From: an uncultured Gammaproteobacteria bacterium | GTDB taxonomy: Bacteria; Patescibacteriota; Patescibacteriia; Magasanikbacterales; UBA922 | Direction of reading: 5' to 3' | Length of the DNA stretch: 64,000 bases | Assembly: GCA_965231005.1 (NCBI GenBank) | Contig: OZ246405.1 | Span: 476,223 to 540,222, forward strand | Part shown: piece after piece, positions 1 through 64,000 of the stretch | Layout: every line of letters starts with the position of its first letter | Position numbering within the stretch: position 1 is the first letter of the stretch | The notes under the pieces: generated by a model | Database searches by the model: none | Seen by the model: only the letters and a program-made list of their open reading frames with translations | What the model was told of the DNA's origin: nothing | Translations under genes and position numbers: made by a program

Positions 1-703
1 GATAAGCAGTATACTTGCTGTGTTGATTGCTGGTTGTACTGGTGTTGCTTGTTACAAGCTTGTATATCGTCCTTTAAAACATAGAAATGCATCTGCAGCA
101 ATTTTATTGATTGCAAGTCTTGCAATCATGATTTTTCTAGAAAATCTTGCTTTATTTTTTTATGGACCAGCCGTAAAAACACTAGATGCCATTCCTGTTC
201 AAGCAGGAATTGAACTGTTCGGTGCTGTAATAACACCACTGCAAATTGGAATTATAATTATTTCAGCTGTATTGCTTCTGGTTGTTTTTTTGGTTGTTCG
301 ATATACAAAAATTGGAAAAACTATGCGTGCTGTTTCTGATAATCCAGAATTAGCAGCTATTACTGGAATTGATTGTGAGCGAATCCATACGCTTGGTTTT
401 TTTGTTGGATCTGCAATTGCAGGAATTGGATCTGTTCTTATTTCATTGGAACAAAATATAAGTCCGCTTATGGGGACAGGACTTATTATAAAAGGGTTTG
501 CAGCTTCAGTGATTGGTGGAGTCACGTCTCTTCCTGGTGCTGTGCTTGGAAGCTATCTTCTGGGTATTGTTGAAAATATTGGAATTATTTGGATGCCATC
601 TGGGTACAAAGATGCGATTGCATTTTTTCTTCTTCTTATATTCCTAATTATTCGACCGCAAGGATTACTCGGTATTTCAAAAGGAATGAGGGAAACACAT
701 TAA
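1..703 (+). CDS. livH: Branched-chain amino acid ABC transporter permease (LivH-like); 5' end truncated by window edge
   Basis: Reading frame is open from position 2 with no upstream stop. Multi-TM hydrophobic product. Directly followed by LivM-, LivG- and LivF-like genes. Confidence 0.75.
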   Translation, partial: ISSILAVLIAGCTGVACYKLVYRPLKHRNASAAILLIASLAIMIFLENLALFFYGPAVKTLDAIPVQAGIELFGAVITPLQIGIIIISAVLLLVVFLVVRYTKIGKTMRAVSDNPELAAITGIDCERIHTLGFFVGSAIAGIGSVLISLEQNISPLMGTGLIIKGFAASVIGGVTSLPGAVLGSYLLGIVENIGIIWMPSGYKDAIAFFLLLIFLIIRPQGLLGISKGMRETH

Positions 704-710
704 TAATATT

Positions 711-1580
711 ATGATTAATTACGTTATACATACGCTTATTACAATAGGATATTACAGCATACTTGTTGTAAGTCTTAATCTTGCGCTTGGATATACTGGA
801 ATCATTAATTTGGGTCATGTTGCATTTTTTGCAATAGGCGCATATACAAGTGCACTCCTTACACTCTCAGGAATTCCTTTTGTACTAGCATTTTTTCTTT
901 CAGCTGTTGTTGCTGGTTTTTTTGGATATTTTCTTACTGTGCTTACAAATAGATTAAAAGGAGACTATGTGGCACTTGCAACGTTAGGGTTTAGTTTTAT
1001 TATTGGTTCTATATTATTAAACTGGACAAGTCTTACAAAAGGCGCTCTTGGTGTTCCTGGAATAGAAAAACCAAATATATTTGGTTATGCAATTATTGAT
1101 AATATTGGATATCTTATATTTACGTGGGTGGTTGCGTTGTCTGTCTATTGGATCATGTATAGGATTGTAAATTCTCGGTATGGAACGTTGCTTCAAGCTG
1201 TCAGAGACGATGCCATTGGATTAACAGCATTTGGAAAAAATATTTTTAAATTAAAATATCAAGCAATGATGGTTTCTGCTGGAATGGCAGGTATAGCAGG
1301 ATCACTCTTTGCACATTATATTACCTATATTCATCCAACAAATTTCTATCTTCCAGATATTATTTTTATGCTCAGCATGGTGATTGTCGGTGGACTTGCG
1401 TCACTCAGAGGGAGCATTGTTGCAACATTTGTCCTTGGTATTATTACTGAAATGCTTCGGTTTATTGATCTTCCGTCGCATGTTATTGGTCCATCTCGTC
1501 TTATGATTTATACTGTTATACTTATTGTAGTCTTGTTATACAAGCCGCGTGGTTTTTTTGGAAAAGTTGATCTTCATTAA
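711..1580 (+). CDS. livM: Branched-chain amino acid ABC transporter permease (LivM-like)
   Basis: 289-aa polytopic membrane protein. Tight spacing with flanking liv-type genes. Confidence 0.75.
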   Translation: MINYVIHTLITIGYYSILVVSLNLALGYTGIINLGHVAFFAIGAYTSALLTLSGIPFVLAFFLSAVVAGFFGYFLTVLTNRLKGDYVALATLGFSFIIGSILLNWTSLTKGALGVPGIEKPNIFGYAIIDNIGYLIFTWVVALSVYWIMYRIVNSRYGTLLQAVRDDAIGLTAFGKNIFKLKYQAMMVSAGMAGIAGSLFAHYITYIHPTNFYLPDIIFMLSMVIVGGLASLRGSIVATFVLGIITEMLRFIDLPSHVIGPSRLMIYTVILIVVLLYKPRGFFGKVDLH

Positions 1581-1581
1581 T

Positions 1582-2310
1582 ATGTTAGAAGTAAAACAGA
1601 TTAAAAAATCTTTTGGTGGTGTCCATGCAATAAAAGGATCTAATTTTACTATTGAAGAAAAAAAGATTACTGCACTTATTGGACCAAATGGGGCAGGAAA
1701 AACAACATTGTTTGACATTATTACTGGATTTACAAAACCAGATACTGGAGAGATTATATTTAATGGTGTCGATGTATCAGATCAATATCCATTTGTTCGT
1801 GCCAATAATGGAATGAGTCGCACATTTCAACAAGTTCGTCTTTTTCACTATCTAACAATTCTTGATCATTTGATTCTTTCTGAAAATAATGATGATACAC
1901 ATCTATTAAAAAATATGATCAAGACTGCGACTGTTGATCGAAGCAAGTATAAAAAAATATTAGAAGAATATGGAATAGAGCATGGACTGGACACACAGGT
2001 AAGTGATTTATCATATGGGCAAAGAAAGTTATTGCAAATTGCAATGGCAGTAACAAAACCACATACACTCCTTTTACTAGATGAACCTGTTGCAGGAGTA
2101 AACACTGTTGTGCAAGACAGAATTGAGCAATTACTTTTGGATTTAAAAAAACGTGGAGAAACAATTCTTATTATTGATCATGATATGAATTTTATTCGTA
2201 AACTTGCAGATCAAGTTATTGTGTTAGATGCAGGCATTGTCTTATTAGAAGGATCACCTCAAAAAGTGTTAGAAGATCCTCGCGTATTAGAAGCATATCT
2301 AGGAGAATAA
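1582..2310 (+). CDS. livG: ABC transporter ATP-binding protein (LivG-like)
   Basis: Walker A GPNGAGKTT, ABC signature LSYGQRKLL and Walker B LLLDEP are present. I placed the start at ATG 1582, immediately after the livM stop, rather than at the in-frame upstream Met at 1549. Confidence 0.85.
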   Translation: MLEVKQIKKSFGGVHAIKGSNFTIEEKKITALIGPNGAGKTTLFDIITGFTKPDTGEIIFNGVDVSDQYPFVRANNGMSRTFQQVRLFHYLTILDHLILSENNDDTHLLKNMIKTATVDRSKYKKILEEYGIEHGLDTQVSDLSYGQRKLLQIAMAVTKPHTLLLLDEPVAGVNTVVQDRIEQLLLDLKKRGETILIIDHDMNFIRKLADQVIVLDAGIVLLEGSPQKVLEDPRVLEAYLGE

Positions 2311-2316
2311 TAGTAT

Positions 2317-3039
2317 ATGAACACACTTCTTTCTTTATCAAAATTGAATGCAGGATATAAAGATCTTCAGATATTAAAAGACGTAAGTTTGGAATTGGAA
2401 AAAGGATCGATTTCAATTCTTATGGGACCCAATGGCGCAGGAAAATCAACATTGCTTAAGTCAATTTTTAATATTACTGATATAACAAGCGGATCAATTA
2501 TGTTTGAAGGAAAACATATTGAACATTGTCATACACATGAATTGTTGCATCGGGGTATTTCTTTTGTGTCACAAGGCAAAGTTAATTTTGGTATTTTGTC
2601 TGTTGAAGAAAATCTTCTTATGGGAGCGCATCACATACAAGACAACAATATTGTAAAAGAGCGTATCAAAAAGGTTTATTCGCAATTTCCTATTTTAGAA
2701 AGTAAAAAAAGTGAGTACGCGTTTAGTCTTTCCGGTGGACAACAACAGATGTTGGCAATTGGTCGAGCACTTATGAGCAGTCCAACATTACTTCTTATGG
2801 ATGAACCATCACTTGGTCTTGCACCGAAATTAGTCAAAGAGCTATTTCAGCATATTCTCGAGATAAGAAAAGAATTCAACACGACCATCTTAATTGTAGA
2901 ACATAACATTAAAAGTCTTATGGATATTGCAGATTATGGTTTTGTGCTTATGCAAGGTGAAGTTGTTGCTCATGATGCATGTGCAAGATTAAAAAATAGT
3001 GATATCATGAAGAAAGTATTTGTTGGTCACTTTGAATAA
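2317..3039 (+). CDS. livF: ABC transporter ATP-binding protein (LivF-like)
   Basis: Walker A GPNGAGKST, signature LSGGQQQML and Walker B LLMDEP are present. Confidence 0.85.
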   Translation: MNTLLSLSKLNAGYKDLQILKDVSLELEKGSISILMGPNGAGKSTLLKSIFNITDITSGSIMFEGKHIEHCHTHELLHRGISFVSQGKVNFGILSVEENLLMGAHHIQDNNIVKERIKKVYSQFPILESKKSEYAFSLSGGQQQMLAIGRALMSSPTLLLMDEPSLGLAPKLVKELFQHILEIRKEFNTTILIVEHNIKSLMDIADYGFVLMQGEVVAHDACARLKNSDIMKKVFVGHFE

Positions 3040-3045
3040 AACAGT

Positions 3046-4317
3046 ATGAAAAAGAAAATTCTTGATTTACATATTCATTCAAAATACTCTCGTGCCTGTT
3101 CAAAAAATTTAGAGCTCCCCTCTATTGCGAAAGCATGTGAAACGCGCGGGATTGATATTGTTGTTACGTCTGATTTTACACATCCGGCCTGGTTTTCTGA
3201 TATTAAAGAACAATTAGTAGAAGATACAGAAGGTGTATATAAACTAAAAGATGATTCTAGCAAAACTCGTTTTATTATTGGTACAGAGATTGCATCAATA
3301 AAAAAACATAAAGATAAGACACGACGTGTTCATCTTCTTGTGTTTGCACCGTCTATTGAAGTTGCAGAAAAATTTAATAATGCACTTGATGCCAGAGGAA
3401 TTAATCTAACTGCAGATGGAAGACCAATTATTGGGATGCCAAGTAAAGATATTTTGGAATTGATGTTAGAGATTGACGAGCGTATGGTTATGATTCCAGC
3501 ACATGCATGGACGCCGTGGTTTGGTGTATTTGGTTCAAAAGGTGGATATAATTCTATGGAAGAAGCATTTGATGATCTTGCACCACATATTTTTGCAATA
3601 GAAACTGGTTTATCGAGTGATCCACTTATGAATTGGCGATGTTCATGGCTAGATAATATTGCTCTTGTTTCAAATTCCGATGCGCATAGTACACCAAAAC
3701 TTGGTCGTGAAGCAAACGTACTCCAATTTGAAGATAATGAAGAGGTTACGTATACAGAAATAATGAGAATTATTCGGGATCAAGATAAACATAAATTTAT
3801 TGAAACATTAGAATTTTATCCTGAGGAAGGAAAGTACCACCATGATGGTCACAGGGCTTGTAATTTTTCTTGTGAACCAGAGGAAACAAAAAAAAGAGGG
3901 AACATGTGTCCTGTGTGTAAGAAGCCATTGGTTATTGGTGTGTTGAATCGTGTGCATGAATTAGCAGATAGAACAGAAGAACAAGCTCGTGCAGCTGCGC
4001 GCATTCCGTACAAAAGTATTTTTCCACTTCCAGAAGTTCTTGCAGATGTGTATCAAGTTGGACCAAATACCAAACGGGTAAAAACAGTATATGATGAACT
4101 TATTGAGAAACTTGGTTCAGAATTTCATATTTTACTAGATGCATCAATTAAAGATATAGAGAAAGCAAGCTCTGCACAAGTTGCTAGAGCAATTGATAGA
4201 ATGAGGAAAGGAGAAGTATTTTTGTCTGCAGGGTTTGATGGTGAATTTGGTGTTGTAAAAGTATTTGGAGAAGATGAAGATAGGGGATGGGGAAAGCAGA
4301 CAGAATTACTTATTTAA
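3046..4317 (+). CDS. PHP-family metal-dependent phosphoesterase with C-terminal Cys4 zinc-ribbon
   Basis: N-terminal LDLHIHSKYSRACS matches the PHP histidine motif. Internal CNFSC...CPVC cysteine pairs are present. Confidence 0.6.
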   Translation: MKKKILDLHIHSKYSRACSKNLELPSIAKACETRGIDIVVTSDFTHPAWFSDIKEQLVEDTEGVYKLKDDSSKTRFIIGTEIASIKKHKDKTRRVHLLVFAPSIEVAEKFNNALDARGINLTADGRPIIGMPSKDILELMLEIDERMVMIPAHAWTPWFGVFGSKGGYNSMEEAFDDLAPHIFAIETGLSSDPLMNWRCSWLDNIALVSNSDAHSTPKLGREANVLQFEDNEEVTYTEIMRIIRDQDKHKFIETLEFYPEEGKYHHDGHRACNFSCEPEETKKRGNMCPVCKKPLVIGVLNRVHELADRTEEQARAAARIPYKSIFPLPEVLADVYQVGPNTKRVKTVYDELIEKLGSEFHILLDASIKDIEKASSAQVARAIDRMRKGEVFLSAGFDGEFGVVKVFGEDEDRGWGKQTELLI

Positions 4318-4334
4318 AATTAATCTTAGTTCAA

Positions 4335-4372
4335 ACAAAAAACCACCCGCCAATTGGCAGGTGGGTTTTTTG
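4335..4372. terminator. Bidirectional rho-independent terminator
   Basis: Hairpin CCACCCGCC/GGCAGGTGG is flanked by an A-run on one side and a T-run on the other. It lies between convergent genes ending at 4317 (+) and 4383 (-). Coordinates approximate. Confidence 0.6.
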
Positions 4373-4382
4373 GTAGAAAAGT

Positions 4383-4958
4383 TTATCTTTTCTTACGTCT
4401 TTTAGTAGCTTTACGCTTTGCTGGCTTACGTTTCTTTGTAGCTTTACGTTTTGCAGGTTTACGCTTTTTAGCAGCTTTTCTCTTTTTAGGAGCAGCTTTC
4501 TTTTTGCGCTTTGCTGGCTTACGTTTTTTAGTAGCTTTACGTTTTGCAGGTTTACGCTTTTTCGCAGCTTTTCTCTTTTTAGGAGCAGCTTTCTTTTTGC
4601 GCTTTGCTGGCTTACGCTTTGCAACTTTACGTTTTGCAGGTTTACGCTTTTTAGCAGCTTTTCTCTTTTTAGGAGCAGCTTTCTTTTTGCGCTTTGCTGG
4701 TTTACGTTTCTTTGTAGCTTTACGTTTCGCTGGCTTACGTTTTTTAGTAGCTTTACGTTTTGCAGGTTTACGCTTTTTCGCAGCTTTTCTCTTTTTAGGA
4801 GCAGCTTTCTTTTTGCGCTTTGCTGGCTTACGCTTTGCAACTTTACGTTTTGCAGGTTTACGTTTCTTTGTAGCTTTGCGTTTCGCTGGTTTTCGTTTTG
4901 CAGCTTTTCTCTTTTTAGGAGCAGCTTTTTTACGAGTTGCGCGTTTTCGTGCTGGCAT
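4383..4958 (-). CDS. Lysine/alanine-rich histone H1-like (Hc1/AlgP-like) DNA-binding protein
   Basis: Product is MPARKRATRKKAAPKKRKAAKRKPAKRK... made of KRKPAKRKATKK-type repeats. A strong SD (GGAGGTG) sits 6 nt upstream of the ATG on the minus strand. The overlapping ORFs on other frames or strand are repeat artefacts. Confidence 0.7.
   Translation of the reverse strand: MPARKRATRKKAAPKKRKAAKRKPAKRKATKKRKPAKRKVAKRKPAKRKKKAAPKKRKAAKKRKPAKRKATKKRKPAKRKATKKRKPAKRKKKAAPKKRKAAKKRKPAKRKVAKRKPAKRKKKAAPKKRKAAKKRKPAKRKATKKRKPAKRKKKAAPKKRKAAKKRKPAKRKATKKRKPAKRKATKRRKKR
4390..4950. repeat. Tandem coding repeats (about 30-nt subunits, blocks of 90-126 nt) inside the histone-like gene
   Basis: The motif gcagcttttctctttttaggagcagctttctttttgcgctttgctgg recurs at about 4471, 4564, 4654, 4780 and 4900. 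Confidence 0.8.
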
Positions 4959-5230
4959 ATGTACACCTCCTCTCTTTTCGAGAGTATTATATATGTAACT
5001 TTGACATGACCATGGTACACACCAAATGGTATTACATACAAATTTTTTTTACATGACAAGCATTGATGTAAAAAAATTTAAAAAATAAAAAAATATTTTT
5101 CAATCGACCTTTTACAATAGTATAATTTGTTTTTTGTTTTTTTGATATAGTTTTGCGTTGAAAACTGTGTATAACTTTGCAAAAATAAAAAAAGGTTGTT
5201 TTACCTTTTTTTGTTTCTACAATTGTTTTT

Positions 5231-5875
5231 TTATTTTTTTATATCTTTTGCAAAACCTAGAATAAAAAACATCAAAATACTTCCAAAACAAATTCCTGCA
5301 AAATTAAAAAAGAAAAGAGTAAGACTACTCATTGCAAATGCCAGTTCTCCATTTGCTAATTGTAATCCACTAACTGCAAGCGGAGGTACAATGGCAACAG
5401 CGATTGCGATTCCTGTTAATGATTCAAGAACTTTTGGTCGTGCATAGCTATATGCGCCAGCAAGCCCACTAAACAGTGCCACTAAAAAATACAAAAGATT
5501 TGGATCTGTTCGAAGGAACATTTCAGTCGTGATTTTAATTGATTGTCCTTCAATAATTATTGCTATCGTTCCAAGAAGATAAGCAATTATTACTGTAAAG
5601 AAAGAACCAAGAATAACATGAAGTAATGCACGAAAGAATCTTTTTATCTCAAATGCTAAAAATGCAAGAGAAAAACTTATAATCGGAATAATAAGAGGTG
5701 CCAAAACCATGGCACCAATAATAATTGCTGTATTATCTAATAGTAATCCAAGTCCAGCGAGTGCTGCTGCAAGTCCTGTAAGCGTATAAAAGTTTGTTAC
5801 ATTATTTGTATGGTGTTCTAAACGTACTTGCGTTTTTTGTCTCATACGTGCAAATCGAGACAATGATATTCTCAT
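5231..5875 (-). CDS. Polytopic integral membrane protein (possibly DUF389-like)
   Basis: 214-aa product with at least 5 hydrophobic helices. Abuts the HD-domain gene on the same strand. Confidence 0.45.
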   Translation of the reverse strand: MRISLSRFARMRQKTQVRLEHHTNNVTNFYTLTGLAAALAGLGLLLDNTAIIIGAMVLAPLIIPIISFSLAFLAFEIKRFFRALLHVILGSFFTVIIAYLLGTIAIIIEGQSIKITTEMFLRTDPNLLYFLVALFSGLAGAYSYARPKVLESLTGIAIAVAIVPPLAVSGLQLANGELAFAMSSLTLFFFNFAGICFGSILMFFILGFAKDIKK

Positions 5876-5876
5876 A

Positions 5877-6590
5877 TTATGTTGTTAGAAGAAGATTATA
5901 AATGAGTGTTTCTCCGCGGGCTATATAATTATCAAGATCTTTTTTTGACAAAAAAGAACGGTGCCATTCGTAAATATCAATTTGCTTTATCCAAGCAATA
6001 AAGTTTTTCAAGATTTCAACAAGAAGTTGTTTTGCTTTTTTTGTTTTTAATTCAAATTGTTTTGTCATTAAAAACCACTTTACCATTATTTTATATCCAA
6101 TTTTATATAATGTTGATGACGCTGCAAGCTTTTGAATGTATTCGGTTCTGTCTACATGAAGAAGATCAAGTGCGTCTGCATCCTTTAAAATATCCAAAAG
6201 TATTCTGTTTTTCTTTCTTAAAAAGATTTTTGTTAATATTGTTCCTGTCCCCATACTTTTACAGAAAATAATTCTTGTTGCCATTCCAGCCACAGTGCCA
6301 AATAATCCATAACGAATTGTCCAATACCAAAGCATGAGTGCAGAAATAGTGTCATCGATCAGTGGCATAACAATAAAAGATGGTTTACGAGTAATTGTCC
6401 TGCCAACATCATGCCACCACGCAGAAAGCATAAGAGCCTCCCTTTGTTGTCTTGATAAATCATAACTATCAGCAATTGTCTTACAATGGCCAACGACCCG
6501 TTTTACATGGGCAAGATCATGAATAGGATCTTGGGAGCGAGACATCATTTTTTTAGCTAAAATAAGCAATTTTTTGACTTTATTTTGCAT
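5877..6590 (-). CDS. HD-domain phosphohydrolase
   Basis: H..H (HDLAHVKRV) and WWHDVGR motifs are typical of the HD superfamily. Confidence 0.7.
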   Translation of the reverse strand: MQNKVKKLLILAKKMMSRSQDPIHDLAHVKRVVGHCKTIADSYDLSRQQREALMLSAWWHDVGRTITRKPSFIVMPLIDDTISALMLWYWTIRYGLFGTVAGMATRIIFCKSMGTGTILTKIFLRKKNRILLDILKDADALDLLHVDRTEYIQKLAASSTLYKIGYKIMVKWFLMTKQFELKTKKAKQLLVEILKNFIAWIKQIDIYEWHRSFLSKKDLDNYIARGETLIYNLLLTT

Positions 6591-6876
6591 ATATGTTCAA
6601 ATAAACGTGTCTAGTATACCATGGCTGGTAGAAACACTCAATTATGGTATAGTAATAATGCCCAGTTGACCTATTGACAATATAGGAAAATATTGCTAAG
6701 ATTAGCTGTTCGTTCATTACAATGGATCAATCTCGGATCATTGTAGAGTGGCCTTGCTTAACTCATTTTTAGTGAATTGAGCAGGCCCACTCTCTTTCCT
6801 GAGTGGAATCCAAAACAAAGATGGGTAGATCTGGGTTCAGATTTGCCTACAGAACTCGAACACAAAGGGGGACATC

Positions 6877-9051
6877 ATGAAAAAGGGAAATACCTTCTGG
6901 GTATGTACACTCTTGTTGGCCGGCTGCCTGGATGGTGAGCTGGACAACGATGTGATCGGCAAGAAGCAGTGCTTGGACACGTTCCAGGCAGAAGCTCTTG
7001 TCCTGGTCGACTGCGAAGAAACTGTCACATCTTGGTGTGGTGACAATTCAGACAACGAGGATTGCAAGAAGTTCCTGTCGTCTTCGGATGCGGGCGCTGA
7101 TGCAAGCGATGCTGCTGAGGACACTGACACCAAGGTGAACAACGACAAGTGCCAGAAACACAGCGACTGTCCAACACCGAGCAACCCGTGCAAAAAAGCC
7201 GCGTGCGGCAAAGACGTGAAGTCCGGCAACATGGTCTGTACCGAGGTGGGGCCTGAAACTTGCGGCAGCGATGCCAATGGTGATGGAACTGCTGATGGAA
7301 AGGCTGAGGATGCCGATGTCACCGAAGATGTTGGTAGCGATGCAGATACTTCGGACTCTGGTAGCGATGCCAAGGACGCAGGTGACACAGAGGACGGCGG
7401 AGACGTTGCCGAAGTCAAAGACGCTGATGATGCAAGTGATGGAGGCGCTGTTGATGCTGCTGATGCTGCCACCGCAGACACGTCTATGTTCGATGCAGGT
7501 GGCCACGATACTGACGCTGGTTCGGACGACGATGGCGATGCAGCAGGAGATGTTGCTGAAGTCAAAGACGCTGATGATGCAAGTGATGGAGGCGCTGTTG
7601 ATGCTGCTGACGCTGCAACCACAGACACGTCCATGTTCGATGCAGATGGTCAAACGGATGCAGGTTCGCACGACGTTGACGCAGGTTCTGTTGACACCAG
7701 TGGTGACACAGCAGATTCTGGCGTAGACACCAAGGCTGACACAACCACGCCTGCGTGCTCGACAAAGGACTGCGACGACAAGAACCCATGTACGACTGAC
7801 TCCTGTGACAAGCTGAAGGGCTGTGTGAACTTGGCAAACACTGCCACGTGTTCGGACGCAAATCCGTGTACGGTTGGCGATGTGTGTGCTGACAAGGTCT
7901 GCAAGCCTGGCAAGCCGAATACCTGTGATGACAAACTCGCATGCACGGTTGATTCTTGTGACAAGCTGAAAGGATGTGTCCACAAGACAGACAACAGCAA
8001 GTGCGACGACGGGAAGAAATGTACCGACGATACGTGTGTTGTCACAACAGGTTGCATTCACAAGCAGAAATCCGGTTGTGCTCCGTGCACCAAGGCGACC
8101 CGAAAGAAGGACTGCGACGACGGAAATGGCTGTACAGCTGACCTCTGCGTTCAGAGCGCTTGCTACCACGAGTCACTGGACCAAAAGCCCTGTGACGATG
8201 GGAGTAAGTGTACGCAGAGTGATGTGTGTAAGGACAAGACCTGCGCCGCAGGAAAGCAACTCGACTGCAACGACAAGAACGCCTGCACGGACGACGTCTG
8301 TGACCCCAAGACCGGCTGTACGCACAAGAACAACACCAACAAGTGTGAGGACGGGAGCAAATGCACCCTTTCTGATGTCTGCAAGGATGGGAAGTGCGTG
8401 CCGGGCAAGAAGCTCGACTGCAACGACAAGAACGCCTGCACGGACGACGCCTGTAACGCCAAGGCCGGCTGCACACACAAGCAGGATGATAACAACACGT
8501 GTGATGACGGCAACAAGTGCACCAGTGATGCATGCGTTGCTGGCAAGTGCGTCAGCAAGCACATTGCCGGCTGCAAGTCGGTCTCGGTTACCCTTACGGT
8601 CGCTTTGAACACCAAGTTTCAGACGTACATGCAAAACAATCAGCAGGGGCCTTGCAACAAAGCCTTGCGCATCTTTATCGAGAAGTGCGAGGCCAAGAAC
8701 GTCTACGGCAACAAAGTGGTCATCATCCCATCCGGGTTTTATGGAGACTACGATAAAGACATCGTCAAGCTGAAGGAGATAGTGTACACACATCCTACAA
8801 AAGCCGAGGCATGGGTGAAGGGGTCTGCAGATTGTCGCATCAACATCTCGGGCTACCTATCGGAGGTCAAAGACGCACTCAAGGATTATAAGTGTTGGGC
8901 GACGGTGAATCCTCCGAAGGGTGTTAACGAGCTGAAGCCCATTCTCACGACTTCTGCCGGCTGCACGTACGAGTATTCCCTTGCAGACACCTGTCTTCCG
9001 AAGGAACTTGGTTCGCTCATCTGGTGCAACAAAAAGCCCATCTGCAAATGA
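6877..9051 (+). CDS. High-GC, Cys-rich secreted lipoprotein with acidic D/A/G-rich region and about 8 Dictyostelium-type CTDC-like Cys repeats
   Basis: Signal peptide with lipobox LLLAGC. Repeats of the form C-D-D-K-N-x-C-T-x-D-x-C-D-x-x-x-G-C-x-H-K alternate with C-x-D-G-x-K-C-T variants. G+C and codon usage differ strongly from the flanks. Confidence 0.75.
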   Translation: MKKGNTFWVCTLLLAGCLDGELDNDVIGKKQCLDTFQAEALVLVDCEETVTSWCGDNSDNEDCKKFLSSSDAGADASDAAEDTDTKVNNDKCQKHSDCPTPSNPCKKAACGKDVKSGNMVCTEVGPETCGSDANGDGTADGKAEDADVTEDVGSDADTSDSGSDAKDAGDTEDGGDVAEVKDADDASDGGAVDAADAATADTSMFDAGGHDTDAGSDDDGDAAGDVAEVKDADDASDGGAVDAADAATTDTSMFDADGQTDAGSHDVDAGSVDTSGDTADSGVDTKADTTTPACSTKDCDDKNPCTTDSCDKLKGCVNLANTATCSDANPCTVGDVCADKVCKPGKPNTCDDKLACTVDSCDKLKGCVHKTDNSKCDDGKKCTDDTCVVTTGCIHKQKSGCAPCTKATRKKDCDDGNGCTADLCVQSACYHESLDQKPCDDGSKCTQSDVCKDKTCAAGKQLDCNDKNACTDDVCDPKTGCTHKNNTNKCEDGSKCTLSDVCKDGKCVPGKKLDCNDKNACTDDACNAKAGCTHKQDDNNTCDDGNKCTSDACVAGKCVSKHIAGCKSVSVTLTVALNTKFQTYMQNNQQGPCNKALRIFIEKCEAKNVYGNKVVIIPSGFYGDYDKDIVKLKEIVYTHPTKAEAWVKGSADCRINISGYLSEVKDALKDYKCWATVNPPKGVNELKPILTTSAGCTYEYSLADTCLPKELGSLIWCNKKPICK
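7395..7650. repeat. About 115-bp near-identical direct tandem duplication inside the lipoprotein gene
   Basis: Two copies of gttgc[ct]gaagtcaaagacgctgatgatgcaagtgatggaggcgctgttgatgctgctga... differ at 6 positions. The differences are not restricted to adenines. Confidence 0.7.
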
Positions 9052-9062
9052 GTTCAACAAAC

Positions 9063-9165
9063 GATCACCACCCTCTCCTCGCGCATGGTGATCTGCTGTG
9101 GGAGGCTCCGAGCCCGCTCTCGGAGCCTCCCCGGCGCGCATCTCCGAATATTACCATATTCGGAG
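9063..9165. terminator. Cluster of three GC-rich hairpins directly after the island gene
   Basis: GATCACCA...TGGTGATC, then GGGAGGCTCCGAG-cccgct-CTCGGAGCCTCCC, then CTCCGAATAT-tacc-ATATTCGGAG. A T-rich tail follows. Coordinates approximate. Confidence 0.4.
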
Positions 9166-9346
9166 CTCCTCAATTTTCATTTTGTTTATAGAAGTGAAAT
9201 TTGTAAGAGCTTAGAGAAAATAGCTGAAAAAACAGGATTTATGAGTCTTGTTTTTTTCATCTTTATTTGCTATGCTACTGATGTTTTTATAGTGATTGAA
9301 GCACAACGCTTATTGTTCCGAGTGAGAAAAATGTAAATGGGCCTGT

Positions 9347-9419
9347 GGGCCTGTAGCTCAGTGGTTAGAGCACAACGCTTATAACGTTGGGGTCGATGGT
9401 TCAATTCCATCCAGGCCTA
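9347..9419 (+). tRNA. tRNA-Ile with anticodon UAU (gene TAT)
   Basis: Manual cloverleaf fold. Acceptor is GGGCCTG/CAGGCCT with a G1-U72 wobble. D-arm GCTC-AGTGGTTA-GAGC, anticodon stem CAACG/CGTTG with loop CTTATAA, T-arm GATGG-TTCAATT-CCATC. No CCA is encoded. Confidence 0.7.
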
Positions 9420-9464
9420 CAGGCAGATTTACATTGTTTTCGAACGACGGAACAACCTATCAGG

Positions 9465-9504
9465 ATAACGTTGGGGTCGATGGTTCAATTCCATCCAGGC
9501 CTAC
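9465..9504 (+). repeat. Exact 40-bp duplicate of the tRNA-Ile 3' half (att-like scar or tRNA pseudogene fragment)
   Basis: ataacgttggggtcgatggttcaattccatccaggcctac at 9381-9420 is repeated 44 bp downstream. A further 14-nt exact match to the anticodon-arm region (agcacaacgcttat) lies upstream at 9300-9313. Confidence 0.85.
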
Positions 9505-9524
9505 GAGCCGATTTGAATTTTTTT

Positions 9525-10496
9525 ATGACTGACACCATACATATTTCTGAAGAAAACGCAGGCAAGCGCCTGGATGTTTTTTTAGTAGAAGAGACTGGTT
9601 TGAGCAGATCTCAAGTTCAAAAGAGCATTAAAGAACAGTCTGTATTAGTTAATGATGCTCCAGCAAAAAAAACAGGGCAACTTCTACATGCTGGTGATAA
9701 TATTTCTTTTCTTAAAAAGGAAGATGGCCCAACTATTTCAGCCACAAAGGAGCCTGTGCTGCATCCTTCGGATCATCCAATACACATTATTCATGAATCA
9801 AATGATTTTCTTGTTGTAGAAAAACCTGCAGGACTTCTTGTCCATCCAACACAAGCAAGCGAAAAAGATACATTAGCAGGGAGACTGATTCATTTGTTTC
9901 CAGGATTGGCTGGAGTTGGAGATAGTCCTGTCCGTCCGGGGATTGTTCATCGTTTGGATAGAGATGCTTCTGGATTACTTGTTGTCGCAAAAACACAAAA
10001 AATGTTTGAGCACTTAAAAAGTCAATTTAAAGCACGGACAATAAAAAAAGAATATGTTGTTTTAGTGCATGGACTTGTTGAAAAAGAATATGGCTCAATT
10101 GATTTTACCATTGATAGAGGAAAAGAAGGACGTATGGTTGCTCGGCCAAAAGTAACTCTGAATTTAAAAAACGTTAATAAAATGCAGCCAGGAAAAGAAG
10201 CATTAACAGACTATTCTGTTGAAAAGAGATTTGTTCGTCATACGCTTTTGCGCGTAAGAATCCATACTGGTCGTATGCATCAAATTCGTGTACACATGTT
10301 TGCTTTTAATCATCCAGTAGTAGGTGATACACTATATATTAATAAGAAATTATCTAAAAAAAGTGATAGGCCTCTTCATAGGATGTTTTTGCATGCACAA
10401 ACATTGTGCTTCCAAGATCTTTCTGGAAAAGAAATGTGTTTTTCTTCTGAACTTCCACAAGAGCTTCAATCGTATTTAGATGAATTTGATACATAA
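9525..10496 (+). CDS. rluD: RluA-family 23S rRNA pseudouridine synthase (RluD-like) with N-terminal S4 domain
   Basis: Catalytic motif HRLDRDASGLLVVAK is present. I placed the start at ATG 9525, because the longer ORF from TTG 9387 would run through the tRNA. Confidence 0.8.
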   Translation: MTDTIHISEENAGKRLDVFLVEETGLSRSQVQKSIKEQSVLVNDAPAKKTGQLLHAGDNISFLKKEDGPTISATKEPVLHPSDHPIHIIHESNDFLVVEKPAGLLVHPTQASEKDTLAGRLIHLFPGLAGVGDSPVRPGIVHRLDRDASGLLVVAKTQKMFEHLKSQFKARTIKKEYVVLVHGLVEKEYGSIDFTIDRGKEGRMVARPKVTLNLKNVNKMQPGKEALTDYSVEKRFVRHTLLRVRIHTGRMHQIRVHMFAFNHPVVGDTLYINKKLSKKSDRPLHRMFLHAQTLCFQDLSGKEMCFSSELPQELQSYLDEFDT

Positions 10497-10498
10497 GT

Positions 10499-11068
10499 AT
10501 GAAAGCAAAAGGAAACATCATTATTATTTCAGGACCTTCTGGAGCAGGGGAAGATAGCATCATCAATGGACTTGAGAAATTGTTGCCGATTGAGCGTGTG
10601 ATAACCACCACCTCGAGAGAAAAACGTCCGGGAGAAACAGAAAAAGATCCATATTATTTTATTTCAAAAGAAGCATTTGAAAAGGGAATTAAAGATGGAG
10701 ATTTTTTTGAACATGCAAAACACTATAACGATCAATACTATGGTGTGACAACCAGTGAAATAGAACGGGTAAAACAGAGCGAGCATTTGGGGGTTTGGAA
10801 GATTGATTATAAGGGTGTTATCAAAGCAAAAGAACTTATGCCTGACATTCCTGCCATTTTTGTAAATGCTCCTCTTGAGATTCTTGAACAGCGTATTCGA
10901 GGGCGTAAAGATATCACAGAAGCATATGTTCAAGAACGGATGGCTTATACGAAAGAATGGTTACAACATTTAGATATGTATGATTATTCTGTAGTAAATG
11001 AACAAGGCAAATTGAATGAAACAATTGCTCAAATTAAGGCTATTATTGATAAGGAGTTTTCCTCTTGA
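10499..11068 (+). CDS. gmk: Guanylate kinase homolog with degenerate Walker A (GPSGAGED)
   Basis: TTTSREKRPGE...YYFISKEAFEKGIKDGDFFEHAKHYNDQYYGVT aligns with Gmk core motifs. The P-loop Lys and Ser/Thr are replaced by Glu-Asp. Confidence 0.65.
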   Translation: MKAKGNIIIISGPSGAGEDSIINGLEKLLPIERVITTTSREKRPGETEKDPYYFISKEAFEKGIKDGDFFEHAKHYNDQYYGVTTSEIERVKQSEHLGVWKIDYKGVIKAKELMPDIPAIFVNAPLEILEQRIRGRKDITEAYVQERMAYTKEWLQHLDMYDYSVVNEQGKLNETIAQIKAIIDKEFSS

Positions 11069-11151
11069 CAAAAAAGTGCCTTTCAGGTACACTGAGCCTA
11101 CTTTAAAACGTCCGATGTTGGGACCGCTCAACCTCTCGCTAAATATATACT

Positions 11152-11568
11152 ATGTCAGAAGATATTAGAAATTCTCTGAAGCCAGGCATGATTGTCAAGG
11201 TTCATCAGAAAATTAAAGAAAAAAATATTAAAGGAGAAGAAAAACAAAGAATTCAAGTATTCGAAGGTTCTGTACTTGCTGTAAAGCACGGTAGCGAACC
11301 TGGAGCAACAGTGACTGTTCGTAAAGTTTCAAATGGTGTTGGTGTAGAAAAGATTTTTCCAATTCATTCACCTGTTATCGATAAAATTGAATTGATTCGA
11401 GAAATGAAAGTGCGACAATCTCGCGCATATTACCTCCGAACACATAAGAAAAAATTGAAAGAGGTTCGAAAACCAAAAAAGGCTGCAAAGGCGAAAAAAG
11501 CTCCAACAGCTAAAAAGGCTGAACCAAAAAAAGAAGAAAAGAAAGTAGAAAAGGTTGAAGCAAAATAA
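11152..11568 (+). CDS. rplS: 50S ribosomal protein L19 with Lys-rich C-terminal tail
   Basis: FEGSVLAVKHGSEPGATVTVRKVSNGVGVEKIFPIHSPVIDKIEL matches the L19 core. Confidence 0.85.
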   Translation: MSEDIRNSLKPGMIVKVHQKIKEKNIKGEEKQRIQVFEGSVLAVKHGSEPGATVTVRKVSNGVGVEKIFPIHSPVIDKIELIREMKVRQSRAYYLRTHKKKLKEVRKPKKAAKAKKAPTAKKAEPKKEEKKVEKVEAK

Positions 11569-11582
11569 ATGTATAATAAGAA

Positions 11583-11603
11583 CCCCGGGATACCGGGGTT
11601 TTT
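11583..11603 (+). terminator. Rho-independent terminator after rplS
   Basis: CCCCGG-gata-CCGGGG followed by TTTTT. Confidence 0.7.
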
Positions 11604-11750
11604 AATTTGTAGGAATTTTAATTTTAAAAACATCCCGTGTTATCACAGGATGTTTTATGTAGTACTTCGACTTCCTAACTATCTGAACTATGTTTAGCGC
11701 AGATAGTCAGGTGAAGTCGAAGCATGGCAACTACTGCACACTGACTTGGC

Positions 11751-12212
11751 TTAAAAGAGATCAAGGTCACCGAGCTCAAGGATTCTGACTTTGTCTGGCC
11801 GTTCACGTACAAGGTAGGCATCGTAGCCGATGAAGCGTTGTTTGTCCTTCAGGAACAAGGTACGGAGCCACCAGACTTCGTCGTCTATTTGGATCGACCC
11901 GTTTGAATTAACCTTGATTGTCACGCCTTGCTTTGCTGCATTGGTCAGTGAGAAGCGAGGGCCATTTTGGCAGACAATTCCTCCGATTGGATCGCTCGGC
12001 TGAGCAGGATTGCCTTTGGCATCAACGTAGGTGAGATTGGTAGGACAGGAGAAGGCTCTGCTTGGCTCAACTCGGATGATTGGGTTCTGGTACTTACCCG
12101 GTTCAACTCGATAGTAGTGCTCGGTTCCGTCTGCTCCGATCAAGACGATTTTGTAATCGCCAGCCTCTGGGTCAACGGTTAGTCTCCATTGACCAAATTC
12201 GAAGTGTTGCAT
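11751..12212 (-). CDS. Hypothetical protein (153 aa) in a higher-GC islet
   Basis: ORF with SD AAGGGGGT upstream of the MQHFEF start. No recognisable motifs. Confidence 0.5.
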   Translation of the reverse strand: MQHFEFGQWRLTVDPEAGDYKIVLIGADGTEHYYRVEPGKYQNPIIRVEPSRAFSCPTNLTYVDAKGNPAQPSDPIGGIVCQNGPRFSLTNAAKQGVTIKVNSNGSIQIDDEVWWLRTLFLKDKQRFIGYDAYLVRERPDKVRILELGDLDLF

Positions 12213-12362
12213 GGTACCCCCTTTGCTGTGCATTTTTTTATATCATGTTTAAAACAAATGGTCAATGACAAGGATTTCAATATAGTTGTACCATTGACAG
12301 ATTTTCATTTTTGTGATAGGTTAAATCGTCGGCAATACTGCCGCTTTTACATGGAGGCTGCA

Positions 12363-12881
12363 ATGCTCAGCTCTTTGAAAAAAGGAACACTGCGGTTTCT
12401 GTTCCAAGAACTATGCAAAAAAGCTGGTATGCTTCGCAAGTGGATGCCTGCTAACGATGAAACAGCACACATCGTCCGCAAAGTGACTTTGACGTGGGCA
12501 GGAACTCGAGCAGGACAAATTCGTCCAAGCATGCGACATATCGAAATCGAAGCATCCAAACCGTTTACGGTATTGGTTGGGTTCGATCTTTCCATACCTC
12601 TGGTACTGAGCAACGGCTACGATCCATATGGCCAACTTTCTTCAGTCCGCTGTCCTGATGGAATCCACCGTGTTGTTTTCGCAACGTTTGTGGGCAGAGG
12701 ACCAAAGACGTTTGAGCTTCTGGTTCGGTTTGATGTCGATTTGTTCGACCTTGAGGTTGAGGATCTACGAACGCTTTCTTTTGAATACAAAGTAGATGCC
12801 AGATTCGACTTGAGTAACAGTCGAGAACCGCAGGCTGCCTACGAGCCACACAGTTGGCAGAAGTTTGGCTTTTTCAGCTGA
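12363..12881 (+). CDS. Hypothetical protein (173 aa) in a higher-GC islet, divergent from the previous gene
   Basis: GGAGG lies 5 nt upstream of ATG 12363. No recognisable motifs. Confidence 0.5.
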   Translation: MLSSLKKGTLRFLFQELCKKAGMLRKWMPANDETAHIVRKVTLTWAGTRAGQIRPSMRHIEIEASKPFTVLVGFDLSIPLVLSNGYDPYGQLSSVRCPDGIHRVVFATFVGRGPKTFELLVRFDVDLFDLEVEDLRTLSFEYKVDARFDLSNSREPQAAYEPHSWQKFGFFS

Positions 12882-12898
12882 GCACTACACAACAAACG

Positions 12899-12942
12899 GC
12901 CCCAGTACTGAGCGCAGTACTGGGGCCGGAGGATGATTTTTG
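12899..12942. terminator. Strong hairpin (13-bp perfect stem) plus T-run; probable bidirectional terminator between the islet and uvrA
   Basis: GGCCCCAGTACTG-agcg-CAGTACTGGGGCC followed by ...GATTTTTG. Confidence 0.55.
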
Positions 12943-12959
12943 AGCAATATGCTCTTTTT

Positions 12960-15827
12960 TTATTTCATTTCAGCTTTCAAAAATTTTCCAGTCCAACTTT
13001 CTTTTGACTTTATAATATCTTTTGGTGCGCCTTCAGCAACAAGTGTCCCACCTTTTTTTCCACCTTCTGGTCCCATATCAATAATCCAGTCAGCAGATTT
13101 AATTACATCAAGACTATGTTCAATAATTAAGACGGTGTTTCCTTTATCAACCAATTTATTGAGAACACTGAGCAGGCGTTTAATATCATCAAAATGAAGG
13201 CCAGCAGTAGGTTCATCAAGAATATACAGTGTCTTTCCTGTTGCTTTTCTTGAAAGTTCTGTTGCAAGTTTTACACGTTGTGCCTCACCACCAGAAAGGG
13301 TTGTTGCTGGTTGTCCAAGTTTAATATATCCAAGTCCAACATCGCGCAGCACTTGTAACTTATCTGCAATATTTTTTGTGTCAGAGAAAAATGAGTATGC
13401 TTGCTCAATCGTCATTTCAAGAACATTTGAAATGTCTTTTCCACGGTAGTGCACTTCAAGTGTATCTCTGTTGTATCGTGTTCCTTCACATTCATTACAT
13501 TCTACAAATACATCAGTCAAAAATTGCATTGGGATTCTCACATATCCTTCTCCAGTACATGCTTCACAACGACCACCACCTTTTACATTGAAACTAAATG
13601 TTCCAGCATCATAGTTTCGAAGTTGTGCTTCTGATTGGCTTGCAAAAAGATCACGAATACTTGTGAATACACCAGTGTACGTTGCAGGGTTACTTCGTGG
13701 TGTTCGACCAATCGGTGTTTGGTCAATCGAAATAACTTTATTAAGATTGCTTAGTCCTTTTATTTTGGTATGTTCACCTGGTTCTGTTTTTGCTCTGTGG
13801 AAATGCTTGCTGAGTGCACGACTCAAAATTTTATGAATGAGTGTTGTTTTTCCAGATCCAGATACACCTGTTACACAAATTAATTTTGCAAGTGGAATAT
13901 CAACATCAATATTTTTTAAGTTAAATGCTTTTGCTCCAGCAATAGTGATTTTCTTACCACTTCCTTTTCGCACTTTTTTTGGAATAGGAATTTTTTCTTT
14001 TCCAGTAAGGTAGTTTCCTGTTATTGATTTTGCATTTTTCTTAATTTGATTAGTACTTCCTTTTGCAATGATTTCACCACCATAGGTTCCAGCCCCTGGA
14101 CCAACATCAATCACATAGTCAGCAGCTTCAATCAATCCTTTATCATGTTCTACAACAATTACACTGTTCCCAATATCACGAAGATATTTAAGTGTCTTGA
14201 TGAGTTTTTCAGAGTCTTTTGAATGAAGACCAATAGATGGTTCATCTAATATATAAATAACACCAGTAAGACCAGCAGAAAGCTGTGTAGAAAGACGAAT
14301 ACGCTGCGCTTCACCACCAGAGAGTGTATTAAGTGATCTATCAAGAGATAAATAATTAAGTCCTACACGAACAAGATGATCCAATCGTGTTGTTATCTCG
14401 TCAACAATTGGTTTTGCAACAGCCATATGACCTTGCAAGATTGTTTCAACAAATGATGAAGTGTTCTTCGCATCTTTTGCTTTTTTCTTATCCATTGCCT
14501 TTTTTGCAGCGCTAAACAATTCAGCTGCTTCCTCAACACTCATTTCAGAAATATCTGCGATAGAGAATTCTCCAATTTTTACTGCTAAGGATTCTGGTTT
14601 CAATCGTTTTCCATCACACACAGGACATGCGCGTTCACGCATATAATGCTCAATTTCTTTTCGAATGTATTCAGAAGTTGTTTGTAAATGTCGTTGTGTC
14701 AAATTTGGAATAATTCCTTCAAAGTGAACTTTCTTTTTATCAATTTCATACACCTGTCCATCAGTTCCAAAATACAACATGTCCATAACAGATTTTGGCA
14801 AGTCTTGCACAGGAACATGCGTGCTAAAATTATGAGCTTTTGCAACAGCCTCGAGAAGTTTTTGGTAGTGTTGTTGATTTCCAACAATACGTGTCCATGG
14901 TTGAATAGCTCCTTCTGCAAGTGTAAGGCGGGGATTTGGAATAACTAGTTCAGGATCTACATCTAAAATCAATCCAAGTCCACCACATCGCTGACAAGCA
15001 CCATATGGGCTATTAAAGCTAAATGAGCGGGGTTCTATTGGTTCAAAGGTCTTTCCTGTTGCCAAACATACTGGAATGGTTGAATAGGTATGTTCTTCAC
15101 CTTCTTCTTCATTTTCAATAACAACAAAGCCATTTGAAAGATCTACAGCTTTTTCAATAAGTGGGTGAAGCGTTTTGGTTTGTTTTCCTGTTATTCTTCC
15201 GAGCACGATTTCAATATCGTAGTTTCGTGTGAGTTCAAACTTAAATTTGCTGAGTTGTGCAATACTCATTTGCACACCATTTACTCGGAATCTGTCATAT
15301 CCAGTTTGTTCCAATTTTTTGATAAGAAGTTTTGGTTTTATTTGTTGCTGTTTAATAACAGGGGACAGTACAAGTAATTCTGTTCCAGCCTTTGTCAATT
15401 TTCTGACGAGTTCTGTTATTTGCCCGATTGAATGTTGGACAACAGGCGTATTTGTTTCAGGACAAAATTGAACACCAACACGTGCAAATAATAGACGAAG
15501 ATAGTCTGCTATTTCAGTTGCTGTTCCAACAGTAGAGCGAGGATTTTGTGTGTAATTCTTTTGATCAATCGCAATAGTTGGAGAAAGACCTTGGATTTCA
15601 TCGACATCAGGTTTGTCCTGCATATCCATGAATTGTCGAGCATATGCATTTAAACTTTCTGCATATCTTCGTTGTCCTTCTGCGTAAATTGTGTCAAACG
15701 CAAGAGATGATTTTCCAGATCCGGAAAGTCCAGTGATAACAACGAGTTTATTTTTTGGAATGTCTATTGAAACGTTTTTTAAATTATGTACGCGGGCATT
15801 TTTTATGTGAATCATCTGATTGGCCAT
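12960..15827 (-). CDS. uvrA: Excinuclease ABC subunit A
   Basis: 955 aa with two ABC ATPase modules ([20 protein letters not shown]) and zinc-finger CxxC pairs. Full-length UvrA architecture. Confidence 0.95.
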
Positions 15828-15865
15828 AGTATGTTGTTCTTTCTTAGCAATAAATAATTAGTATG

Positions 15866-17272
15866 TTATCTGTATCCGAATTTTCCGTAGAATTTTCTTC
15901 GTTGTGCTGACTGACTTCCTATGTCGACATCGTGAATCAATCCGGCATTGATATTGAGTATGACACCTTTTTTAAGTTCTTCAGCAGTAAGCATGTATTT
16001 TTTATTTTCTGGAACTTTTGCCGTTTGCGAGAATGCTCCATTGTCACCAAGATCAACAATATTATTTCCTATTTTTCCAATCCAGTGGTCTTCGTCGAGA
16101 ATGAAGTCAAAGGCCTCGTTCATATCTAGGTCAAGTACAAATCCTTTGAAGCTTCCTCCAGCACAGTTTTTTACTGCTTTGTCTATTTGTGCATCAGAAG
16201 CTCTTACTGTATAAAAGATTGTTTTTGTCACATCGTCGTTTGCTGTTCCTCCTTGGACTACTTTTTTATGAGATCCATCATCACAAACTGCATATAAATG
16301 TATTGTTTTTACCCACGTCCATGTCCATGATTCTGAAAGTAATTGTCCAGTAAATGAGTCAGCATAGAGATCGCTGTTATATATCATTCCTACAATATTT
16401 GACTTATAGCATCCAGGTGTGTCCTTTGGTCGTTGGAAACACATAAAGGTTTGTCCTGGCGAAGGACCACAGTATGATCCAAGACAGCTTTGCCCTCCAC
16501 TATCTTCTACAATATATTTGCTTCCACAGAGTCCTTCCTTTGCTTCTACATCAAATTTCAATGTTGGATCTTTAGACTTTTTTTCAAGAATTTGTGCTTG
16601 CTCAGCAGCGCTTTTCTCTAAATCTTTTTTGCTTAAAGCAAGAGCAAGTCTTCCTTTTCCTTTCTCACAGAAAAGGGGAGCGTTTTGTTGCGGTTGAATT
16701 AGCCATGTTTGTGGCAATCTAAAATTCACTAAATATGGGTTAACTGTATTTAAAATGAAATAAGAAAGTGACGCTAGAAACATTCCCATGAGCGCACCAG
16801 CTATTTTTTTCTTTGCCGATGTAATTACTTCTGTATTTCCTCCAGAGGTAATCCATCCAAATCCAGCAAGCATAATTACAAGGAGTGCAATGATTCCTGC
16901 AATAACAATGCCATATCTATACATGAGTTGAATGAACTCTCCAACGTTTGCAAAAGAGGTTGTTCCACCAAAACTTGTTTGGGTTTCTGCAACAGTTGAT
17001 GGATAACAAAAACCAATTGGGAATACATCTTTTCCTATCGCTATTTCTGTTCCACCACACGCCTTTTGCGCATCTATCCCTTGGTACAGTGGATTTTGTT
17101 TTGCTTCTTCCTCACTAAGACCAAATGGACCAGACTTTCTAAGTTCAATGCAGTCGTTTAATGTAAAACAGCGGCTGTCTGTTTGTGCCGCTGCAACGTT
17201 TGGAAATATAATACCTATACTTATTGTCAGTACGAAAAGGGGAAGAATTTTTTTGAATAATTGGACAGCCAT
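15866..17272 (-). CDS. Cys-containing secreted or membrane protein with central double-TM hairpin
   Basis: Signal peptide MAVQLFKKILPLFVLTISIGIIFPNVAAAQ. Central YGIVIAGIIALLVIMLAGFGW...IAGALMGMFLASLSYFIL forms a TM-loop-TM unit. I chose the start at the internal Met that abuts the upstream stop; the alternative start at 17338 would overlap dsbA. Confidence 0.5.
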   Translation of the reverse strand: MAVQLFKKILPLFVLTISIGIIFPNVAAAQTDSRCFTLNDCIELRKSGPFGLSEEEAKQNPLYQGIDAQKACGGTEIAIGKDVFPIGFCYPSTVAETQTSFGGTTSFANVGEFIQLMYRYGIVIAGIIALLVIMLAGFGWITSGGNTEVITSAKKKIAGALMGMFLASLSYFILNTVNPYLVNFRLPQTWLIQPQQNAPLFCEKGKGRLALALSKKDLEKSAAEQAQILEKKSKDPTLKFDVEAKEGLCGSKYIVEDSGGQSCLGSYCGPSPGQTFMCFQRPKDTPGCYKSNIVGMIYNSDLYADSFTGQLLSESWTWTWVKTIHLYAVCDDGSHKKVVQGGTANDDVTKTIFYTVRASDAQIDKAVKNCAGGSFKGFVLDLDMNEAFDFILDEDHWIGKIGNNIVDLGDNGAFSQTAKVPENKKYMLTAEELKKGVILNINAGLIHDVDIGSQSAQRRKFYGKFGYR

Positions 17273-17273
17273 A

Positions 17274-18044
17274 TTACGTATTGTTGGTTGATAATTGTCC
17301 GAGTAAGAGTGTATTCCACTGATCTTCTGTGATAACACCTTCTACTTTTACATCGTTTACAAAATAGGTCGGTGTTCCACGAACACCAAGGTCAATACCA
17401 TCTTGTAAGTCTTGTTGTACATTTCTTAAATATTTTTTCGATGACAAACATGTTGAAAATGTTGTGGTGTCCAATCCTAATTGATTTGCATATTGGAAAA
17501 GAGAGGACTCACTCAAATTCTTTTTTTCAAAAAGTAACCCATAATAATTCCAGAATCTTCCTTGTTCTTGCGCACATGCTGCTGCAAGACTTGCTTGTGT
17601 TGCATTTGGATGGATACTGTCAATTGGAAAATGTTTGAATACAATGTGAACGGCAGAATTGTATTGTTTAGAAATTTTTTGAAAGATCGGATACGATTGT
17701 TGACAAAACGGACACTCAAAATCTATAAATGCAAGAATAGTTATTGGTTCGTTTCCACTACCAATCTTCGGGTCTGCTTTTCTAATCCTTTGTAATATAT
17801 CTGGAAGAGAAGCAGTACTTGTTTGATCTGAAAGACCTGGTGTTTTTGTAAATCCAGAAGAAAATTCTTTTGCAAGATCGCCGTCTGTTCCTGTCTGAAT
17901 TTTGAAGAAATAATAACCTGAGATTCCAATAAAACCGACGATAAAAAGCCCAATGATTGATGCAATACCAATCAATAATACTCCAGCAGGTCTTTTGTAA
18001 AAAGGCTTTTTTGTTTGTGTTTCTGTGCTGAAAGAAGTGCTCAT
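17274..18044 (-). CDS. dsbA: Membrane-anchored DsbA-like thiol:disulfide oxidoreductase (CPFC active site)
   Basis: N-terminal TM anchor. Thioredoxin fold with FDFECPFC and the downstream GTPTYFVN motif. Confidence 0.75.
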   Translation of the reverse strand: MSTSFSTETQTKKPFYKRPAGVLLIGIASIIGLFIVGFIGISGYYFFKIQTGTDGDLAKEFSSGFTKTPGLSDQTSTASLPDILQRIRKADPKIGSGNEPITILAFIDFECPFCQQSYPIFQKISKQYNSAVHIVFKHFPIDSIHPNATQASLAAACAQEQGRFWNYYGLLFEKKNLSESSLFQYANQLGLDTTTFSTCLSSKKYLRNVQQDLQDGIDLGVRGTPTYFVNDVKVEGVITEDQWNTLLLGQLSTNNT

Positions 18045-18264
18045 AAAGACGACAGGTCATTTGAATAAACATAGTATAGCATATTTTTTAATCTGTCAAT
18101 AGTTAGGCGGGGACACTTTTTTTCTGGCATCTTTGGACAAAAAAAATCTCGATTTTTCGAGATTTCTTTTGCAGTTTAAACACACAATATATTATATGTT
18201 TAAAGTGGGTTCGCAGTAGTGTGGGAACTACTGCGAAGACCCCCCTTCGTTCTTGTCCCTGGTC

Positions 18265-18939
18265 TTACGACGCACGCTTGTTCAAGAGTCTGTCCATGTC
18301 GTGGATTGCCTTTTTGAATGAGACAATGTCTGCTTCACTGATGTCGTCGCCAATGTCAGCTTCTCGCACTACTTGGCGCATGATCCGGAGGACTTCCTGT
18401 GGAGGATTCTGCAGAGCAGACTCAGCACCGAGCTTCTTTCTCAGACTCTCTTGGATGAAGTAGCAAAGGAGATATGTTGAAATACCTCTCATGTTCAAGT
18501 CACTGGAACTTGCGAACATGAGATATTCCAACATCTGCATGGCCTTTTTCAGGTCTTCGACGCTTTTCCAGGTTTTGTATGCCGACCAGTACAGCTTGCC
18601 AAGTTCCATGACAGCGATCTTATCGGCCCTCAGCACCTCATGTTCCAGTGGGTTCGGCGCTGCAAGCACCTGTACATCAATGGAATTCAGTGCCTCCCGG
18701 ATTTTTGCCTTTTGTGCAGCTTTTTCGACTTTGCTTCCTTTTGCTTCTGCGTTCCGTAGCGCTCTGTTAGCCTTTTCAACAATCCTGAATACGTCCTGGA
18801 TCGATTTGATTGTCAGATCGGTGAAAGGGAACAGAAAGACAGTGGCATCGTTGCCATCTCTCAAGTCAGGCTGGGTTGTGCCGCTCACAGGCGGGAGCGG
18901 AATCACATTGCCGCCCTTCCCAGATGTACACTTACTCAT
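18265..18939 (-). CDS. Hypothetical protein (225 aa), higher-GC gene
   Basis: SD GAGGAGGTG upstream of the MSKCTSG start. A hairpin terminator TTCGCAGTAGT...CTACTGCGAA lies just downstream at about 18218-18246. Confidence 0.5.
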   Translation of the reverse strand: MSKCTSGKGGNVIPLPPVSGTTQPDLRDGNDATVFLFPFTDLTIKSIQDVFRIVEKANRALRNAEAKGSKVEKAAQKAKIREALNSIDVQVLAAPNPLEHEVLRADKIAVMELGKLYWSAYKTWKSVEDLKKAMQMLEYLMFASSSDLNMRGISTYLLCYFIQESLRKKLGAESALQNPPQEVLRIMRQVVREADIGDDISEADIVSFKKAIHDMDRLLNKRAS

Positions 18940-19019
18940 GTGCACCTCCTCGTCCATATTTTTTTGGGACCCTCTATATAACCATATTTTTTGATATACG
19001 TCAAGTCCCCAAGGAAGAT

Positions 19020-19048
19020 TTGACATATATATAGGAAAGTCATACAAT
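19020..19048 (+). promoter_or_regulatory. Sigma70-like promoter (TTGACA-17-TACAAT) for the gene at 19098
   Basis: Hexamers read directly from the sequence. This is a divergent promoter region. Confidence 0.35.
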
Positions 19049-19097
19049 ATAACACATATAATATCCTTAAAAAATCCTTATATTTAACATAAATTTT

Positions 19098-20114
19098 ATG
19101 CCAGAAGCAGCACGTAAATTTCAACCAAAAGAGGGGGAAAACAAAGAAAAATTCACATTGGCAGGAGATCCAATAGCAGAAGATATTGTAGCTACTGCTA
19201 TGGGTGATGAGGCAGAATCCGTTGCGGCTGCTACTGATGAGAAGGCTGAAAAGAAGCCAAAAATTACCACTTCTGTATCAAAAGATAAACGAGGAGCAAC
19301 TGGTGGTAGAGAACACTTCAAGACGGATTTTAAGGGTGGAGAAGATGCCACAATGGAAACACTAAAAATGGCGAATCCAGCTGCTGCAGAGGCATTGGAA
19401 GCATCTCAAAAAGCTGCAGCCGCTAAGCTTGAAGAAATCAAAAAATCAGACACCCCACCGCCACTTCCACAATCAGCTGTAGACAAACATCATGCAGATT
19501 TATATGAAAAACACAAAGACAATCCAGAGGTTGTTGCATTGAAAAAACAAGAAGCACAAGAGTCGGGTTTTGCTCCAGAAGTAGACGCACATATACAAGA
19601 TTATCTTGCAGCATCATCACAAATGGAAGATGCATATATTGATTATCTTGCATTAAAGAAAGCACGTCCATGGTACAAATTGCGTGCTCCTTTGGCAGAA
19701 AAACAAGCAAAGGCTGATTGGGAAGAAGCAAAAGCAAATGTACAGGCTCTTACAGATACTCTATCTAATATTGGTGTTGATAAAGCAAGTGCAGATGAAT
19801 ATGCACAAAAAGTTAAAAGTGCTAGTGCAGGAAAAGGTGCTTCAACCATGAAAACGTACCGCCCACCAAGTTCACCAGACAGTTCTATTCCAGTAAACAC
19901 AATGTCTCCTGGAGCACGGACTGAAAAACCTATTGGTAGTCGTCCAATTGAGCCTGCAAGAACAGCTGGAGAAAAAAGAGAAGATGTAGGAGAAGAAACA
20001 TTAGAAATGATGAATCCAGACGCAGCAGAAGCATTGAAAAAGTCAAAAGAGGCCACAGCAGCAAAAGAAGCACAAAATGATGATCAAGAACAGCCTCCTG
20101 CATTAGCTGCATAA
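19098..20114 (+). CDS. Low-complexity Ala/Glu/Lys-rich, probably disordered protein
   Basis: 338-aa ORF with no TM segments and a repetitive AAEALE/KKSKEA pattern. Confidence 0.5.
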   Translation: MPEAARKFQPKEGENKEKFTLAGDPIAEDIVATAMGDEAESVAAATDEKAEKKPKITTSVSKDKRGATGGREHFKTDFKGGEDATMETLKMANPAAAEALEASQKAAAAKLEEIKKSDTPPPLPQSAVDKHHADLYEKHKDNPEVVALKKQEAQESGFAPEVDAHIQDYLAASSQMEDAYIDYLALKKARPWYKLRAPLAEKQAKADWEEAKANVQALTDTLSNIGVDKASADEYAQKVKSASAGKGASTMKTYRPPSSPDSSIPVNTMSPGARTEKPIGSRPIEPARTAGEKREDVGEETLEMMNPDAAEALKKSKEATAAKEAQNDDQEQPPALAA

Positions 20115-20134
20115 TCTTATTTATAGAGAAAACA

Positions 20135-20162
20135 AAAATCCCCTTGATTTAGGGGATTTTTT
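20135..20162 (+). terminator. Rho-independent terminator
   Basis: AAAATCCCCT-tgattt-AGGGGATTTT followed by TT. Confidence 0.7.
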
Positions 20163-20166
20163 AATA

Positions 20167-20195
20167 TTGACATATTTCCACATCTGTTGTATACT
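20167..20195 (+). promoter_or_regulatory. Sigma70-like promoter (TTGACA-17-TATACT) upstream of rpsB
   Basis: Hexamers read directly from the sequence. A small leader hairpin CCCTAT...ATAGGG follows. Confidence 0.4.
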
Positions 20196-20284
20196 CTTTC
20201 CATCTTAATTTATCCCTTATTTTTGCGTTTTTTTCCTCCCTATCCACGTATAGGGCTTGCAAAAAGAGGTTAAAAGGAAAATAT

Positions 20285-21019
20285 ATGAAAATACCTAGTA
20301 TCATGGAGATGCTACAGGCCGGAGTCCACTTTGGACACCAAACGTCTCGTTGGCACCCAAAAATGAAGCCATTCATCTTTACAGAAAGAAATGGTGTTCA
20401 TGTTATTGATTTAGAAAAAACACAGGAGAAAGCAAAAGAGACATACGAAGCAGTAAAAAAACTTGCTGCACAAGGAAAGAAAATCGTATTTGTCTCAACA
20501 AAACCACAAGCACGTGAAATTGTAAAAGCAGCTGCAATTGACTGTGGTATGCCATACCTTATCGATCGATGGGTTGGTGGTTTTCTTACAAACTTTCCTG
20601 AGATCAAAAAATTGATTAAAGGATATGTTGACATGAAAGAAAAGCAACGAACAGGTGAACTTGAAAAATATACAAAAAAAGAACAACTCACCATCAAAAA
20701 AGATTTAGAAAAAAAGGATGTTCTTCTTGCAGGACTTGCAGAAGTAACAGAAATGCCAGAAGCAATTTTTCTTCCTGCACTTCAAAGAGAAAAAACAGCA
20801 GTGACCGAAGCAAACAGAACCGGTGTTACTGTTATTGGAATTGCTGATACAAATGCAAATCCATTGAAGTCAAATCATTTTATTCCTGCAAATGATGATG
20901 CAGTAAAAGCAATTACCATGATGGTAAATCTTATTGCAGAAGCAGTAAAAGAGGGAACAAAAGAATTCGAAAAAAGTAAATTAGCCGAAGTAAAACTTCC
21001 AGAAAAGGCTACAGCATAA
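20285..21019 (+). CDS. rpsB: 30S ribosomal protein S2
   Basis: MLQAGVHFGHQTSRWHPKM is the canonical S2 N-terminus. Confidence 0.95.
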   Translation: MKIPSIMEMLQAGVHFGHQTSRWHPKMKPFIFTERNGVHVIDLEKTQEKAKETYEAVKKLAAQGKKIVFVSTKPQAREIVKAAAIDCGMPYLIDRWVGGFLTNFPEIKKLIKGYVDMKEKQRTGELEKYTKKEQLTIKKDLEKKDVLLAGLAEVTEMPEAIFLPALQREKTAVTEANRTGVTVIGIADTNANPLKSNHFIPANDDAVKAITMMVNLIAEAVKEGTKEFEKSKLAEVKLPEKATA

Positions 21020-21039
21020 AAAAATAACATAAAAATACT

Positions 21040-21684
21040 ATGGGAATCAATACATCTGACATTGCAAAACTTCGTGATATCACAGGTGCTGGAATGCTTG
21101 ATTGTAAAAAAGCACTAGATGAAGCACAAGGTGATTATGAAAAAGCACTTGAATTACTACGTAAAAAAGGAATTGCAAAAGCTGCAAAGCGTGCTGGAAA
21201 AGTTGCGGCAGAAGGAATTGTTTCAAGTTATATTCATGGTTCAAAAATTGGTGTTCTTGTTGAAGTAAATAGTGAGACAGATTTTGTTGCAAAGAATGAC
21301 ACATTCAAAGCATTGGTAAATGATATTGCAATGCATATTGCAGCAGCTGCGCCACAATATGTTTCTCGTGACGAAGTTCCAGCAGATGTGATTGCAAAAG
21401 AAAAAGATATCTATGCTGAACAAATGAAAAATGAAGGAAAACCAGCAGAGATGATTGAAAAAATTACAGAAGGGAAAATGAATAAGTTTTATTCTGAAAT
21501 TTGTTTACTTGAACAATCATACATTAAAGACGAAGAAAAAACAGTTGAACAAATGCTTACTGAAAAGACTGCAGAAATCGGAGAAAAACTTTCTATTCGT
21601 CGTTTTGCCCGTTTTGTTGTAGGGGAAGGAATCGAAAAAGAAAGTGCAGATTTTGTTTCAGAAGTACAAGAACAGCTTGGATAA
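21040..21684 (+). CDS. tsf: Elongation factor Ts (short form)
   Basis: ITGAGMLDCKKAL and TDFVAKND motifs are present. Gene follows rpsB. Confidence 0.9.
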   Translation: MGINTSDIAKLRDITGAGMLDCKKALDEAQGDYEKALELLRKKGIAKAAKRAGKVAAEGIVSSYIHGSKIGVLVEVNSETDFVAKNDTFKALVNDIAMHIAAAAPQYVSRDEVPADVIAKEKDIYAEQMKNEGKPAEMIEKITEGKMNKFYSEICLLEQSYIKDEEKTVEQMLTEKTAEIGEKLSIRRFARFVVGEGIEKESADFVSEVQEQLG

Positions 21685-21707
21685 AATAAAAATAAAATTT
21701 TATACAC

Positions 21708-21732
21708 AAACCCCGGTAAAACGGGGTTTTTT
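21708..21732 (+). terminator. Rho-independent terminator after tsf
   Basis: CCCCG-gtaaaa-CGGGG followed by TTTTTT. Confidence 0.7.
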
Positions 21733-21773
21733 GGTGTACAAAAATATGCTAAAATAAGAGCACAATAAGTGTT

Positions 21774-24700
21774 ATGACGCGACTCGTCCGAACATACAAG
21801 TTTTTAGGTATTTTAGCATTCCTATGTTTTGCATTGGTGTGGTATTTTACTATTGGTTATGGACAACTTTTTGCACCAAAAGCAAAAGGAGTTGTGAAGC
21901 AATGGGCAACAGGTGCAAATGGAAACTGGAATGTTGCTGCAAACTGGGAACCATCTGGAATTCCTACAGCAACCGACGATGTTGATTTAACAACAACAAC
22001 TGGAAGTTATGTTATTACTATCCCAGACGGATATACAGCAGAGTTTGCAAGTTTTAATGCAAATTCAGGCCAAGGACTCAATGTTCGTTTAATAATGTCA
22101 GGAGATATTAGTACAAATGGTAACGTGACATTTGGTTCAAGCTCAACGTTTACGCTTGCCACATCTTCTCCTATTTCAATTGGTGGAAATTTAACAGTTG
22201 AAAGTGGTGGTGATATTCAAACAGATGGAACGGTTACAAATATTGTTCATTTGACTGCAGCAAATATTGATATTCAAGCTGGTGGTGAAGTCGATGTTGA
22301 TGGTCTTGGACATGCAGGTGGAACCTTTACAAATAATGGAGATGGCCCAGGGGGAGGAATATATGGTTCAGAAGATGCCGGTTCTGGTGGTGGGCATGGT
22401 GGTCTTGGTGGAAAGGATGCAACAGCAGCTTCTCCGGGTGGAGGAGGATATTGTGATATTACTGCACCAACGACAGCTGGTTCTGGTGGTGGTGGAGGAG
22501 GAAATCAAACTGGTGGTTCTGGAGGAGGAATTATTCAGCTTGTGACTGCGGGCTCGTTAACTATTGATGGAACCATAACTTCAAATGGAGATAATGGTGG
22601 GACAGAATCAAGCAGAGATGCTGGTGGTGGGGCTGGTGGAAGTGTTTTCCTTCTTGCATCAACAACAGTTGGTACTGCTGGTACTGTACGAGCAAATGGA
22701 GGAAATAGTGGAAATGGAAATGATTCTGGAGGTGGTGGAGCTGGCGGATGTGTTAAATTGCAATTTAATACCAATTCTTTTCCTATAACAAGTATCCAGG
22801 CTTACGGTGGAACAGGAAATCAGTATGGTGGTGCTGGACAAATTTATATTAAAAATGATGTTTTGTCAGACGATGATCTTTATATTATTAATGATGGAAA
22901 TAATGGGACAACACCTGCAGATACGCAGCAGATTGCTGCCTCTTTGACAATGGATTCTCTAACACTTGCGAGTTCTTCAGTCTATGCTGTGACAAGTACA
23001 AATGCTTTGACACTTAATGATGCCGATCCACTTACTGGAGGAAATACGTCTGGAACGTTACGTATTGATAATACTGCAACGTTCACTCCTCCAGCGGCAT
23101 TTACTCTTTCAAACGCTACATTAGAATTTACAGAAGGAGCAACTTGGACTGCCTCTTCGACTTCAGATCTTACGATTGGGTCAAATGGAACATTGGATTT
23201 GCGTAACTTTACAACAACGACTGGTTTGACATTAGATGATTTTACTATCAATTCTGGCGGAACAGGAACACATGGGGCAAATACAACTGCACAAACGCAT
23301 GTATTTCATATATCGGCAACAACAACAAATATTCTAGCAGGTGGAACTATTGATGTAGACGGAAAAGGATATACAGGTGGTTCCACAACAAACGATGGTA
23401 ATGGACCTGGTCCAGGACAGTTTGGTCCAATAGAATCAGGTTCTGGAGGTGGACATGCGGGTGCTGGAGGTTCAAATGAACAAAATACTGCTGGTGGTAG
23501 TGCATATTGTGTTACAAATAATCCTGGAACAATTGGTTCTGGTGGAGGTGGTGGTGGAAATGTATCTGGTGGAGCTGGTGGTGGACTTATCAAGCTTGAT
23601 ATGTCCTCTACGCTTGTTGTTGCTGGAACACTTACTGCAGATGGTGCTGTTGGTGGAGATGAAGCTGGTCGAGATGGTGGAGGAGGGGGTGGAGGGGCCG
23701 TCTATCTTTCTGGAACAATGCTAACACTTAATGGATCAACCATTACGTTAGATGGTGGAAATGCTGCAAATGGAGATAATTCTGGTGGTGGAGGTGGTGG
23801 TGGATGTTTTTATGCTTTGTATGACACATATTCAGACGATACTGCAACAACAAGTACGGCTGCAGGTACTGGGCAGACCTCTGCTGGCTCTGTTGCTGTT
23901 GCTGGGACATGGACTTTGGCAGTAAACAATAATGCTCCATCAGTGACTGCATTTACTGCTTTGGCAATAACAGATGGTACAGGCTTGGTCAGGATTTCAA
24001 CCACAACAGTTAGTGATGCAGATGATGATGCTGTTACGCTTATCGTTGATTATTCTATTGATAATGGCACAACCTGGGCATCATCATCAATTAGAGAAGC
24101 GTCTGCAGATGCAGGTGGAACTCCAGCAACCTCTACTGGTTCAATTGGTCCAATTAGTATTGCCACTTCAAATAACGTAAGTTTTGAGTGGCATTCGAGG
24201 AATGATAGTGTTGTTACAAGTACAGAGGTTTGGATAAGAATAAGTCCAAATGATGGAACAGAGTATGGGACAGCCGTAACAAGCACACTTGCGTTTGAAG
24301 TGGACAATGAGGATCCGACTGTTCCAGAAAATCTTACTATATTTAATACATCGACAACGAGCGTCATATTTGGTTTAGGAACAACATCAACCGATAGCAA
24401 TTTTCTTGAATATAAAATATTTTATAAACAAGGTGCATCTGGTGTTACAGAATCTGATACTGCATACACGTCTACGACAGATGCTAATTTTGGTGATTCT
24501 AATTTTAACTCAGCAGTTGTGTCCACTAGTATTGGAGGCTTGTCTGTAAATACACAGTATGTTGCTGCGCTGTATGCGTATGACAGTTTTGGAAATAGCA
24601 CGTCAACTGCAGGAGAAATTTCATTTTACACATTAGCAAGTGCGCATGGCACACCAACTGTTGCAACTCCTGGAATAACAGACATGCAAATTAATTTTGT

Positions 24701-27700
24701 TGATACATTAAATAGTACAACGACAGAACTTTCTATTTATAACATCACTGATGCACAATATGTCAATGCATTTGGTCTATCATCTGCTACACCAGTTTGG
24801 CAGACAACTTCTACATGGGATTTAAATTTTGAAATAAGCGGTCTTAGCACAAGTACTCCATATCAATTTGAAATAGTTGCAAGAAATGGAGACGGCATTC
24901 CCACAGTAAGCTCATCTGCAAGTCTGCCGCTATATACGCTTGCTGAAACTCCTGGGACTCCTACAATTGGTTCTGTAGCAACGACAACAATGCCGATTAC
25001 CATTGCACCGAAAGGGAATTCTACATCAACAGAGTACGCAATTTATAATACATCAGATGATAATTTCTTATCAGCAACTGGGGCATCTACAGCAAGTCCT
25101 GTTTATCAAACAACATCTACATGGGGGACATCATTTGCTGCAATAGGATTGAACACAAGTACACCATATACATTTGAAGTACTGGCAAGAAATGGTGATC
25201 AAGTTCTCACTGCAAGTTCTACAGTGAGTGCAGGAACATATACATTGGCAGAGGCAGCTGGTGCTGCAACAATAAGTTCTCCTACGCTCACTACACTTCA
25301 GATTGCATTAGATGACGTGGGGAATTCAACATCTACTTCTTATGCGGTTTATAGTTTAACTGACTCGGCCTATGTTGGTGCAAACGGTGTTTCAAGCACA
25401 ACAGCTGTATTTATGACAACGTCAACATGGGCAACTGTTTCTTCAACAAGTTTGACTGCAAATACATCATATTCGTATGAGGTTGTTGCCCGAAATGGTG
25501 ACTCAGTTGATGCTCCATCGTCAACAGCAAGTACTGGTGTGTTTACACTAGCAAATGTCCCATCTCTTGGTTCAGTTTCAAGTAATGGAGATCAAATTAC
25601 AGTGTCTTTCTCTGGTGATGCAACACAGTATTCTGTTGAAAGTACAAGTGGTGGACTAAGTTCAGGATGGATTAGTGGCTCATCATATGATTTCACAAGT
25701 TTAGATTGTGGCCAGACATATACATTTAGAATTAAAGGACAAAATGGTGATGCAGTAGAAACAGGTTATTCAGGAACTGACACTGGAGAAACAGCAGGTT
25801 GTGGTGGAGGTGCTGCAGCTGCTGCTACAGTTACAAAAACAGTAAAAAAGACAGTTGAAAAAGTAGAAAAAGTTAAAGAAGAAGTGAAAGAAAAAGTTGT
25901 CGAAGTAAAGAAAAAGGTTACTGATGTCGTGAAAAAAATATTTTCAAAGAATAAAACATCAGCCCCAGCTACAGGGAATACTGCAGGTGCAGGAGGAGCG
26001 AGTGGTGGCGCTTCTGGTGGAGGATCAGCAGGTGGTAGTTCAGGAGGTCAAGCAAGTGCACCACCAACAATAGATGCTGCTGTTTCTTTGGCAAAAGAAG
26101 GTCGTGTTGTTGAAGCAACAAATAGTCGACAAGTAGACATTGTTCTTGAAACAGGATTTTCAAAAGTGACATTGCTTGATGATGCAGGAAATATTTTAGA
26201 AAATATTGATATCAACCCAATTATTCCTTGGCAGCTTGCTGCAGGTGATGGAGAAAAATGTGTGACAGCAGTATTTTATGATGCGCTTGGCAATGAAGCA
26301 GGAAGAAAAGTAACATGTGTAAATTTAGATACAACACCACCTCGAGCACCATTCATTCAAAATGCTCAGACAAAGATTGCACTGACAGATATTTCAACGG
26401 GGCGTCTGGTCACTGTAAGAGGTACGAGCGAACCAAATATTGGTATTCTTATTTCTGCAGTACGCACAGGTGACATTTCAGAAAGTGATTTATCTGTGAA
26501 CATAAATCCTTTCCACATATATACAGTACATGCTGCTGGCACACAGACATTTAGAACCCAGTCCGATGACAAAGGTTTTTGGTCATTTACATTCCCAGAA
26601 TCGTTTGACGTTGGAAAATATTCCATTTCTGTTCAAGCAGAAGATAAGGCAGGAAATGTTTCTGAACCTGCGACTGCACAAATTTCTGTCTTACCAAAAA
26701 ATATTGCAAAAGTTATAAAAGCGGTTATTGATAATCCAGAAGTTGAACGTATTAATGAAACAATTGTTGCACCTGCTGTTATTGCAGTTGGTGGTGCAAA
26801 TGTCGTGGCAACTGGTTTCCAATTACCACAAGTATTCATGTTCTTAAAATATTTGTTCTTGCAACCAGTTCTCTTGTTTAGAAGAAGAAAACACAAAGGA
26901 TGGGGAACAGTATACGATGGATTTACAAAAAAACCTGTTGACTTAGCAAGTGTTCGGTTTGTTGATGCAAAAACAGGTGCTATCCGACGTTCACAAGTAA
27001 CAGATGTCCAAGGAAGATACTTCCTTATGGCTGACCCAGGATCGTATAAGATAGAAGTAGATAAGCATGGATTTGGTGGTATTAGTAAGCATTTAGAAGG
27101 GATTGAAACAGATGGAGATTATGCACGTGTGTATCATGGCGAAGAATTGACAATCAGTGAAGGTCAAACAGAAATTAATTATAGTGTGCCAATTGATCCA
27201 GAAGGAAAAGAAGTACCAGCTCCAAAATTAATTCGTAAGAGTATTGTTCGTGCAGTGCAACATATTATAAGTATTGTTGGTATGGGATCAACATTCTTAT
27301 CATTTGTTATTTCTCCAACGCCAACAATTGGTGGTTTCCTTGTTCTCCATGTTGGATTTTATGCATTGTCACATAGATTTTCAAAGAGCAAATTGCCAGA
27401 CTCATTTGGTGTTGTATATGATGATAAAAAGGAAGCGCTCCGTAGAGTTGTTATTCGGGTATTTGATTCTGCCTACAATAAATTAGTCGATACACAACTT
27501 ACTGATGCAAAAGGAAGATACGCATTGCTTGTTGGTCCAAGTAAGTATTATGTGACCTATGAAAAACCTGGATATGAAAAGAAACAAACAAAAGAAATGG
27601 ACTTTTCAAAAGAGCATGGCGGTATGATTACAACAGACGAACGTCTTAGAAGAAGTGGGAAACCAATGTCCAAGAAGGAAAAAGAGGCATTTGAAAAAGA

Positions 27701-27866
27701 GCAAAAAGAAATGCGTGATGCCGCAAAGGAATCAATTGCCAAAAGAAAAGCAGAAGGAGAAGCTGGGGAAGCAACAGGGGAACACGTTGATCCTGAAAAA
27801 CTTATTGCACAGTGGAAGCAAGACCATGGACAAACGCAGGACGATGGTGTACAGTCACAGGAGTAG
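21774..27866 (+). CDS. Giant (2030 aa) surface protein with Gly-rich beta-helix-like region, about 5 FN3-like ~100-aa repeats, internal TM segments and carboxypeptidase-regulatory-like domains
   Basis: N-terminal signal or TM. Repeats of the form YTLAE.PG.PT...NSTSTEY.IYN...TTSTW...TSTPY.FEV.ARNGD. Two copies of a GTVYDGFTKKPVD...DV(Q/K)GRY pattern after a TM helix. Confidence 0.65.
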   Translation: MTRLVRTYKFLGILAFLCFALVWYFTIGYGQLFAPKAKGVVKQWATGANGNWNVAANWEPSGIPTATDDVDLTTTTGSYVITIPDGYTAEFASFNANSGQGLNVRLIMSGDISTNGNVTFGSSSTFTLATSSPISIGGNLTVESGGDIQTDGTVTNIVHLTAANIDIQAGGEVDVDGLGHAGGTFTNNGDGPGGGIYGSEDAGSGGGHGGLGGKDATAASPGGGGYCDITAPTTAGSGGGGGGNQTGGSGGGIIQLVTAGSLTIDGTITSNGDNGGTESSRDAGGGAGGSVFLLASTTVGTAGTVRANGGNSGNGNDSGGGGAGGCVKLQFNTNSFPITSIQAYGGTGNQYGGAGQIYIKNDVLSDDDLYIINDGNNGTTPADTQQIAASLTMDSLTLASSSVYAVTSTNALTLNDADPLTGGNTSGTLRIDNTATFTPPAAFTLSNATLEFTEGATWTASSTSDLTIGSNGTLDLRNFTTTTGLTLDDFTINSGGTGTHGANTTAQTHVFHISATTTNILAGGTIDVDGKGYTGGSTTNDGNGPGPGQFGPIESGSGGGHAGAGGSNEQNTAGGSAYCVTNNPGTIGSGGGGGGNVSGGAGGGLIKLDMSSTLVVAGTLTADGAVGGDEAGRDGGGGGGGAVYLSGTMLTLNGSTITLDGGNAANGDNSGGGGGGGCFYALYDTYSDDTATTSTAAGTGQTSAGSVAVAGTWTLAVNNNAPSVTAFTALAITDGTGLVRISTTTVSDADDDAVTLIVDYSIDNGTTWASSSIREASADAGGTPATSTGSIGPISIATSNNVSFEWHSRNDSVVTSTEVWIRISPNDGTEYGTAVTSTLAFEVDNEDPTVPENLTIFNTSTTSVIFGLGTTSTDSNFLEYKIFYKQGASGVTESDTAYTSTTDANFGDSNFNSAVVSTSIGGLSVNTQYVAALYAYDSFGNSTSTAGEISFYTLASAHGTPTVATPGITDMQINFVDTLNSTTTELSIYNITDAQYVNAFGLSSATPVWQTTSTWDLNFEISGLSTSTPYQFEIVARNGDGIPTVSSSASLPLYTLAETPGTPTIGSVATTTMPITIAPKGNSTSTEYAIYNTSDDNFLSATGASTASPVYQTTSTWGTSFAAIGLNTSTPYTFEVLARNGDQVLTASSTVSAGTYTLAEAAGAATISSPTLTTLQIALDDVGNSTSTSYAVYSLTDSAYVGANGVSSTTAVFMTTSTWATVSSTSLTANTSYSYEVVARNGDSVDAPSSTASTGVFTLANVPSLGSVSSNGDQITVSFSGDATQYSVESTSGGLSSGWISGSSYDFTSLDCGQTYTFRIKGQNGDAVETGYSGTDTGETAGCGGGAAAAATVTKTVKKTVEKVEKVKEEVKEKVVEVKKKVTDVVKKIFSKNKTSAPATGNTAGAGGASGGASGGGSAGGSSGGQASAPPTIDAAVSLAKEGRVVEATNSRQVDIVLETGFSKVTLLDDAGNILENIDINPIIPWQLAAGDGEKCVTAVFYDALGNEAGRKVTCVNLDTTPPRAPFIQNAQTKIALTDISTGRLVTVRGTSEPNIGILISAVRTGDISESDLSVNINPFHIYTVHAAGTQTFRTQSDDKGFWSFTFPESFDVGKYSISVQAEDKAGNVSEPATAQISVLPKNIAKVIKAVIDNPEVERINETIVAPAVIAVGGANVVATGFQLPQVFMFLKYLFLQPVLLFRRRKHKGWGTVYDGFTKKPVDLASVRFVDAKTGAIRRSQVTDVQGRYFLMADPGSYKIEVDKHGFGGISKHLEGIETDGDYARVYHGEELTISEGQTEINYSVPIDPEGKEVPAPKLIRKSIVRAVQHIISIVGMGSTFLSFVISPTPTIGGFLVLHVGFYALSHRFSKSKLPDSFGVVYDDKKEALRRVVIRVFDSAYNKLVDTQLTDAKGRYALLVGPSKYYVTYEKPGYEKKQTKEMDFSKEHGGMITTDERLRRSGKPMSKKEKEAFEKEQKEMRDAAKESIAKRKAEGEAGEATGEHVDPEKLIAQWKQDHGQTQDDGVQSQE

Positions 27867-27893
27867 TATTTATTATCAATAATTTACATATAT

Positions 27894-28895
27894 ATGAGCA
27901 CAAAAGTAGCCATCAATGGTTTTGGGAGAATTGGTCGTCATGCCTTTAAAGTGGCGCAAAAAAATAAGGATATTGAAATTGTCGGCATTAATGATTTAAC
28001 TGACAATCGTACACTTGCTCATTTATTAAAATACGATACTGCATATCCAGATTTTGCAGGTGATGTTACACATGATGATGAATATTTAATTATTGATGGA
28101 AAAAAGATTCCAGCTTTTTCAGAAAAAGACCCAACAAAACTTCCATGGAAAGACTTAGGAGTTGATATTGTTCTTGAATGTACAGGTGTATTTCGAACGA
28201 AAGAAAAGGCATCTCTTCACATAGAGGCTGGAGCAAAAAAAGTATTAATTTCTGCTCCTGGAAAAGGGGAAGGAATCAAGTCATATGTCCGTGGAGTAAA
28301 TTGTGAATCATACGATGGTGCAGACATTATTGATAATGCATCTTGCACAACAAATTGTACTGCTCCTGTTATGCAAGTTATGGAATCTACATTTGGTGTA
28401 GAAAAAGGAATTCTTACAACAGTACATGCATATACTGCAGACCAACGATTGCAAGATGCTCCTCACAAGGATTTGCGTCGTGCACGTGCAGCGGCACAAA
28501 ATATTGTTCCTACAACAACTGGGGCAGCTATTGCTACAACAAAAACAATTCCAGCACTCGAAGGAAAATTCGATGGGATTGCAATTCGTGTTCCAACCAT
28601 TACTGTTTCATTGGTTGATTTTTCATTAGTCCTTTCAAAAGATGTTACTGTCGAACAAGTAAATGACGCATTGCGAAAAGCTGCAGATTCACAATTCAAA
28701 GGAATCTTACATGTGAACGATGAACCACTTGTTTCGACCGACTTTATTGGAAATCCATATTCATCTGTTGTTGATTCAGAGTTTACAAAAGTTGTTGGTG
28801 GAAATTTAGTTAAGATTCTCTCTTGGTATGACAATGAGTGGGCGTATGCAACACGACTTGTCGAAATGATGGGAATTGTTGCAAAAACACTGTAA
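27894..28895 (+). CDS. gap: Glyceraldehyde-3-phosphate dehydrogenase
   Basis: NGFGRIGR Rossmann motif and the ASCTTNC active-site Cys region. Confidence 0.95.
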   Translation: MSTKVAINGFGRIGRHAFKVAQKNKDIEIVGINDLTDNRTLAHLLKYDTAYPDFAGDVTHDDEYLIIDGKKIPAFSEKDPTKLPWKDLGVDIVLECTGVFRTKEKASLHIEAGAKKVLISAPGKGEGIKSYVRGVNCESYDGADIIDNASCTTNCTAPVMQVMESTFGVEKGILTTVHAYTADQRLQDAPHKDLRRARAAAQNIVPTTTGAAIATTKTIPALEGKFDGIAIRVPTITVSLVDFSLVLSKDVTVEQVNDALRKAADSQFKGILHVNDEPLVSTDFIGNPYSSVVDSEFTKVVGGNLVKILSWYDNEWAYATRLVEMMGIVAKTL

Positions 28896-28898
28896 TTT

Positions 28899-30077
28899 AT
28901 GAAATCAATAAAAGAAGCTGGAGATCTTAACGGAAAACGAGTGTTGGTTCGTGTAGATTTTAATGTTCCAATCAAAGATGGTGTTGTAGAAGATAATACA
29001 AGATTACGGACAGCACTTCCTACAATTCAATATCTTATTGAGCAAGGTGCAAAAGTAATGTTGATAACTCATCTGGGACGACCAAAAGGACAAGTTGTTG
29101 AGGAACTCCGAGTTGATCTTGTGGCAAAAGAACTCAGTAGCCTGCTGAAAAAAGAAGTAAAAAAGTTAGATGATTATCTAGGAAAGGAAGTGAAAGATGT
29201 CATTGAAGCAATGGAATCTGGAGATGTTGTTTTGCTTGAAAATATTCGTTTTTCTCCAGAAGAAAAAGATAATACTGGAACACTTGGAAAAGATTTGTCT
29301 ACCCTTGCAGACATGTTTGTTCTTGATGGATTTGGTGTTGCGCATCGAGCTGATGCATCAGTCGTGGGTGTTGCAGCATTTATTCCAGCGTATGCAGGAC
29401 TTCTTTTGGATAAAGAAATTTCAGCACTTTCAGACGTGTTAAATAACCCAGAGCGTCCATTTGTCGTGCTCCTTGGAGGAAAAAAGATTGGAACAAAAAT
29501 TTCTGTTCTTGAAAATCTTATAAAACATGCAGACACCATTCTCATGGGGGGTGCGCTTATTAATACATATCTTCAGGCAAAGGGGTACGATGTTTGTGAA
29601 TCTATTGTTGATCCAAAGTATGCAGATAAAGCACTTGAGTATATGGAGGCGCCAAATGTTGTCACTCCAGTTGACTGGATTGTGGGTCAAATGGATGGAT
29701 CATCACACCGTGTTGCTGGAAAGGATGATGAAAAAAGAGAACTTTGTAAACCTGGGGAGGCTATTTTTGATATAGGTCCAGCTACAATAGATATGTATAA
29801 GAATATTATCAAAGACGCAAAATTGATTGTCTGGAATGGAGCCATGGGATATTTTGAACAACCGATTTATGCGAAAGGAACAAAAGAAATGACAGAGACC
29901 GTTGCTGCAGCATCAAAACAAGGGACCTATACAGTTATTGGCGGTGGGGAGACATTGCAAATGGTTGAATCTTTTGGTCTTACTGATGATATAAATCATG
30001 TGTCAACTGGTGGTGGTGCCATGCTCGAATTATTAGCAGGAAATAAACTACCAGGAATTGCAGCGTTAGAAAAATAA
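28899..30077 (+). CDS. pgk: Phosphoglycerate kinase
   Basis: RVDFNVP, ITHLGRP and GGGA motifs. 392 aa. Confidence 0.95.
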   Translation: MKSIKEAGDLNGKRVLVRVDFNVPIKDGVVEDNTRLRTALPTIQYLIEQGAKVMLITHLGRPKGQVVEELRVDLVAKELSSLLKKEVKKLDDYLGKEVKDVIEAMESGDVVLLENIRFSPEEKDNTGTLGKDLSTLADMFVLDGFGVAHRADASVVGVAAFIPAYAGLLLDKEISALSDVLNNPERPFVVLLGGKKIGTKISVLENLIKHADTILMGGALINTYLQAKGYDVCESIVDPKYADKALEYMEAPNVVTPVDWIVGQMDGSSHRVAGKDDEKRELCKPGEAIFDIGPATIDMYKNIIKDAKLIVWNGAMGYFEQPIYAKGTKEMTETVAAASKQGTYTVIGGGETLQMVESFGLTDDINHVSTGGGAMLELLAGNKLPGIAALEK

Positions 30078-30121
30078 GTATGGTATAATACCACCATAAA
30101 AATACACAATAACAAAAATGT

Positions 30122-30991
30122 ATGCCTGTCAAAAAAACATCAAAAAAAGCAAAACGCACTTTTACAAAAAAAACAGTTCCACAAGATTCTGCACCTCACT
30201 GTGCAATGTGCGAGTCAGTAAATCCAATGCATCATGTTGGTGAGCATGCAAGAAGAATTTTTCTAACATTATTTGGAATTTTATTGGTATATATTATTGT
30301 ATGGATGGCAAGTTTGATTCGAAATAATTTACAAGAATTTAATTACATTGGACAGGCAGGAAGAATGGAAAGAACAATAACTGTTTCTGCATCAGACAAA
30401 GTGACAATTGCACCAGATACAGCAGTTACAACTATTGGCATGAACACAAATGCAAGCACTGTTGCAGCGGCACAGGCAAAAAATTCTGCTGTGATGAATA
30501 CATTGATTACAAAATTAAAAAGTGCTGGCGTAGATGAAGCAGACATTCAAACACAAAATTATAATATTTATCCACGATACAATTACACAGAAGAAGACGG
30601 TCGAGTGTTGAATGGATATGATGTAAATCAGCAAGTAAAAATTAAAATTAGAGATTTAGACAAAGCAAATAGTATTTTGGCACTTGCTGGAGAAGTGGGC
30701 GCAAATACTGTAAGTGGTCTTCAGTTCATTGTTGATGATCCTGATATATATAAGATGCAGGCACGAGAAAAAGCACTCTTAAAAGCAAGAATTAAGGCAT
30801 TGCGTTTGGCAGATTCCCTTGGCGTAGACATTGTTGGCATTGTGTCATACAATGAATTTGGCGCTGGAAATGACAGTGCATTGCCATACAAAGCATACGC
30901 AGAAGTTGGATTTGGTGGGGCAGCTCCTCAAATTGAATCAGGAAGTTCAGAAATTGAAATGAACGTAAATGTAACATACGAAATTAGATAA
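30122..30991 (+). CDS. SIMPL/DUF541 (YggE/BP26-like) membrane-anchored protein
   Basis: The segment RTITVSASDKVTIAPDTAVTTIG...DIQTQNYNIYPRYNY...GANTVSGLQFIVDDP aligns with the YggE family along its length. N-terminal TM anchor. Confidence 0.75.
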   Translation: MPVKKTSKKAKRTFTKKTVPQDSAPHCAMCESVNPMHHVGEHARRIFLTLFGILLVYIIVWMASLIRNNLQEFNYIGQAGRMERTITVSASDKVTIAPDTAVTTIGMNTNASTVAAAQAKNSAVMNTLITKLKSAGVDEADIQTQNYNIYPRYNYTEEDGRVLNGYDVNQQVKIKIRDLDKANSILALAGEVGANTVSGLQFIVDDPDIYKMQAREKALLKARIKALRLADSLGVDIVGIVSYNEFGAGNDSALPYKAYAEVGFGGAAPQIESGSSEIEMNVNVTYEIR

Positions 30992-31020
30992 TTTTTATAT
31001 ACGTTCCGATGTAAACTCTT

Positions 31021-32277
31021 ATGAAAAAAACCGCGATTAAACACATAACAGCAAGAGAAATCATTGATTCTCGCGGAAATCCAACCGTCGAAGCAACTGT
31101 TGTCCTCGCAGATGGATCAACTGGAGTTGCAAAAGTTCCAAGTGGTGCTTCAACAGGAATTCATGAAGCGCTTGAGCTGCGGGATGGATCTCAAAAACGG
31201 TATGGAGGGAAAGGAGTGCTTAAAGCAGTAAAACGTGTTAATACGCTTATTGCAAAAGCATTAAAAGGAAAAGATGCAACTAAGCAACGCATGGTTGACC
31301 AAATCATGCTTGATTTGGATGGAACAGAAAATAAAAAGAAGTTGGGTGCAAATGCCATTCTTTCTGTGTCACTGGCAACAGCGCGTGCAGCCGCAGTATC
31401 GACAAAAAAACCATTGTACAAATATTTGCGTACAACATTTCGATTGAAAGAAAAAGGATGGCGCATGCCAATTGCAACTATGAATGTGTTAAATGGTGGT
31501 CGTCATGCAGACAATGGATTATCAATTCAAGAATTTATGATTGTCCCAATGCACAGACGTTTTTCAGAACGTGTGCGCATGGGATCACAAATCTTTCATT
31601 CACTCAAACATATTTTGCACAAGAAACGATTAAACGCTGGTGTTGGAGATGAAGGTGGCTTTGCTCCTGAACTCGCAAATAATGAACAGGCACTAAAATT
31701 GCTTATGCAAGCAATAAAATTATCAGGGTTTGTACCTGGGAAACATGTATTTCTTGCTATGGACATGGCTGCGTCTGAATTTTTTAGAAAAGGAAAATAT
31801 TATTTGAACAATCCAAGTCAACCGTCTTCAGCAAATAAACTCATGCGTGTTGTAGAATCTTGGGTGAAAAAATATCCATTCATTTCAATTGAAGATCCAC
31901 TTGCAGAAGATGATTGGGAAAACTGGGCATTGTTTACAAAAAAGTTTGGGAAAAAAATAGCGGTTGTAGGAGATGATTTATTTGTAACAAATGTCGAGCG
32001 AGTTCAAAAAGGTATTGATGAAAAAGTTGGGAATGCGGTTCTTATTAAGCTGAATCAAATTGGTACTTTGTCAGAAACAATTGATGCAATTTATCTTGCA
32101 AAGAAACATAAATATAAAACATCTATCTCTCATCGGTCAGGAGAAACATCAGATACATTTATTGCAGACTTAGCAGTAGCAGTAAATTCAGAATTTATAA
32201 AAACAGGATCCATGTCTCGGTCCGAGCGGGTTGAAAAGTATAATCGCTTGATGCAGATTGAGAACGAAGTTTTGTAA
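31021..32277 (+). CDS. eno: Enolase
   Basis: REIIDSRGNPTVE N-terminus and the SHRSGETED catalytic motif. Confidence 0.95.
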   Translation: MKKTAIKHITAREIIDSRGNPTVEATVVLADGSTGVAKVPSGASTGIHEALELRDGSQKRYGGKGVLKAVKRVNTLIAKALKGKDATKQRMVDQIMLDLDGTENKKKLGANAILSVSLATARAAAVSTKKPLYKYLRTTFRLKEKGWRMPIATMNVLNGGRHADNGLSIQEFMIVPMHRRFSERVRMGSQIFHSLKHILHKKRLNAGVGDEGGFAPELANNEQALKLLMQAIKLSGFVPGKHVFLAMDMAASEFFRKGKYYLNNPSQPSSANKLMRVVESWVKKYPFISIEDPLAEDDWENWALFTKKFGKKIAVVGDDLFVTNVERVQKGIDEKVGNAVLIKLNQIGTLSETIDAIYLAKKHKYKTSISHRSGETSDTFIADLAVAVNSEFIKTGSMSRSERVEKYNRLMQIENEVL

Positions 32278-32344
32278 ATAACAAGGAACAAAGAACAAAA
32301 AACAAGGCATCAGAAAGTCTTGTTTTTTTATTCCAAAAATCAAA

Positions 32345-32480
32345 CCAGAAATCAGGGACTAAGGTCTAATCTAGGAACTGCTAAATAGAACACAGATTTC
32401 CAGGATTTATACAGATTGACACAGATCAGATCTGTGAAAATCCTGGTCAATCATGGTAATCTGTGTCCTATCTAATCTTT
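32345..32480. repeat. Imperfect-palindrome intergenic repeat, copy A (family shared with 37290 and 49993)
   Basis: Arms aatagaacacagatt...ccaggattt and aaatcctgg...aatctgtgtcctatctaat. About 70% similar to the reverse complement of copy C. Confidence 0.5.
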
Positions 32481-32561
32481 CTTAAAAAAATAGTTAGATC
32501 TCTAATTCTTATTTTTTACAATATTGATTTGAATCTCTACATGCCGTATACTAATGATGCT

Positions 32562-34124
32562 ATGAATCAAGAAAAAGACAAAAAAGCACCAGGAGTCCTT
32601 ATGATTTTGGATGGTTTTGGCCTTGCAAATCCAAAAGAAAAAGGCAATGCCATTACACCAAAAACAGCTCCACATATTTTTCAGCTCATGAATGAGTATC
32701 CTCATTCAAAACTTAAAGCACATGGAAAAGCAGTTGGATTATTCCCAAACCAGTCTGGAAATTCTGAAGCTGGTCATTTTAATATTGGTGCAGGAAGAGT
32801 AGTAAAGCAGGATTTACTTATGATAAGTGAAGCCATCAAAGATGGAACATTTTATAAGAACACAGCATTTCAACAAGCACTTGAGCACACCAAAAAATAT
32901 AAGAGTGCTGTACATGTTATGGGATTACTTACTGATGGACAAAGTGCTCATACTCATCCAGATCATCTGTATGCTATGCTCGAATATTTGCGTAGAAAAA
33001 AAGTAAAACAAGTGTATATTCATTTGTTTACAGACGGTCGTGACTCTTCACCACATAGTGCACTTACGTTTTTGAATGATTTGCGCATGTACATGAAGAA
33101 TGGAGAGAAGATTGCTAGTGTCATGGGGCGTTTTTATGCAATGGACAGAGATAAACAATGGGAACGAACTGAAAAAGCCTACAATACACTTGTGCTTGGA
33201 AAAGGAGAAAAAGCAGCAAGTGCTGAAGAGGCTATGACACAGGCATACAATCGTGATGAAACAGATGAATACGTAAGTCCAACAATTATTACTGACAAGA
33301 AAAAGCCAGTTGGTCTTATACAAGAAAACGATACTATTTTCTTTTTTAATGCACGCAGTGATAGGGCAAGACAACTTACAAAAGCATTTGTACAAAAAGA
33401 TTTTCTTGCAAAAAATACGGGTGCGTTTAAGAGAAAAAAATTTCCTAAAAATATTTGTTTTGTTGCCATGACAGATTTTGGTCCAGATCTTGATTCTATT
33501 TTTACAGCATTTCCAAGTCCAGATATTCATAACTCACTTGCAAAAGCAGTTGGGGAGTCTCGAAAACAGTTGTATATTTCAGAAACAGAAAAGTACGCTC
33601 ATATGACATTCTTTTTGAACGGGGGTTTTCCAGAACCAATCAATGGTGAAAAAAGAGAACTTGTTCAGTCAACAGGACATCATAGTTACAAAGATTACCC
33701 ACAAATGTCTTGTAAAAAAATTGCAAACATAATTATTAAATATATAAAAAATGAGGCGTACGATTTCATTGTAGTTAATTTTCCAAATGCAGATATGGTT
33801 GGTCATACCGGTGACTTTAAAGCAACAAAAAAAGCAGTAAAGATTATGGATAAACAGGTTCAAAGGATTGTTTCCGAAGTTCAGAAAAAAAACGGTTTTG
33901 TACTAATAACAGGGGACCATGGCAATGCAGAACAAATGCTCAATACAAAAACAGGTGAAGTCATGACAGAACATACGACAAATCCAGTTCCGTGCATTAT
34001 TGTTTCAGAAGATCTTAAAAAAGTGAAATTACGCTCAGGAAAACTTGCAGACGTCGCACCGACATTGCTCAAAATTATGGGTCTTAAAAAACCGAGCGAT
34101 ATGACTGGACGAGCACTCTACTAG
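32562..34124 (+). CDS. gpmI: 2,3-bisphosphoglycerate-independent phosphoglycerate mutase (iPGM), copy 1
   Basis: ILDGFG, GNSEAGHFNIGAGR and DGRD motifs. The start is ambiguous, with in-frame ATGs at 32463, 32541 and 32562. Confidence 0.85.
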   Translation: MNQEKDKKAPGVLMILDGFGLANPKEKGNAITPKTAPHIFQLMNEYPHSKLKAHGKAVGLFPNQSGNSEAGHFNIGAGRVVKQDLLMISEAIKDGTFYKNTAFQQALEHTKKYKSAVHVMGLLTDGQSAHTHPDHLYAMLEYLRRKKVKQVYIHLFTDGRDSSPHSALTFLNDLRMYMKNGEKIASVMGRFYAMDRDKQWERTEKAYNTLVLGKGEKAASAEEAMTQAYNRDETDEYVSPTIITDKKKPVGLIQENDTIFFFNARSDRARQLTKAFVQKDFLAKNTGAFKRKKFPKNICFVAMTDFGPDLDSIFTAFPSPDIHNSLAKAVGESRKQLYISETEKYAHMTFFLNGGFPEPINGEKRELVQSTGHHSYKDYPQMSCKKIANIIIKYIKNEAYDFIVVNFPNADMVGHTGDFKATKKAVKIMDKQVQRIVSEVQKKNGFVLITGDHGNAEQMLNTKTGEVMTEHTTNPVPCIIVSEDLKKVKLRSGKLADVAPTLLKIMGLKKPSDMTGRALY

Positions 34125-34255
34125 TATGATATTATGTGGTTCTAGGGAGCTATCTGTTTGGCATAAACTAGTGTGATTTTAGGTGATTTTGGAAATAAAG
34201 AAATAGCGAAATTAAGAAATAAGGGGAAAAATTTTTTAGTAATTATAAGGGGGGT

Positions 34256-34630
34256 ATGAGTAATTATTTGAGGTTAGAAGATTTAGAAGTATATCGTATT
34301 TCACTTGAGTACGGTAAACTCGGGTGGAATATTTATTCTGGATTTAATTGGAGGATCCAGAAGGTTATGGGAGACCAAATGATCAGAAGTGTTGATTCAG
34401 TTGCAGCGAATATAGCTGAGGGATATGGAAGGTTTCATTATTTAGACAAAAATAAGTTTTACTACAACGCACGAGGGTCTCTACTAGAATCTTCTCATTG
34501 GTTTACTGTGATGGAGCAGAGAGAGTTGATAGATAAGCAAGTATTTGATAAATCGAAAGATTTTTTTTCCGCAATATTGGTCATGCTTAACAAATTGATC
34601 AATTCACAGTTGAAAAGGAAAAACAAGTAA
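34256..34630 (+). CDS. Four-helix-bundle protein (23S rRNA intervening-sequence protein family)
   Basis: AANIAEGYGR motif. 124-aa helical product. Confidence 0.6.
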   Translation: MSNYLRLEDLEVYRISLEYGKLGWNIYSGFNWRIQKVMGDQMIRSVDSVAANIAEGYGRFHYLDKNKFYYNARGSLLESSHWFTVMEQRELIDKQVFDKSKDFFSAILVMLNKLINSQLKRKNK

Positions 34631-34668
34631 CCCTTAATTTCTCAATTTCATTATTTCTTTAAGATTTT

Positions 34669-36249
34669 ATGGAAAAACGTCCTAAACCACTTGTATTGGC
34701 AGTCCTAGACGGTTTTGGTGTTGCCCCAGACAATGAAGGAAATGCAATCACCAAGGCAAAGACGCCAAGTATAGATAAATTCATAGCAGAATTTCCTGTT
34801 ATGACTGTTCATGCATCTGGAACAGAAGTTGGTTTATCATACGGAGAAATGGGGAATTCAGAAGTGGGGCATCTTAATATTGGAGCTGGACGAATCTACT
34901 ATCAAACATTGCCTCGTATCAATAAGGCAATTCAAGGAGGAGATTTTTTTGAAAATAAAGCACTCCTCAGTGCGATTGAACAAGCAAAAAAGAACAAATC
35001 TGCACTTCATCTTATTGGCCTGGTTAGTCCAGGAAATATTCATGCTGCACAAGATCATTTATTTGCATTGCTTGAATTGTGTAAAAAAGAAAAAATAAAA
35101 AAGGTATTTATTCATGCCTGTCTAGATGGTCGTGATACTGGAGCGCAAACTGCAAAAGATTTTATTGGTTTGTTGCAAGAAAAAATGAAAAAACTTAAAA
35201 TTGGAAAGATTGCAACACTCTCCGGAAGGTACTATGCCATGGATAGAGATAATCGTTGGGACAGAATTGAAAAGGCATACAACGCAATGGCTCTAGGGGT
35301 GTCAGATGAATATGCAAGTGATCCTATCAAAGCAATTGATGAATCATATAAGAAAAAAGTTTTTGATGAAGAATTTGTTCCTACTGTTATTGGAAAAGAA
35401 GGAAGTCCAACAACAACGATTCAACCAAAAGATGCTTGTATTTTTTTCAATTTCCGACCAGATAGAGCCCGTGAACTTACAAAAGCATTTGTCCTTCCTG
35501 CATTTGAAAAGTTTAAACGAACATATTTGAAAGGACTCCATTTTGTCACCATGACAGAGTATGAAAAAGATCTCCCTGTAACCGTTGCATTTCCTCCAGT
35601 AGTTATTACAAACTGTCTTGCAGAGGTCATTAGTAATCAAGGATTAAAACAGTTTCATATTGCTGAGACAGAAAAATACGCACACATTACCTTTTTCCTA
35701 AATGGGACAATTGAAGAACCATTTAAAGGTGAAGAAAGAAAAATTGTTCCTTCGCCAAAGGTTGCTTCCTATGACAAGGCGCCTGAAATGTCTGCACCAC
35801 AAATTACAAAGGAAGTTGTGAAAGCAATTGAATCAGATACCTATGACGTTATTATGCTAAATTATGCAAATGCAGACATGGTAAGTCATACTGGAAATTT
35901 TGCTGCAGCAAAAAAGGGGATAGAAGCAGTAGATAAAGGCCTTGGCGAAATTGCTGACCATGTGCTTGCAAAGGGCGGCGTTATGGTGATTACAGCAGAT
36001 CATGGAAATGGAGAAGAAATGGTCAATTTACAAACAGGAGACAAGGTAAAAGAGCATAGCACAAATATTGTCCCGCTCTTCATCATTAGTAGTGAGTTGA
36101 AAGGACATGCTGGTCCGTCTGGTGATCCACCAAATGGTGATTTGAGTTTATTGAATCCAGTTGGTATGCTTGCAGATGTTGCGCCAACCATATTAAAATT
36201 TTTGAATATTCCAAAACCAGACGAAATGACCGGTCGGGCACTCATGTAA
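34669..36249 (+). CDS. gpmI: iPGM, divergent paralog (copy 2)
   Basis: VLDGFG, GNSEVGHLNIGAGR and LDGRDT motifs. Roughly 40% identical to copy 1. Confidence 0.85.
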   Translation: MEKRPKPLVLAVLDGFGVAPDNEGNAITKAKTPSIDKFIAEFPVMTVHASGTEVGLSYGEMGNSEVGHLNIGAGRIYYQTLPRINKAIQGGDFFENKALLSAIEQAKKNKSALHLIGLVSPGNIHAAQDHLFALLELCKKEKIKKVFIHACLDGRDTGAQTAKDFIGLLQEKMKKLKIGKIATLSGRYYAMDRDNRWDRIEKAYNAMALGVSDEYASDPIKAIDESYKKKVFDEEFVPTVIGKEGSPTTTIQPKDACIFFNFRPDRARELTKAFVLPAFEKFKRTYLKGLHFVTMTEYEKDLPVTVAFPPVVITNCLAEVISNQGLKQFHIAETEKYAHITFFLNGTIEEPFKGEERKIVPSPKVASYDKAPEMSAPQITKEVVKAIESDTYDVIMLNYANADMVSHTGNFAAAKKGIEAVDKGLGEIADHVLAKGGVMVITADHGNGEEMVNLQTGDKVKEHSTNIVPLFIISSELKGHAGPSGDPPNGDLSLLNPVGMLADVAPTILKFLNIPKPDEMTGRALM

Positions 36250-36367
36250 TTTGCAATAGTAATTTTAATTCTTAATTACAAAATCTTATGGAGGGGAAAA
36301 TGTAGCAACTTGAGTACTTTGAGTTGTTTTTTTGTTCTTTTAAATTAATTAATGTACTATATGTGAT

Positions 36368-37234
36368 ATGGATATAGATTTATTTAAACCAACAATTATT
36401 AAGCATTTGTGTGCAGAGTCTCGTATTCGACCAAGTAAGAAATACGGGCAAAATTATCTTACATCAAAGCATGTTGTAGAAAAAATGCTTAATGGAGCCG
36501 AACTTCAGTCATCAGATACTATTCTTGAAATTGGGCCTGGATTTGGTTGTCTCACGTTTGCACTTGCTCCAAAAGTCAAAAAAGTGATTGCTTTTGAAAT
36601 TGAAAAAAAATTGCAAAAATTTTGGCAAGGGCAAGTCTCAGATACAGAAGGAAATCGGCTTGTCATACCTAAAAATGTAGATATTGTTTGGGGAAATGCA
36701 CTTGCATCATTTTTAGACATCCAGTCATCATTACCAAAAGGATACAAAGTGGTTGCAAATTTACCATATCAAATTTCCTCACACGTATTGCGCTTGTTTC
36801 TCGATGCAAAGAAAAAACCAGAACGTATGGTGGTTATGCTCCAAAAAGAAGTTGTTGATCGCATTCGTGCCAAACCAGGGGATATGAGTTTGCTTTCAGT
36901 TGCAGTTCAATATTATGGAGATGTTCGTGTGGTGACAAAAGTATCCAGTGGAAGTTTTTGGCCTCAGCCAAAAGTACATTCAGCTGTCATTTCTATTTCA
37001 GATATCAAAGAAAGGCCAAATGCAGCAATATTTTTTAAGGTCGTGCGTGCAGGTTTTACAAACAAGCGAAAGCAGTTGTGGAGGAATCTTCAGCAAGAAT
37101 TAGGGCTTGAAAGAGATGTTATTCAGGATATTCTTAAGACATTATTAGGTAATGAAAAGGTTCGAGCTCAAGAATTATCTATAACACAATGGGAAGATCT
37201 TGTAGAGATTCTGAAAAGTAAAAAGATGGTCTAA
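36368..37234 (+). CDS. rsmA: 16S rRNA (adenine1518/1519-N6)-dimethyltransferase
   Basis: YGQNYL and ILEIGPGFGCLT SAM-binding motifs. 288 aa. Confidence 0.9.
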   Translation: MDIDLFKPTIIKHLCAESRIRPSKKYGQNYLTSKHVVEKMLNGAELQSSDTILEIGPGFGCLTFALAPKVKKVIAFEIEKKLQKFWQGQVSDTEGNRLVIPKNVDIVWGNALASFLDIQSSLPKGYKVVANLPYQISSHVLRLFLDAKKKPERMVVMLQKEVVDRIRAKPGDMSLLSVAVQYYGDVRVVTKVSSGSFWPQPKVHSAVISISDIKERPNAAIFFKVVRAGFTNKRKQLWRNLQQELGLERDVIQDILKTLLGNEKVRAQELSITQWEDLVEILKSKKMV

Positions 37235-37289
37235 TTTGGAGTAAATAGTAATAAAAAGTCTCGGTTTTTTCCGGGATTTTTTGATAGAT

Positions 37290-37400
37290 ATCTGATAGAA
37301 CACGGATTTAACTGATTGAATAGATCAAAACGGATCTAATTCGTGGAAATCCGTGTTCTATCTATATAAATCCTAGTTGATTTGTAGCTGTTATGTTAAC
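37290..37400. repeat. Imperfect-palindrome intergenic repeat, copy B
   Basis: ATAGAACACGGATTT (37295-37309) and its exact reverse complement AAATCCGTGTTCTAT (37347-37361) flank a nested AGATC...GATCT hairpin. The tail ctatctatataaatcctag matches copy C. Confidence 0.55.
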
Positions 37401-37420
37401 TAATAAAACCAAGATAATTT

Positions 37421-37520
37421 GTTAATTGTTTCAGCCAAAGGCTGATCCGCCTCTGGCGGAAATTGCTGATTGTTTATTATACACATATTTATTCATTTTC
37501 TCTCTCTATTATGGTATAAT
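37421..37520 (+). promoter_or_regulatory. Conserved 56-nt upstream block (TTGTTAATTG motif plus two short hairpins) followed by extended -10 TGGTATAAT (37512-37520)
   Basis: About 89% identical to 50160-50215, which is also followed by TGGTATAAT. The TTG 'start' at 37426 lies inside this block, so I treat that N-terminal extension as non-coding. Confidence 0.5.
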
Positions 37521-37536
37521 TTACCTAACAAATCAT

Positions 37537-38229
37537 ATGCAGGATCCATCCTCAACGCACGACTTTTCGAAAGAGCAAAAGACTGGTTTTGTCTTACTGC
37601 TTATTTTTGGTGTATTAACTGTTGCTCTTGGTTTTTTACAAATTAGAAACACAATTTATAAGCCATTTATTATCAGTTCATCACAGACAGAGGACGGTTC
37701 AGATGTAACAGCACTTTTAGATGAAACAACACGGTTACAAACCATTGATACAGATCAAGATGGGCTCAATGATTATCAAGAGTTACATTTTTTTCAAACA
37801 AGTCCATATATTCCAGACACAGATTCAGATGGGTTAACTGACAAGCAAGAATTAGATGGCGGAACTGACCCACTTTGTCCACGAGGAGAGGATTGTTCAA
37901 AAAGTCAGCTTCCAACCGAGCAAGAAAAAGCACCAATTGGTATTTCTGATCTTGCAAATGTTCCAACAGCACAAGATCTTGTGAATAGTGCTGCTCCGCA
38001 GCTTCCAAATGCTCCAGCAAATACAGCAAATGCAAATTCAGAAGGTATTGCACAATTAAAAGAATTATTAAAAGATCCAGCAAAATTGCGTGCATCACTC
38101 GTACAAAGTGGTCAGGTTTCAGAAAGTGATCTTGCACAATTTGATGATGCAACACTTGTAAAAACATTTGAAGATATTCTTGCAAAACAACAGGCGGCTG
38201 TTCCAGCAGGCGCAACACCTCAACCATAA
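37537..38229 (+). CDS. Single-TM protein with thrombospondin-type-3/dockerin-like Ca-binding motifs (DTDQDGLNDYQE, DTDSDGLTDKQE)
   Basis: Start placed at ATG 37537, downstream of the extended -10. TM helix GFVLLLIFGVLTVALGFL, two D-x-D-x-D-G-x-x-D motifs and a Pro/Ala-rich tail. Confidence 0.55.
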   Translation: MQDPSSTHDFSKEQKTGFVLLLIFGVLTVALGFLQIRNTIYKPFIISSSQTEDGSDVTALLDETTRLQTIDTDQDGLNDYQELHFFQTSPYIPDTDSDGLTDKQELDGGTDPLCPRGEDCSKSQLPTEQEKAPIGISDLANVPTAQDLVNSAAPQLPNAPANTANANSEGIAQLKELLKDPAKLRASLVQSGQVSESDLAQFDDATLVKTFEDILAKQQAAVPAGATPQP

Positions 38230-38247
38230 GGCGTAGATTTCCAGATT

Positions 38248-41200
38248 ATGCTTTTCAACACAAAGCACAAAAAAACAAAATCAGTATTTCTCAGTATCTT
38301 TCTTGGAGTGTTTTTGGCTGTTGAAATAGTTGGATTTACATTTTTAGCAAAACCTGCACATGCTGCTGGACTTCCTGTTGTCGATGCTGTTGCCTCTGGA
38401 CAACGTGCAAGTAGTAGTGTGTGGGATACGATTTTGAAAACACTCTATGCAACTGGGTTGAGTGCGCTTATGACAGGTGTTTCGTATATGACACGTAAGA
38501 TCGCATACGACACAGCAGTCTATGCGGCAACAGGATTTAAAGGGCAAAAGCCACTTATCTTTACAGATAGATGGGATGAATATTTAGCAACCGAAGGTGG
38601 AAATGCAGCTGCAACAGCCATTGATCAATTTGGAGAGTCGTTTGGGTTGAATCTTTGTGGTTTCCCGAATGTGAGATTGCAGGCACAAGTCCAAATTGGA
38701 CTTCGAACATTGTACGATCAAGATCAGTTTGGTGTTTCAGGACCACAACCGACCTGTTCTTGGCAACAAGTTTCAGAGCTTTGGGATGCAGAAAATTATA
38801 CCAAGCTTGGAGATTCCGCATTAAATGTCTTTAGTGATGCAATAAGTGTACGAGAAAGTGACTTTGGTATTACACTTGCAGCAATTGAAAAAATCGATCG
38901 ATTCCAAGCAGTACAACAACAAGCAAAATTTTTAGAACGACTTGAAGGAAAAGGATATAAAGCTGTGAAAGGTCTTATTTCAGATAATATCAGAACACCA
39001 GCAAACATTGTTGAAGAAGAAACAAAGGTCCTTACAGCAAAACATCAAGGAGAAATAACATATAGTCAAATTTCTGGTATTTATGGTTCAGGAGCATTGG
39101 AAATTTTACCACAGGCTGCATCTGTCTTTATTAACACATTTTTGAGTCAAGGATTAAATAATTTATTGACAGAGGGACTTGTTCCAGACAAAGCACCTTC
39201 AGAATCAGGAGATGGTGTTGGCAGTTATTATGCTGAGTCAATTGTCAGTAGGAAAAAAGCAACAGAACAAGCATTTAGTTACTTATTTACTGCAGTTCCA
39301 AAGAAACAACTTGGTGCATACGATGCACTTGCAGAGCTTGCAGCATGTCCAAAAAACAGTACAGGCTTAAACAACTGTGTAATTGACGAAGGATTAAAAC
39401 AAGCAATCACTCGTGCAAAGCAGGGTGAGGCACTCACCATAGAAGAAGCAATGGCACCCAATGTTGGGTTGCTCAATGGAGACTGGCCACTTATTTCACC
39501 ACTTCGTATTGCAGATAATACAGATCTTGATTGTAGGTTAAAAGGATATTGTTATTCAAATATTCAAAAATTGAGAAAACTTCGTGTGCTTCCAACAGGG
39601 TTTGAAATTGCAGCACTGCGATCTGATCCAGACAAGCCATGGACACTTCGGCAAGTTGTTGAAGGATATAACAACTGTGATTTTCTTGATCCACCAAAAA
39701 ATACAAAAGTAAAATACAATCCAAAAAAACCATTTTGCCGACTTATTGATCCAAATTGGATTATTCGTCTTCCAGAAACACGTTGTGAATCAACAGTGTT
39801 TGGACCTGAGCTTGTAACAGATGGTTCTCCAGATCGACGAGAAGAATGTGTTGATATTTCTACCTGTATTACAGAGGGACCAAATGGAGAGTGTATTGGA
39901 GATGAATATTATGGATACTGTACGCGAGAACAAAATATCTGGCATATTGGACAAGAATCATGTCCTGCACAATTTAATACATGTAAAACATTTGTTGATG
40001 CTGGTGGTTCTGCTCGTTCTTATTTATCACGAACCATAGATTATGGTGCATGTAATATTGATACGGTTGGTTGTCGTGCATATAGCTTGGAAAGAAAAAA
40101 TGTTGGTCAAGCAGCGTCTCCATGGAAACACAGTGACGAGGTAAATCTTGAATTGAAAAAATTGGGGCGGAATCAAGTCATGTACTTTAATAGTAAAGTT
40201 GCAAACTTCTCATGTCAGGGTGGAGAAGGATGTAATGCGTTCTACCAAGCAGAAGAGACAGATACAGGATATAAAAAACCTGCACAACCAAAACCTATTT
40301 ATTTGAAAAAAGCACCAGACTATCTAGGTTGTTACGATACAAACCCAACACAGCTTGGTATTCAATGGCCAAAAACAAAGAGTGATCTTGCAGCGCTGCC
40401 AGGTCATCCAGCATGTAATTCATTTGCAAATGTTTGTCTTCCAGAAGAAGTAGAATGTCAACAATACAATGCCGTTGCATCTGGCAATGTTGTTTCTGGA
40501 ATTATTGGAACCAAGTTTGCATGTGACGAAGTCTGTGTTGGTTATGATGCATTTAAACAAGAAGCATCATCATTTGAAAAAGACAAATATCCATTGTACT
40601 TCATCCCAGACAATGCAAGATCATTTATGGAAATAAATAATCTTTCTTGTTCTGCAGCAGAAGTCGGATGTGAAGAATTTACGAATCTAAATACAGAAGA
40701 TCTTGAATACTACACAAACATTAAATACTGTGAACAACCAGATGGAAATAATGAAAAAGCATTTTATTCTTGGGAAGGGGATCAGGCAACAGGATTTGTA
40801 TTGAAGACTCATAAATTACTACAAATTGACCAAGAAGAATTTAGCTATATCAATGACAATGCAAAGCCAGCACTTGGAGCATCGAGCGTTGCAAAAGTAT
40901 TCCCTATTGGTTCTCCAGCATATGCAGAAGATAGTAAGAAAAAACTAGAAGCACAGTATGCTATTTGTAATGAAACATTGTACAAGAATTTGGTGAACAA
41001 TGTTCCAAATGCACCAAAAGCTGATGCAGATTGTCGAGCACTATATGACGATGATGGAAAAGTATTTTATCGTTTGTTAGCAAATACTGTCGTTGTTTCA
41101 GATCAATGTCAGGACTTAAGAAGGACAACAGCAACATTTGAAGTTGATACAGACATTGCTTCAAAACAAGCATGTGATAACAAAGCAGGTGTGTGGCAAA

Positions 41201-44200
41201 ATAATCAGTGTCAACGATGTATGGGCGGTGGTGAATTTAAGAATGGAAGTTGTGTCTACGCTGCAATTACTGGTGTAGGCCAATCAACATCATGTACACC
41301 AGCTGCAAATGGATGTCGAAAATATGTTGGAAGCACTGGAAATAATACTGGTGACATATTTAAAGATGAATTTGAACCAAATACTCCTGATGATATAAAT
41401 AAAGCAGTTGAAGGATATGCTGCAACAGGAGGCAATGGAGTTGCAAAGATGGCAACAGAATCAATTCAGGTTGGACTTCATTCTCTTCAAGTTGATGCAA
41501 AAACACTCACACGAACAGTGCCAGTTGCTTCTATTCTTCCAGGAGAAGATGATTTATATGAAATTTCATTCTGGGCAAAAGGTGGACCACTTGCTCTTAC
41601 AATAGAATTAAAAGGTGAAGGCAATGTTTCATATACACTCACACAAAATAATCAAACTGGTCAGGCATCATCTGCATCTGTTGGAAATGAGTGGCGACAA
41701 TACAAATATGGCCCAGTTCGAATTGATAAAGAAGTGAAAAAACCAACACTTGTATTTACATCAAAAGTAAATGGCATTGGTTCAACATACTTCTTGGACA
41801 ACCTCCGCTTTACTCGAATTACAGACACATATTATCTTGTAAAAGATTCATGGAAAACACCAGAAGGATATGATGTTCCATTGATTTGTGATGCAAAACC
41901 AAATGATCCATTCCCAGGTACAGCTCTTGGCTGTCAGGCATATACCTTTACAAATAGTGATGGAAATACACAGCAAGCATTTGCAACTGGTTTTGAAAAA
42001 CTTTGTCGACAAGATGCTATTGGATGTGAAGCACTGTATGACACATATAACACTGTTGAAATTCCATTTGCAGAAGATGCACATATTTATAAATTAGAAT
42101 GTAGCAATACAAATACACCTGTTACAAAAAATACAACATGTGAACTTACCTTTGGTGGAAAGAACCTCGATGATGGATCTTGTACAATTGGCGTTGGTGA
42201 AACAACCTGTCTTGTTGACCACATTACACTTGAAAAAGCTACAGATGTAGATAAGGTTGGAAATGGAAAAGTAGTAAAATCAACAATTATTGTTCCAGAA
42301 GATACACCAGAAAGTGATCCTATTTTCCTTACAAATCGTGATGAATTTACCTGCCAAGGAACACAGCAAGGATGTCAGCGTGTTGCACTTGAAGAGCAAA
42401 AGGTAAAAGCGACCAGTACGACATATTCATTCCCAAGTGAAGCAACAGTACTCAATAACCCAGACACATACTTAGACAACAATAACAGTATTTTATGTTC
42501 ACAAGATACTGTGGGATGTTCACAATTTGGTGGAAGTGCTGGTACATCATTTTTCAAAGATCCACTCCTTACAGGAAATAGAATTTGTGATTATAGAAAA
42601 GATGTTGAAAAAGATGGTGAACTTGTCAGTGGTTGGTTTAGATCAAATTCAGAAGGCAATGTTCCATGTTATGACAAATTCTTAGAAGAAAGTGGTGTCT
42701 ATGGTATTAATTCAAACAAGTCAACATTTTATGAGGGATTTGTAGGAGCATGTCCTGCACAGTTTGATCAATGTACAGAATTGGTCGACAGATATGATAT
42801 AAGTGAAGAATTTCCAAAAGGAAAACCATATTATTCATTATTCAATGCTCAACTTCTCAAGAGTATTGATGAATGTGGTGGACAAGCAAGTTTGAAAGAA
42901 GGATGTGTCTTGTTCGACAGGACAGAAGATCCAAAGAAATCATACAATGCTTCTGCCACATATGACGCAAGTGAACAAAAAGGATTTATTTCAGTTCCTC
43001 CAATTTCTTCTGCAATACAAGGCAATGATTCAAATGTTATTTTGAAAGTTGGTCGTGACAGAGCATGTAGTGAATGGCTTGCATGTAAAACTGCAGTAAC
43101 CAAGAAAGATGATAAAGGTGTGCCACAGCGACTGTGTTATGACTTCCGTGCTTGTGACGAAGTGAGTGGGGGAGAGTGTGCAAATTGGAAAGATTATGGA
43201 TTTGGAGATGAACTCTTAACTGATGAAAAATATGTCACACGAGATGCGTCGTGGCATGGTGAAGACTATACTGGATACTCATTATTGAACAAATATCAAA
43301 TTACCTATTATGATTATATTGTAACGGGGACTCCGTTTATGGTGTATAAAATGCATCCAGATTACTTTGCAGACAATGAACAGTTTGATTGTATTGAAAA
43401 TGGACAAGCAAAGACGGACTGGAGTGTATGTGGATTTGCTCCAAATAAGGGACGTTGTTTTGACGGACAATGTATTCAACCTGTTGCAGCACCGTTCCCT
43501 ATTGATGCTGATGAAAATTCTCCTGGAAAAGTACTAAAAGCGCTTGGTGATAATACTCAATGTAAGGCATATCCAGAGAAAACAGCACCATTTCCACAAT
43601 CAGTGCTAAAGCAGGTTGCAACTGAAAAGAAAAATGAAGCCAAAAAACAAAATCCAAAAGCGCAAAGTGGACAAGACAGCATGATACCACTTGTTGAAGA
43701 TAATAATGTTATAAAAAAGCAAGTTCGATATGAATTTCCATATCGAAAAGCAGGATTTAGTCAGGTGGGCATCTGTCAAGGAAAGGATGATTGTTCTTGT
43801 AGCTATACAAAGGTTGAATATGGTAGTCCACTTGATGTAGATTATTGGAGTGCAAAACAAAAACAAGAAAAAAGTATTCCTCCAGGACAATGTGTTGGTG
43901 GAGACAACGCAGGTGATCCTTGTTCAGAAGATAGTCATTGTTTCTCAGGAACATGTGGAAAAATAACACGACAAGAAGATCATCTTGGTTTGACTGGTTT
44001 CTGTTTAGAACGAGACCTAAGTCGTCCAATTGATGGGGGAGAAGATCTAAATGGAGATAAAAAGTTCGCATGTCTTACTTGGCTTCCAATTGATGTAAAT
44101 CCTGCAGGACTAGATAATTATAATTTATTCCAAGGTGCTGGATATTCACCATCACTTGATGCTGTGACAGAGAAAAAACAGATTGGTGGGGAAGTTATGT

Positions 44201-47200
44201 GTAGACGTTCAACTGCTATTGGTGCTGGACCGTATGATAAAGCGCTATTGCCTGTATTTAAGGATACATCTGGTACATATTTCAACAAGCAATATCCAAT
44301 TTGTTATGATGATAGTAGTGATCCAAACCAGAATTTGCCTGTTCAAAATCTTTGTGGTGCTCCACAGCCATTTGCAAATGATTCGGATAAATTCAACAAT
44401 AAGGGGGCTGTAATTCAGTATAGCTGTGATTCATCTGATCATAGTGATTTTAATAGATATAGAATGGTCGCATGTAATGCAACAGGAAATAAGAGGAAAG
44501 ATTTCTATGAAGCAATTTTGAGTTGGGCACGGAAAGATGGTTTTGGATTAGTAGGGTCTGGACAAAATGTTGTTGTGCTTAGGACAGAAACAGGGCATGA
44601 GAGTAAATTGACTTCTAAAAATGAGGGAAAAGATATCTATCCTACTAAATTGATACCAATAGATGAGTGGGATGGTATGACCAAAAAAACAGATGGTTCT
44701 TGTTTCACAAACCAACCACAGGCTGGAGGGACAGAAGGAAAGCTCATTGTCCGTCATCCTCCACGGTTATGGAACGAAGAACAAGGAAAATTTAAACAAA
44801 TAAAATACTTTACTCAGGGACCAAATGCAGAGGTCTGGCATCATGAGGGTAATTATTACCAGGATGAGAAGGGTTGTAAGTCGTTTGACGGAAAACTAAA
44901 TGTCTCTGGTGTTGCGGCGTATCCAGGCGAAGTATTTTATGATGAACAGCGAACAAAGGATTATTTATATCGTTCGCCATATGAACTTGTGATGAATCGA
45001 CGTGATTTGAATAAAGTATTCTTTGTTCCAACACTGTTCCCAGGAGGTGCAGAAGGAAATAATCCATTACTCCTTTCAAAGCAAGTGTACATTGATTTCG
45101 CAGAGCTTGATGCACGACTTGATAAGTATACAAAAGGTGAAGCGCAAACATTGAGCATGAAGAATTCTGTGAAAGGATTCCCAAATGATAGTGTACTTGA
45201 TGAAGACGATGGAGAATACAAATATAAAAATGCTGGTGATAATTTTAATGGTAAGTTTATTGATGCTGAAGTGTTATTTGCACCAGAGGATTCATCGCAA
45301 TTAGCACCTGGAGGTTTCAAACCAACAGTTAACAAAGATAATGCCGTCTACACATATGTAGTTACTCCATCACAAGATAATGATTTGAATAAAAAACACT
45401 ATGAGTTATATGAAGGTTCGGGAAGCGATCCAAAGTTTGCAAAAGCTGCAAAGGACTCCAGAAATTATATTGATCGCCGGTATGTATTGGTGTATCACAA
45501 TGATCACAATGCAAAGAAGACAAAAGCAGGCATGAATAATAAGTTGCGGAATTTGGAGTGGATAAGAAATAATTTAGATAAAAATACTGGAATTCCGAAA
45601 GCAGATCCGTTTACTGAGAAGGTTGTTTGTGATAAACGTTTGGCTTTTCCAACAGATGATAAATCTGATGAGACAGATGAAGATCGATATGGAGGAAACA
45701 ATTGGTTTGCTATTGGTATGGACTTTAATAAGAATGGAGAATTTCTTGGCTATGTTTCTCGATGGTGCATGCAAACAAACAACAATGCTTTAGAAGATGG
45801 TGGAATTAACATGGCCGTCATTGCACAAGTGAAAGATCAATGTGTTGACTATGTTCAGGTCAGTGATACAACAAAAGATGGAGTAGAAGATGTTCCAAAT
45901 AAAGCATGGACAAATCGTGTATGGATAGACGCTCCGTGGCAAGCCGGTATTAGTGGAAGACTTTTGCCAGATGTTGATATACGACCATTTGGTAGTACAG
46001 AATTAACTGGAAAAGATCTTCAAGTTTATAAGAAAGAGAAACCTAATGAAATTAATGTAGATGTTGTAAAAGCTTTATCAGAAAGAAGAATTACAAATCC
46101 GAAAGTCGATGGGTATCCGTTTGTCTGTATGAATCCTCTCATCAAGGGATTTGGTTTTGCAAACATAAATGCATTTGGTAGTGATAATGCATGTGGTGGT
46201 GTAGAGCTTGGTGTTGGTAGTAATTCAAAAAGTGGTATTAAAAATCCTGAAAAGGAATTCAATGATGCTTCGACAAGACTGTATAATTTATTTGCTCGTT
46301 CATACAAAGTTGTACAACGTGCAGGAGATGTAGGATTTGCAAACAAGAGTCAGTGGAATACGTGGGATGGAACTGACTATGCAAAGGATTCTAAAAAGTG
46401 GCTTGCAGGCTCAAATGTGATTGGTGGAATAGAAGACAGAGGAAACAAGGTTGGAAAAGATTTGAGTCCACCAGTTATTTATTCATTAAACCCACAGACA
46501 TGTTTCAGAGAAACTGGTGCTACATGTGGTGTTGGTGAAAAAGACAATATTACAGTTTCAGAAAAGAATGGAACAAGAACAGATTATAATGGTGATGAGA
46601 TTTCTGACGAAGACCCACAAGGAATAGGACTTCATGAAGCAATTATTAGAAACAAGAACTTTGGTGCAGTAGTAAACTTCTATGCTGCTGCAGACGACAA
46701 TAGAATGCCACTACGTCGTGTTATGATGAATTGGGACGATGGATCATTTACCAATGATGAAACATTTGGTCGATACAAAAACCACAAACCATATTGTGAT
46801 ACAGCAGAGGCTGCGCAAAAAGATAAGAAAGATCCAGACAACAGAAAACCAGATGTTGGTCTTTGTATGAGAAAGTCAGATACGATTCCTTCGCTTATGA
46901 CATGTCAGGAAGACAAGGATTGTCCTGTTGTAGCAGAAGGTCAAGAGCCGTATGAATGTGCAAAAGCAGATGCTGGGCAAGGTGAATTAAAACTTCCAGG
47001 ATATATTAAAAAAGGTGTGTCAGATCATGGTACATACCAAGAACCGCGATTTGGAAATGCACCACGTGCATGTGAAGACAATTTCTTCGAATTCAGACAT
47101 GGGTACACGTGTCCAAAAGATTTCCAACAAAAAGTAAATCAAACAGCGTTTGGTGGAAAGCATGGATATGTTCTTTCTCCAGATACAATTGCAAGACTTG

Positions 47201-47403
47201 AAGCGCTGGGTGTAAAAGCAGATGCAAATGTATGTGTGTTTAAACCAAAAGTTCAGGCGCTTGATTACTGGGGTTGGTGTAATGGAACATGTGCTGGTGG
47301 AAAAGGTTGTTATAATAATGTTGCTGGTATTCAAGACCAATGTGATAAAGATAACGCAGAACCGTGGACTGAATATAATGGAAGTATTATTATTATTCCG
47401 TAA
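38248..47403 (+). CDS. Giant (3051 aa) Cys-rich secreted or surface protein
   Basis: Single uninterrupted ORF. N-terminal signal or anchor FLSIFLGVFLAVEIVGFTFLAKPAHAAG. Cysteines occur throughout and there are no further TM helices. Confidence 0.7.
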   Translation: MLFNTKHKKTKSVFLSIFLGVFLAVEIVGFTFLAKPAHAAGLPVVDAVASGQRASSSVWDTILKTLYATGLSALMTGVSYMTRKIAYDTAVYAATGFKGQKPLIFTDRWDEYLATEGGNAAATAIDQFGESFGLNLCGFPNVRLQAQVQIGLRTLYDQDQFGVSGPQPTCSWQQVSELWDAENYTKLGDSALNVFSDAISVRESDFGITLAAIEKIDRFQAVQQQAKFLERLEGKGYKAVKGLISDNIRTPANIVEEETKVLTAKHQGEITYSQISGIYGSGALEILPQAASVFINTFLSQGLNNLLTEGLVPDKAPSESGDGVGSYYAESIVSRKKATEQAFSYLFTAVPKKQLGAYDALAELAACPKNSTGLNNCVIDEGLKQAITRAKQGEALTIEEAMAPNVGLLNGDWPLISPLRIADNTDLDCRLKGYCYSNIQKLRKLRVLPTGFEIAALRSDPDKPWTLRQVVEGYNNCDFLDPPKNTKVKYNPKKPFCRLIDPNWIIRLPETRCESTVFGPELVTDGSPDRREECVDISTCITEGPNGECIGDEYYGYCTREQNIWHIGQESCPAQFNTCKTFVDAGGSARSYLSRTIDYGACNIDTVGCRAYSLERKNVGQAASPWKHSDEVNLELKKLGRNQVMYFNSKVANFSCQGGEGCNAFYQAEETDTGYKKPAQPKPIYLKKAPDYLGCYDTNPTQLGIQWPKTKSDLAALPGHPACNSFANVCLPEEVECQQYNAVASGNVVSGIIGTKFACDEVCVGYDAFKQEASSFEKDKYPLYFIPDNARSFMEINNLSCSAAEVGCEEFTNLNTEDLEYYTNIKYCEQPDGNNEKAFYSWEGDQATGFVLKTHKLLQIDQEEFSYINDNAKPALGASSVAKVFPIGSPAYAEDSKKKLEAQYAICNETLYKNLVNNVPNAPKADADCRALYDDDGKVFYRLLANTVVVSDQCQDLRRTTATFEVDTDIASKQACDNKAGVWQNNQCQRCMGGGEFKNGSCVYAAITGVGQSTSCTPAANGCRKYVGSTGNNTGDIFKDEFEPNTPDDINKAVEGYAATGGNGVAKMATESIQVGLHSLQVDAKTLTRTVPVASILPGEDDLYEISFWAKGGPLALTIELKGEGNVSYTLTQNNQTGQASSASVGNEWRQYKYGPVRIDKEVKKPTLVFTSKVNGIGSTYFLDNLRFTRITDTYYLVKDSWKTPEGYDVPLICDAKPNDPFPGTALGCQAYTFTNSDGNTQQAFATGFEKLCRQDAIGCEALYDTYNTVEIPFAEDAHIYKLECSNTNTPVTKNTTCELTFGGKNLDDGSCTIGVGETTCLVDHITLEKATDVDKVGNGKVVKSTIIVPEDTPESDPIFLTNRDEFTCQGTQQGCQRVALEEQKVKATSTTYSFPSEATVLNNPDTYLDNNNSILCSQDTVGCSQFGGSAGTSFFKDPLLTGNRICDYRKDVEKDGELVSGWFRSNSEGNVPCYDKFLEESGVYGINSNKSTFYEGFVGACPAQFDQCTELVDRYDISEEFPKGKPYYSLFNAQLLKSIDECGGQASLKEGCVLFDRTEDPKKSYNASATYDASEQKGFISVPPISSAIQGNDSNVILKVGRDRACSEWLACKTAVTKKDDKGVPQRLCYDFRACDEVSGGECANWKDYGFGDELLTDEKYVTRDASWHGEDYTGYSLLNKYQITYYDYIVTGTPFMVYKMHPDYFADNEQFDCIENGQAKTDWSVCGFAPNKGRCFDGQCIQPVAAPFPIDADENSPGKVLKALGDNTQCKAYPEKTAPFPQSVLKQVATEKKNEAKKQNPKAQSGQDSMIPLVEDNNVIKKQVRYEFPYRKAGFSQVGICQGKDDCSCSYTKVEYGSPLDVDYWSAKQKQEKSIPPGQCVGGDNAGDPCSEDSHCFSGTCGKITRQEDHLGLTGFCLERDLSRPIDGGEDLNGDKKFACLTWLPIDVNPAGLDNYNLFQGAGYSPSLDAVTEKKQIGGEVMCRRSTAIGAGPYDKALLPVFKDTSGTYFNKQYPICYDDSSDPNQNLPVQNLCGAPQPFANDSDKFNNKGAVIQYSCDSSDHSDFNRYRMVACNATGNKRKDFYEAILSWARKDGFGLVGSGQNVVVLRTETGHESKLTSKNEGKDIYPTKLIPIDEWDGMTKKTDGSCFTNQPQAGGTEGKLIVRHPPRLWNEEQGKFKQIKYFTQGPNAEVWHHEGNYYQDEKGCKSFDGKLNVSGVAAYPGEVFYDEQRTKDYLYRSPYELVMNRRDLNKVFFVPTLFPGGAEGNNPLLLSKQVYIDFAELDARLDKYTKGEAQTLSMKNSVKGFPNDSVLDEDDGEYKYKNAGDNFNGKFIDAEVLFAPEDSSQLAPGGFKPTVNKDNAVYTYVVTPSQDNDLNKKHYELYEGSGSDPKFAKAAKDSRNYIDRRYVLVYHNDHNAKKTKAGMNNKLRNLEWIRNNLDKNTGIPKADPFTEKVVCDKRLAFPTDDKSDETDEDRYGGNNWFAIGMDFNKNGEFLGYVSRWCMQTNNNALEDGGINMAVIAQVKDQCVDYVQVSDTTKDGVEDVPNKAWTNRVWIDAPWQAGISGRLLPDVDIRPFGSTELTGKDLQVYKKEKPNEINVDVVKALSERRITNPKVDGYPFVCMNPLIKGFGFANINAFGSDNACGGVELGVGSNSKSGIKNPEKEFNDASTRLYNLFARSYKVVQRAGDVGFANKSQWNTWDGTDYAKDSKKWLAGSNVIGGIEDRGNKVGKDLSPPVIYSLNPQTCFRETGATCGVGEKDNITVSEKNGTRTDYNGDEISDEDPQGIGLHEAIIRNKNFGAVVNFYAAADDNRMPLRRVMMNWDDGSFTNDETFGRYKNHKPYCDTAEAAQKDKKDPDNRKPDVGLCMRKSDTIPSLMTCQEDKDCPVVAEGQEPYECAKADAGQGELKLPGYIKKGVSDHGTYQEPRFGNAPRACEDNFFEFRHGYTCPKDFQQKVNQTAFGGKHGYVLSPDTIARLEALGVKADANVCVFKPKVQALDYWGWCNGTCAGGKGCYNNVAGIQDQCDKDNAEPWTEYNGSIIIIP

Positions 47404-47530
47404 ACCCCACCCCTGTGTCTGACCTGAAGGTCAGACCGCCCTCCCCTTGGCAGGGGAGGGAACGGTATAAACCCTCCCCCTGCTAAGGGGGAGGTGGCCA
47501 AAGGCCGGAGGGGGTTAACTACAAAACAGT
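47404..47530. repeat. Cluster of GC-rich palindromic (REP-like) units immediately after the giant gene stop
   Basis: GTCTGACC-tgaa-GGTCAGAC, CCCTCCCC-ttggca-GGGGAGGG and CCTCCCCC-tgctaa-GGGGGAGG are adjacent. Composition differs abruptly from the AT-rich gene. Confidence 0.5.
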
Positions 47531-47536
47531 AAAACA

Positions 47537-47567
47537 AAAAATCTGGCTTAAAGCCAGATTTTTTATA
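47537..47567 (+). terminator. Rho-independent terminator
   Basis: AAAATCTGGCTT-TAAGCCAGATTTT with flanking T-run. Confidence 0.7.
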
Positions 47568-47599
47568 CGCTTGAACATATAAAATTTATATACTCAAGT

Positions 47600-47633
47600 G
47601 CGTCCCTGACAGTCTAGGAAAGTCAGGGGACGC
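47600..47633 (-). terminator. Hairpin terminator for the minus-strand lipoprotein gene
   Basis: GCGTCCCTGAC-agtctaggaaa-GTCAGGGGACGC lies just past the stop at 47665. Confidence 0.45.
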
Positions 47634-47664
47634 GAGTGTGAAAGTTGCCTTGTGGCAGGTGGAA

Positions 47665-48243
47665 CTACTCGTAGATGTGAGAGGTCTCGGTCAGGAGTTC
47701 GCCGTCGGCGCTGTATCGCTGCTGGTAGAGCAGACCGTCGTCCTTCTTCTCGATGCAGGCGTCTTCGTTGATCTCGTCGATGTGCAGACAGGCTTTGGAC
47801 TCAGCATGGTCAGGATCGACTTCGATGGTCATCTTGTTGAAGAGCAGGTGTTTGCCCACGAGGTTGACGTAGCACTTGCCGTTTTCGACTTTGCAGCTGA
47901 TCTCGCCCTTACCGAGCTTGGAGCCCTTGCGGCGGAACTTGCCGTCCATGGCCAGGATCGCATCCGAGCAGGTGACCATCGGGTCCGTGACCTCAATGGC
48001 CTCGCACACGCCGTCGGACTGACGACAGGTCTTGCCCATGGGGCAGCCCACGGTCTCATCGCGGCAGTCGGTCGTCTTGGTCGTGTCGGGCTTCGTGGTG
48101 TCGTCGGGGGTCGTCTTGGTCAGATCGGTCTTGGCGACATCGGTCGAAGTCGGGTTGGTGTTGCTGGACTCATCGGCGCTGCAGCCGAACGTGAACGTCG
48201 CGACCACCAGGGCCGCAACGAGAGAGGTCATGACCTTGTACAT
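47665..48243 (-). CDS. High-GC small secreted lipoprotein, Thr/Asp/Lys-rich linker plus Cys-containing domain
   Basis: SD GAAGGAGA upstream of MYKVMTSLVAALVVATFTFGC. Start placed at the internal Met, as the upstream extension lacks an RBS. G+C by eye is in the high 50s %. Confidence 0.6.
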   Translation of the reverse strand: MYKVMTSLVAALVVATFTFGCSADESSNTNPTSTDVAKTDLTKTTPDDTTKPDTTKTTDCRDETVGCPMGKTCRQSDGVCEAIEVTDPMVTCSDAILAMDGKFRRKGSKLGKGEISCKVENGKCYVNLVGKHLLFNKMTIEVDPDHAESKACLHIDEINEDACIEKKDDGLLYQQRYSADGELLTETSHIYE

Positions 48244-48738
48244 GGTCGTCTCCTTCTCGCTCCGTCGGAGCGAATGTGCTCCAGATCGGAGCTGGTGGCT
48301 TTGGTGGTGTCCGCGGAAATGCGAACAAAGGGCGTCCACTACCTATGTCGAGGACTCAATTTCCGTACAACTTTGCACGAGAATTGTCTCCTCAACATAG
48401 GAGTATTTCACACACGCGTATGATGTTATATATTCGCTTGATTGAGCAAAGATATAAACATGTAAAAGAGCAATTTATCTACTAAATTCGGAGGGTATAC
48501 TCCATCTAAAACATACCATAAAATAGGCAAAATGTCAAATGTCAAGAGGTGCTTGTGGATAAGTTTTCTCTCTTCGCAGACCCTAAATTAGGGGTAAAAA
48601 ACAGTGAAATACAGAAATAGTGCGAAAATTTGCTAAAACAAGGGTTAAAATGCGTGGAGTGGGTTTTATCTTTATTTTATTTTTTCTATGGTAGTATCTC
48701 AGTGTTTTTCCACAGCGGACTACACAAAGGAGGTCCAC

Positions 48739-49686
48739 ATGAGAACGTTCATTACACTACTAGCTTTTCTGCTTTTCTGTGCCTGTCAGTCCACAGACGA
48801 GGCTTCAGGATCATCAGACGGCTCTGGCAAGTCCGGTCCAACAGTCCACCAGGCGTACAAGCCCCTGTTCAACTGGGGGCCGAAGCGGATGAAGAATTAT
48901 GGCGACAAGCCATTATCTGAATTGGATACTGCGCTCGAATATAAATACGACGAGCATGGACGCCTCATCAGATTTTTTGGTGAGTTTGATTTTCCAACCA
49001 AGACGTACTATCCAATTCTTTTTTTCTATGGAAAGAATGGTCTTCTTTCCAGAGTTGAAGGCAAAGGGCATTTCGAATATACGTACCAATACAACGATCA
49101 ACTTCAATTGGTTAGGCTTGTATTTTCCTATTATGATTCAGATACAGGAAAATACAGTAACGTAGCGAGCGTTTTGGTTTACACATACGATGAAAATGGT
49201 CGTCTCGCAACTGTTATTGATTATGAGTCTAGCGAAAACTCAGAGCCAGAAGAGAAAGCTGTTTACTCTTGGAATTCTGCAACTGGAGGGCTTGCTCGCG
49301 TAGAGGAGTACAGATATTCAAAAGGTACATGGAAAACCTACAGTGTTGACGAGTACACGTATGAGTCTGGGAAACTCAAGTCACTCAAGAGTAAGTTCGA
49401 AAATTTTACTAGGTCCTGGGTATACACTTGGCGCCCTGATGGATTTTTGGATACAAGGACATTCGATGATAAAGATCAATCAAGATACATCTATCACGAT
49501 GGCAAGTTAGTAAAGGAGTGTCGGTACGTCTGGAAAAACGACAAGTGGAACGACAAGTCTGACTGTAGAGAAATGGAGCATTCTGAGGAAGGATCATCAT
49601 ATACATTTGAGCGTGATTGGTGGCCATCAATGCCTGGGATAAATTCATACATGCTCCTACACTACGGCCACCTGTCCTGGAAGTAG
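48739..49686 (+). CDS. Lipoprotein with YD-type (RHS-like) repeats
   Basis: SD AAGGAGGT 5 nt upstream of MRTFITLLAFLLFCAC. Repeated YKYDEHGRL, YTYDENGRL and YTYESGKL motifs. Confidence 0.65.
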   Translation: MRTFITLLAFLLFCACQSTDEASGSSDGSGKSGPTVHQAYKPLFNWGPKRMKNYGDKPLSELDTALEYKYDEHGRLIRFFGEFDFPTKTYYPILFFYGKNGLLSRVEGKGHFEYTYQYNDQLQLVRLVFSYYDSDTGKYSNVASVLVYTYDENGRLATVIDYESSENSEPEEKAVYSWNSATGGLARVEEYRYSKGTWKTYSVDEYTYESGKLKSLKSKFENFTRSWVYTWRPDGFLDTRTFDDKDQSRYIYHDGKLVKECRYVWKNDKWNDKSDCREMEHSEEGSSYTFERDWWPSMPGINSYMLLHYGHLSWK

Positions 49687-49716
49687 GAAAGCGCAACAGA
49701 ACGAAAAGGGGGAACA

Positions 49717-49760
49717 GGGCTCATTAGGTTTAACACCCTAGTCGAGCCCTTTTATTTTTT
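49717..49760 (+). terminator. Hairpin plus T-run (long loop) after the YD-repeat gene
   Basis: GGGCTC...GAGCCC followed by TTTTATTTTTT. Confidence 0.4.
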
Positions 49761-49952
49761 CCTCTTGCCATTTAAAGCCTTTATAGCCTTTACGGCATTT
49801 ATGGCCTTTTTTATTTTTTCTTTATCTATTTCCCTTAGAATTGCTTATTTTTTTCACGGTCAAAAACCGACTTTTTATTTTCTTCATATCCATCTTGATA
49901 TCTTTGCTCTGTGGGGCGCGACTGCGTTCATCTATGTTTGGAGGAAATACAA

Positions 49953-49982
49953 GACAGGGTTTGGACCCTGTCTTTTTTTTCA
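49953..49982 (+). terminator. Rho-independent terminator
   Basis: GACAGGGT-ttgg-ACCCTGTC followed by TTTTTTTT. Confidence 0.7.
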
Positions 49983-49992
49983 ATAAAAAAAA

Positions 49993-50150
49993 TGGAACAC
50001 GGATTGAACGGATTAAATGGATACAGAAGGATCAAATCAGTGAAAATCCGTTCAATCTGTGTACTATCTAAATAGATCCTAGAAAACCCCTGATTCCAGG
50101 TTTCTGATTTCTGATCCCTACTTCCTCAATTTTTAGTTCTTTTTTTACCT
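49993..50150. repeat. Imperfect-palindrome intergenic repeat, copy C
   Basis: ggaacacggattgaacgg ... ccgttcaatctgtgtac arms. The tail ctatctaaatagatcctag...cagaaatcag is homologous to copy B and to the reverse complement of copy A. Confidence 0.55.
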
Positions 50151-50159
50151 CCATTTTTT

Positions 50160-50249
50160 GTTAATTGTTTCAGCCAGAGGCTGATCCGCCTTTGGCGGAA
50201 GTTGTTAGTTGTTTTTCCGCTAGGTTTCCACACAATCCTATGGTATAAT
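50160..50249 (+). promoter_or_regulatory. Second copy of the conserved 56-nt block plus extended -10 TGGTATAAT (50241-50249)
   Basis: gttaattgtttcagccagaggctgatccgcctttggcggaagttgttagttgttt matches 37421-37476. Confidence 0.5.
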
Positions 50250-50281
50250 ATACAGCATAATATACATGGAACTCTTGATAA

Positions 50282-53200
50282 ATGATTGAGTTCATAATTA
50301 CACAATTACACCGACTGAAACGGTTGATTTCTTGGTTTATCCCAAGGACAAAGAAGCAGTTCTTCATAACTGCATTTTTCGGTATTCTCAGCCTTGCTGT
50401 GTTTTTTGGTCTTGCCGACGGAGTAAGTGCACAAAATACTGCAGTTAATGTGGGTGCGCAAGGAGTAAACTGGATTATTCGTCTCATGTCAGAGATCTTG
50501 CTTTGGCTTGCAAGAATTTTTATTTCAATGACCGTCTTTGGTTTGAAATTGTTTATTGAAGTAGCAAAATATAATGGATATGTAGATGCTCCAATCGTTA
50601 TTATTGGGTGGACAATGGTTCGAGATATTGCAAACATGTTCTTTGTGGTTGTCATGCTCTTGATTGCCTTTGGAACGATTCTAGGACTTGAGCAATATGA
50701 ATGGAAAAAAACATTGGTCAATTTTATTCTTGCTGCCGTGTTTGTTAATTTCAGTAAATTGATTGCAGGATTAATTATTGATATTGCTCATGTCTTCACT
50801 ATTACATTTTTGAACGCAATTGTTGCAACAGCTGGTGGAAATTTGGTGAACATGTTGCACTTGGATCAGATCCTTCAAATTGTTGGAAATGATTTATCGT
50901 ATGGACAAGATATAGGGTGGGAAGTATTTGGTGGTGCTGTTATGGCCATGACTTTTGCTGGAATTGCCATGATGGCAATTGGTGGATACACGATTGTTAT
51001 GGTTATGCGGTTGGTCTTACTCTGGGTTGCAATTATTCTTTCTCCACTTGCATACATTTTTGCAGTTATTCCACAAACAAAATCATATGCAGACGAATGG
51101 TGGAGTGAATTTGGAAAACACGTGTTAGTTGCACCAGTCATTGTATTCTTTATGTGGCTGGCCTTTTCGGCTCTGGGGCAAGGAAATTTTGCCGGAGCCG
51201 ATCTCAACCTGTCGCTTGAAGGAGAAAAACAAGCAGCCGCTGCTGTTGGTATTCAAGACACTGGTGGTCCAACATCGGTAAGTATTAGTAAAGTTTCCAG
51301 TTGGGAAAACATGGCAAACTTTTTTATTGCAGTTGCCTTTTTGATTGTTGGTCTTGAACGAGTCCAAAAGATTGGTGCTCGTGGTTCTTCATTTGCAGGA
51401 GATGCAGTTGACTTTGGAAAGAAAGCAGCATTATACGGAAGTTTGGTTGGTGCAGGATTGTGGGCAAGTCGTGGTGCAAGAGATTTAGCTACCAAGGGGG
51501 CTGAAGGTGCTGCTGTTGGTACATTGAAACATTTACCTGTTGTTGGTGGAGAGAAAATCAAACGGTATGCAGCAACAGCTGGTCAGGGTATAAGAGGTCT
51601 GTACTATGGAAAAGGTATGGAAGTCACAGAAAAAGGTGAGGAAATTCGAGATGCATTGCAAAAAGATCATGAGACACTAGCAAACCTTAAAGACGGTGGA
51701 GCAGGTTTGAAAAAAGAAATTGCAACACTTGAAAAAGCAAGAGAAAGTGCAGAAGGTGATCAGGCAGCTGAAATTGAAAAGAAACTTGGTGAGAAAAAAT
51801 CTGAACTTGCACAAGTGGCAAGTATGGGAGAAGAACAAAAGCAAGCATTGCAAGAAAAAATTGCAACACAGGAAAAAGAACTTTCCAAAGAAATGGGTGG
51901 AGGATTTATTGGTTGGATGGCTCGAAAAAATATCCAATCACAAAAACGTCTTGGAAAAACAGAAAAGCAGGCAGACGTTCGTCGAGATCTTCTTTGGAAA
52001 CGAACAGGATCACAAGCTGGAGGATACTTTATTGGTCTTGGAAAAATTGGAGATCGTTACAAAGGTGTTGATGCGCAAGATCGTATTGAGCGTGGATGGT
52101 TGGCTGCTGAGTCTATGCGGTCAAAAGCAAAAGATGAAGAATTTGAAAATCTTGGTCGCGGACAGGTTCTTGCAAATGCACGGTATAAGTTTGACGTGAA
52201 TGGATCAAAATTCTTTGGGATGTTTGGAACTACTCCAAAGTATGAATTTTCCAAAGGAACCATGGCAGAACGTATTTCTGAGAGAAAAAATCGTGCAGAA
52301 CGAATTGATAGTACAATACGAAAAATAGAAGGGGAAGCACATCTAAGAATGAGTCTTGGAAAGGTAAAGTTGCAACGTCAGTATAAAGATATAGATGGAG
52401 GTGGAAAACGAGTTGTGAAGCCAGATGGTTCTGTCATGTATGAATTTACAGACGACGATACCATGCGTGCAAAAGCAGAAGCAAAAATGATTGCAGATAC
52501 TGTTAGCGCAGTGGAAGAGAGAGAAATTGAAGAGCATCTTATAGACATGTACCAAGATGGTGATTTGTTGGACAAAGGTGCACAAGATATTGAGCGTGGT
52601 CGATTTAGTGAAGATATGAAAGCTGCACTTGCAAGAGAAGATGAATTGGGCGAAGAGCTTAGTACTATTCAGGCAAGAGAAGTGACTGTAGAAGGTGTTG
52701 ATGGTCCTACTTCTGTAGCTAATTTAATTGAACTAGAAAAAACAGCACGAAAAGCACAAGTAGATGCACAAGTTGCTGCAAAAAATAAAAAGAGTGAACT
52801 TACAAAAAATGCTGCAGATAGACTCATTCAAAGAGATGCAGATTTGAAGGAAATTATAAAACAAGGAAATGATGACAAGAAAAAAAGAGCTGAAATTGAA
52901 AAGAAAGACAAACGAACAAAATCAGATAAAGCATGGTTGCAGACACCTGCTGCTGCTTCAAATCCAGATAGGGTGACTCAGATTGAAGATAAAGATAATA
53001 GAACAGAAGAAGAAATAGCTTGGCTTGCTGCTAACACGGTTCAGGAAATAGAAGATCGTATTACAGCAGCAAAGACCGAGCTCGAAGCTATTGATACAGA
53101 TGAAAAGAAAAAGGAGTTGATCAAAGCTGAAGTAGAAGCAGATAATGAACTTACTGCTTTAAATACAGATGTTACTGACAAGAAAGACGCTGCGCGTGAA

Positions 53201-55288
53201 CAATCAAGAATCAGACGTGCAGCAGAAGAAGTGCTTAAAGAGGAAACTGCAGGAGAGTATGACACAGCAAAGCAAAAATTAAAGAACCATGAAAAAGAAA
53301 TGAATGAATTGCGTGAAAAGTTAAAAGAACAAGGTGAAATGGTTCGACTAGGTGATACAAAGACCATTCAGGAAATTATTGATACACTTACAAGTTCTCT
53401 TACTGGAAAGTCAGAAGCAGCTCAAGTAGATATTCAAAAAGATATTAAAGCATGGCAAAAGTTGTTAAAAGGTGCAAGCTCTGGAAGTCTTGCATGGCGC
53501 TATGGTGCACAAAAAGGATTGCAAAAAGACAGAAAAGATGGATACACATATCAACACAATTATCTTTTGAGTGAAGCAGAGCAGCGTGTTGTGCATGATG
53601 AACGTGGACTTGATACACCAAAAAGTACACTTACAGAATTGATTGAACAATATACAAAGAGCTTTTCAGAAATGTCTATTGAAAGTTTTGTTGCAAATGC
53701 AGGAGACATGCTTGTGAAAATGCTTGACAAACAAGAAAAAGAGACATTGACCAGTCAAGACAAGGCAGTGATGATGGGATTGTTTAAACGTGGATTTGAC
53801 CGTGCATGGATTGATGATGCAATTTATGCTATTACTGGGAACAAAGAAGCGAATAGGTTGATTGGTGAAAAACTTGGTTGGGACGATGATGAATATGTTG
53901 ATGACAAGATTCGAGATATCCAAATGCTTTTGGCTAGTGGGGTGGATGTTGACTTTGTTCGTAACAATGGTGTTATTTCACAAATTAAAGATGTGGCAGA
54001 AATGGACTTTAAGTTGAATATGAAACAGATGGAAAAAGGATTGACAACAGGAAAATTTGTAGACAAAGCAGGAAAAGATATTACAAAAGCTATTCATGAT
54101 AAAGTTCTTTCATTTATGAAAGACAATGACATGAAATTCAATGTTGACCAGGAAATGATGTTTGCCGACTTTTTTTCTGGAGTAGAAGAGGCACAAACAA
54201 AGGCAAGGGAACGTATAGACAAACGCCTTGCAAATATGGGTGAATTAGGAAAAAGTGAAGAATTTATTGCTGAGGTAACAAAAAGGCATAATGCATGGAG
54301 CAGCCGCACAGATAATGCGAGTGCAGCAGCAGCAGTTCGAGAATCTACATATAAGGGTTGGATTCGAAAACATATGGAAAGCCAATCAGAAATGCAGTTC
54401 TTGGGTAACTTGCGTCCCGATGCACTAAAAGTTGGACATGCAGAAAATGCTGGGTGGGCACTCAGTAGTAAAATGGCAGATGGAAGTAATTTATATTTAG
54501 GAACAGGTATGCGTCGTGCACGTCGGCATGTGATGGGAGATGCGCTCAAGATGAGAGCAACAGACAGAACATCTTTCCAAACGCATAGTTATGCAAACTT
54601 AACAGAAAGTCAGTGGGGACAAATGATTACAAGTTTGCGTTTAGATGATTATCTTGCAATTCGTGGAAATACAACAGATCCAAATACATTTCGTAACACA
54701 AATGCGCGTGATCGGTTGCTTCGTGCTGGTTTGAGTAGTATTGATAAAGTAGATGATTATACAGACGAGAATAATACATTTGAGGTTGCCATGCTTCGAC
54801 ATAAAAAAGGTGCGAAAAAAGGACAACTAACAAATTTGGCCCAAAACTGGGCAGTAAAATATAAACAATGGACAGGAAATAATTTTGATGAACTTTCAGA
54901 CGACATGAAGCAAGCATTTATTGTGCAACAAACAATGCAAAAGAATTTTGGAAAGCAAATGAGTGGAAATATTAAAGATTTCTTAATGACACTTTCAGAA
55001 ATGGGTGGAGTAGACATGCTTGAAGCATTTCAACAAGGAAAAATGAATATACGAATGTACAATCCAGCAAAAGGAGAAATGGTAAAATACGACAATGTTC
55101 AAAAATTGATTGAACATTATAATAATGGTGATTTCCATGGCAAGGTAAACCATGAGACACAAGATTACGAAAAAGTTTCTGGACAAATTGCTGATCGTAT
55201 TTCCAAATTTATTCCGAAAAAAGCAGGAAAGGGCGGAGATGATGCATCTGATCGATTAGCAATGGGTCTAGATGATGATGCCGCATAA
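50282..55288 (+). CDS. Giant (1668 aa) polytopic membrane protein, VirB6/TrbL-like N-terminal domain plus about 1200-aa charged coiled-coil/globular extension
   Basis: Signal-like N-terminus, then 6 or more TM helices (for example MFFVVVMLLIAFGTILGL and VMVMRLVLLWVAIILSPLAYIFAVIP). A long E/K-rich region follows. The gene lies next to VirB3/VirB4-like genes. Confidence 0.5.
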   Translation: MIEFIITQLHRLKRLISWFIPRTKKQFFITAFFGILSLAVFFGLADGVSAQNTAVNVGAQGVNWIIRLMSEILLWLARIFISMTVFGLKLFIEVAKYNGYVDAPIVIIGWTMVRDIANMFFVVVMLLIAFGTILGLEQYEWKKTLVNFILAAVFVNFSKLIAGLIIDIAHVFTITFLNAIVATAGGNLVNMLHLDQILQIVGNDLSYGQDIGWEVFGGAVMAMTFAGIAMMAIGGYTIVMVMRLVLLWVAIILSPLAYIFAVIPQTKSYADEWWSEFGKHVLVAPVIVFFMWLAFSALGQGNFAGADLNLSLEGEKQAAAAVGIQDTGGPTSVSISKVSSWENMANFFIAVAFLIVGLERVQKIGARGSSFAGDAVDFGKKAALYGSLVGAGLWASRGARDLATKGAEGAAVGTLKHLPVVGGEKIKRYAATAGQGIRGLYYGKGMEVTEKGEEIRDALQKDHETLANLKDGGAGLKKEIATLEKARESAEGDQAAEIEKKLGEKKSELAQVASMGEEQKQALQEKIATQEKELSKEMGGGFIGWMARKNIQSQKRLGKTEKQADVRRDLLWKRTGSQAGGYFIGLGKIGDRYKGVDAQDRIERGWLAAESMRSKAKDEEFENLGRGQVLANARYKFDVNGSKFFGMFGTTPKYEFSKGTMAERISERKNRAERIDSTIRKIEGEAHLRMSLGKVKLQRQYKDIDGGGKRVVKPDGSVMYEFTDDDTMRAKAEAKMIADTVSAVEEREIEEHLIDMYQDGDLLDKGAQDIERGRFSEDMKAALAREDELGEELSTIQAREVTVEGVDGPTSVANLIELEKTARKAQVDAQVAAKNKKSELTKNAADRLIQRDADLKEIIKQGNDDKKKRAEIEKKDKRTKSDKAWLQTPAAASNPDRVTQIEDKDNRTEEEIAWLAANTVQEIEDRITAAKTELEAIDTDEKKKELIKAEVEADNELTALNTDVTDKKDAAREQSRIRRAAEEVLKEETAGEYDTAKQKLKNHEKEMNELREKLKEQGEMVRLGDTKTIQEIIDTLTSSLTGKSEAAQVDIQKDIKAWQKLLKGASSGSLAWRYGAQKGLQKDRKDGYTYQHNYLLSEAEQRVVHDERGLDTPKSTLTELIEQYTKSFSEMSIESFVANAGDMLVKMLDKQEKETLTSQDKAVMMGLFKRGFDRAWIDDAIYAITGNKEANRLIGEKLGWDDDEYVDDKIRDIQMLLASGVDVDFVRNNGVISQIKDVAEMDFKLNMKQMEKGLTTGKFVDKAGKDITKAIHDKVLSFMKDNDMKFNVDQEMMFADFFSGVEEAQTKARERIDKRLANMGELGKSEEFIAEVTKRHNAWSSRTDNASAAAAVRESTYKGWIRKHMESQSEMQFLGNLRPDALKVGHAENAGWALSSKMADGSNLYLGTGMRRARRHVMGDALKMRATDRTSFQTHSYANLTESQWGQMITSLRLDDYLAIRGNTTDPNTFRNTNARDRLLRAGLSSIDKVDDYTDENNTFEVAMLRHKKGAKKGQLTNLAQNWAVKYKQWTGNNFDELSDDMKQAFIVQQTMQKNFGKQMSGNIKDFLMTLSEMGGVDMLEAFQQGKMNIRMYNPAKGEMVKYDNVQKLIEHYNNGDFHGKVNHETQDYEKVSGQIADRISKFIPKKAGKGGDDASDRLAMGLDDDAA

Positions 55289-55466
55289 TTTATTATCTAA
55301 AATCTATTATTTATAATCTAATATATGGAATTGTTAATATCCTGCTCAGTATAATGATATTAAAAGGTTATATGGCTATATTGCTACTCTATCCTACGCA
55401 ACTAACAATTTAGCAATAAAGCAATATAACAATATATTAGATAGTAGATATTAAATATTAGTCAGT

Positions 55467-56642
55467 ATGATGGATCTTAGCGTAATGATAATACAATTAT
55501 ATGCAGAAAAAACTCCTGAAGAGATTGAGAAGTTGTTAGCATTGGTTGAAACAAAATCAACAGAATATTATGCACATACATGGCAAGATGTCACAGTTGA
55601 ACTCTTAGCAGATCAAGAAGTGCAATTAAATCTTATTAGAACTCTGTATCAGTCTTCTTTTTCTTATTCTGGTGTTGTAGATGAAATTCTTCGTTCGTTA
55701 GATGAATGGTCAGAACGAACATTAATTTTTGAACATCTTTCCTCAAATGATAATATTTTTTATCGAAGATTTTATACATTTTTAGGATTTTTGAATTTTG
55801 CAGATATTGAATTTAAGCGAAAAATGAGATTGCTTGATTCAGAATTGCTTGTACTGGCATGCCATTGGGATATTCCTATATATGTAAATGTTCAGTCACA
55901 CTTTGCAGAATTTGCACAAATAAATGCACTCAAAAAAGAAGCGCTTCTTTTTGCAAATGCTATTGCTGCAAATCAAACAGAGCTAGGTGAAGAAAGAAAA
56001 GAATTAAAAACAATTGCGCAGTGGGTAAAAGCATTTGACGAGCATGAAGGTGCTACGTTTGAAGAGCGAGTAGACACATTTTTATCTGAACAGTTTGAGG
56101 CAACACGTTTGTCAGAAGCAGACTCAAATATTTTAGGGAAAATTCTTTCATTGTACTGGAGTTTAAAAGGATCTTTTATTTGGCAAGAAATTGTTAACAG
56201 CCATACTGCTGGTTATGAGCAAGTAGAAAAGAAAAATGTTCGTTCGGTTGATGATCATTATATTCAGTTATTATACGAAGGAACAGAACAAGACATTGTG
56301 GAATGGTTGCAAGATTATGAAGAAACAGTTCATTGGATAGATCTAACTGGAAAGTCAGAAGCATTTGTAAAGAAAATCTTGTTTGTGCTATCAGAAAAAG
56401 TTGATTTACAAAATCAGCAGCAGGTAGAACTTGTTATTAAATTTATTAATAAGTTAAAAGAACGAGGACTCGAGCTTATTGATGAAGTACTGTACTTTGA
56501 TGAAGAAGATCATTCGTTCCACTGGGATGAAGAACTTATTTTTGCAGAGAGCGAGGAAGAAACCCCAGCTTCCTCTGAAGGTGCAGATGATAATAAGGAA
56601 TCAGATGAGTTAAAGAAACTAAAAGATTCATTCGCACAATAA
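55467..56642 (+). CDS. Acidic cytoplasmic hypothetical protein (391 aa)
   Basis: ORF only; no motifs recognised. Confidence 0.5.
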   Translation: MMDLSVMIIQLYAEKTPEEIEKLLALVETKSTEYYAHTWQDVTVELLADQEVQLNLIRTLYQSSFSYSGVVDEILRSLDEWSERTLIFEHLSSNDNIFYRRFYTFLGFLNFADIEFKRKMRLLDSELLVLACHWDIPIYVNVQSHFAEFAQINALKKEALLFANAIAANQTELGEERKELKTIAQWVKAFDEHEGATFEERVDTFLSEQFEATRLSEADSNILGKILSLYWSLKGSFIWQEIVNSHTAGYEQVEKKNVRSVDDHYIQLLYEGTEQDIVEWLQDYEETVHWIDLTGKSEAFVKKILFVLSEKVDLQNQQQVELVIKFINKLKERGLELIDEVLYFDEEDHSFHWDEELIFAESEEETPASSEGADDNKESDELKKLKDSFAQ

Positions 56643-56644
56643 TA

Positions 56645-56786
56645 ACTAACAATTAACAAAAAACAATTAACAAGTTTTCTTGGTTCTTTATGCGAATATA
56701 TCTCGTGTGAATTTTCAAAAGAACATTTAGACGCTCACCGCACCTAAATAGTTTGTTAATTGTTAATTGCTAGTTGTTAATTGCTA
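56645..56786. repeat. About 145-bp MITE-like element with TTGTTAATTG-type terminal inverted repeats, copy D
   Basis: Its reverse complement is about 90% identical to 62281-62421 over roughly 140 bp, as judged by manual alignment. Confidence 0.6.
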
Positions 56787-56790
56787 AGAT

Positions 56791-58314
56791 ATGGCAAAGA
56801 AAACTCCACAACAAAATGATCAGCCAAGTGCACAACGTCCACCATCTGGTGCGCCGGTTATTCGAATTAAAAAAGCAGACGGAAGTATTGCGACTGTTCC
56901 ATTGGATCAGTTTAAAAAACAATATACTGATTCTTCAAAACAGGCACCTACTACAAGTCCATCAGCCACTCCTGCCTCACCGGCAGGCAGGCCTTCTCCA
57001 TCGGCAGCTGAATCAACTCCACCGGCAGCTCCTGCCTACGCCAAGGTTTCGGCAGGTAAACCAGCCTCACCGGCAGGCAGGCCTGCAGTTGCTGTTCCAC
57101 CACCATTGCAACGGGTAAAAAATAAATTGAAACTTAATTTTTCATCTTCATCTAAAAAGAGTGTTGCTCCTACGCCTCCAGATGTTGAAAAAGAATCACC
57201 AAAAGAAATACCAACGCCAGAAAAAAAGGTTGTTCCTCCAGCTCCTATGCCTGCGAAAGAAAAGGTTTCAAAAGAGTTGCCAAAAAAGATTGAAACACCT
57301 CAAGCTGTTCCAGCACAAGAAGATGAATTTCTTTCTTTTGAAGGACAAGTTCCGCCTCCACCTCCTGTTCGCATGACAAAAGAAAAGGTAGAACGTTCTC
57401 CTACAGATATGCTTGCAGAAACAGCAACGCATGCACTATCTACAACAACTCCTGTTGCACATGCCTTTGTTGATGCTGCTGCAGCAAAAGCATGGGACAA
57501 AGAAGATCATAGTTCTCCTTTGGAAATGTCTATGCACGAGCACGAGGAAGTTCCAGATCATCTTCCAGCACTGCCTGAACAACACGACGAAGTATTAGAT
57601 GAAGTATTGCATTCTCTTTCTTTTCAGATTAGTGAAGAGCTTCATAGCCGTGTAAAATCACTTATTCAGTCGCGGTTAAAAGAAATTAGAACTGATGATC
57701 AGATAATTGCCTATGGAGTTAGACCTGCACAGCAGGGTGGTCTTGGATTAAAACAAGAAGAAGCAAAGATACTTCTCGATGCAATATTGAACGCATTGCA
57801 CCTTCCTCATCAGAAACGAAAAAAAGAAGAAAAAAGAAAACAGGTAAAATCATCTATACCTATTGCGCCACCGATACAAACATCTCAAAAAGCTCCAGTT
57901 GCAAATGTTGCACCACGTCCGCGTGCAGTTCCTTTGAAAAGTACAGGTAAACCAATGGTACATGATGTGCAACATCCAGAACCTGTTACTCATATGCAAA
58001 CAGTCGGACCCATTGATGAACTTCGTATGTTTTCATTAGAAGATTTACGACGTCTTGGGACTACTCCAGATGCGATGTATCAAAAATTATTAGAGAAATT
58101 TACTATTTTGCAAAAAGAATCATATTTACTGTATATCGATGCTGTACAAGCATGGTATCACAGTCCGTTGTATCGTTTGTATCAGTCGCTTTTGCAACAA
58201 GCAATTAACAATGAAAAACCAATGAAAGATATTATTCAGTCACAGGGAAAGGGAAGCATCACAATGGATGAATTTTTACATATTGCAGAACTAGGAAAAA
58301 ATATTAGTTATTAA
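56791..58314 (+). CDS. Pro/Ala/Ser-rich protein (507 aa) with globular C-terminal domain
   Basis: ASPAGRP tandem motif, PPPPP runs and a KRKKEEKRK stretch. Confidence 0.55.
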   Translation: MAKKTPQQNDQPSAQRPPSGAPVIRIKKADGSIATVPLDQFKKQYTDSSKQAPTTSPSATPASPAGRPSPSAAESTPPAAPAYAKVSAGKPASPAGRPAVAVPPPLQRVKNKLKLNFSSSSKKSVAPTPPDVEKESPKEIPTPEKKVVPPAPMPAKEKVSKELPKKIETPQAVPAQEDEFLSFEGQVPPPPPVRMTKEKVERSPTDMLAETATHALSTTTPVAHAFVDAAAAKAWDKEDHSSPLEMSMHEHEEVPDHLPALPEQHDEVLDEVLHSLSFQISEELHSRVKSLIQSRLKEIRTDDQIIAYGVRPAQQGGLGLKQEEAKILLDAILNALHLPHQKRKKEEKRKQVKSSIPIAPPIQTSQKAPVANVAPRPRAVPLKSTGKPMVHDVQHPEPVTHMQTVGPIDELRMFSLEDLRRLGTTPDAMYQKLLEKFTILQKESYLLYIDAVQAWYHSPLYRLYQSLLQQAINNEKPMKDIIQSQGKGSITMDEFLHIAELGKNISY

Positions 58315-58447
58315 CTATTAGTTACTAGTTAATAGACAAGAAAAGAATTTTATTGTAAATCATGTCAAAGCAAGTGGAATCATATTGGTAGTAAATATTG
58401 ATGGATTCTAATAGCTAATAACTAGTAACTACTAACTAGTAAAAGGT

Positions 58448-58918
58448 ATGCAACAATTTGTTGTTCCACAATTTATTGATGTTGAAGATAAAATTTTTGG
58501 TCCAATTACCACAAGACAATTTTTAATTTTGCTCGTTGGGAGTTTAATTATTTTTGTTGGATACAGACTTGCAGATTTTACATTATTTATTTTTATTGTG
58601 GCTATTATTGGGGGTCTTTCACTAATATTTGCGTTTGTAAAAATAAATGGACAAGATTTTCATTATTTTTTGTTAAATATTTTTCAGACAATGCGGCGTC
58701 CTGGACTTCGAGTATGGAGAAAAGCATATACAAAAGACGAATTAAATTTTTTGCGCAAACGTGACATGGAAATAGAGGTAGTCGAGGTACAAACAAGAAA
58801 GAAAGCAAAGCAATCACATATTCGAGATCTTTCATTAATTGTAAACACTGGTGGATATTATCGACCACTCGATGGAATTACACCCCAAGAAAAAACAACA
58901 CTCCCTCCACTTCATTAG
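58448..58918 (+). CDS. PrgI/VirB3-like small membrane protein
   Basis: The N-terminus FIDVEDKIFGPITTRQFLILLVGSLIIF followed by a second TM helix resembles the PrgI/TcpE family. It sits immediately upstream of VirB4. Confidence 0.5.
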   Translation: MQQFVVPQFIDVEDKIFGPITTRQFLILLVGSLIIFVGYRLADFTLFIFIVAIIGGLSLIFAFVKINGQDFHYFLLNIFQTMRRPGLRVWRKAYTKDELNFLRKRDMEIEVVEVQTRKKAKQSHIRDLSLIVNTGGYYRPLDGITPQEKTTLPPLH

Positions 58919-58976
58919 TTTGGGAGTTGTGTTCATGGTATAATGAATTAACAAAAGATTAATATCTGTTCTGATT

Positions 58977-59687
58977 ATGGCAAAGGAAAAGAAACAAAAA
59001 AAAGGACAAACAAAAAAGAAAAAGAAAAAACCAAGTCGTCCATCTACACAGACATATTTGCCGATTGCAGAAATTCGAGACGGTGTTTTAGTGTTGAAAG
59101 ATGGAACACTCCGAAAAGTAATGCTTACATCGAGTATTAATTTTGCCCTAAAGTCTGAAGATGAACAAAACGCACTTATTTCTTCGTATGTTGGCTTTTT
59201 AAATTCCTTAGATTTTCCATTGCAGATTGTTATTCAGTCTCGCAAATTACAGACGCGACCGTATTTAGACAAATTGGTTGCTGCAGAAAAAGAGCAACAA
59301 AATGAGTTGCTTCGAGTGCAGATTGCAGATTACAGGGCATTTATTGAAGAACTCGTTGAGATTGGTCAAATTATGACAAAGCGTTTTTATGTTGTTGTAT
59401 CATATGATCCTGCATCAAATAAGAAAAAAGGATTTTTTACACGCATGAAAGAAGTTATAAAACCAGCATCTGCCATTCGTTTAAAACAATCACGATTTAA
59501 TCAACGAAAAGAAGATTTGGATTTACGCGTCCGACAAGTTTCTGGTGGATTGCAAAGTATTGGTTTGCAAGTTGTTGAACTAGACACACAAGCATTGATT
59601 GAATTATTTTATTCAACCTATAATCCAGATATTTCTTTTGATCAGGGATTAGGAAAAATAGAAGATCTCAGAGTTGAGAATCTCTAA
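58977..59687 (+). CDS. VirB4/TraC N-terminal domain encoded as a separate ORF
   Basis: LPIAEIRDGVLVLKDGTLRKVMLTSSINFALKSEDEQNALISSYVGFLNSL is the typical VirB4 N-domain. A stop falls at 59685-59687, and the next ORF begins 13 nt later in the +1 frame. Confidence 0.6.
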   Translation: MAKEKKQKKGQTKKKKKKPSRPSTQTYLPIAEIRDGVLVLKDGTLRKVMLTSSINFALKSEDEQNALISSYVGFLNSLDFPLQIVIQSRKLQTRPYLDKLVAAEKEQQNELLRVQIADYRAFIEELVEIGQIMTKRFYVVVSYDPASNKKKGFFTRMKEVIKPASAIRLKQSRFNQRKEDLDLRVRQVSGGLQSIGLQVVELDTQALIELFYSTYNPDISFDQGLGKIEDLRVENL

Positions 59688-59700
59688 TATTACGTAGTGT

Positions 59701-61575
59701 ATGCCATTTAAGCCAGAATCCGCAGGAGCGGGCAGACAACGTTCCGGAAAACTGCAGAAGAAGCAGGGAAAGGAACAAGAATTGAAAAAAGAATTGATTT
59801 CGATTGAAGAAGAACGAACCTACCGAGAGGGAACTGTTGCTATCCGTGACTTGATCGCTCCATCTACATTTCGTGTTGAATCAAACTTTATCCAGCTTGG
59901 TGATGTTTTTTTGCGCACCATTTTTGTTATTAGTTATCCACGGTATATTTCTGTTGGATGGAGTTCTCCACTCCTCAACTTAAATATGACAATGGATGTT
60001 TCAATGTTTTTCTATCCTGTTCCATCGCCAATTATTTTAAAACAATTAAAAAAGAAGGTTGGAGCACTGCAAGCACAGCTCAGTGCAGATGCAGAAAAAG
60101 GTGCGCCACGAGATCCAATTCGTGAAACGGCTCTTCGTGACATTGAACAGCTTCGTGACGATCTTACCCAAGGAATTGAACATTTTTTCCAATTTGGATT
60201 TTATGTCACTATTTATGCAAAAGAAAAAGAACAGCTCGAGCAAATAAGTGAAGATATTGAAAATATTTTTGGTTCAAAACTTATTTATACAAAAAATGTT
60301 TTGTTCCAGGCTGAACAAGGATTTACATCAACACTGCCACTTGGAATAGATGAACTTATGGTTGGATTTAATATGAATTCTTCACCAATTGCATCATCGT
60401 TTCCATTTATGTCTTCAGAACTTACCAGTGACGATGGTATTTTGTATGGAGTAAATAGACATAATAATAGTTTGATATTATTTGATAGATTTACCATGCA
60501 AAATGCAAATATGGTTGTGTTTGCTACATCTGGTGCTGGTAAATCATACGCAGTGAAACTCGAAGTGCTTCGAAGTCTGATGCTTGGAACAGAAGTGATT
60601 ATTATTGATCCAGAAATGGAATATGTGCACCTTACAGAAGCGGTTGGTGGAACATTTGTGAATATTTCTCTTGCATCTGAAAGTAAAGTAAACCCATTTG
60701 ACTTGCCACGACCAGTTGGTCAGCAGATTTCAACAGAAGATGTTATTCGTAGTGCAGTTATTACAGTAAAAGGAATGCTTCGGATTATGTTTGGCAAGAT
60801 TACACCGCAAGAAGATTCTATTTTGGATCGTGCACTCCTTGAAACATATGCAAAAAAAGATATTACACCAGCAAGTGATTTGGCAACAGTTGAATCTCCA
60901 ATTATGCAAGACTTGCTTGATGTGCTCGAAGGAATGGATGGTGCAAGTACCCTTGCATTAAAATTGAGAAAATATACAGAAGGGACATTTGCAGGATTGT
61001 TCAATGCACCAACAAATGTGAATATGGATAATCAATTGGTTGTATTTAGTGTGCGTGATCTAGAAGATGAGTTACGTCCAATGGCAATTTACTCTCTGAT
61101 TAGTTATATTTGGAATATTGTCCGAAGTGAACGAAAAAAACGTATTCTCATTATTGATGAGGCGTGGTGGCTTATGACGCACGAAGATAGTGCAAAGTTT
61201 GTCTATGCACTTGTAAAACGATGCAGAAAATATTATCTTGGAATTACAACAATTACACAAGATGTTAATGACTTTTTGCGATCTCAGTATGGTCAGGCAA
61301 TTGTGACAAATTCATCCATGCAGTTGCTGTTGAAACAATCTCCATCTGCCATTGAAACAATTCAAAAAACATTCCTTTTAACCGAAGGAGAAAAATTCTT
61401 ACTTCTTGAAAGTGCTGTTGGAGAAGGAATTTTCTTTGCGGGATTGAAACATGCAGCGATTAAAGTTGTTGCATCGTACACAGAAGACCAACTTATTACG
61501 TCAGATCCACAGCAACTTCTTGAAATAGAAAAAGCAAAAGCAGAATATGAAGCAGAGATTGCAGGACGGGGGTAA
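59701..61575 (+). CDS. virB4: VirB4/TraC/PrgJ-like type IV secretion ATPase (central and C-terminal domains)
   Basis: Walker A SGAGKSY and Walker B LIIDEAWW are present. The conserved segment GDVFLRTIFVISYPRYISVGW is also found. Confidence 0.85.
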   Translation: MPFKPESAGAGRQRSGKLQKKQGKEQELKKELISIEEERTYREGTVAIRDLIAPSTFRVESNFIQLGDVFLRTIFVISYPRYISVGWSSPLLNLNMTMDVSMFFYPVPSPIILKQLKKKVGALQAQLSADAEKGAPRDPIRETALRDIEQLRDDLTQGIEHFFQFGFYVTIYAKEKEQLEQISEDIENIFGSKLIYTKNVLFQAEQGFTSTLPLGIDELMVGFNMNSSPIASSFPFMSSELTSDDGILYGVNRHNNSLILFDRFTMQNANMVVFATSGAGKSYAVKLEVLRSLMLGTEVIIIDPEMEYVHLTEAVGGTFVNISLASESKVNPFDLPRPVGQQISTEDVIRSAVITVKGMLRIMFGKITPQEDSILDRALLETYAKKDITPASDLATVESPIMQDLLDVLEGMDGASTLALKLRKYTEGTFAGLFNAPTNVNMDNQLVVFSVRDLEDELRPMAIYSLISYIWNIVRSERKKRILIIDEAWWLMTHEDSAKFVYALVKRCRKYYLGITTITQDVNDFLRSQYGQAIVTNSSMQLLLKQSPSAIETIQKTFLLTEGEKFLLLESAVGEGIFFAGLKHAAIKVVASYTEDQLITSDPQQLLEIEKAKAEYEAEIAGRG

Positions 61576-61694
61576 TAGTTATTAGTTACTAGCTATTAGT
61601 TATTAGGTCATAGATAATCTGACTTACAATTACTAGATGAACGTACCAAGATTTTTAGTAACTATTAACTAATAACTATTAACTAGTAGAGAAT

Positions 61695-62276
61695 ATGTTA
61701 GATATTCGAAAAAGACTTTTCATCATTTTAGGTCTTGGAGCAGGGCTGATTCTTGTTGTTATTTTGATAATTATGTTTGCTTCAAAGTCTCCTGATGGGG
61801 AAAAAGATATTACAGTAGACACGTTTGTTCCTCAGCAAGTCATCAATACAGATTCAGATGATGCAAAAAGTGATGTGATTGTTCCACCAGACGTTACCAG
61901 TCCTTCTGTTGTGGAAGATGAAAATGAATTATACGCACGGCAAACTGCACGACTTTTTGTTGAAAGATTTTTAAGTTATTCAAATCAAAATAGTAATAAA
62001 CATATTGAAGACGTTCTTCCACTTGCAACAGCGCGGATGAAGCAGTGGATTGCTTCACAAGAAGTGGACGAAGGCACTGCATATGAAGGTGTAACAACAA
62101 AAGTTATTGCAAGTAGTATAAAATCAATTAGTAGTAACCAAGCAATAGTAAATTTTGGTGTGCAGCAAACAATTCAAACAATTACAAAAAAAGATATTAA
62201 GACTCGTGATGGACAACTTTACTTACTAAGGTCTGGCAGTGACTGGAAGGTAGATGGGTTGTTCTGGGATCGGTAA
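61695..62276 (+). CDS. Bitopic membrane protein (N-terminal TM plus about 165-aa extracytoplasmic domain); possible VirB8-like
   Basis: Topology and size only; no motif match. Confidence 0.35.
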   Translation: MLDIRKRLFIILGLGAGLILVVILIIMFASKSPDGEKDITVDTFVPQQVINTDSDDAKSDVIVPPDVTSPSVVEDENELYARQTARLFVERFLSYSNQNSNKHIEDVLPLATARMKQWIASQEVDEGTAYEGVTTKVIASSIKSISSNQAIVNFGVQQTIQTITKKDIKTRDGQLYLLRSGSDWKVDGLFWDR

Positions 62277-62280
62277 AAAA

Positions 62281-62421
62281 ACAATTAACAACTAACAATT
62301 AACAAACTATTTGGGTGCGGTAAGCCTCTGAATGTTCTTTTGAAGATTTACACGAACTGGATTCGTATAAAGAACCAAGAAAACTTGTTAATTGTTTTTT
62401 GTTAATTGCTAATTGTTTTAT
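62281..62421. repeat. MITE-like element, copy E (inverted relative to copy D)
   Basis: acaattaacaactaacaattaacaaac ... cttgttaattgttttttgttaattgctaattg terminal inverted repeats. The core matches the reverse complement of copy D. Confidence 0.6.
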
Positions 62422-62423
62422 AT

Positions 62424-63128
62424 ATGAAGGGGGGAATAAAAAGAATTTTTGAATTGTTGAAAGATTATATCTTTCCGCTATTTTGTCTGGGTTGTAAAAA
62501 AGAAGGAATGTGGGTGTGCAAAGATTGTTTGAATCAGATTGAAACTGTTGGGATATTTCAGTGTCCTGTTTGTGAAAAAGAAAATAAGAATGGACGATGT
62601 TGTGATAATTGTAAAACATCGTCTTTTTTGTTTTGGCATATTGCTGCGGGAAAATATAATGAAGATGAATTATTGGGAAAAATTATTTATCAACTTAAAT
62701 ATCAGTACGTCGAAGAAATGGGGGAGTATGTTTCTTTTTTTATAGAATCTTTTTTAGAAGCAAGAAAAAAAGATTTTTCTTCATTTGATTATATTATCCC
62801 AGTTCCATTGCATAAACGGCGTTTTGCAGAAAGGGGATTTAATCAAGCTGAACTGATTGCAAAGATATTTTCAGAACAAACAAACGTCCCTATTCTTGAT
62901 TGCTTAAAACGACAACGATATACAAAACAGCAAGCACGATTGGATCGTGATAAACGTCAAAAAAATCTTGATAATGCATTTTTGCTTCATTCTCTTGAAC
63001 TAAAAAACAAAAAAATCATCCTTGTAGATGATGTGTTTACAACAGGGAGCACAATGCAAAGTTGTGCAAGGGTTTTAAAAGATGCTGGAGCAGGGGAGGT
63101 TGTTGGATTCACCTTAGCAAGAGGGTAA
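62424..63128 (+). CDS. comFC: ComF-family phosphoribosyltransferase with N-terminal double zinc-ribbon
   Basis: CLGC..C..C, CPVC and CCDNC cysteine pairs, plus the PRTase motif IILVDDVFTTGST. I chose ATG 62424; the longer ORF from TTG 62406 would extend into the repeat. Confidence 0.8.
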   Translation: MKGGIKRIFELLKDYIFPLFCLGCKKEGMWVCKDCLNQIETVGIFQCPVCEKENKNGRCCDNCKTSSFLFWHIAAGKYNEDELLGKIIYQLKYQYVEEMGEYVSFFIESFLEARKKDFSSFDYIIPVPLHKRRFAERGFNQAELIAKIFSEQTNVPILDCLKRQRYTKQQARLDRDKRQKNLDNAFLLHSLELKNKKIILVDDVFTTGSTMQSCARVLKDAGAGEVVGFTLARG

Positions 63129-63205
63129 TAAAAAACATGAACCCCGCGACGTGATAGTGCGAGGCCATGCCTTGCGTTCGCGTGCGGGGTGGTGAGTACG
63201 TTCTC

Positions 63206-63598
63206 CTAATTGGTTTCACGTTGTTCTTTTTGTTCTTTGTGAAGTCTTCTGACGAGCTCAGCGAGCTGAGATTTTTCGCAGGCGTGGCTACATCCTCGTT
63301 TGGTCATTTCATTCCTCAGGTTTTCCAAACCTGAAATCGCCACCATCGGTCCTGTGAATCCACGTCTTTTTCGAAGGTTTTTGATCAGCCAGAAGGAGTC
63401 AACGGTCAAGCTGTTGATGAGTCCGTCGACAGCAACGAGCCAGGGATTTTTGTGCGTCTCATCGAGCGCGTGGCTTGCCTCGCGAGCATCAACGGCGATC
63501 ACAACAGTGAAATCACCTGAAAGCGCGTCTCTGAAACGCGCATGCCATCCGCCTTCATCCTCTAGAATGAGAACAATGGGTTTGCGTTGTGTTGGCAT
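63206..63598 (-). CDS. High-GC stand-alone receiver (CheY-like REC) domain protein
   Basis: SD GGAGGT upstream of MPTQRKPIVLILEDE. Acidic pocket EDE, VAVDG and AISG beta-strand motifs are present. The 220-aa ORF extension beyond this start overlaps the tRNA genes and is rejected. Confidence 0.45.
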   Translation of the reverse strand: MPTQRKPIVLILEDEGGWHARFRDALSGDFTVVIAVDAREASHALDETHKNPWLVAVDGLINSLTVDSFWLIKNLRKRRGFTGPMVAISGLENLRNEMTKRGCSHACEKSQLAELVRRLHKEQKEQRETN

Positions 63599-63696
63599 GT
63601 CTACCTCCGAAAGAGTGTACTGGTAATCAGTACAATCATACCGAAGGAAGAAATTTACAATATGAAGATAGCAAAATATGAGTAAAAAGTCAATAA

Positions 63697-63722
63697 TAAA
63701 AACATCTTTTAAGATGTTTTTA
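63697..63722 (-). terminator. Rho-independent terminator downstream of tRNA-Ser(UGA)
   Basis: AAAACATCTT-ttaa-AAGATGTTTT with a T-rich tail on the minus strand. Confidence 0.6.
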
Positions 63723-63727
63723 TTTTG

Positions 63728-63814
63728 CGGAGAGGGAGGGATTCGAACCCTCGAAGGACTTTCATCCTTAACAGTTTTCAAGACTGCCGCCTTCAACCAC
63801 TCAGCCACCTCTCC
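63728..63814 (-). tRNA. tRNA-Ser (anticodon UGA), type II with long variable arm
   Basis: Reverse complement reads GGAGAGG-TG-GCT-GAGTGGTTGAA-GGC, anticodon loop CTTGAAA, variable arm TAAGGATGAAAGTCCTTC, T-arm GAGGG-TTCGAAT-CCCTC, acceptor CCTCTCC, discriminator G. Confidence 0.85.
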
Positions 63815-63889
63815 GTAATAAATTGTCTCGCCTCCCGCTTTCGCTCGTCTGCGGACTGCGTCCGCCATAGCCGAGCTACAGCGAGGCGA

Positions 63890-63979
63890 TGGCGGAGAGG
63901 AAGGGATTCGAACCCCCGGTACCCGTAAAGGTACAACACCTTAGCAAGGTGCCGCTTTCGACCACTCAGCCACCTCTCC
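63890..63979 (-). tRNA. tRNA-Ser (anticodon GCU), CCA encoded
   Basis: Reverse complement reads GGAGAGGTGGCTGAGTGGTCGAAAGCGGCACC, anticodon loop TTGCTAA, long variable arm, GGGGG-TTCGAAT-CCCTT, acceptor CCTCTCC and GCCA. Confidence 0.85.
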
Positions 63980-64000
63980 GTAAAGGAATATATATAGAAA

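Follow-up and report, generated by a model that had tools for sequence, protein, structure and literature searches.

The question raised by this locus is whether a GC-rich gene lying beside a tRNA gene in an AT-rich bacterial genome is a freshly integrated island or an old resident. In the 64,000-nt stretch of DNA analysed here (the window), a sequence-only reading had described such a segment, with G + C in the mid-50s % against the mid-30s % and GC3-biased codons, as a recent acquisition. The composition was confirmed by 500-nt sliding windows, which gave a G + C content of 0.52-0.56 over about 6850-9165 and of 0.29-0.38 on either side. The GC3 of the ORF in this segment (Table 1) is far above that of the neighbouring genes (n = 28), which lies at about 0.15-0.27 (about 0.20). 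GC1 and GC2 are raised only slightly, so that the shift reflects codon choice and not amino-acid content; the codon TGC, for example, is used at 56% in the gene vs. 6% in the neighbours, AAG at 75% vs. 24%, AAC at 78% vs. 20% and CTG at 30% vs. 4%. The right edge of the segment is sharp (~9165) and the left one gradual (6700-6870), and the segment coincides with a transcription unit whose promoter is AT-rich and host-like. The gene stands out from its surroundings as foreign in composition.

Judged by its UvrA protein, the host is a small AT-rich CPR bacterium, namely a Magasanikbacteria-like Patescibacterium, as those UvrA homologs that bear names belong to Magasanikbacteria/Patescibacteria. 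The host genome has about 38% GC and a size of 1.2 Mb, and a protein identical to the 724-aa product (P0001) is encoded on a 1.23-Mb NCBI contig; the protein cluster of this product has one member. The close relatives were obtained from the UvrA protein search and include four related species (L020, L022, L023, and L024; UvrA 72-81% identical), which together with the window make up five lineages. Scanning collections of genomes and metagenomes with rluD as anchor returned relatives with at most 49% identity, which are too distant for presence or absence to be read from them. An independent ENA assembly (L019) corresponds to 7304-19657 of the window with 1 mismatch in 12,354 nt (99.99%). No papers turned up in a literature search for Magasanikbacteria together with HGT and GC content.

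The window contains at least four further small islets of GC-rich DNA, one of which (11569-12959) is absent from L020, L024, and L001. A common mobile element or MITE behind the islets was rejected, since no DNA is shared among them. A second locus, the ORF upstream of a DsbA-like gene, is syntenic, GC-rich and hyperdivergent in all five lineages. Large secreted Cys-rich proteins elsewhere in the window have a normal GC3 (e.g., 0.21 for a protein of 3051 aa).

Table 1. Features of the GC-rich segment and the adjacent tRNA region (window coordinates).
Feature	Position	Strand	Remarks
Sigma-70-type promoter, TTGACA-17-TAAGAT, extended -10 TG	6674..6702	+	10/12 match
Structured 5' leader	6703..6876	+	hairpins ~6746-6793 and 6822-6850; MFE -58.5 kcal/mol, z=-3.9
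CDS, CTDC-repeat lipoprotein, 724 aa	6877..9051	+	GC 0.539, GC3 0.617; identical protein P0001
Predicted lipoprotein signal peptide, lipobox LAGC, Cys17	6877..6927	+	N-terminus read from sequence
N-terminal region, aa 18-135, 11 Cys	6928..7281	+	without homolog among top family members
Acidic Asp/Ala/Gly-rich low-complexity spacer, aa 136-290	7282..7746	+	D 45, A 32, G 21 per 155 residues
Ten Dicty_CTDC modules, aa 299-565, four Cys each	7771..8571	+	pattern and Pfam
C-terminal domain, aa 566-724, 8 Cys from aa 576, orphan	8572..9048	+	~150-160 aa
Three successive GC-rich hairpins, then T-rich tract	9063-9093, 9094-9136, 9142-9165	+	MFE -66.6 kcal/mol, z=-8.1
Decayed tRNA-Ile 5' copy, D-arm to anticodon loop	9291..9313	+	20/23 identical (87%)
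Intact tRNA-Ile(UAU)	9347-9420	+	74.5 bits
tRNA 3'-half copy (40/40, 9465-9504) and ~20 nt downstream flank	9465..9524	+	abuts rluD start codon 9525

The lipobox, the length and the acidic region of the protein are all present as first described. The N-terminus MKKGNTFWVCTLLLAGC has a positively charged N-region, a hydrophobic core and a lipobox (pattern [LVI][ASTVI][GAS]C) within the first ~25 residues, and lipoboxes also occur in the syntenic homologs of L020 (NMGGC), L023 (LSGC), and L022 (LAAC). Three lipobox ORFs are located in the window, all of them GC-rich, and neither lgt nor lspA was seen within these 64 kb, which are part of the genome only. In the N-terminal region, the motif CLDTFQAEA resembles CIDTFSEAE of L020, and the acidic spacer contains a 147-nt tandem duplication with 93% identity (7399-7505/7546-7652).

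The likeness of the Cys-rich repeats to the Dictyostelium CTDC repeat was borne out by the Pfam model Dicty_CTDC (PF00526; E=1.4e-31, 108.3 bits vs. a cutoff of 27, seven stretches), which places the protein in this family. Ten modules instead of the about eight counted before are recognized by pattern; they form two alternating subtypes with a period of 153 nt. A TIGR02232-like model had also been suggested, but no NCBIfam family matched the protein at E<=1, so nothing TIGR02232-like is present. In an AlphaFold2 model of the array (22-sequence alignment, mean pLDDT 81.5) each module folds into one beta-hairpin, and the array is modelled as a chain of disulfide-bonded beta-hairpins forming an extended stalk.

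The C-terminal domain stays unassigned, as the sequence-only reading had it, in Pfam and PDB. When 1.84 billion representatives were searched exhaustively with HMMER, the domain gave three weak matches only, to Kre9/KNH-type Ig repeats, and relaxed Pfam and PDB sequence searches with the N- and C-terminal parts gave one sub-threshold Cucumo_coat match (E=0.098) in Pfam and none in PDB. The single-sequence AlphaFold2 model has a pLDDT of 33. The domain is probably beta-rich and Ig-like, and appears to be the variable "head" of the protein, with different C-terminal domains in the relatives. A concatenated query of the N-terminal 135 aa and five other GC-rich ORFs retrieved P0001 alone and missed the L019 copies of those ORFs.

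In L020 (887 aa), L022, L023 (719 aa), and L024 (partial), a CTDC gene is located in the same orientation between the HD gene and tRNA-Ile/rluD. The GC3 of gene/flanks is.62/.23 in the window,.63/.27 in L020,.70/.29 in L022,.48/.14 in L023, and.50/.17 in L024, which corresponds to an excess of 0.33-0.41 in all five lineages; the GC3 of the gene tracks that of the host with r=0.97 for five non-independent points. Empty sites at which the promoter is kept were found in L025 and in L026, the sister of L022 (UvrA 89%); the intergenic DNA of L022 and L026 is too diverged for exact indel boundaries (~73% identity even in genes). The gene is also absent from the equivalent site of L001, and CTDC is absent at all more distant rluD loci.

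The promoter elements TTGACA and TGnTAnnAT could be aligned at the same position in the window, L020, L023, L022, and the empty sites of L026 and L025, with a degenerate -35 in L023 and L025. The leader, in which the GC content rises to 0.42-0.44, carries the Shine-Dalgarno sequence AAGGGGG at ~6866-6872; its start (5'UTR) and the start-codon context GACATCATGA are common to the window and L020. Rfam covariance models run on 6400-9700 (E<=1) found the tRNA gene only, with the tRNA model and a below-gathering antisense RF04354 match, and no leader riboswitch or known RNA. The three GC-rich hairpins said to close the segment were found and would act as a terminator block, which marks the sharp right edge; GC-rich hairpins occur at the equivalent place in L020, L022, L023, and L024.

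Within the gene, no DNA-level similarity exists between the relatives, whereas the flanks align at 67-75%. The syntenic proteins are no closer to each other than to members from GC-rich bacteria (L020: 334 bits to P0020, 174 to L023), and the C-terminal domains of the five proteins are of three unrelated types, of which a MAM-like one is shared by L022, L023, and L024 and also occurs in the GC-rich P0097 and P0082. These observations make repeated replacement, as opposed to vertical descent, possible. At four-fold sites of UvrA,.45-.49 of the positions are identical vs..31-.40 expected from composition, and this excess is equal for near and far pairs, indicating synonymous saturation, or near saturation, in the flanking genes. 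Four related species with the same gene type, the same spot, the same odd composition and a shared promoter point to an old resident and do not support the claim of a recent acquisition. As evidence against itself, the sequence-only reading had named close relatives with the same gene and composition at a non-tRNA locus. Such relatives do exist, at the same tRNA locus, however, and the comparison it proposed with relatives lacking the insert yielded empty sites (L025, L026, L001) as well as these four carriers.

The tRNA gene, previously placed 200 bp away with duplicated fragments, does have such fragments, but it lies 296 nt past the stop codon and ~180 nt past the last hairpin. A tRNA-Ile directly upstream of rluD is kept in L001 and L019-L026. 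The fragments bracket the tRNA alone (spacers of 33 and 44 nt) and leave the gene outside, 5' of the tRNA; the 3'-half copy is located ~45 nt 3' of the tRNA and thus points away from the gene. Near the left edge (6600-6900), no direct repeats, tRNA-derived or other, were detected. L024 has an equivalent arrangement with a better preserved 5'-half copy of 39 nt at the equivalent place. In L020, one tRNA abuts rluD, which identifies the copy beside rluD as the ancestral tRNA position. The segment is a single ORF without an integrase (tyrosine/serine recombinase) or mobility gene, none is present among the flanking HD-like, DUF389 and RluD genes, and DNA and protein searches of phage and plasmid collections gave no match. 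The half-copies go back to an old event of their own at the tRNA anticodon loop and are not island ends. It is therefore highly improbable that a tRNA-targeting integrase recently inserted an island from a high-GC donor and left the fragments as att scars. The strong compositional contrast, the tRNA ~300 nt away and half-copies breaking in the anticodon loop, a typical integrase target, would suit such an event, but an integrase, bracketing by att sites and absence from close relatives are all missing, and the "classic" integration signature is not supported. An assembly chimera, in which an AT-rich contig had received a GC-rich fragment of another organism, could produce the abrupt GC change, and the match to L019 starts at 7304, with the left junction (6600-7303) outside. 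The same assembly reproduces, however, the right junction, which is accordingly not chimeric, and two other GC-rich islets. Moreover, the arrangement recurs in relatives, in five assemblies obtained from four sources, and host promoter and terminators frame the gene precisely, so that the probability of a chimera is negligible.

A rather unlikely but more serious alternative is recurrent cassette replacement, by which the interval between promoter and tRNA-Ile would be a hot spot where the lineages independently and fairly recently imported different CTDC genes from GC-rich bacteria (possibly the host cells of epibionts) or from a GC-rich allele pool, with the GC excess as incomplete decay. 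This would explain the three unrelated C-terminal types in complete genes of 724-887 aa, proteins in CPR that are no closer mutually than to GC-rich homologs, a gene present in L022 but not in its sister L026, and the GC-rich DNA still arriving, as the islet missing in L020, L024, and L001 indicates. On the other hand, the window and L020 keep leader and start-codon context, homology arms for exchange with GC-rich donors are absent, a search of 5.8 billion proteins yielded no near-identical donor, gene GC3 follows host GC3, and the second locus, alike in all lineages, would require two hot spots each struck every time. The latter two observations, a constant GC3 offset and a second syntenic, GC-rich, hyperdivergent locus, together with a GC-rich segment that equals the transcription unit under an AT-rich, host-like promoter, fit a native gene that was never transferred. 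Such a gene would belong to ancestral fast-evolving ORFs with a GC content raised by a local process, either biased gene conversion or rare codons slowing the translation of a disulfide-rich exported protein. This explanation is improbable in view of the absence of the gene in L025, L026, L001 and at all more distant rluD loci, the centre of the CTDC family in GC-rich bacteria, and the normal GC3 of other large secreted Cys-rich proteins. Members of the family abound in "Deltaproteobacteria"/Myxococcota-type MAGs of high GC content (63-68%; contigs L009, 68%, and L028, 63%), and with the gene absent from the outgroup sites a horizontal origin is the most economical assumption; in this respect, the proposed high-GC donor holds. 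On balance, a long-resident accessory gene of horizontal origin, and not a fresh tRNA-integrated island, is considered the probable explanation.

For this long-resident gene, a single ancestral insertion would have brought a CTDC gene of the GC-rich family into the ancestor of one Magasanikbacteria-like subclade, in the short gap between an existing promoter and the tRNA-Ile(UAU)-rluD-gmk-rplS cluster. The gene presumably uses the captured host promoter and would have brought its own hairpin terminators; thereafter it would have been passed on at the site, with a loss in one or more lineages, and would have diverged extremely fast with exchange of C-terminal domains. From its architecture, the product would be an adhesin-type surface protein that is exported and lipid-anchored by Cys17. 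The acidic, presumably disordered spacer of about 150 aa would keep it off the membrane, and the ten disulfide-bonded CTDC modules would form a rigid stalk displaying the variable beta-rich head to a putative ligand carried by a host or partner cell or by the matrix. The DsbA-like oxidoreductase encoded 8 kb away could make the ~30 disulfides.

The GC3 excess of 0.33-0.41 persists in five lineages although neutral decay should be complete, which would call for some maintaining force, for example gene conversion biased towards GC, if the locus is prone to recombination, the replacement of alleles by others out of a GC-rich gene pool, or selection that favours non-host codons. Tentatively, an active locus-specific process may be proposed that keeps a GC3 excess of ~0.35-0.4 at a small set of syntenic hyper-divergent genes, among them the CTDC lipoprotein gene and the second locus described above; candidates are GC-biased conversion at surface-protein loci or rare-codon selection in exported disulfide-rich proteins. 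If this is true, a foreign composition is a state kept up over time and does not date the transfer. Island finders should take caution, as a GC jump, a tRNA and its fragments here mark an old syntenic gene, and the tRNA scars belong to another event than the arrival of the gene. With a GC excess beyond saturation and a second locus alike, the case is a testable one for what blocks composition convergence. The locus appears to encode a conserved, rapidly diversifying surface lipoprotein in a CPR lineage that probably depends on cell contact. Its disulfide stalk and exchangeable heads make it a candidate host-attachment factor, and the GC-rich Myxococcota-type bacteria to which the family is tied could be donors or hosts.

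Among known systems, the closest are the PF00526 proteins of GC-rich "Deltaproteobacteria"/Myxococcota-type MAGs (P0002, P0041, P0097), large Cys-rich repeat proteins which likewise have long arrays of four-Cys modules of 24-26 aa followed by a C-terminal non-repeat domain and share 37-47% identity over about 260-320 aa. They differ in length (about 1000-1260 aa vs. 724 aa) and in GC3 (0.76 for P0097 vs. 0.62), and the gene described here sits in a ~38% GC, 1.2-Mb CPR genome; its aa 1-135 and aa 570-724 match none of the 119 best family members. An "Azambacteria" contig bearing P0023 was rejected as a case of CPR-to-CPR spread, because it has 56% GC and four CTDC genes and is probably not CPR. 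Bacterial teneurin-like proteins, which are predicted lipoproteins in Myxococcota, can also carry Dicty_CTDC as an accessory domain (10.1101/2025.11.11.687626, preprint).

With P4-type integrase islands, the locus shares atypical composition, tRNA proximity and half-copies breaking in the anticodon loop. Unlike these, it has no integrase, its gene stands outside the repeats, 5' of the tRNA, and it consists of a single gene with a host promoter that is kept in related species. The tandem small disulfide-knotted beta-hairpin modules, forming an extended extracellular stalk, are reminiscent of eukaryotic adhesins such as the Gal/GalNAc lectin heavy chain of Entamoeba histolytica, EGF-like arrays (Pfs25) and the ecm/prespore matrix proteins of Dictyostelium. 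The Cys-rich region of the Entamoeba heavy chain is the best PDB match of the stalk model (Foldseek, 9gjf_H; E=4e-5, probability 0.96), a local match only (TM 0.18, 19% identity). In contrast to the eukaryotic adhesins, the protein carries a bacterial lipoprotein anchor, and no carbohydrate-recognition domain was identified in it. Finally, the segment resembles the deviant segments of streamlined CPR genomes in being small and of atypical composition, with about five such islets in the 64-kb window. In a paper on CPR genomes, ancient transfers are expected to go unnoticed, having come to match the host in composition; the old syntenic gene described here has not adapted.

The GC content rises to 0.52-0.56 from ~6850 to 9165 and amounts to 0.29-0.38 on both flanks (sliding GC). 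The sole credible gene in this stretch is the ORF 6877..9051(+), termed CTDC gene here, which codes for a Cys-repeat lipoprotein of 724 aa. Its GC3 is 0.617 vs. about 0.15-0.27 in 28 neighbouring genes. GC1 and GC2 are close to normal and all codon families are shifted compared to the neighbours (TGC 56% vs. 6%, AAG 75% vs. 24%, CTG 30% vs. 4%), and therefore the anomaly is one of synonymous codon usage, not of amino-acid content. This bears out the high-GC, GC3-biased segment described in the sequence-only reading, and the lipobox, the acidic Asp/Ala/Gly-rich region and the three GC-rich hairpins at the island's end were likewise confirmed. Its Cys-repeat modules belong to a known repeat family, Dicty_CTDC, although ten were counted and not about eight, whereas the TIGR02232-like model suggested there was not recovered, as no NCBIfam model matched the protein.

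Features of the window and of the CTDC protein
Feature	Position	Strand	Remarks
Promoter TTGACA-17-TGnTAnnAT	6674-6702		upstream of CTDC gene
Lipoprotein signal with lipobox	CTDC protein N-terminus		start MKKGNTFWVCTLLLAGC, Cys17
N-terminal region	after lipobox		CTDC protein; 11 Cys
Asp/Ala/Gly-rich spacer	155 aa		CTDC protein; holds 147-nt tandem duplication
Ten four-Cys modules	aa 299-565		CTDC protein; two alternating subtypes; Pfam Dicty_CTDC, E=1.4e-31
Orphan domain	last about 160 aa		CTDC protein C-terminus
Three strong hairpins	9063-9165		z=-8.1; close off GC-rich stretch
Decayed tRNA-Ile 5' fragment	9291-9313
tRNA-Ile(UAU)	9347-9420		intact
Copy of tRNA-Ile 3' half	9465-9504		perfect, 40 nt
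ORF, 160 aa	11751..12233	(-)	islet 11569-12959; GC3.55
ORF, 230 aa	12189..12881	(+)	islet 11569-12959; GC3.44
DsbA-like thioredoxin-fold protein	17274-18044
ORF, 260 aa	18265..19047	(-)	between DsbA-like gene and S2/EF-Ts cluster; GC-rich stretch 18240-19047; GC3.55
Secreted protein, 3051 aa	38248-47403		100 Cys; normal GC3 (.21)
Lipobox ORF (MYKVMTSLVAALVVATFTFGCS...)	about 47665-48240	(-)	GC 60%, GC3.83
Lipobox ORF (MRTFITLLAFLLFCAC)	48688..49686	(+)	YD/RHS repeat match; GC3.47

The window, with about 36-38% GC, codes for glycolytic enzymes, S2, EF-Ts, L19, UvrA and a DsbA-like protein. Among the UvrA homologs with 66-70% identity, those bearing a name belong to Candidatus Magasanikbacteria or Patescibacteria. 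Within the glycolytic cluster, two paralogous cofactor-independent phosphoglycerate mutase genes (32463-34124 and 34669-36249) are located almost in tandem. An identical copy of the 724-aa protein is present on a 1.23-Mb NCBI contig. L019, an independently assembled ENA contig of the same species, is identical to window 7304-19657 except for a single mismatch over 12,354 nt; the match spans the right junction as well as two additional GC-rich islets and ends within the tandem duplication of the acidic spacer. With respect to a chimeric assembly, the right junction is thus reproduced, while the left one lies beyond the end of L019.

The locus was compared in contigs fetched around the closest UvrA homologs, comprising five relatives and outgroups, for which the UvrA tree is ((WIN, L020, L024), (L023, (L022, L026))), (L025, L027), L001, with WIN denoting the window. 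Four relatives from four different data sources (L020, L022, L023 and L024; UvrA 72-81% identical to the window) have a Dicty_CTDC gene between an HD-like gene and tRNA-Ile(UAU)/rluD, oriented as in the window. In all four it forms a GC-rich island in an AT-rich contig with GC-rich hairpins 3' of the gene, the GC3 of the CTDC gene and the mean GC3 of the flanking genes being.62 and.23 in the window,.63 and.27 in L020,.70 and.29 in L022,.48 and.14 in L023, and.50 and.17 in L024. The lipobox and the acidic spacer are present in all three relatives with a readable N-terminus (L020, L022, L023); in L024 the contig ends within the gene. A run of N (scaffold gap, L022 14795-14894) interrupts the acidic region of the GCA_964349825.1 CTDC gene; the annotated product, at 455 aa, therefore lacks the N-terminus, and the lipobox LILAAC can be read before the gap. 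Empty sites with only 177-312 bp from the HD gene to the tRNA were found in L025 and in L026, the sister of L022 (UvrA 89%), and no CTDC gene was detected in L001 or in the more distant rluD loci examined. Relatives at this distance carrying the same kind of gene with the same composition, in each case at the tRNA-Ile/rluD locus, contradict the recent acquisition that had been proposed.

A tRNA gene with duplicated fragments does lie nearby, as had been noted, but its interpretation as a classic foreign-DNA integration signature was rejected. The CTDC gene is located 5' of the tRNA-Ile and outside the half-copies, which are separated from the intact tRNA by 33 nt on its 5' side and 44 nt on its 3' side, with nothing else between. 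Neither an integrase nor another mobility gene was found among the ORF and its flanking genes, nor was a direct repeat, tRNA-derived or other, at the left edge of the GC-rich segment. The same order of 5' half, full tRNA and 3' half occurs in L024 with better preserved copies, whereas L020, L022 and L023 have a single tRNA-Ile, in L020 adjoining rluD. The fragments are broken in the anticodon loop and are probably traces of an old event, an insertion or a duplication, that affected the tRNA itself and had no connection with the CTDC gene.

A tRNA-Ile with UAU anticodon is located directly upstream of rluD throughout L001, L019-L026 and the window. This anticodon is an unusual bacterial solution for AUA decoding, for which most bacteria use a lysidine-modified CAU tRNA. 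The longest rluD ORF (TTG 9387, 369 aa) crosses the tRNA and the 3'-half copy (9387-9524), and the L019 gene call (9162-10262, 366 aa) is over-extended likewise; translation most likely begins at ATG 9525 (323 aa), which is also the start in L020.

The promoter upstream of the CTDC gene is conserved and keeps a constant distance from the HD gene whether the site is occupied or empty. It is thus older than the gene, which is located between it and the tRNA-rluD cluster. This promoter-capture arrangement is one of the non-trivial points. Conservation between the window and L020 extends to roughly the first 40 nt of the leader and to the start-codon context (GACATCATGA), which argues that at least these two CTDC genes derive from one insertion.

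Among the top 119 homologs, the similarity is confined to the repeat region (37-47% identity), and for those that could be placed, the contigs are GC-rich (68% and 63% GC) and carry the label Deltaproteobacteria. Two such proteins share the MAM-like C-terminal domain with the proteins of L022, L023 and L024. The phage and plasmid collections searched gave no match. Given the empty sites in outgroups together with the GC-rich homologs, we infer, as the most economical origin, that an ancestor received the gene from a lineage with high GC and many CTDC proteins; the proposed high-GC donor is thereby retained, its recency is not. HGT-derived islands in Patescibacteria have already been documented (PMC12455944). 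A 45-kb contig labelled Candidatus Azambacteria (L008, JACRAK010000032.1; 56% GC, patchy composition) carries four CTDC genes in 10 kb; this label may result from mis-binning, since the composition is unlike that of the AT-rich Patescibacteria loci examined.

An old transfer leaves the persistence of the GC excess to be explained. At four-fold degenerate sites of UvrA, the lineages are 45-49% identical vs. 31-40% expected from composition alone, and this excess looks like a plateau and not like residual signal because it is equal for the 81% and 72% pairs. A neutral foreign gene predating the splits should then have lost its GC3 excess. The CTDC gene retains an excess of 0.33-0.41 in every lineage, and its GC3 follows that of the host (r=0.97 over n=5 points that are not independent). 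A second such locus lies upstream of the DsbA-like gene, where each of the five lineages has a GC-rich ORF (GC3.31-.59 in the four relatives; L023 modestly,.31 vs..13) that is missing in L025. These ORFs are hardly alignable, with only the window and L024 matching (25% identity, E=4.5e-5).

Three observations speak against simple vertical descent: the similarity among the five CTDC proteins does not exceed their similarity to GC-rich members of the family, their C-terminal domains are of three unrelated types, and no DNA similarity exists within the gene among the relatives. Alleles may have been replaced repeatedly from a GC-rich pool. Alternatively, a local force, either biased gene conversion or selection favouring non-host codons, would hold the GC content high; such active maintenance is considered possible but rather doubtful. 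Beyond the refutation of a recent, tRNA-mediated event, the non-trivial result is that the compositional anomaly persists at two syntenic loci.

Further features, most of them GC-rich, were found in the window. A second islet (11569-12959, 45-53% GC) between rplS (L19) and uvrA, both ORFs of which are without a Pfam hit, is also contained in L019 and is a lineage-specific insertion, as L19 and uvrA are only 31-41 bp apart in L001 and L020. Two more GC-rich lipobox ORFs are located at 47600-49700; all three lipobox ORFs of the window are GC-rich. A GC-rich ORF of about 130 aa (63206-63590, minus strand; MPTQRKPIVLILEDEGG...) resembles a CheY-type receiver and adjoins two tRNA-Ser genes (63727-63814, 63890-63979); the listed 220-aa ORF is probably over-extended because it crosses one of them. 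The 3051-aa gene is followed, directly after its stop codon, by clustered inverted repeats of very high GC (47400-47510, 64% GC in 100 nt) and then by a canonical terminator (about 47540-47565). In the tandem-repeat region 4331-5059, both strands contain long ORFs and the AT skew is extreme (-0.6); the minus-strand N-terminus (IPFGVYHGHVKVT) matches small Lys-rich proteins in the same place in L020. Extracytoplasmic disulfide formation seems important in the source organism, and the 3051-aa protein demonstrates that Cys-richness alone does not entail high GC.

Judged from its architecture, the CTDC protein would be exported and lipid-anchored at Cys17. A disordered acidic spacer would follow, then ten disulfide-bonded beta-hairpin modules forming a stalk and, at its end, a variable C-terminal head. 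Fast divergence and head swapping would fit a surface protein facing a changing partner, which is plausible because bacteria of the candidate phyla radiation are thought to live attached to other cells. For Dicty_CTDC, no solved structure was available as of a 2021 survey (PMC8078820). The AlphaFold2 model of the stalk (pLDDT 81.5) has one hairpin per module, and its best structural match, local only, is to the Cys-rich portion of the Gal/GalNAc adhesin from Entamoeba.

Follow-up and report, generated by a model that had tools for sequence, protein, structure and literature searches.

GC-rich, Shine-Dalgarno-led accessory islets in a Magasanikbacteria chromosome and their possible origins

The window analysed here, a stretch of 64,000 nucleotides, carries five short GC-rich islets in an AT-rich chromosome and raises the question of where such islets come from. 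The first-pass annotation took them for repeated acquisitions from one class of high-GC donor, possibly a host or partner organism. The closest matches of the UvrA protein belong to L004 (68% identity) and then to L005, named 'Ca. Magasanikiibacteriota' (63%); the backbone is that of Ca. Magasanikbacteria (Patescibacteria/CPR). The reading preferred here, with a probability of roughly 0.55, is that the islets are horizontally exchanged accessory units from multiple sources, and that their GC-rich make-up, with a Shine-Dalgarno (SD) site before each gene, is persistent in the gene pool.

Composition, initiation signals and borders

The backbone chromosome has a GC content of 36%, with values of about 0.31–0.40 in 500-nt windows. 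All five proposed islets were found in place, with GC contents, counted in the same way, of 0.52–0.56 at 7.0–9.0 kb (islet 1), 0.44–0.47 at 11.5–13.0 kb (islet 2), 0.49 at 18.5–19.0 kb (islet 3), 0.52–0.54 at 47.5–48.5 kb (islet 4) and 0.47–0.48 at 63–64 kb (islet 5). They are discrete units in intergenic gaps, and the GC change at their borders is abrupt. A comparison of the seven genes of the five islets with 34 backbone genes of the 64-kb window gave a synonymous GC3 of 0.42–0.86 (n = 7) versus a mean of 0.200 (sd 0.036, n = 34), corresponding to z-scores of +6 to +18 (Mann-Whitney p = 2e-5); the codon adaptation index (CAI), with the backbone as reference, had z-scores of −6 to −14. Both measures, which the first-pass annotation had proposed among its checks, show that the composition of the islets at synonymous sites is foreign. 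Amino-acid bias as the sole cause of the high GC was rejected, since GC3 is raised and the islet proteins, when recoded with backbone codon usage, reach just 0.36–0.40 GC.

The claim that strong GGAGG-type ribosome-binding sites characterise the islets and are mostly missing from the backbone was borne out: after correction of start codons, AGGAGG, GGAGG or GGGGG is located 5–7 nt before the ATG in 7/7 islet genes, and even a weak SD motif was found in only about 3 of the 34 backbone genes (Fisher p = 5e-6). Promoters resembling TTGACA-17-TGnTAnnnT are present upstream of most islets of the window; the promoter spacers within the islets are AT-rich and host-like, and the non-coding 5' UTRs are GC-rich, like the genes. 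The scan of the 64-kb window for perfect GC-rich hairpins (stem of at least 8 bp with at least six GC pairs) revealed only five, all intergenic and all bordering islets 1, 2 and 4 (9100–9131, 11581–11600, 12897–12928, 47439–47460 and 47473–47494); the ends of islet 3, gene 4a and islet 5 have imperfect hairpins only.

An abrupt GC switch in DNA of metagenomic source could also be produced by a chimeric assembly or by contaminant high-GC reads stitched into a CPR contig, but the probability of such an artefact seems negligible. Two runs were assembled separately in ENA and, for parts of the region, as Logan contigs (L001, L002 and L119); there islets 1–4 are joined to the backbone genes, and L001 and L002, for which identity was measured, match the window at 99.98% or more. 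In addition, the promoter-bearing spacers inside the islets share the AT-richness of the host, and the same type of islet with the same gene family recurs in numerous unrelated contigs that other studies produced.

Genes of the islets and their relatives

Islet 1 contains a gene (6877–9051, plus strand; GC 0.54, GC3 0.62) preceded by the SD AAAGGGGGA and encoding a 724-aa lipoprotein (MKKGNTFWVCTLLLAGC...). A consensus scan yielded a sigma-70-type promoter candidate at 6674–6702 on the plus strand (TTGACA-17-TAAGAT, with an upstream TG), which would leave a 5' UTR some 170 nt long; its TGnTAnnnT style recurs upstream of other islets and of homologues of gene 2a. The protein comprises acidic repeats and at least six Dicty_CTDC cysteine-rich repeats (PF00526, 1.4e-31). 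These repeats and the lipoprotein signal are shared with surface proteins of Myxococcota and other Deltaproteobacteria-type bacteria, and the best matches are named 'Deltaproteobacteria bacterium' and 'cysteine-rich repeat protein'; unlike those proteins, that of islet 1 is shorter (724 aa vs about 1000–1270 aa), has acidic N-terminal repeats of its own and is encoded in a CPR genome. The relatives P0002, P0003 and P0030 are located on contigs of 62–68% GC, where the GC of the gene equals that of the flanks and the neighbouring genes are non-CPR (porin O/P, CotH, PHB depolymerase, PQQ). By their sequence context, these relatives, the nearest outside this genome, are native to non-CPR Gram-negatives, which fits import. 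As the best non-self match is only 35–47% identical across 36–56% of the length, such an import would not be recent.

Downstream of this gene, a GC-rich hairpin with a 13-bp stem (9100–9131, plus strand) is followed after 215 nt by tRNA-Ile(TAT) (9347–9420, plus strand), which keeps its position in L005 and forms the right-hand limit of the insertion that is islet 1. Islet 5 adjoins tRNA-Ser(TGA) (63727–63814, minus strand), so two islets do abut tRNA genes, as had been noticed. Perhaps the islets could then be what is left of prophages or integrative elements with tRNA genes as their points of entry, the more so as tRNA-Ile is flanked by partial copies of itself (23 nt of the 5' half and 60 nt of the 3' half), which both break at the anticodon loop and are both missing from L005. 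Yet these copies, at most 45 nt from the tRNA, do not enclose islet 1, and islets 2, 3 and 4 are away from tRNA genes. The islets are not enclosed by an integrase, a transposase, target-site duplications or att pairs, nor are they flanked by direct repeats; no integrase or phage gene and no PHROG match was found, and the three queries made in IMG/VR (2a, islet 3 and islet 5) returned no relatives. An origin from such elements is therefore very unlikely.

Islet 2 comprises two divergent genes. Gene 2a (11751–12212, minus strand; GC3 0.53–0.55; SD AAAGGGGGTACC-ATG) encodes an all-beta, cytoplasmic protein of 153 aa, and gene 2b (12363–12881, plus strand; GC3 about 0.42–0.44) encodes 172 aa counted from the SD-preceded ATG (GGAGGctgcaATG). 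Sequence reading and a promoter scan placed an AT-rich divergent promoter region between them (12213–12362), with the candidates TTGACC-17-TATAAA for 2a and TTGACA-17-TAGGTT for 2b; a GC-rich hairpin with a 14-bp stem (12897–12928) separates the 3' ends of 2b and uvrA. The 2b family consists of proteins of about 160 aa that usually have a TM helix at the N-terminus and the motif PHxWQKFGFF at the C-terminus, and its other members belong to CPR-like genomes that are low in GC and poor in SD; for the relatives of 2b and 5 (L116 and L117), this likeness to CPR was judged by GC, the use of SD and the genes present. The window copy of 2a sits outside the canonical locus of its family.

Islet 3 encodes a helical ORFan of 224 aa (18265–18939, minus strand; GC3 0.56; SD GACGAGGAGGTGCAC-ATG). 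The left border of islet 4 is a cluster of GC-rich hairpins (47403–47520) directly past the stop codon of a gene for a 3051-aa protein. Gene 4a (47665–48243, minus strand; GC 0.60, GC3 0.83–0.86; SD GAGAAGGAGACGACC-ATG) encodes a putative lipoprotein of 192 aa (MYKVMTSLVAALVVATFTFGC...), and gene 4b (48739–49686, plus strand; GC3 0.43–0.47; SD CAAAGGAGGTCCAC-ATG) a putative lipoprotein of 315 aa with weak YD/RHS-like repeats. Searches among 1.8–5.8 billion proteins revealed only self-copies of genes 3, 4a and 4b and no other homologue. The gene of islet 5 (63206–63598, minus strand; GC 0.50, GC3 0.47; SD TCGGAGGTAGAC-ATG) lies on the same strand as tRNA-Ser(TGA), which is 128 nt upstream, and encodes a stand-alone, divergent CheY-like receiver domain of 130 aa; its nearest homologue or paralogue is part of another GC-rich islet (L116), in a backbone with a GC3 of 0.20–0.29. 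The description of all islet proteins as exported or regulatory suits the lipoprotein-type N-termini of 1, 4a and 4b and the receiver of islet 5; for the products of 2a, 2b and 3, neither export nor a regulatory role is demonstrable.

The gene order in L005 is UvrA-[~210 nt]-L19-gmk-rluD-tRNA-Ile-[~200 nt]-HD protein, with neither islet 1 nor islet 2, and in L004 DsbA is followed after ~244 nt by the orthologue of window positions 20285–21019, with no islet 3. This comparison covers islets 1–3 with a single informative relative for each, L005 in the case of the first two and L004 in that of the third; with so few relatives, both of them distant (63–68% UvrA identity), the absences do not polarise gain and loss.

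The 2a family at its conserved locus

The closest homologues of 2a (55–57% identity) are found in Ca. Magasanikbacteria MAGs, that is, in the lineage of the backbone itself, a placement that the first-pass annotation had named as refuting its model, which is contradicted for 2a. The canonical locus has the order FtsW-epimerases-[2a]-PGI-like-4 glycosyltransferases in 10 loci of about nine distinct genomes, with a flank GC of 0.27 to 0.56. In 12 of 13 low-GC loci with close homologues, the GC of the 2a gene is 0.09 to 0.23 above that of the flanks, and its GC3 in those low-GC loci is 0.63–0.92, exceeding that of the adjacent PGI-like gene by 0.36 on average. About a dozen low-GC genomes carry the family in a GC-rich, SD-led form, and the promoter TTGACA-17-TGnTAnnnT, together with an SD, is conserved upstream of most homologues. 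A gene pool common to genomes of 27–45% GC should drift AT-ward; this one stays at 50–60% GC, a point against the reading preferred here.

Such persistence may suggest that the islet genes are native to the lineage and were never transferred, with selection (for mRNA stability or an SD-dependent regime, for example) holding GC and SD high. Gene 2a keeps one locus and co-diverges partly with its neighbour (Mantel rho = 0.60, p ~0.01); its synonymous sites have turned over yet remain C- or G-ending, and its GC3 exceeds that of the surrounding genome to a similar degree in many cases, the window among them. Distant homologues in other lineages are of ordinary composition and have no SD, so the GC-rich, SD-led state would be derived and then kept. 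Nevertheless, purely vertical descent is contradicted by the pair L099 and L100, where the 2a promoter and 3' flank are almost identical and dS is 1.72 in 2a versus 0.14 in the adjacent gene, indicating allele replacement. The absence of islets 1–3 from the syntenic relatives and the non-canonical site of the window 2a also argue against nativeness, and the GC-richness of the 5' UTRs makes codon-level selection alone insufficient. We consider a purely native origin quite unlikely.

Donors and comparable systems

Recent, independent and still un-ameliorated imports from one unrelated high-GC donor class, as originally proposed, would agree with the foreign-looking GC3, CAI and SD, with the absence of islets 1–3 from the syntenic relatives, with the tRNA genes beside islets 1 and 5 and the half-tRNA scars at tRNA-Ile, and with the family of islet 1 being native to genomes of 62–68% GC. 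A high-GC source thus fits islet 1, but the relatives of 2a belong to Magasanikbacteria, and 2b and 5 have theirs in low-GC, CPR-like genomes; with a GC3 range from 0.42 to 0.86 in addition, the idea of a single donor class is not supported. Nor is gene flow from a host or partner: no islet was linked to such an organism, and 3, 4a and 4b have no non-self homologues. The divergence of islet 1 from its best match speaks against recency. Gene 2a is GC-rich at its conserved locus across deeply diverged genomes where dS of the neighbouring gene is saturated, so amelioration should long since have occurred, and its GC-rich, SD-led state in many genomes is not simply the mark of fresh host import. 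This model is unlikely on the whole; the signature can last rather than fade.

According to the preferred reading, exchange of accessory units from multiple sources, seven small transcription units would have been inserted in intergenic gaps of an otherwise syntenic, largely SD-less chromosome. Each would have a candidate sigma-70-type promoter within a spacer rich in AT, then a 5' UTR with a consensus SD, a GC-rich coding sequence and mostly a hairpin terminator. Islet 1 would derive from a high-GC Gram-negative gene pool, and the 2a family would circulate inside Magasanikbacteria, its alleles being swapped at the conserved locus by recombination; 2b and 5 have their sole detectable relatives in low-GC, SD-poor, CPR-like genomes. 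The GC-rich, SD-led make-up would then be a lasting property of the gene pool and not an un-ameliorated residue of recent host import. GC-richness and SD are probably linked by mechanism: the lineage may initiate on unstructured AU-rich leaders without SD, and a GC-rich, structured mRNA would need one. GC may be kept high by selection or, if the locus is a recombination hotspot, by GC-biased gene conversion.

Horizontal transfer in groundwater Patescibacteria is frequent and mostly intra-phylum (83% of detected events; PMC12455944). Islets of atypical GC of the Lawrence-Ochman type and the genomic islands of Patescibacteria (PMC12455944) resemble those of the window in deviant GC3 and codon usage, location in intergenic gaps between conserved genes, absence from syntenic relatives, occasional tRNA adjacency and accessory or uncharacterised proteins. 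Unlike them, the islets described here are units of one or two genes without integrase or repeats, at least one family is un-ameliorated across deeply diverged genomes, and, as a class, the islet genes differ from the host genome in their initiation signal, the SD. Flexible islands or replacement loci (e.g., O-antigen) share with the 2a locus conserved flanks and promoter and a divergent interior; in the case of 2a, however, the exchanged unit is a single small cytoplasmic gene, and all its alleles are far above the GC of every recipient genome.

In GC-biased gene conversion, too, an often-recombining segment is GC3-richer than its surroundings. Lassalle et al. are said to have described it in 2015 at recombination hotspots, with bacterial effects reportedly of a few percent GC3, unlike the excess found here, which is +0.2 to +0.5 and reaches the 5' UTR. 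Bacteroidota translate independently of SD, with an occluded anti-SD, and their rpsU has a strong SD; they are similar in that SD is scarce genome-wide and few genes have a strong one, but they are another lineage, and the SD-led genes of the window are GC-rich and accessory, not ribosomal and autoregulatory.

Composition, start sites and layout of the islets

Windowed GC analysis found the five GC peaks of the first-pass annotation in place (6.7–9.2, 11.65–12.9, 18.2–18.96, 47.4–49.7 and 63.13–63.6 kb), within a 64-kb window whose GC content outside the islets is 31–40%. The islet genes and their start codons were re-derived before composition and Shine–Dalgarno (SD) sites were assessed. The synonymous third-position GC (GC3) is 0.61 in the islet 1 gene (6877–9051, + strand), 0.53 in gene 2a (11751–12212, −), 0.42 in gene 2b (12363–12881, +), 0.56 in the islet 3 gene (18265–18939, −), 0.86 in gene 4a (47665–48243, −), 0.43 in gene 4b (48739–49686, +) and 0.47 in the islet 5 gene (63206–63598, −). 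The mean for the backbone, i.e., the low-GC genes outside the islets, is 0.200 (sd 0.036, n = 34 genes); the islet genes are placed at +6 to +18 sd, and their codon adaptation index calculated against backbone usage has z-scores of −6 to −14. A bias in amino-acid composition, which had been named as a possible cause of the elevated GC, does not explain it, since the islet proteins re-encoded with backbone codons are expected to have 0.36–0.40 GC and the observed values are 0.43–0.60; the synonymous GC3 values indicate the same. Structural RNAs were ruled out as a source of the islet GC, as the Rfam search revealed only three tRNAs in the window. The observation of five islets is upheld, with strong statistical support.

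Amino-acid composition (high GC2, not GC3) is the source of two other GC bumps of the window, at 22–24 kb and 57 kb. Backbone GC3 was also found in three giant ORFs, encoding 2030 aa (21774–27866), 3051 aa (38248–47403; a cysteine-rich product with an N-terminal signal or transmembrane segment) and 1668 aa (50282–55288; no Pfam match).

The claim of strong ribosome-binding sites in the islets and their scarcity elsewhere holds as well. All seven islet genes carry AGGAGG, GGAGG or GGGGG 5–7 nt before the ATG; in the backbone set of 34 genes, even a weak SD-like motif is seen in no more than about 3 (Fisher p = 5e-6). The leaders of backbone genes are A/T-rich, e.g., ...ATACT-ATG and ...TAATATT-ATG. 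The SD motif is almost never present in the backbone genes of the window, of L005, L086 and L087 (a syntenic relative and two Magasanikbacteria loci, respectively) and of other loci, which points to lineage-wide SD-independent initiation; a literature search combining Patescibacteria with Shine–Dalgarno found nothing relevant. The description of all islet products as exported or regulatory was overstated: the lipoprotein-type N-termini of the products of islet 1, 4a and 4b and the putative receiver domain of islet 5 agree with it, but the remaining three, 2a (an all-beta protein of the cytoplasm), 2b (a member of a small membrane-protein family) and the islet 3 product (a helical protein), are not demonstrably of either kind.

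Each islet forms a unit complete in itself. Islets 1, 2a, 2b, 3 and 5 are preceded by AT-rich spacers with candidate sigma-70 promoters of the type TTGACA-17-(TG)nTAnnnT; 4a and 4b have weaker candidates or ones located far upstream. The order of elements in a unit is promoter, 5′ UTR (GC-rich itself in 4a), SD, GC-rich coding sequence and hairpin. Every islet had been proposed to be terminated by GC-rich hairpins; perfect hairpins lie at the borders of islets 1, 2 and 4, and islets 3, 4a and 5 end in imperfect ones only. There are just five perfect GC-rich hairpins (stem of at least 8 bp) in the window, all of them intergenic and at islet borders; no hairpin sequence common to several islets or other loci was found. 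An assembly chimera was ruled out, because the contigs L001, L002 and L119 of separate assemblies reproduce the junctions of islets 1–4; L001 and L002 match the window at an identity of 99.98% or more. The window DNA has also been assembled separately from runs ERR2281800 and ERR2281801 (PRJEB17505).

The gene at 34256–34630, encoding a 124-aa 'four helix bundle protein' (TIGR02436, 4e-20), is preceded by the SD AAGGGGGGT and has a mildly raised synonymous GC3 of 0.34; it is the strongest outlier of the backbone and could be a weak sixth islet.

Gene order in relatives and the origins of islets 1, 2b, 3, 4 and 5

The window contains, among others, uvrA, rluD, gmk, rplS, a DsbA-like gene and a branched-chain amino-acid ABC transporter. 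A search among 185,579 species genomes with UvrA gave the best match in L004 (68% identity), a metagenome-assembled genome (MAG) mislabelled as Gammaproteobacteria, followed by L005, labelled 'Candidatus Magasanikiibacteriota' (63%), and then by other Patescibacteria. Gene order in these two relatives was established by tblastn of the window proteins. In L005, DsbA is followed by an orthologue of the 490-aa ORF (15866–17338 in the window), UvrA, about 210 nt, L19, gmk and rluD, and beyond rluD by tRNA-Ile(TAT), about 200 nt and an HD-domain protein; in L004, DsbA is followed by about 244 nt and an orthologue of the window gene 20285–21019. This gene order indicates that the flanks are kept and that islets 1 and 2 are absent from these positions in L005 and islet 3 in L004, one distant relative in each case. 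Gain of islets 1–3 is more parsimonious on this comparison than loss; it is not proven, because each islet can be compared with a single informative genome, and a distant one. The 338-aa Ala/Glu/Lys-rich protein encoded at 19098–20114 is also absent from the syntenic position in L004; its gene has a GC3 of 0.20, equal to the backbone, and no SD, so accessory or lineage-specific genes of the window are not all GC-rich.

The islet 1 gene encodes a lipoprotein of 724 aa, an identical copy of which (P0001) is found on an NCBI contig of 1.23 Mb. Its cysteine-rich Dicty_CTDC repeats (PF00526, 1.4e-31) are recognised in six stretches with 108.3 bits at a gathering cut-off of 27. The 1,191 non-self matches of the protein cover no more than the repeats and a portion of the C-terminus, have 35–47% identity over 36–56% of the query and, where named, are almost always called 'Deltaproteobacteria bacterium' or 'cysteine-rich repeat protein'. 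Three relatives examined are located on non-CPR contigs of 62–68% GC, in which the GC of the gene equals that of its flanks and the genes alongside are of kinds typical for a free-living Gram-negative bacterium. With these features, a gene pool of high GC is a fitting source of islet 1, but the import would not be recent. A fourth relative is on L085 (GCA_016234725.1, 'Ca. Azambacteria'), a contig of mosaic composition with four Dicty_CTDC genes of 59–67% GC and spacers of 35–48% GC; either this contig was mis-binned or it represents a further CPR genome with GC-rich islets.

The search with 4a among 5.8 billion proteins revealed no scoring homologue, and a concatenated query of five islet proteins against 1.84 billion representatives returned only self copies for islet 3 and 4b. 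The NCBIfam search of the islet proteins gave nothing beyond a weak YD repeat in 4b. The islet 5 product is a putative, divergent stand-alone receiver domain with no Pfam match at E ≤ 0.01, in which the motifs LILEDE, VAVDG and AISG and a late Lys can be recognised by eye; its phmmer relatives are mostly sub-threshold for PF00072, with P0216 above the threshold (40.6 bits).

The nearest homologue of the islet 5 protein, P0167 (40% identity), is encoded on L116, a contig from the same sample (ERR2281800), where positions 1–1000 form a GC-rich islet (0.50–0.58 GC, at least 1 kb) in a backbone with GC3 of 0.20–0.29. L116 may be part of the genome of the window itself or of a close relative, and its islet also holds a partial unknown gene of 184 aa. 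L117, a CPR-like contig of 31% GC, encodes a distant 2b homologue of ordinary GC with an AGGAG site that is rare on the contig. Small ORFs of similar character were found in two low-GC Magasanikbacteria loci, at 17073–17516 of L086 (GC3 0.67, SD-like AAGGGGGGAACC-ATG) and at 1373–1654 (−) of L005 (GC3 0.56, SD-like AGAGAGGGAAACATC-ATG); neither is related to the window islet genes or has a Pfam match. Together, the cases on L116, L117, L086 and L005 indicate that the islet phenomenon is wider than the window.

The islet 2a family and the persistence of its composition

The first-pass annotation had attributed the islets to one class of high-GC donor and had itself taken relatives within the backbone lineage as evidence to the contrary. 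Such relatives were found for 2a, since its closest homologues (55–57% identity) are annotated as Candidatus Magasanikbacteria; nearest homologues outside the host lineage, regarded as a donor signal, were seen for islet 1, not for 2a. In the Magasanikbacteria MAGs L086 (42% GC) and L087 (37% GC), the 2a homologues have GC contents of 0.59 and 0.53 and GC3 values of 0.85 and 0.70, respectively, and the genes beside them have GC3 of 0.26–0.45 and no SD. A metagenome scan with an alignment of the 2a family yielded 27 loci. Some of the genomes with such genes (L090, L093 and L095) come from Hainich groundwater. Close homologues (at least 46% identity), in 12 of 13 loci with low-GC backgrounds, exceed their flanks by +0.09 to +0.23 GC, have GC3 of 0.63–0.92 and nearly always carry an SD-like motif; in distant homologues (37–44% identity), which occur in other contexts, the composition is ordinary and the SD is lacking. 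The GC3 excess of 2a in the window (0.53–0.55 vs. 0.20 for the genome) is of the size seen in orthologues, and can therefore be explained without invoking a recent transfer from an organism of high GC.

The canonical 2a locus has the order FtsW, epimerases, 2a, a PGI-like gene and four glycosyltransferases, and was found ten times, in about nine distinct genomes, the GC of the flanks ranging between 0.27 and 0.56; 2a together with 2b or another islet gene of the window was not found in the related loci. The GC3 of 2a is on average +0.36 relative to the adjacent PGI-like gene. Synonymous turnover is substantial, with about 49% of codons identical at conserved residues, and third positions still end in C or G. 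Pairwise identities of 2a and of the neighbour gene track each other only moderately (Mantel rho 0.60, p about 0.01). Between the loci L099 and L100, which belong to two closely related genomes, dS is 0.14 in the PGI-like gene, and the 2a alleles differ with dS of 1.72 and dN of 0.26. The promoter and the 3′ flank of these two loci are near-identical, a divergence of about 25% extends from the 5′ UTR to near the 2a stop codon (L099:5880–6480 vs. L100:470–1080), and the DNA upstream of the promoter is entirely different; the replaced segment roughly equals the transcribed region. In other genome pairs, dS of 2a is lower than that of the neighbour. Taken with the L099/L100 discordance, these pairs indicate that the 2a locus is conserved and that its alleles are replaced by recombination inside the lineage. 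Every allele of the pool is GC-rich and SD-led.

The interpretation of the islet genes as foreign or accessory can be retained, but a single high-GC donor class cannot, since the origins differ (high-GC Gram-negative bacteria for islet 1, Magasanikbacteria for 2a and CPR-like contigs for 2b and 5), and a source in a host or partner organism is not supported either. The islets would be accessory cassettes of mixed origin, with at least one from a high-GC Gram-negative pool, and with a gene pool internal to Patescibacteria as the home of the 2a family and probably also of 2b and 5. The latter agrees with the report that most detectable horizontal gene transfer (HGT) into groundwater Patescibacteria is intra-phylum (PMC12455944); searches for literature on PRJEB17505, and on GC content and HGT in Magasanikbacteria, were without result.

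Compositional islets are usually read as recent imports with a fading foreign signature; here, one islet family shows GC3 of 0.2–0.5 above the genome and an otherwise unused SD in about nine low-GC CPR genomes. What appears to be new is a gene family, perhaps a class, that is stably GC-rich and SD-led in AT-rich, largely SD-lacking CPR genomes and is meanwhile exchanged at a conserved locus. One possibility for the persistent GC of 2a is selection on a GC-rich mRNA. GC-biased gene conversion at a recombination hotspot is plausible because of the allele-replacement signal, with a size of effect far beyond reported cases. Continual re-supply by higher-GC relatives is a possibility too; for example, locus L103 has 56–59% GC and the same synteny as the other canonical 2a loci. 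The coupling of GC-richness with the SD may be mechanistic: SD-less initiation would lean on unstructured AU-rich leaders, and a GC-rich message would for this reason need an SD.

A more novel reading, to which we would give roughly one chance in four, is that small accessory genes in Magasanikbacteria-type Patescibacteria, whose mRNAs are otherwise AU-rich and translated with no SD, are actively kept GC-rich and SD-led over long times, by selection or by locus-specific GC-biased recombination or mutation; they would form a second, SD-dependent expression 'dialect', possibly tied to mRNA stability or particular conditions, and would be exchanged within the lineage as promoter-to-stop cassettes. 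An even bolder, speculative version would have the cassettes built for expression in a GC-rich, SD-using host cell. If the persistence seen in the 2a family were general, composition-based inference of HGT and donors, as well as host prediction from 'host-like' genes, would mislead in CPR bacteria, a local force (selection on mRNA or GC-biased conversion) would counter AT drift in reduced genomes, and two translation-initiation modes might operate side by side in a single cell. A concrete gene set for testing is available in the 2a family, the CheY-like singles and the lipoproteins.

Mobile-element signatures and other features of the window

Two islets adjoin tRNA genes, as had been noted, with tRNA-Ile(TAT) after islet 1 and tRNA-Ser(TGA) before islet 5. 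Domain searches revealed no integrase or transposase inside the islets or next to them, and no direct repeats or target-site duplications flank the islets, except for AT-rich chance matches; the combination typical of a tRNA-targeted integrative element, an integrase with att repeats bracketing an island at the tRNA, is therefore not seen. Phage-family proteins and relatives on viral contigs, the marks of a prophage remnant, were not found either: the islet proteins have no PHROG matches, and IMG/VR viral contigs contain no relatives of 2a, islet 3 and islet 5, the three queries used. PADLOC defence models gave no significant match; two weak ones (E about 0.003–0.007) both concern islet 3.

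Type-IV-secretion/conjugation-like genes, encoding a PrgI-family protein and a VirB4/TraG-type ATPase, are located at 58448–61575 and have backbone composition. The region 4331–5059 is repetitive, with an AT skew of −0.60 and long ORFs on both strands; the ORFs have no Pfam match, and one of them reads as tandem KRKLLLKREKL...NLQNVKLQ repeats.

The tRNA-Ile(TAT) gene (9347–9420) is accompanied by partial copies of itself: its 5′ half is repeated over 23 nt at 9291–9313, 34 nt before the gene, and its 3′ half with the trailer over 60 nt (90% identity) at 9465–9524, 45 nt after it. The two copies are broken off at the anticodon loop and resemble scars of integrase-type recombination; they do not bracket islet 1, and in L005 this position is occupied by a single clean tRNA-Ile(TAT). 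The longest rluD ORF (from 9387) crosses the half-tRNA copies, and therefore the true rluD start is probably the ATG at 9525.

Follow-up and report, generated by a model that had tools for sequence, protein, structure and literature searches.

Probable in-place replacement of a tRNA-Ile(UAU) gene by a hairpin-flanked cassette within its anticodon loop in Magasanikbacteria

When mobile DNA inserts into a tRNA gene, the function of the invaded gene is normally preserved, either by means of a partial copy, as with integrases, or by splicing, as with introns. Direct repeats running from the anticodon loop to the 3′ end of a tRNA gene are the classic footprint of integrases acting at the anticodon loop. 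Bacterial MITEs and palindromic repeats (Correia/NEMIS, ERIC, and RUP) are non-coding, comprise ~150 bp with long imperfect inverted repeats, and form a hairpin when transcribed. Regarding nucleases, SegB, a free-standing GIY-YIG homing endonuclease of the tRNA cluster in T-even phages, promotes the inheritance and amplification of tRNA regions (PMC13096335), and is the nearest published concept that we found for the tRNA-linked GIY-YIG module described below. Furthermore, tRNA-Ile with a UAU anticodon is unusual among studied or cultured bacteria (PMC3575796). In our search, which covered the literature incompletely, we came across no account of either GIY-YIG genes or nested cassettes at the tRNA-Ile(UAU) locus of Patescibacteria.

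Here, we analyzed a 64-kb stretch of DNA (referred to as the window) in which a complete tRNA-Ile(UAU) gene is nested between two pieces of another. ARAGORN identified one tRNA-Ile with the anticodon TAT at 9347–9420 (+), and the Rfam tRNA model assigned 74.5 bits to the same interval (gathering score 29); the gene shows the canonical cloverleaf and UAU anticodon of a tRNA-Ile2(UAU). Its last 40 nt (ATAACGTTGGGGTCGATGGTTCAATTCCATCCAGGCCTAC) occur in two exact copies (9381–9420 and 9465–9504), spaced by 44 nt with a repeat period of 84 nt, for which shuffles predicted 0 chance matches. Upstream, a 23-nt remnant (9291–9313) matches the intact tRNA with 20/23 identity, including 14 exact nucleotides (AGCACAACGCTTAT, 9300–9313). 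It ends with CTTAT in the anticodon loop, 33 nt ahead of the intact gene, and tRNA positions 1–13 have decayed past recognition. The initial annotation had already reported the UAU anticodon, the exact repeat 44 bp downstream, and the 14-nt piece. The former two were confirmed, and the latter proved to be exact, yet part of the longer match and at a distance of 33 instead of 35 nt. The resulting layout consists of an outer 5′ piece, an arm, a complete tRNA, a second arm with a tail, and an outer 3′ piece, both outer breaks being located in the anticodon loop:

9248–9276 (+): promoter-like block of the resident tRNA gene, by homology (TTGTTT, 17 nt, TATGCT, with an upstream TG)
9291–9313 (+): remnant of the 5′ part of the outer (resident) tRNA-Ile(UAU) after decay; positions 14–36, 20/23 identity
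9314–9346 (+): left arm of the cassette (leader of the inner tRNA, 33 nt), inverted complement of 9421–9455
9347–9420 (+): inner tRNA-Ile(UAU), intact and probably the working gene (ARAGORN; Rfam)
9421–9455 (+): right cassette arm (35-nt trailer of the inner tRNA), pairing with 9313–9346
9456–9464 (+): tail of the cassette (CCTATCAGG, 9 nt), unpaired in all folds
9465–9504 (+): 3′ half of the resident (outer) tRNA-Ile(UAU), positions 35–74, in its ancestral place; exact 40-nt copy
9505–10496 (+): resident trailer and rluD (RluA-family pseudouridine synthase, start ATG 9525; homologs with 50–61% identity)

An assembly duplication, considered from the outset as an explanation for the repeat, was excluded, because the arrangement is identical in L001 and L002 (k127 contigs of the same organism from other sequencing runs) and the 84-nt period fits into a single read. 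Look-ups with RluD and Gmk revealed two other assemblies with the same arrangement, no strain-level variants with an empty or filled site, and a Logan contig broken off at this repeat. Across the 64-kb window, there were no further copies of the tRNA pieces, the arms, or the cassette, and the other tRNAs of the window, two tRNA-Ser genes, are free of comparable debris. The 3′ half at 9465–9504 alone has no RNA family match in Rfam. The inner copy is the likely working gene, which is supported by its score, by its sequence being identical to the single-copy tRNA-Ile(UAU) of L015 and L031, and by the usage of AUA in the window (10.7 per 1000 codons, higher than AUC). Past the tRNA end, the likeness of the two 3′ copies extends for 20 nt more (9421–9440 versus 9505–9524; 14/20, p about 5e-4). 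This could reflect co-conversion or a local origin, though the arms are also homologous to cassettes elsewhere.

The UAU anticodon had been regarded as uncommon, which holds true for cultured bacteria but not for this lineage. In Magasanikbacteria, a UAU tRNA-Ile is the standard, and 49 species share an identical tRNA-Ile(UAU) anticodon arm. Like the unmodified UAU of tRNA-Ile2 from Mycoplasma mobile (PMC3575796), the anticodon would read AUA directly and not by the CAU-plus-lysidine route; different from that case, the feature spans the Magasanikbacteria lineage. Neither a PP-loop (SGGxDS) ORF nor a CAU tRNA is encoded within the 64-kb window, a small part of the 1.23-Mb genome.

Homologs of the downstream RluD place the source in Candidatus Magasanikbacteria (Patescibacteria), and a 1.23-Mb contig encodes the exact protein. 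In many Magasanikbacteria, tRNA-Ile(UAU) is followed by RluD homologs with 50–61% identity. The genes downstream of the locus are rluD, gmk, rplS, and uvrA, and the nearest relative on record (L003–L008, RluD identity 61%) matches the gene order of the window, i.e., DUF389, a 237-aa protein, a large Cys-rich protein, tRNA-Ile(UAU), rluD, gmk, rplS, and uvrA. Its single tRNA ends 3 nt ahead of the rluD ATG, and the tRNA-to-rluD gap is mostly about 3–30 nt in same-strand loci of relatives. In the window, this conserved rluD-proximal place is occupied not by the intact gene but by the 3′ half-copy, which ends 20 nt ahead of the ATG. On the other side, the block at 9248–9276 aligns with a conserved TTGATT-17-TGCTATTAT of L025, L051, L015, L048, and L003, which stands about 10 nt ahead of tRNA-Ile(UAU) in these relatives; in the window, it adjoins the 5′ fragment and not the intact tRNA. 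A sigma-70 consensus scan of 9000–9700 returned no site, and the block is weak compared to the consensus; its homology suggests a putative promoter role. As the conserved flanks adjoin the fragments, the promoter-like block with the 5′ fragment and the 3′ half with rluD represent the two sides of the resident gene, and the 151 bp between them (9314–9464) are therefore an insert in its anticodon loop.

At the junctions of this insert, the outer fragments face each other across the anticodon loop (CTTAT, insert, ATAACG), a helix starts at the exact end of the 5′ fragment (CAACGCTTAT/TGTTCCG), and the 3′ half-copy begins at once after the 9-nt tail (CCTATCAGG/ATAACGTTG). This helix, which comprises about 36 bp between leader and trailer, is continuous with the acceptor stem and presents the tRNA at its tip. 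The left arm ends with an 8-nt repeat of the 5′ strand of the acceptor stem. The fold of the whole unit (9310–9462) reached z = −7.2, and the arms alone, with the tRNA swapped for a tetraloop, still reached z = −6.1. Terminal inverted repeats, as known from MITEs, are thus present in the window, and also in the loci L053 and L063 introduced below. Candidate target-site repeats are a perfect TATAA at three junction pairs in L053 and TAAAA and TATAA in L063; in the window, the overlap is AT only, or TATTG ... GATAA if a decayed TATAA is assumed. No match to intron or ribozyme families of Rfam was obtained, even at E ≤ 1.

Compared to integrative elements and prophages that target tRNA genes by anticodon-loop tyrosine integrases, the locus shares the tRNA target and the breakpoint in the anticodon loop, as well as incoming DNA that would restore function and a displaced 3′ half left as a direct repeat. 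However, it comprises neither an integrase nor cargo, the insert has only 151 bp with inverted-repeat flanks, a whole tRNA gene is carried instead of a 3′ part, and a displaced 5′ remnant is left as well. The cassette resembles MITEs (Correia/NEMIS, ERIC, and RUP) in its size of ~150 bp, its inverted repeats, its lack of coding capacity, and the occurrence of several copies in L053, but differs by a functional tRNA gene at the hairpin tip, by being seen only in the anticodon loop of the same tRNA species, and by a putative target duplication that is TATAA in L053 and only AT in the window, with no transposase seen. Anticodon-loop introns of tRNAs (bacterial group I; archaeal bulge-helix-bulge and split tRNAs) share the insertion site and paired ends that extend the anticodon stem. 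Here, in contrast, no ribozyme or intron family matches, the outer "exons" are decaying pseudogene pieces, and function would be kept by replacement instead of splicing. A tRNA intron (group I or BHB) was rejected, as there is no Rfam intron family and the outer 5′ "exon" lacks positions 1–13. SegB (PMC13096335) is resembled by related genomes in the form of a GIY-YIG gene beside the tRNA, duplicated tRNA segments, and tandem amplification (L066). Different from SegB, the predicted nuclease of these relatives is chromosomal, bacterial, single-domain, about 87 aa long, and confined to one candidate phylum, and the window lacks the gene.

Nested arrangements were found in three cases only, i.e., the window, L053 (from a genome collection), and L063 (metagenome contig Ga0307992_1008167). 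In the latter two, the anticodon loop of an outer tRNA-Ile(UAU) is again interrupted by a leader, a complete tRNA-Ile(UAU), and a trailer, with leader and trailer pairing. The acceptor stems of inner and outer genes differ (CGTCCAT in GCGCCTG for L053; GCTCGCA in GCGCCCA for L063), and each is internally complementary, which argues for the inner gene as the incoming one in both loci. Their outer 5′ halves are damaged, by a 1-nt deletion in L053 and by a 22-nt GC-hairpin insertion together with T36A in L063, and their outer 3′ halves have remained nearly intact.

Across the three cassettes, the arms align collinearly (left, GAGTGAGAAAAAT.TAAAT; right, ATTTA.AT..TTTTCGAACGACG..ACAA.CT.ATC). The left-arm block GAGTGAGAAAAATGTAAAT is common to all of them, and the tail CCTATCAGG aligns with CTTATCTCGAT of the L063 cassette. 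BLAST of the window arms against all fetched loci gave no significant match, and it took position-matched pairwise tests to reveal the homology to L053 and L063. The right arms of the window and L063 reached a local score of 15, compared to 6.5 ± 1.3 for shuffled sequences (0/5000 reached 15; p < 2e-4); the other five pairwise arm tests were modest (p = 0.006–0.02). An alignment fold revealed that the arm helix is kept in the three cassettes with four pairs changed two-sidedly, and that all acceptor pairs are compensated. L053 contains two further copies of the hairpin without a tRNA, each flanked by TATAA in the anticodon loop or in a duplicate of the loop; all three hairpin copies are located at the tRNA locus, and no transposase was seen. 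Identity of RluD is 0.56 between the window and L063, and about 0.5 or less between L053 and the others. As cassette-free relatives are closer by RluD identity (L003 to the window, 0.61; L065 to L063, 0.87), the carriers do not form a clade. This distribution would fit either horizontal spread of the cassette or its precise loss many times.

To place the locus in its lineage, we used a survey by a 25-mer scan for the anticodon arm, with one genome per species, which yielded 49 loci, nearly all from Magasanikbacteria and with the source genome absent. The tRNA-Ile(UAU) is located either just upstream of rluD on the same strand, at a distance of mostly 6–30 nt, or divergent from it. Extra tRNA-Ile(UAU) pieces were present in about 17 of the 49 species-level loci and most of them break at positions 34–38, in agreement with the early view of this tRNA as a recombination hot spot. 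Directly after the intact tRNA, at least ten genomes encode an 85–91-aa ORF with the Pfam GIY-YIG catalytic domain (E = 1e-13), which applies to L011, L019, L020, L022, L024, L028, L064, L065, L067, and L069. The canonical unit comprises a promoter, a pseudo-tRNA, the intact tRNA, GIY-YIG, a second pseudo-tRNA, and the neighbor gene, and in its pseudo-copies positions 23–33 are replaced by a conserved GC hairpin (TCCCGAY-N3-4-RTCGGGA). Distinct from these, small GC-rich hairpins (e.g., TCC..CGGCGGACArGC) were observed at varied positions in pseudo-tRNA copies of AT-rich genomes, i.e., L063 (outer tRNA, after position 12), L048, L014, L052, and L064.

Several genomes illustrate how unstable the locus is in this lineage. 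Three acceptor-stem types coexist at one locus in L065, and the functional and pseudogene types are swapped relative to L063, its 87% relative. L061 represents the unreplaced state of a gene that is seen as a pseudo-copy in L011, L019, and L052. In L066 (1340–2240), the whole unit of pseudo-tRNA, tRNA, and GIY-YIG is tandemly duplicated with a period of about 414 bp, so that the intact tRNA-Ile(UAU) gene and the nuclease gene are each present twice; in L039, the GIY-YIG ORF is reduced to a stub. Whether it includes GIY-YIG or not, the module is flanked by the same two neighbors, an HD-like gene (237–242 aa) and rluD, and its orientation varies between genomes, with L022, L053, and L063 contrasting with L065, L067, L069, and the window. 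The GIY-YIG subfamily comprises 18 clusters, all from Magasanikbacteria. No member maps to the 1.23-Mb contig of the source genome, and tblastn with three family members detected no such ORF in the window at E ≤ 1. Two stretches of the insert were considered as remnants of this ORF and rejected. For the 44-nt spacer, 68/300 shuffles performed equally well or better (all units, both strands), and a match by eye with the 3′ end of the L067 ORF fell short of significance on full search; for the left arm, 15/300 shuffles did so.

Based on anatomy, flanks, and relatives, we consider it fairly probable that the tRNA-Ile(UAU) gene was replaced in place by a non-autonomous, hairpin-flanked cassette that inserted within the resident anticodon loop. 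The resident tRNA-Ile(UAU) would first have been located between the conserved promoter and rluD. The 151-bp cassette (9314–9464), consisting of a complete tRNA, imperfect inverted arms of ~35 bp, and the 9-nt tail, would then have entered the TTATAA of the resident anticodon loop and split the gene, whose 5′ part would have decayed to the 23-nt remnant and whose 3′ half would have persisted beside rluD. The inner copy would have taken over AUA decoding, probably transcribed from the old promoter. We infer this direction of events, as well as mobility, from comparison to L053 and L063: the cassette appears to belong to a small homologous family of hairpin-plus-tRNA units in Magasanikbacteria that have this target in common and resemble non-autonomous mobile DNA in their behavior. 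As a working copy of the destroyed gene arrives with the element, its insertion would be harmless and its simple loss lethal. The lineage-specific GIY-YIG nuclease that occupies this slot in other genomes may be the mobilizing enzyme, or a transposase may be responsible; the nuclease qualifies as a candidate solely by its presence at the locus in sister genomes. A role of the long helix as a processing substrate is speculation.

A bolder version of this reading, which we put forward tentatively, describes a minimal selfish element of ~150 bp whose sole cargo is a working copy of the essential tRNA it disrupts. It would home into the anticodon loop and replace the resident gene, so that the host could not lose the element, and serial turnover of this kind in Magasanikbacteria, probably via the single-domain GIY-YIG acting in cis or in trans, would have produced the competing acceptor-stem variants and the pseudo-tRNA debris. 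Independent of this bolder version, we interpret the locus as one instance of a hitherto undescribed turnover of tRNA-Ile(UAU) genes that extends through the lineage and is linked to a small GIY-YIG nuclease.

Other origins of the arrangement were weighed against replacement by a cassette. Tandem duplication of tRNA and trailer, template switching, and deletions trimming the older copy could in principle create the locus by local rearrangement, without any mobile element. Template switching at the quasi-palindrome of acceptor stem and anticodon stem-loop would make the leader the reverse complement of the trailer, and the 8-nt tandem repeat of the acceptor 5′ strand in the leader is expected of a palindrome growing outward from the acceptor stem. 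The 40/40 identity of inner and outer 3′ halves, the likeness of the two trailers, and the lack of a mobilizing enzyme in the window are in line with such an origin as well. We nevertheless regard it as unlikely, given that the arms are homologous to cassettes of two distant genomes whose closer relatives lack them, that the inner and outer acceptor stems of L053 and L063 differ by fully compensated pairs, which is unexpected for a recent local copy, and that breakpoints at the same loop positions recur in independent genomes. Descent from a homing unit (intact tRNA, GIY-YIG ORF, partial tRNA, and rluD), with the nuclease gene deleted later, is the less probable still. The canonical units of L022, L024, L065, L067, and L069 occupy the same slot and would leave an intact tRNA followed by a 3′ half beside rluD, and the stub in L039 illustrates such decay; but the spacer has no significant likeness to the ORF, the TCCCGAY..RTCGGGA hairpin and the D-loop piece of those partial copies are absent from the window, and the upstream 5′ fragment and the inverted arms are not accounted for.

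The initial annotation had interpreted the repeats as scars of integration or excision at the tRNA, with the island immediately upstream as the partner. In this scenario, a tyrosine integrase would have mediated integration into the tRNA followed by near-complete excision, with the GC-rich upstream gene as cargo. Repeats reaching from the anticodon loop to the tRNA 3′ end are of the type left by such enzymes, and GC content jumps sharply upstream. The block in question (6877–9051, +) has 54% GC, compared to about 37% for the genome, and codes for a secreted Cys-rich protein of 724 aa with repeat units of the CxDxNxCTxDxC type. A homolog in L003, which matches Pfam Dicty_CTDC, has the same position and a similar composition (51–54% GC, compared to about 35% for its genome; E = 1e-38 for the repeat region), and the adjacent 237-aa protein to the left is 64% identical between the window and L003. 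Given the conserved position of the gene and its equally high GC content in the nearest relative, this composition reflects an old resident gene and not recent cargo, which speaks against the proposed island; moreover, the gene lies on the wrong (5′) side. Pfam analysis of ten flanking proteins, i.e., ABC transporter subunits, DUF389, and proteins without assignment, revealed no recombinase, integrase, or transposase within about 10 kb, and hence no integrase gene beside the tRNA or an att site. The direct repeats do not bound variable cargo, as they enclose 44 bp and the GC-rich gene is outside. A phage or viral attP partner was dropped as well, since exact scans found no viral contig with the tRNA 3′ half or anticodon arm. 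With the 36-bp leader–trailer helix and the 5′ fragment also left unexplained, integrase scars are highly improbable, and replacement by a cassette accounts for the arrangement better.

Instead of a partial copy or splicing, whole-gene replacement by a tiny non-coding cassette appears as the solution at this locus. In sister genomes, a module linked to a nuclease fills the same slot and leaves pseudo-tRNAs in layers. Replacement of this kind, if confirmed, would represent a new persistence strategy of selfish elements, i.e., addiction through an essential tRNA, and a ready-made natural case of a tRNA gene being replaced site-specifically in uncultured bacteria with reduced genomes. It would also explain the wide variation of tRNA-Ile(UAU) acceptor stems between close relatives.

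Regarding other features of the window, the Cys-rich gene is followed by a perfect 13-bp GC hairpin (GGGAGGCTCCGAG/CTCGGAGCCTCCC, 9100–9131) and a second palindrome (CTCCGAATAT..ATATTCGGAG, 9144–9167), which probably constitute its terminator region. A 191-aa Lys/Ala/Pro-rich, histone-H1-like protein is encoded at 4383–4958 (−) by 93-nt tandem repeats (3.7 copies, 90% matches). Three giant ORFs are located on the plus strand at 21774–27866, 38248–47403, and 50282–55288 (2030, 3051, and 1668 aa, respectively). Lastly, the locus reveals annotation errors. The N-termini of public rluD calls (window 9387–10496; P0001, P0002, P0004, P0022, and P0097) run through tRNA DNA (e.g., MVQFHPGL... and PVAQWLEHNAYNV...), and P0001 (366 aa) is wrongly extended through both tRNA 3′ copies, the true start being ATG 9525. 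Half-tRNAs of this kind can confuse tRNA counts in metagenome-assembled genomes, and the tRNA DNA translated at the start of several RluD entries shows the same tRNA–rluD adjacency.

Follow-up and report, generated by a model that had tools for sequence, protein, structure and literature searches.

Between rplS and uvrA in a Magasanikbacteria-like (CPR) genome lies an islet (11660-12930 of the window, the whole 64,000-nucleotide stretch of DNA analysed here) with a G+C content of 47.5%, against about 36% in its flanks and 38.6% in the window overall. An earlier note on this DNA had put the segment at about 50% and had named the two flanking genes, whose identity is borne out by homology and synteny. 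By part, G+C is 50.0% in ORF A, 47.6% in ORF B and 36.7% in the 150-bp spacer separating them, with rplS at 35% and uvrA at 37%. GC3 is 0.54 in ORF A and 0.46 in ORF B, against 0.15-0.27 in the backbone genes of the window, and the codon usage of the islet departs from the backbone as its composition does. The two ORFs are divergent with consensus SD sites, as had been described, and strong hairpins stand at both edges. ORF A (11751-12212, minus strand) encodes 153 amino acids followed by a stop and has AAGGGGG 5 nt upstream of its ATG. An upstream ATG, at 12233, is just 3 nt past the -10 hexamer and the 153-aa start is favoured for that reason. ORF B (12363-12881, plus strand), with GGAGG upstream of its ATG, encodes 172 amino acids plus stop; the size first given for ORF A stands, and the 173 aa first given for ORF B counts codons with the stop included.

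Two putative promoters, both read directly from the sequence, stand back-to-back in the spacer. That for ORF A (12237-12265, minus strand) consists of TTGACC, 17 nt and TATAAA, a pair absent from the promoter-scan list, and the putative leader of about 20 nt contains the SD AAGGGGG. That for ORF B (12294-12322, plus strand) has TTGACA, 17 nt and a weak -10, TAGGTT. Promoter-like sites in the region number 7, against a shuffle mean of 2.0. The ORF B leader has in addition a small hairpin (12330-12343, plus strand; CGGCAATACTGCCG then CTTTTAC) just upstream of the GGAGG that is terminator-like in the scan.

Hairpin folding energies were compared with those of shuffles (z). The intrinsic terminator hairpin of rplS (11581-11600, plus strand) is AACCCCGG-GATA-CCGGGGTT followed by TTTTT (-20 kcal/mol, z -3.8), and its reverse-strand reading is also terminator-like in the scan. 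The long nested stem-loop of 60 nt that had been reported is present at 11664-11723 in the 3'UTR of ORF A, beginning 27 nt past the stop; it has a folding energy of -36.1 kcal/mol (z -8.7) on the minus strand and -29.2 kcal/mol when read on the plus strand. As no T-run follows, it is not a terminator, and it may instead protect the 3' end of the mRNA. At the other edge the reported perfect hairpin (12897-12928) is indeed perfect, with a stem of 14 bp in place of the 13 bp first given (-30.6 and -29.0 kcal/mol on the two strands, z -6.6 and -6.9); no shuffle matched either this or the nested stem-loop. It is terminator-like on the minus strand in the scan and, being followed there by TTTGTTGTGT, is taken as the uvrA terminator; it is also 16 nt past the ORF B stop and closes ORF B. 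A small hairpin beyond it (12942-12954, plus strand; GAGCAATATGCTC then T7) is a plus-strand terminator for ORF B read-through. The earlier note did not list a further hairpin at 11627-11656 (AAAACATCCCGTG TTAT CACAGGATGTTTT; -14.1 kcal/mol, z -5.0), bidirectional and terminator-like, flanked by a run of A and, opposite, a run of T; a mismatch within the stem kept a simple terminator scan from flagging it. On the minus strand it is probably where transcription of ORF A stops, and the junction sequence of L009 (AAAAACACCCCTCACGGGGTGTTTTATGT) suggests homology with the rplS-side terminator of that relative. The idea that the islet hairpins are repeated elements or known RNAs was set aside, as each is unique in the window and an Rfam search of them gave sub-threshold matches only, with 11664-11723 in no Rfam family.

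The gene order rluD-gmk-rplS and, convergent to it, uvrA-p490-DsbA is syntenic across relatives. In eight related genomes the rplS/uvrA junction is 31-218 bp, the shortest being a single bidirectional terminator only. Since it is often just 31-64 bp with one such terminator (L021, L027, L028, L043 and L047), the islet counts as inserted DNA at a site of variable content, between rplS and uvrA as had been proposed, and is missing from the orthologous position in the relatives. Three other relatives have different cargo there: 1.3 kb with an MFS transporter (L009), 1.5 kb (L032) and 5.1 kb with NERD, AbiEii and a LexA-S24-C5-methylase fusion (L016). Between these two core genes there is thus a genuine insertion, at a position whose content varies, and the junction in Magasanikbacteria is a hot spot for variable cargo. 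It resembles known hot spots of that kind, such as genomic islets and defence islands, in that the conserved convergent pair rplS/uvrA frames unrelated cargo across relatives, including AbiEii, NERD and a methylase in one of them, and in the atypical composition of the window's own cargo. It differs in that no integrase or recombinase is present, in that its cargo matches no defence model, and in that the sole flanking repeat is a weak one of 13 nt. The left copy of that imperfect direct repeat (11647-11659, plus strand, AGGATGTTTTATG; repeat family D19) abuts the islet and the right copy is at 12930-12942 (plus strand, AGGATGATTTTTG). The copies match at 11 of 13 bases, a score equalled 30 times when the 61-nt windows at the two boundaries were shuffled 2000 times, and L009 carries AGGATGTTTTTTTG at the corresponding uvrA-side position.

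Two small adjacent genes of approximately 150-170 aa in accessory DNA are reminiscent of type II toxin-antitoxin modules, and the earlier note had proposed a toxin-antitoxin, defence or regulator-effector pair. The corresponding reading, in which A and B form one two-gene module of such a kind, acquired together and sharing a divergent promoter region, draws on the atypical composition common to both genes, with the codon choice of each fitting the other slightly better than the backbone, on back-to-back promoters within 150 bp, and on the genuine defence-type genes at the L016 junction. The arrangement, with A on the minus and B on the plus strand and a 150-bp spacer, is nevertheless not that of a compact operon and the genes are not co-transcribed. 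Neither protein matches Pfam, PADLOC, PHROGs or NCBIfam, and the earlier note had recognised no motifs; no toxin or antitoxin domain is found at E<=1 in Pfam, NCBIfam or PADLOC, and PADLOC-DB v2 yields zero families for both proteins. No defence gene adjoins the islet within the window. Signs of DNA binding are absent from ORF B, whose structure prediction cannot be relied on. A is found alone in every other genome examined, with no B-like neighbour at approximately 20 distinct loci of ORF A homologues, and as B has no homologue the A-B combination is seen in one strain only. A and B are not a conserved pair, and a joint module is very unlikely.

ORF B is probably a coding orphan gene, as judged from its sequence features. 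Among 5.8 billion clusters the only relative retrieved was itself (P0019), with no structure match either, and the sole other copy (L007/L008) comes from the same strain and differs by a single SNP over 1.4 kb. A distant origin from A or from the neighbours of A was considered and dropped, with an hhalign probability of 2% and nothing found by blastp or tblastn. It could be asked whether ORF B is non-functional, either the remains of a gene in decay or a frame left open by chance in GC-richer DNA from elsewhere, in which case the islet would effectively carry gene A alone. Consistent with that are the lack of homologues, the weak -10 hexamer, the single strain available for comparison and a single-sequence AlphaFold2 model with a pLDDT of 38, too poor for a structure search. 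Yet its stop-free run of 230 codons is longer than in any of 2000 dinucleotide shuffles, GGAGG is canonical and at proper spacing from the ATG, positional G+C (GC1 0.56 > GC3 0.46 > GC2 0.41) resembles that of coding sequence, and the gene has its own -35 TTGACA and terminator hairpins. On balance a non-functional ORF B is unlikely.

For ORF A, structure prediction gave a confident all-beta AlphaFold2 model with a mean pLDDT of 93.3 and no match in the PDB. There are 18 homologues at 46-60% identity, 17 of them from other genomes and over 82-100% of the length, and ORF A keeps 22 of the 22 invariant columns of their alignment (A1). An exhaustive profile search of 1.84 billion representatives (E<=1e-3) extends the family to 137 clusters at 50% identity, and the named members are Patescibacteria without exception. 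The family, with dN/dS of about 0.2, is under purifying selection. Matches of ORF A to Pfam, NCBIfam and PADLOC (E<=1) and to PHROGs are lacking save for a non-significant one to DUF4399, and PDB-sequence and Pfam profile searches with 104 family members gave nothing significant. The nearest sequence and fold matches are DUF4399 (Pfam), the NHL repeat of Brat (PDB 4zlr) and beta-meander proteins (the YD shell of Rhs/teneurin, OspA and MORN), which share with ORF A an antiparallel beta-meander structure. Full-text literature searches on the family, or on GC3-rich genes in Patescibacteria, found nothing. ORF A belongs to an unnamed and undescribed protein family specific to Patescibacteria. Beta-clamp-binding proteins carry a C-terminal QL[SD]LF motif, and the invariant C-terminal ELGDLDLF of close homologues at one point suggested such a tail. 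This reading was dropped because the motif, terminal in Magasanikbacteria members, is internal or variable in the wider family and because it is part of the predicted fold (a strand and a short helix). A phage or plasmid origin was also discarded, neither ORF A nor ORF B having relatives in IMG/VR contigs, GenBank phages, PLSDB plasmids or PHROGs.

The ORF A gene is a self-contained cassette that is commonest inside dTDP-sugar/glycosyltransferase clusters. A gene order of RmlD/FdtA-type dTDP-sugar genes, A, and then PGI and GT2 is found at L001, L002, L074, L075/76 and L077. Distant members in Uhrbacteria (L081 and L082/83), 23-24% identical, are also among dTDP-sugar genes, though without PGI; GT2 genes are nearby in L082/83. 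Other family members adjoin a histidine kinase/response regulator pair and FemAB/Mur genes, and their GC3 is not raised. This context suggests that the protein may work with cell-envelope glycan synthesis, the link to the glycan clusters being one of position. The window has no dTDP-sugar/PGI/GT2 cluster and its copy sits outside the usual context; it is monocistronic, with its promoter followed by ORF, 60-nt hairpin and terminator hairpin. Copies at L004 and L079 are also relocated. Between L004 and L079/L080 a 730-bp segment comprising leader, ORF and 3'UTR is 84% identical and the flanks have no detectable DNA similarity, so the cassette is now and then transferred whole to a new location; the L079/L080 copy adjoins a serine recombinase and a Rep gene.

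At ten loci in AT-rich genomes the GC3 of family A genes is 0.70-0.94, against 0.25-0.45 for their neighbours. The window ORF A, at 0.54 against approximately 0.21 for its neighbours, has the weakest bias in the family, and its leader is short. Codon choice in the family is inverted relative to other genes (TTC 95% against 11%, AAG 91% against 21%, ATC 85% against 14%), with A at about 5% of third positions. Ribosomal protein genes show no bias to C- or G-ending codons (GC3 of 0.22 for rplS in the window, and of 0.46 for S12 and 0.43 for S7 in L004), and the bias in family A is therefore not ordinary translational selection. Syntenic A copies differ by dS of 0.8-2.4, indicating that the bias has outlasted extensive replacement at synonymous sites. 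In 'alien' genes undergoing amelioration GC3 is likewise far from the genome norm, but here the deviation persists in syntenic orthologues with saturated synonymous sites and so looks maintained rather than decaying.

A competing explanation is that the high GC marks recent transfer from a GC-richer donor and is not maintained, the A family being GC-rich merely through frequent transfer. The cassette does move, with mobility genes beside one of the relocated copies, and the window copy is at a new site. In one pair (L001/L074) dS is 0.82 for A and 1.70 for the flanks, which more recent shared ancestry could explain, and a GC-rich relative (L075, 57% GC) has A at a genome-typical GC3 of 0.71. 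Against this, within the dTDP-sugar/PGI/GT2 context the nucleotide identity of A (72-75%) tracks that of the flanks (72-82%), as under vertical descent, with GC3 still 0.70-0.88, and GC3 remains at 0.80-0.90 in the distant members, 23-24% identical, that also lie among dTDP-sugar genes. Furthermore, there is no GC-rich donor lineage among the 137 clusters, and copies in AT-rich genomes reach a GC3 of 0.94, above that of the GC-rich relative just mentioned. Recent transfer as the source of the bias is unlikely, and high GC3 is largely a standing property of the ORF A family in AT-rich genomes. The composition of the islet is atypical, as the earlier note had it, but the premise that high GC means foreign DNA is weakened for ORF A by GC3 being a family trait.

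The 3'UTRs of A homologues have multiple, partly conserved hairpins with compensatory changes, with z of -4.1 to -10.7 in nine GC3-rich copies and -2.4 in L002. When A coding mRNAs are compared with their own synonymous permutations, z is +0.3 to -2.2, that is, they are at most marginally more stable. Stem-loops at mRNA 3' ends, such as the REP elements after malE in E. coli and the 3' retroregulator of cry1Aa in Bacillus thuringiensis, reportedly act as stabilizers. The ORF A transcript is like these in having very stable hairpins between stop and terminator, in a monocistronic gene with a strong putative promoter. In contrast to REP elements, the window hairpin is not repeated and the sequence varies by lineage. 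The combination of GC3 and hairpin features may yield a stable and well-expressed A mRNA.

The account of the islet that we favour, and consider rather probable, is that a short piece of accessory DNA has entered the region where rplS and uvrA converge on their terminators, and that it comprises two independent transcription units and not a two-gene system. The first would be a relocated copy of a self-contained cassette, with near-consensus promoter, SD, GC3-enriched ORF A, long 3'UTR hairpin and terminator, that in relatives usually lies among genes that make nucleotide sugars (dTDP-sugars) and genes for family-2 glycosyltransferases, within one cluster. The second would be ORF B, an orphan restricted to the lineage and transcribed from a promoter of its own, ending at the 14-bp hairpin that would also terminate uvrA. 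Raised GC and the long hairpin would then be traits of the ORF A cassette; as high GC3 and several 3'UTR hairpins characterize the family, these features of the islet are largely gene A family traits and would not be the ends of a mobile element. Counting against this account, there is no integrase and no clear target duplication to explain how the islet arrived, and the glycan association is positional.

A bolder extension is that the ORF A family owes its codon 'dialect', the reverse of that in the rest of each AT-rich genome, to selection and that this, with structured UTRs, gives the mRNA a special fate, making for a gene-specific codon-usage switch in episymbionts, linked to a protein of undescribed fold that acts on the cell envelope. 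One such fate might be an exceptional lifetime or resistance to nucleases; another might be efficient translation confined to times when the supply of tRNAs or nucleotides is of a certain kind, for instance while the cell feeds on GC-rich host RNA. The codon usage of Patescibacteria is reported to be complementary to that of their hosts (2026 preprint, doi 10.64898/2026.06.21.733656). The extension is quite unlikely as it stands.

For the window, the odd composition and hairpins of the islet are explained as ordinary parts of transcription units at an insertion hot spot, and a tempting but unsupported toxin-antitoxin or defence label is removed. ORF A opens a view on an undescribed family restricted to Patescibacteria, under purifying selection and with a confident all-beta model that has no solved relative. 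If the bias of its genes is truly maintained, it would offer a clear example from nature of selection, or of a biased process, acting on the synonymous sites of one particular gene. That example would lie in organisms presumed to experience weak translational selection, and it would counsel caution in taking every GC-rich islet in a CPR genome for recent foreign DNA.

The GC-richer segment between rplS and uvrA (11660-12930) has a G+C content of 47.5%; the window as a whole has 38.6% and the two adjacent genes have 35-37%. Its two divergent genes, ORF A with a GC3 of 0.54 and ORF B with 0.46, both exceed the 0.15-0.27 of backbone genes. ORF A, on the minus strand at 11751-12212, encodes 153 aa behind the SD sequence AAGGGGG, and ORF B, on the plus strand at 12363-12881, encodes 172 aa behind GGAGG, both with the right spacing. 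A putative promoter for ORF A (TTGACC-17-TATAAA, 12265-12237, minus strand) would make the leader some 20 nt long. The description in an earlier note of a higher-GC islet with two divergent SD-bearing ORFs and hairpins on both sides is confirmed with small corrections; the hairpin that it called perfect is so, but has a stem of 14 bp rather than 13.

Neither the nested 60-nt stem-loop (11664-11723, minus strand, -36.1 kcal/mol, z -8.7) nor the 14-bp hairpin (12897-12928, -30.6 kcal/mol) was equalled in folding energy by any shuffle. The stem-loop begins 27 nt past the ORF A stop and has no T-run after it. A third hairpin, not listed in the earlier note (11627-11656), resembles a bidirectional terminator, with an A-run on one side and a T-run on the other; read on the minus strand (11656-11627) it has TTTTTAAAATT after it and is the likely end of the ORF A transcript. 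The 14-bp hairpin, similarly read, is followed by TTTGTTGTGT and is predicted to be the minus-strand terminator of uvrA, while a small hairpin with T7 at 12942-12961 serves plus-strand transcription. The bracketing hairpins are thus transcript-end structures and not mobile-element ends; they have no second copy within the window and no Rfam family match. The end of rplS itself (11436-11568, plus strand) encodes a Lys/Ala-rich C-terminal extension of imperfect 18-nt repeats, which brings the product to 138 aa, compared with 110 aa for that of L009, the closest relative.

Magasanikbacteria, and genomes beyond them, keep a conserved gene order in which rluD-gmk-rplS faces a convergent uvrA-p490-DsbA; the closest rplS match is 84% identical, and the matching records are named Magasanikbacteria or Patescibacteria. 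In loci L021, L027, L028, L043 and L047 the spacer is just 31-64 bp and amounts to one bidirectional terminator. It is 112-218 bp in five further relatives, with short palindromic inserts in some; MITE-like inserts of this kind, such as TGTCATTCCCGCCACAGCGGGAATC...GATTCCCGCTGTGGCGGGAATGACA, occur in the spacers of L024, L025, L015 and L013. L009 has a 1.3-kb insert of backbone composition with an MFS transporter gene, and L032 one of 1.5 kb that contains two unknown genes. In L016, from a member of Magasanikiibacteriota, the junction is occupied by a 5.1-kb defence-type island (6363-11512) that encodes a NERD nuclease and an AbiEii toxin, together with a LexA-S24-C5-methylase fusion and two unknown ORFs. 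That fusion, in which LexA DNA-binding and S24 peptidase domains are joined to a C5 cytosine methylase, is unusual. Since some relatives have only a terminator at the site and others differing cargo unrelated to the islet, the islet is an insertion, as had been proposed, and the site is an insertion hot spot for variable cargo. Accessory islets in core-gene hot spots are a known kind, and the window islet fits it. An imperfect 13-nt direct repeat at both edges (AGGATGTTTTATG and AGGATGATTTTTG) resembles the terminator halves around the L009 insert; its match was equalled by 30 of 2000 shuffles, and as a trace of insertion it is only suggestive. There is no recombinase gene in the islet.

The same note took the two genes for a possible toxin-antitoxin, defence or regulator-effector pair, and this part of its interpretation is not supported, unlike the insertion. 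In all homologue loci read ORF A is without ORF B or any B-like neighbour, the two proteins are unrelated, and neither has a Pfam, PADLOC, PHROGs or NCBIfam match. The islet lacks those defining features of toxin-antitoxin modules and of known defence systems for which it was tested. Its sole other copy (L007/L008) is of the same strain and has one SNP. That A and B, divergent in one islet, form a true functional module is accordingly very improbable; the islet holds two separate transcription units. ORF B has no match but itself among 5.8 billion protein clusters; viral contigs, phages, plasmids, PDB sequences and all loci fetched were likewise without a relative of it, and its single-sequence model (pLDDT 38) is unusable. 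These results would suit a non-functional frame, which is nevertheless unlikely: because its open frame of 230 codons is longer than in any of 2000 dinucleotide shuffles, and because an SD, the -35 hexamer TTGACA and terminators accompany it, ORF B is treated as a probable orphan gene, with coding predicted.

For ORF A a first search gave 18 matches, one a 99%-identical same-strain copy and 17 homologues at 46-60% identity, and 137 clusters among 1.84 billion representatives matched when a profile was used. Members with a named source are all Patescibacteria (Magasanikbacteria, Uhrbacteria, Gracilibacteria or 'Patescibacteria group'). A dN/dS of about 0.2, with 22 invariant columns in the homologue alignment, is that of a family under purifying selection. 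The AlphaFold2 model is confident and all-beta (pLDDT 93.3, pTM 0.84); Foldseek found nothing significant for it in the PDB (E at least 0.24), nor did BFVD provide a significant match (E at least 0.2), and the profile had none among PDB sequences, reaching E 0.013 on an NHL blade. No Pfam model covers the 104 members scanned and no paper on the family was found, so that a family lacking both a Pfam model and a solved relative is new here. By inspection the window protein has neither signal peptide nor membrane segment. In some relatives the N-terminus is extended by low-complexity or amphipathic sequence, and others have tandem duplications or AA-ending tails; the last occur in many distant members (P0027, P0037, P0042, P0060, P0108, P0114, P0127 and that of L081) and are reminiscent of ssrA-like degradation tags. 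An 87-aa protein next to A in L081 also ends in AA.

The commonest setting of A runs from FtsW through dTDP-sugar epimerase/FdtA/RmlD to A, PGI, three or four family-2 glycosyltransferases (GT2) and a sugar-nucleotidyltransferase (L001, L002/3, L074, L075/76 and L077), and flank similarity points to the same for L069, L070 and L073. A is co-oriented with these neighbours, yet has its own promoter and terminator. The Uhrbacteria copies (L081, L082/83), 23-24% identical to the window protein, are among dTDP-sugar genes without PGI, and in L082/83 among GT2 genes as well. In a second subfamily A has a histidine kinase/response regulator pair on one side and U32-RuvA-FemAB-Mur ligase genes on the other. 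The association of A with cell-envelope synthesis is positional, and a function there is only a possibility.

In ten AT-rich loci (L001, L002, L004, L069, L070, L072, L073, L074, L077 and L079; the distant L081 and L083 were also included) A has a GC3 of 0.70-0.94, against 0.25-0.45 for its neighbours. Codon choice in the pooled A genes is inverted with respect to the flanking genes: TTC makes up 95% of Phe codons as against 11%, ATC 85% of Ile codons as against 14%, AAG 91% of Lys codons as against 21% and CAG 92% of Gln codons as against 39%, with A at 5% of third positions rather than 30%. Recent transfer without maintenance would give high GC3 in AT-rich surroundings, but a recent arrival not yet ameliorated does not fit well, because dS between syntenic copies is 0.8-2.4, the flanks are saturated, and within a shared context A and its flanks show parallel levels of nucleotide identity; we consider this explanation unlikely. 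High GC3 is instead a trait of the family, and such persistent inverted codon usage is new to us. Ribosomal-protein genes do not have the bias (S12 0.46 and S7 0.43 in L004; rplS 0.22 in the window), nor does A in L075, whose genome is itself GC-rich, or in L084 and L085, of the kinase-associated subfamily. Synonymous permutations of A coding sequences are at most slightly less structured than the native ones; what is selected or driven would be GC content itself rather than any specific fold.

The homologues have, on sequence reading, near-consensus promoters, and their 3'UTRs of 100-150 nt contain two to four strong hairpins and then a canonical terminator. Folding z is -4.1 to -10.7 for the GC3-rich copies, except L002 (-2.4), and helices are conserved, with some compensatory changes, among L001, L074 and L077 and between L004 and L079. 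A conserved A 5'UTR of about 150 nt (L004 5850-6000, L080 3940-4094) has a hairpin, GCCCGAC...TTCGGGC, directly before GGAGG; the window copy is without this long leader. L004 and L079/L080 (the latter two joined through a 972-bp identical overlap) share, at 84% identity, a 730-bp block made up of leader, ORF and 3'UTR, with weaker similarity through the promoter; between the flanks no DNA similarity is detectable. Such a block within dissimilar flanks indicates that the cassette sometimes moves as a unit, and the window copy is another relocated example. In L080 (45-2344) the cassette has as neighbours a gene for a large serine recombinase and one for a rolling-circle Rep (REP_ORF2-G2P), and so borders an integrated mobile element, the genes of which have backbone GC3.

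A small class of genes may share the codon anomaly. Flanking A in L081 are GC3-rich genes of 227 aa (GC3 0.70) and 87 aa (0.81), at 4239-4922 and 5578-5841, and AT-rich L004 has a 57-aa ORF (4034-4207, GC3 0.84), all without Pfam match. The genome of the window is itself a mosaic of GC3-rich genes, those at 6877-9051 (plus), 18265-19047 (minus), 47638-48423 / 47665-48339, 48688-49686 (plus) and 4331-5059 having 0.45-0.62 against the backbone 0.15-0.27. Among them are a Cys-rich protein of 724 aa with Dicty_CTDC repeats (GC 0.54), a weak RHS-repeat protein and two ORFs that have no Pfam match; frame 47638-48423 looks antisense to the real gene. Between the GC-rich 724-aa gene and rluD, close behind the former, is a tRNA-Ile with anticodon TAT (9347-9420, plus), which is uncommon in bacteria, where AUA is usually read by a lysidine-modified CAU tRNA. 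Three giant plus-strand ORFs (21774-27866, 2030 aa; 38248-47403, 3051 aa; 50282-55288, 1668 aa) have backbone codon usage.

The structural and evolutionary account, of a hot-spot insertion with two units, A being a conserved family member and B an orphan, and of GC3 and hairpin-bearing 3'UTRs as family traits, is held with good confidence. Much more tentatively, strong promoter, SD, GC-rich ORF and protective 3' hairpins might together yield a stable, well-expressed mRNA for a protein that acts with cell-envelope glycan machinery. The islet itself is ordinary; what is notable is the undescribed protein, with the codon anomaly at the level of its family. Codon usage of Patescibacteria has been described as complementary to that of their hosts (2026 preprint, doi 10.64898/2026.06.21.733656), and, though any link is speculation, a gene in the 'other' codon dialect is intriguing beside it.
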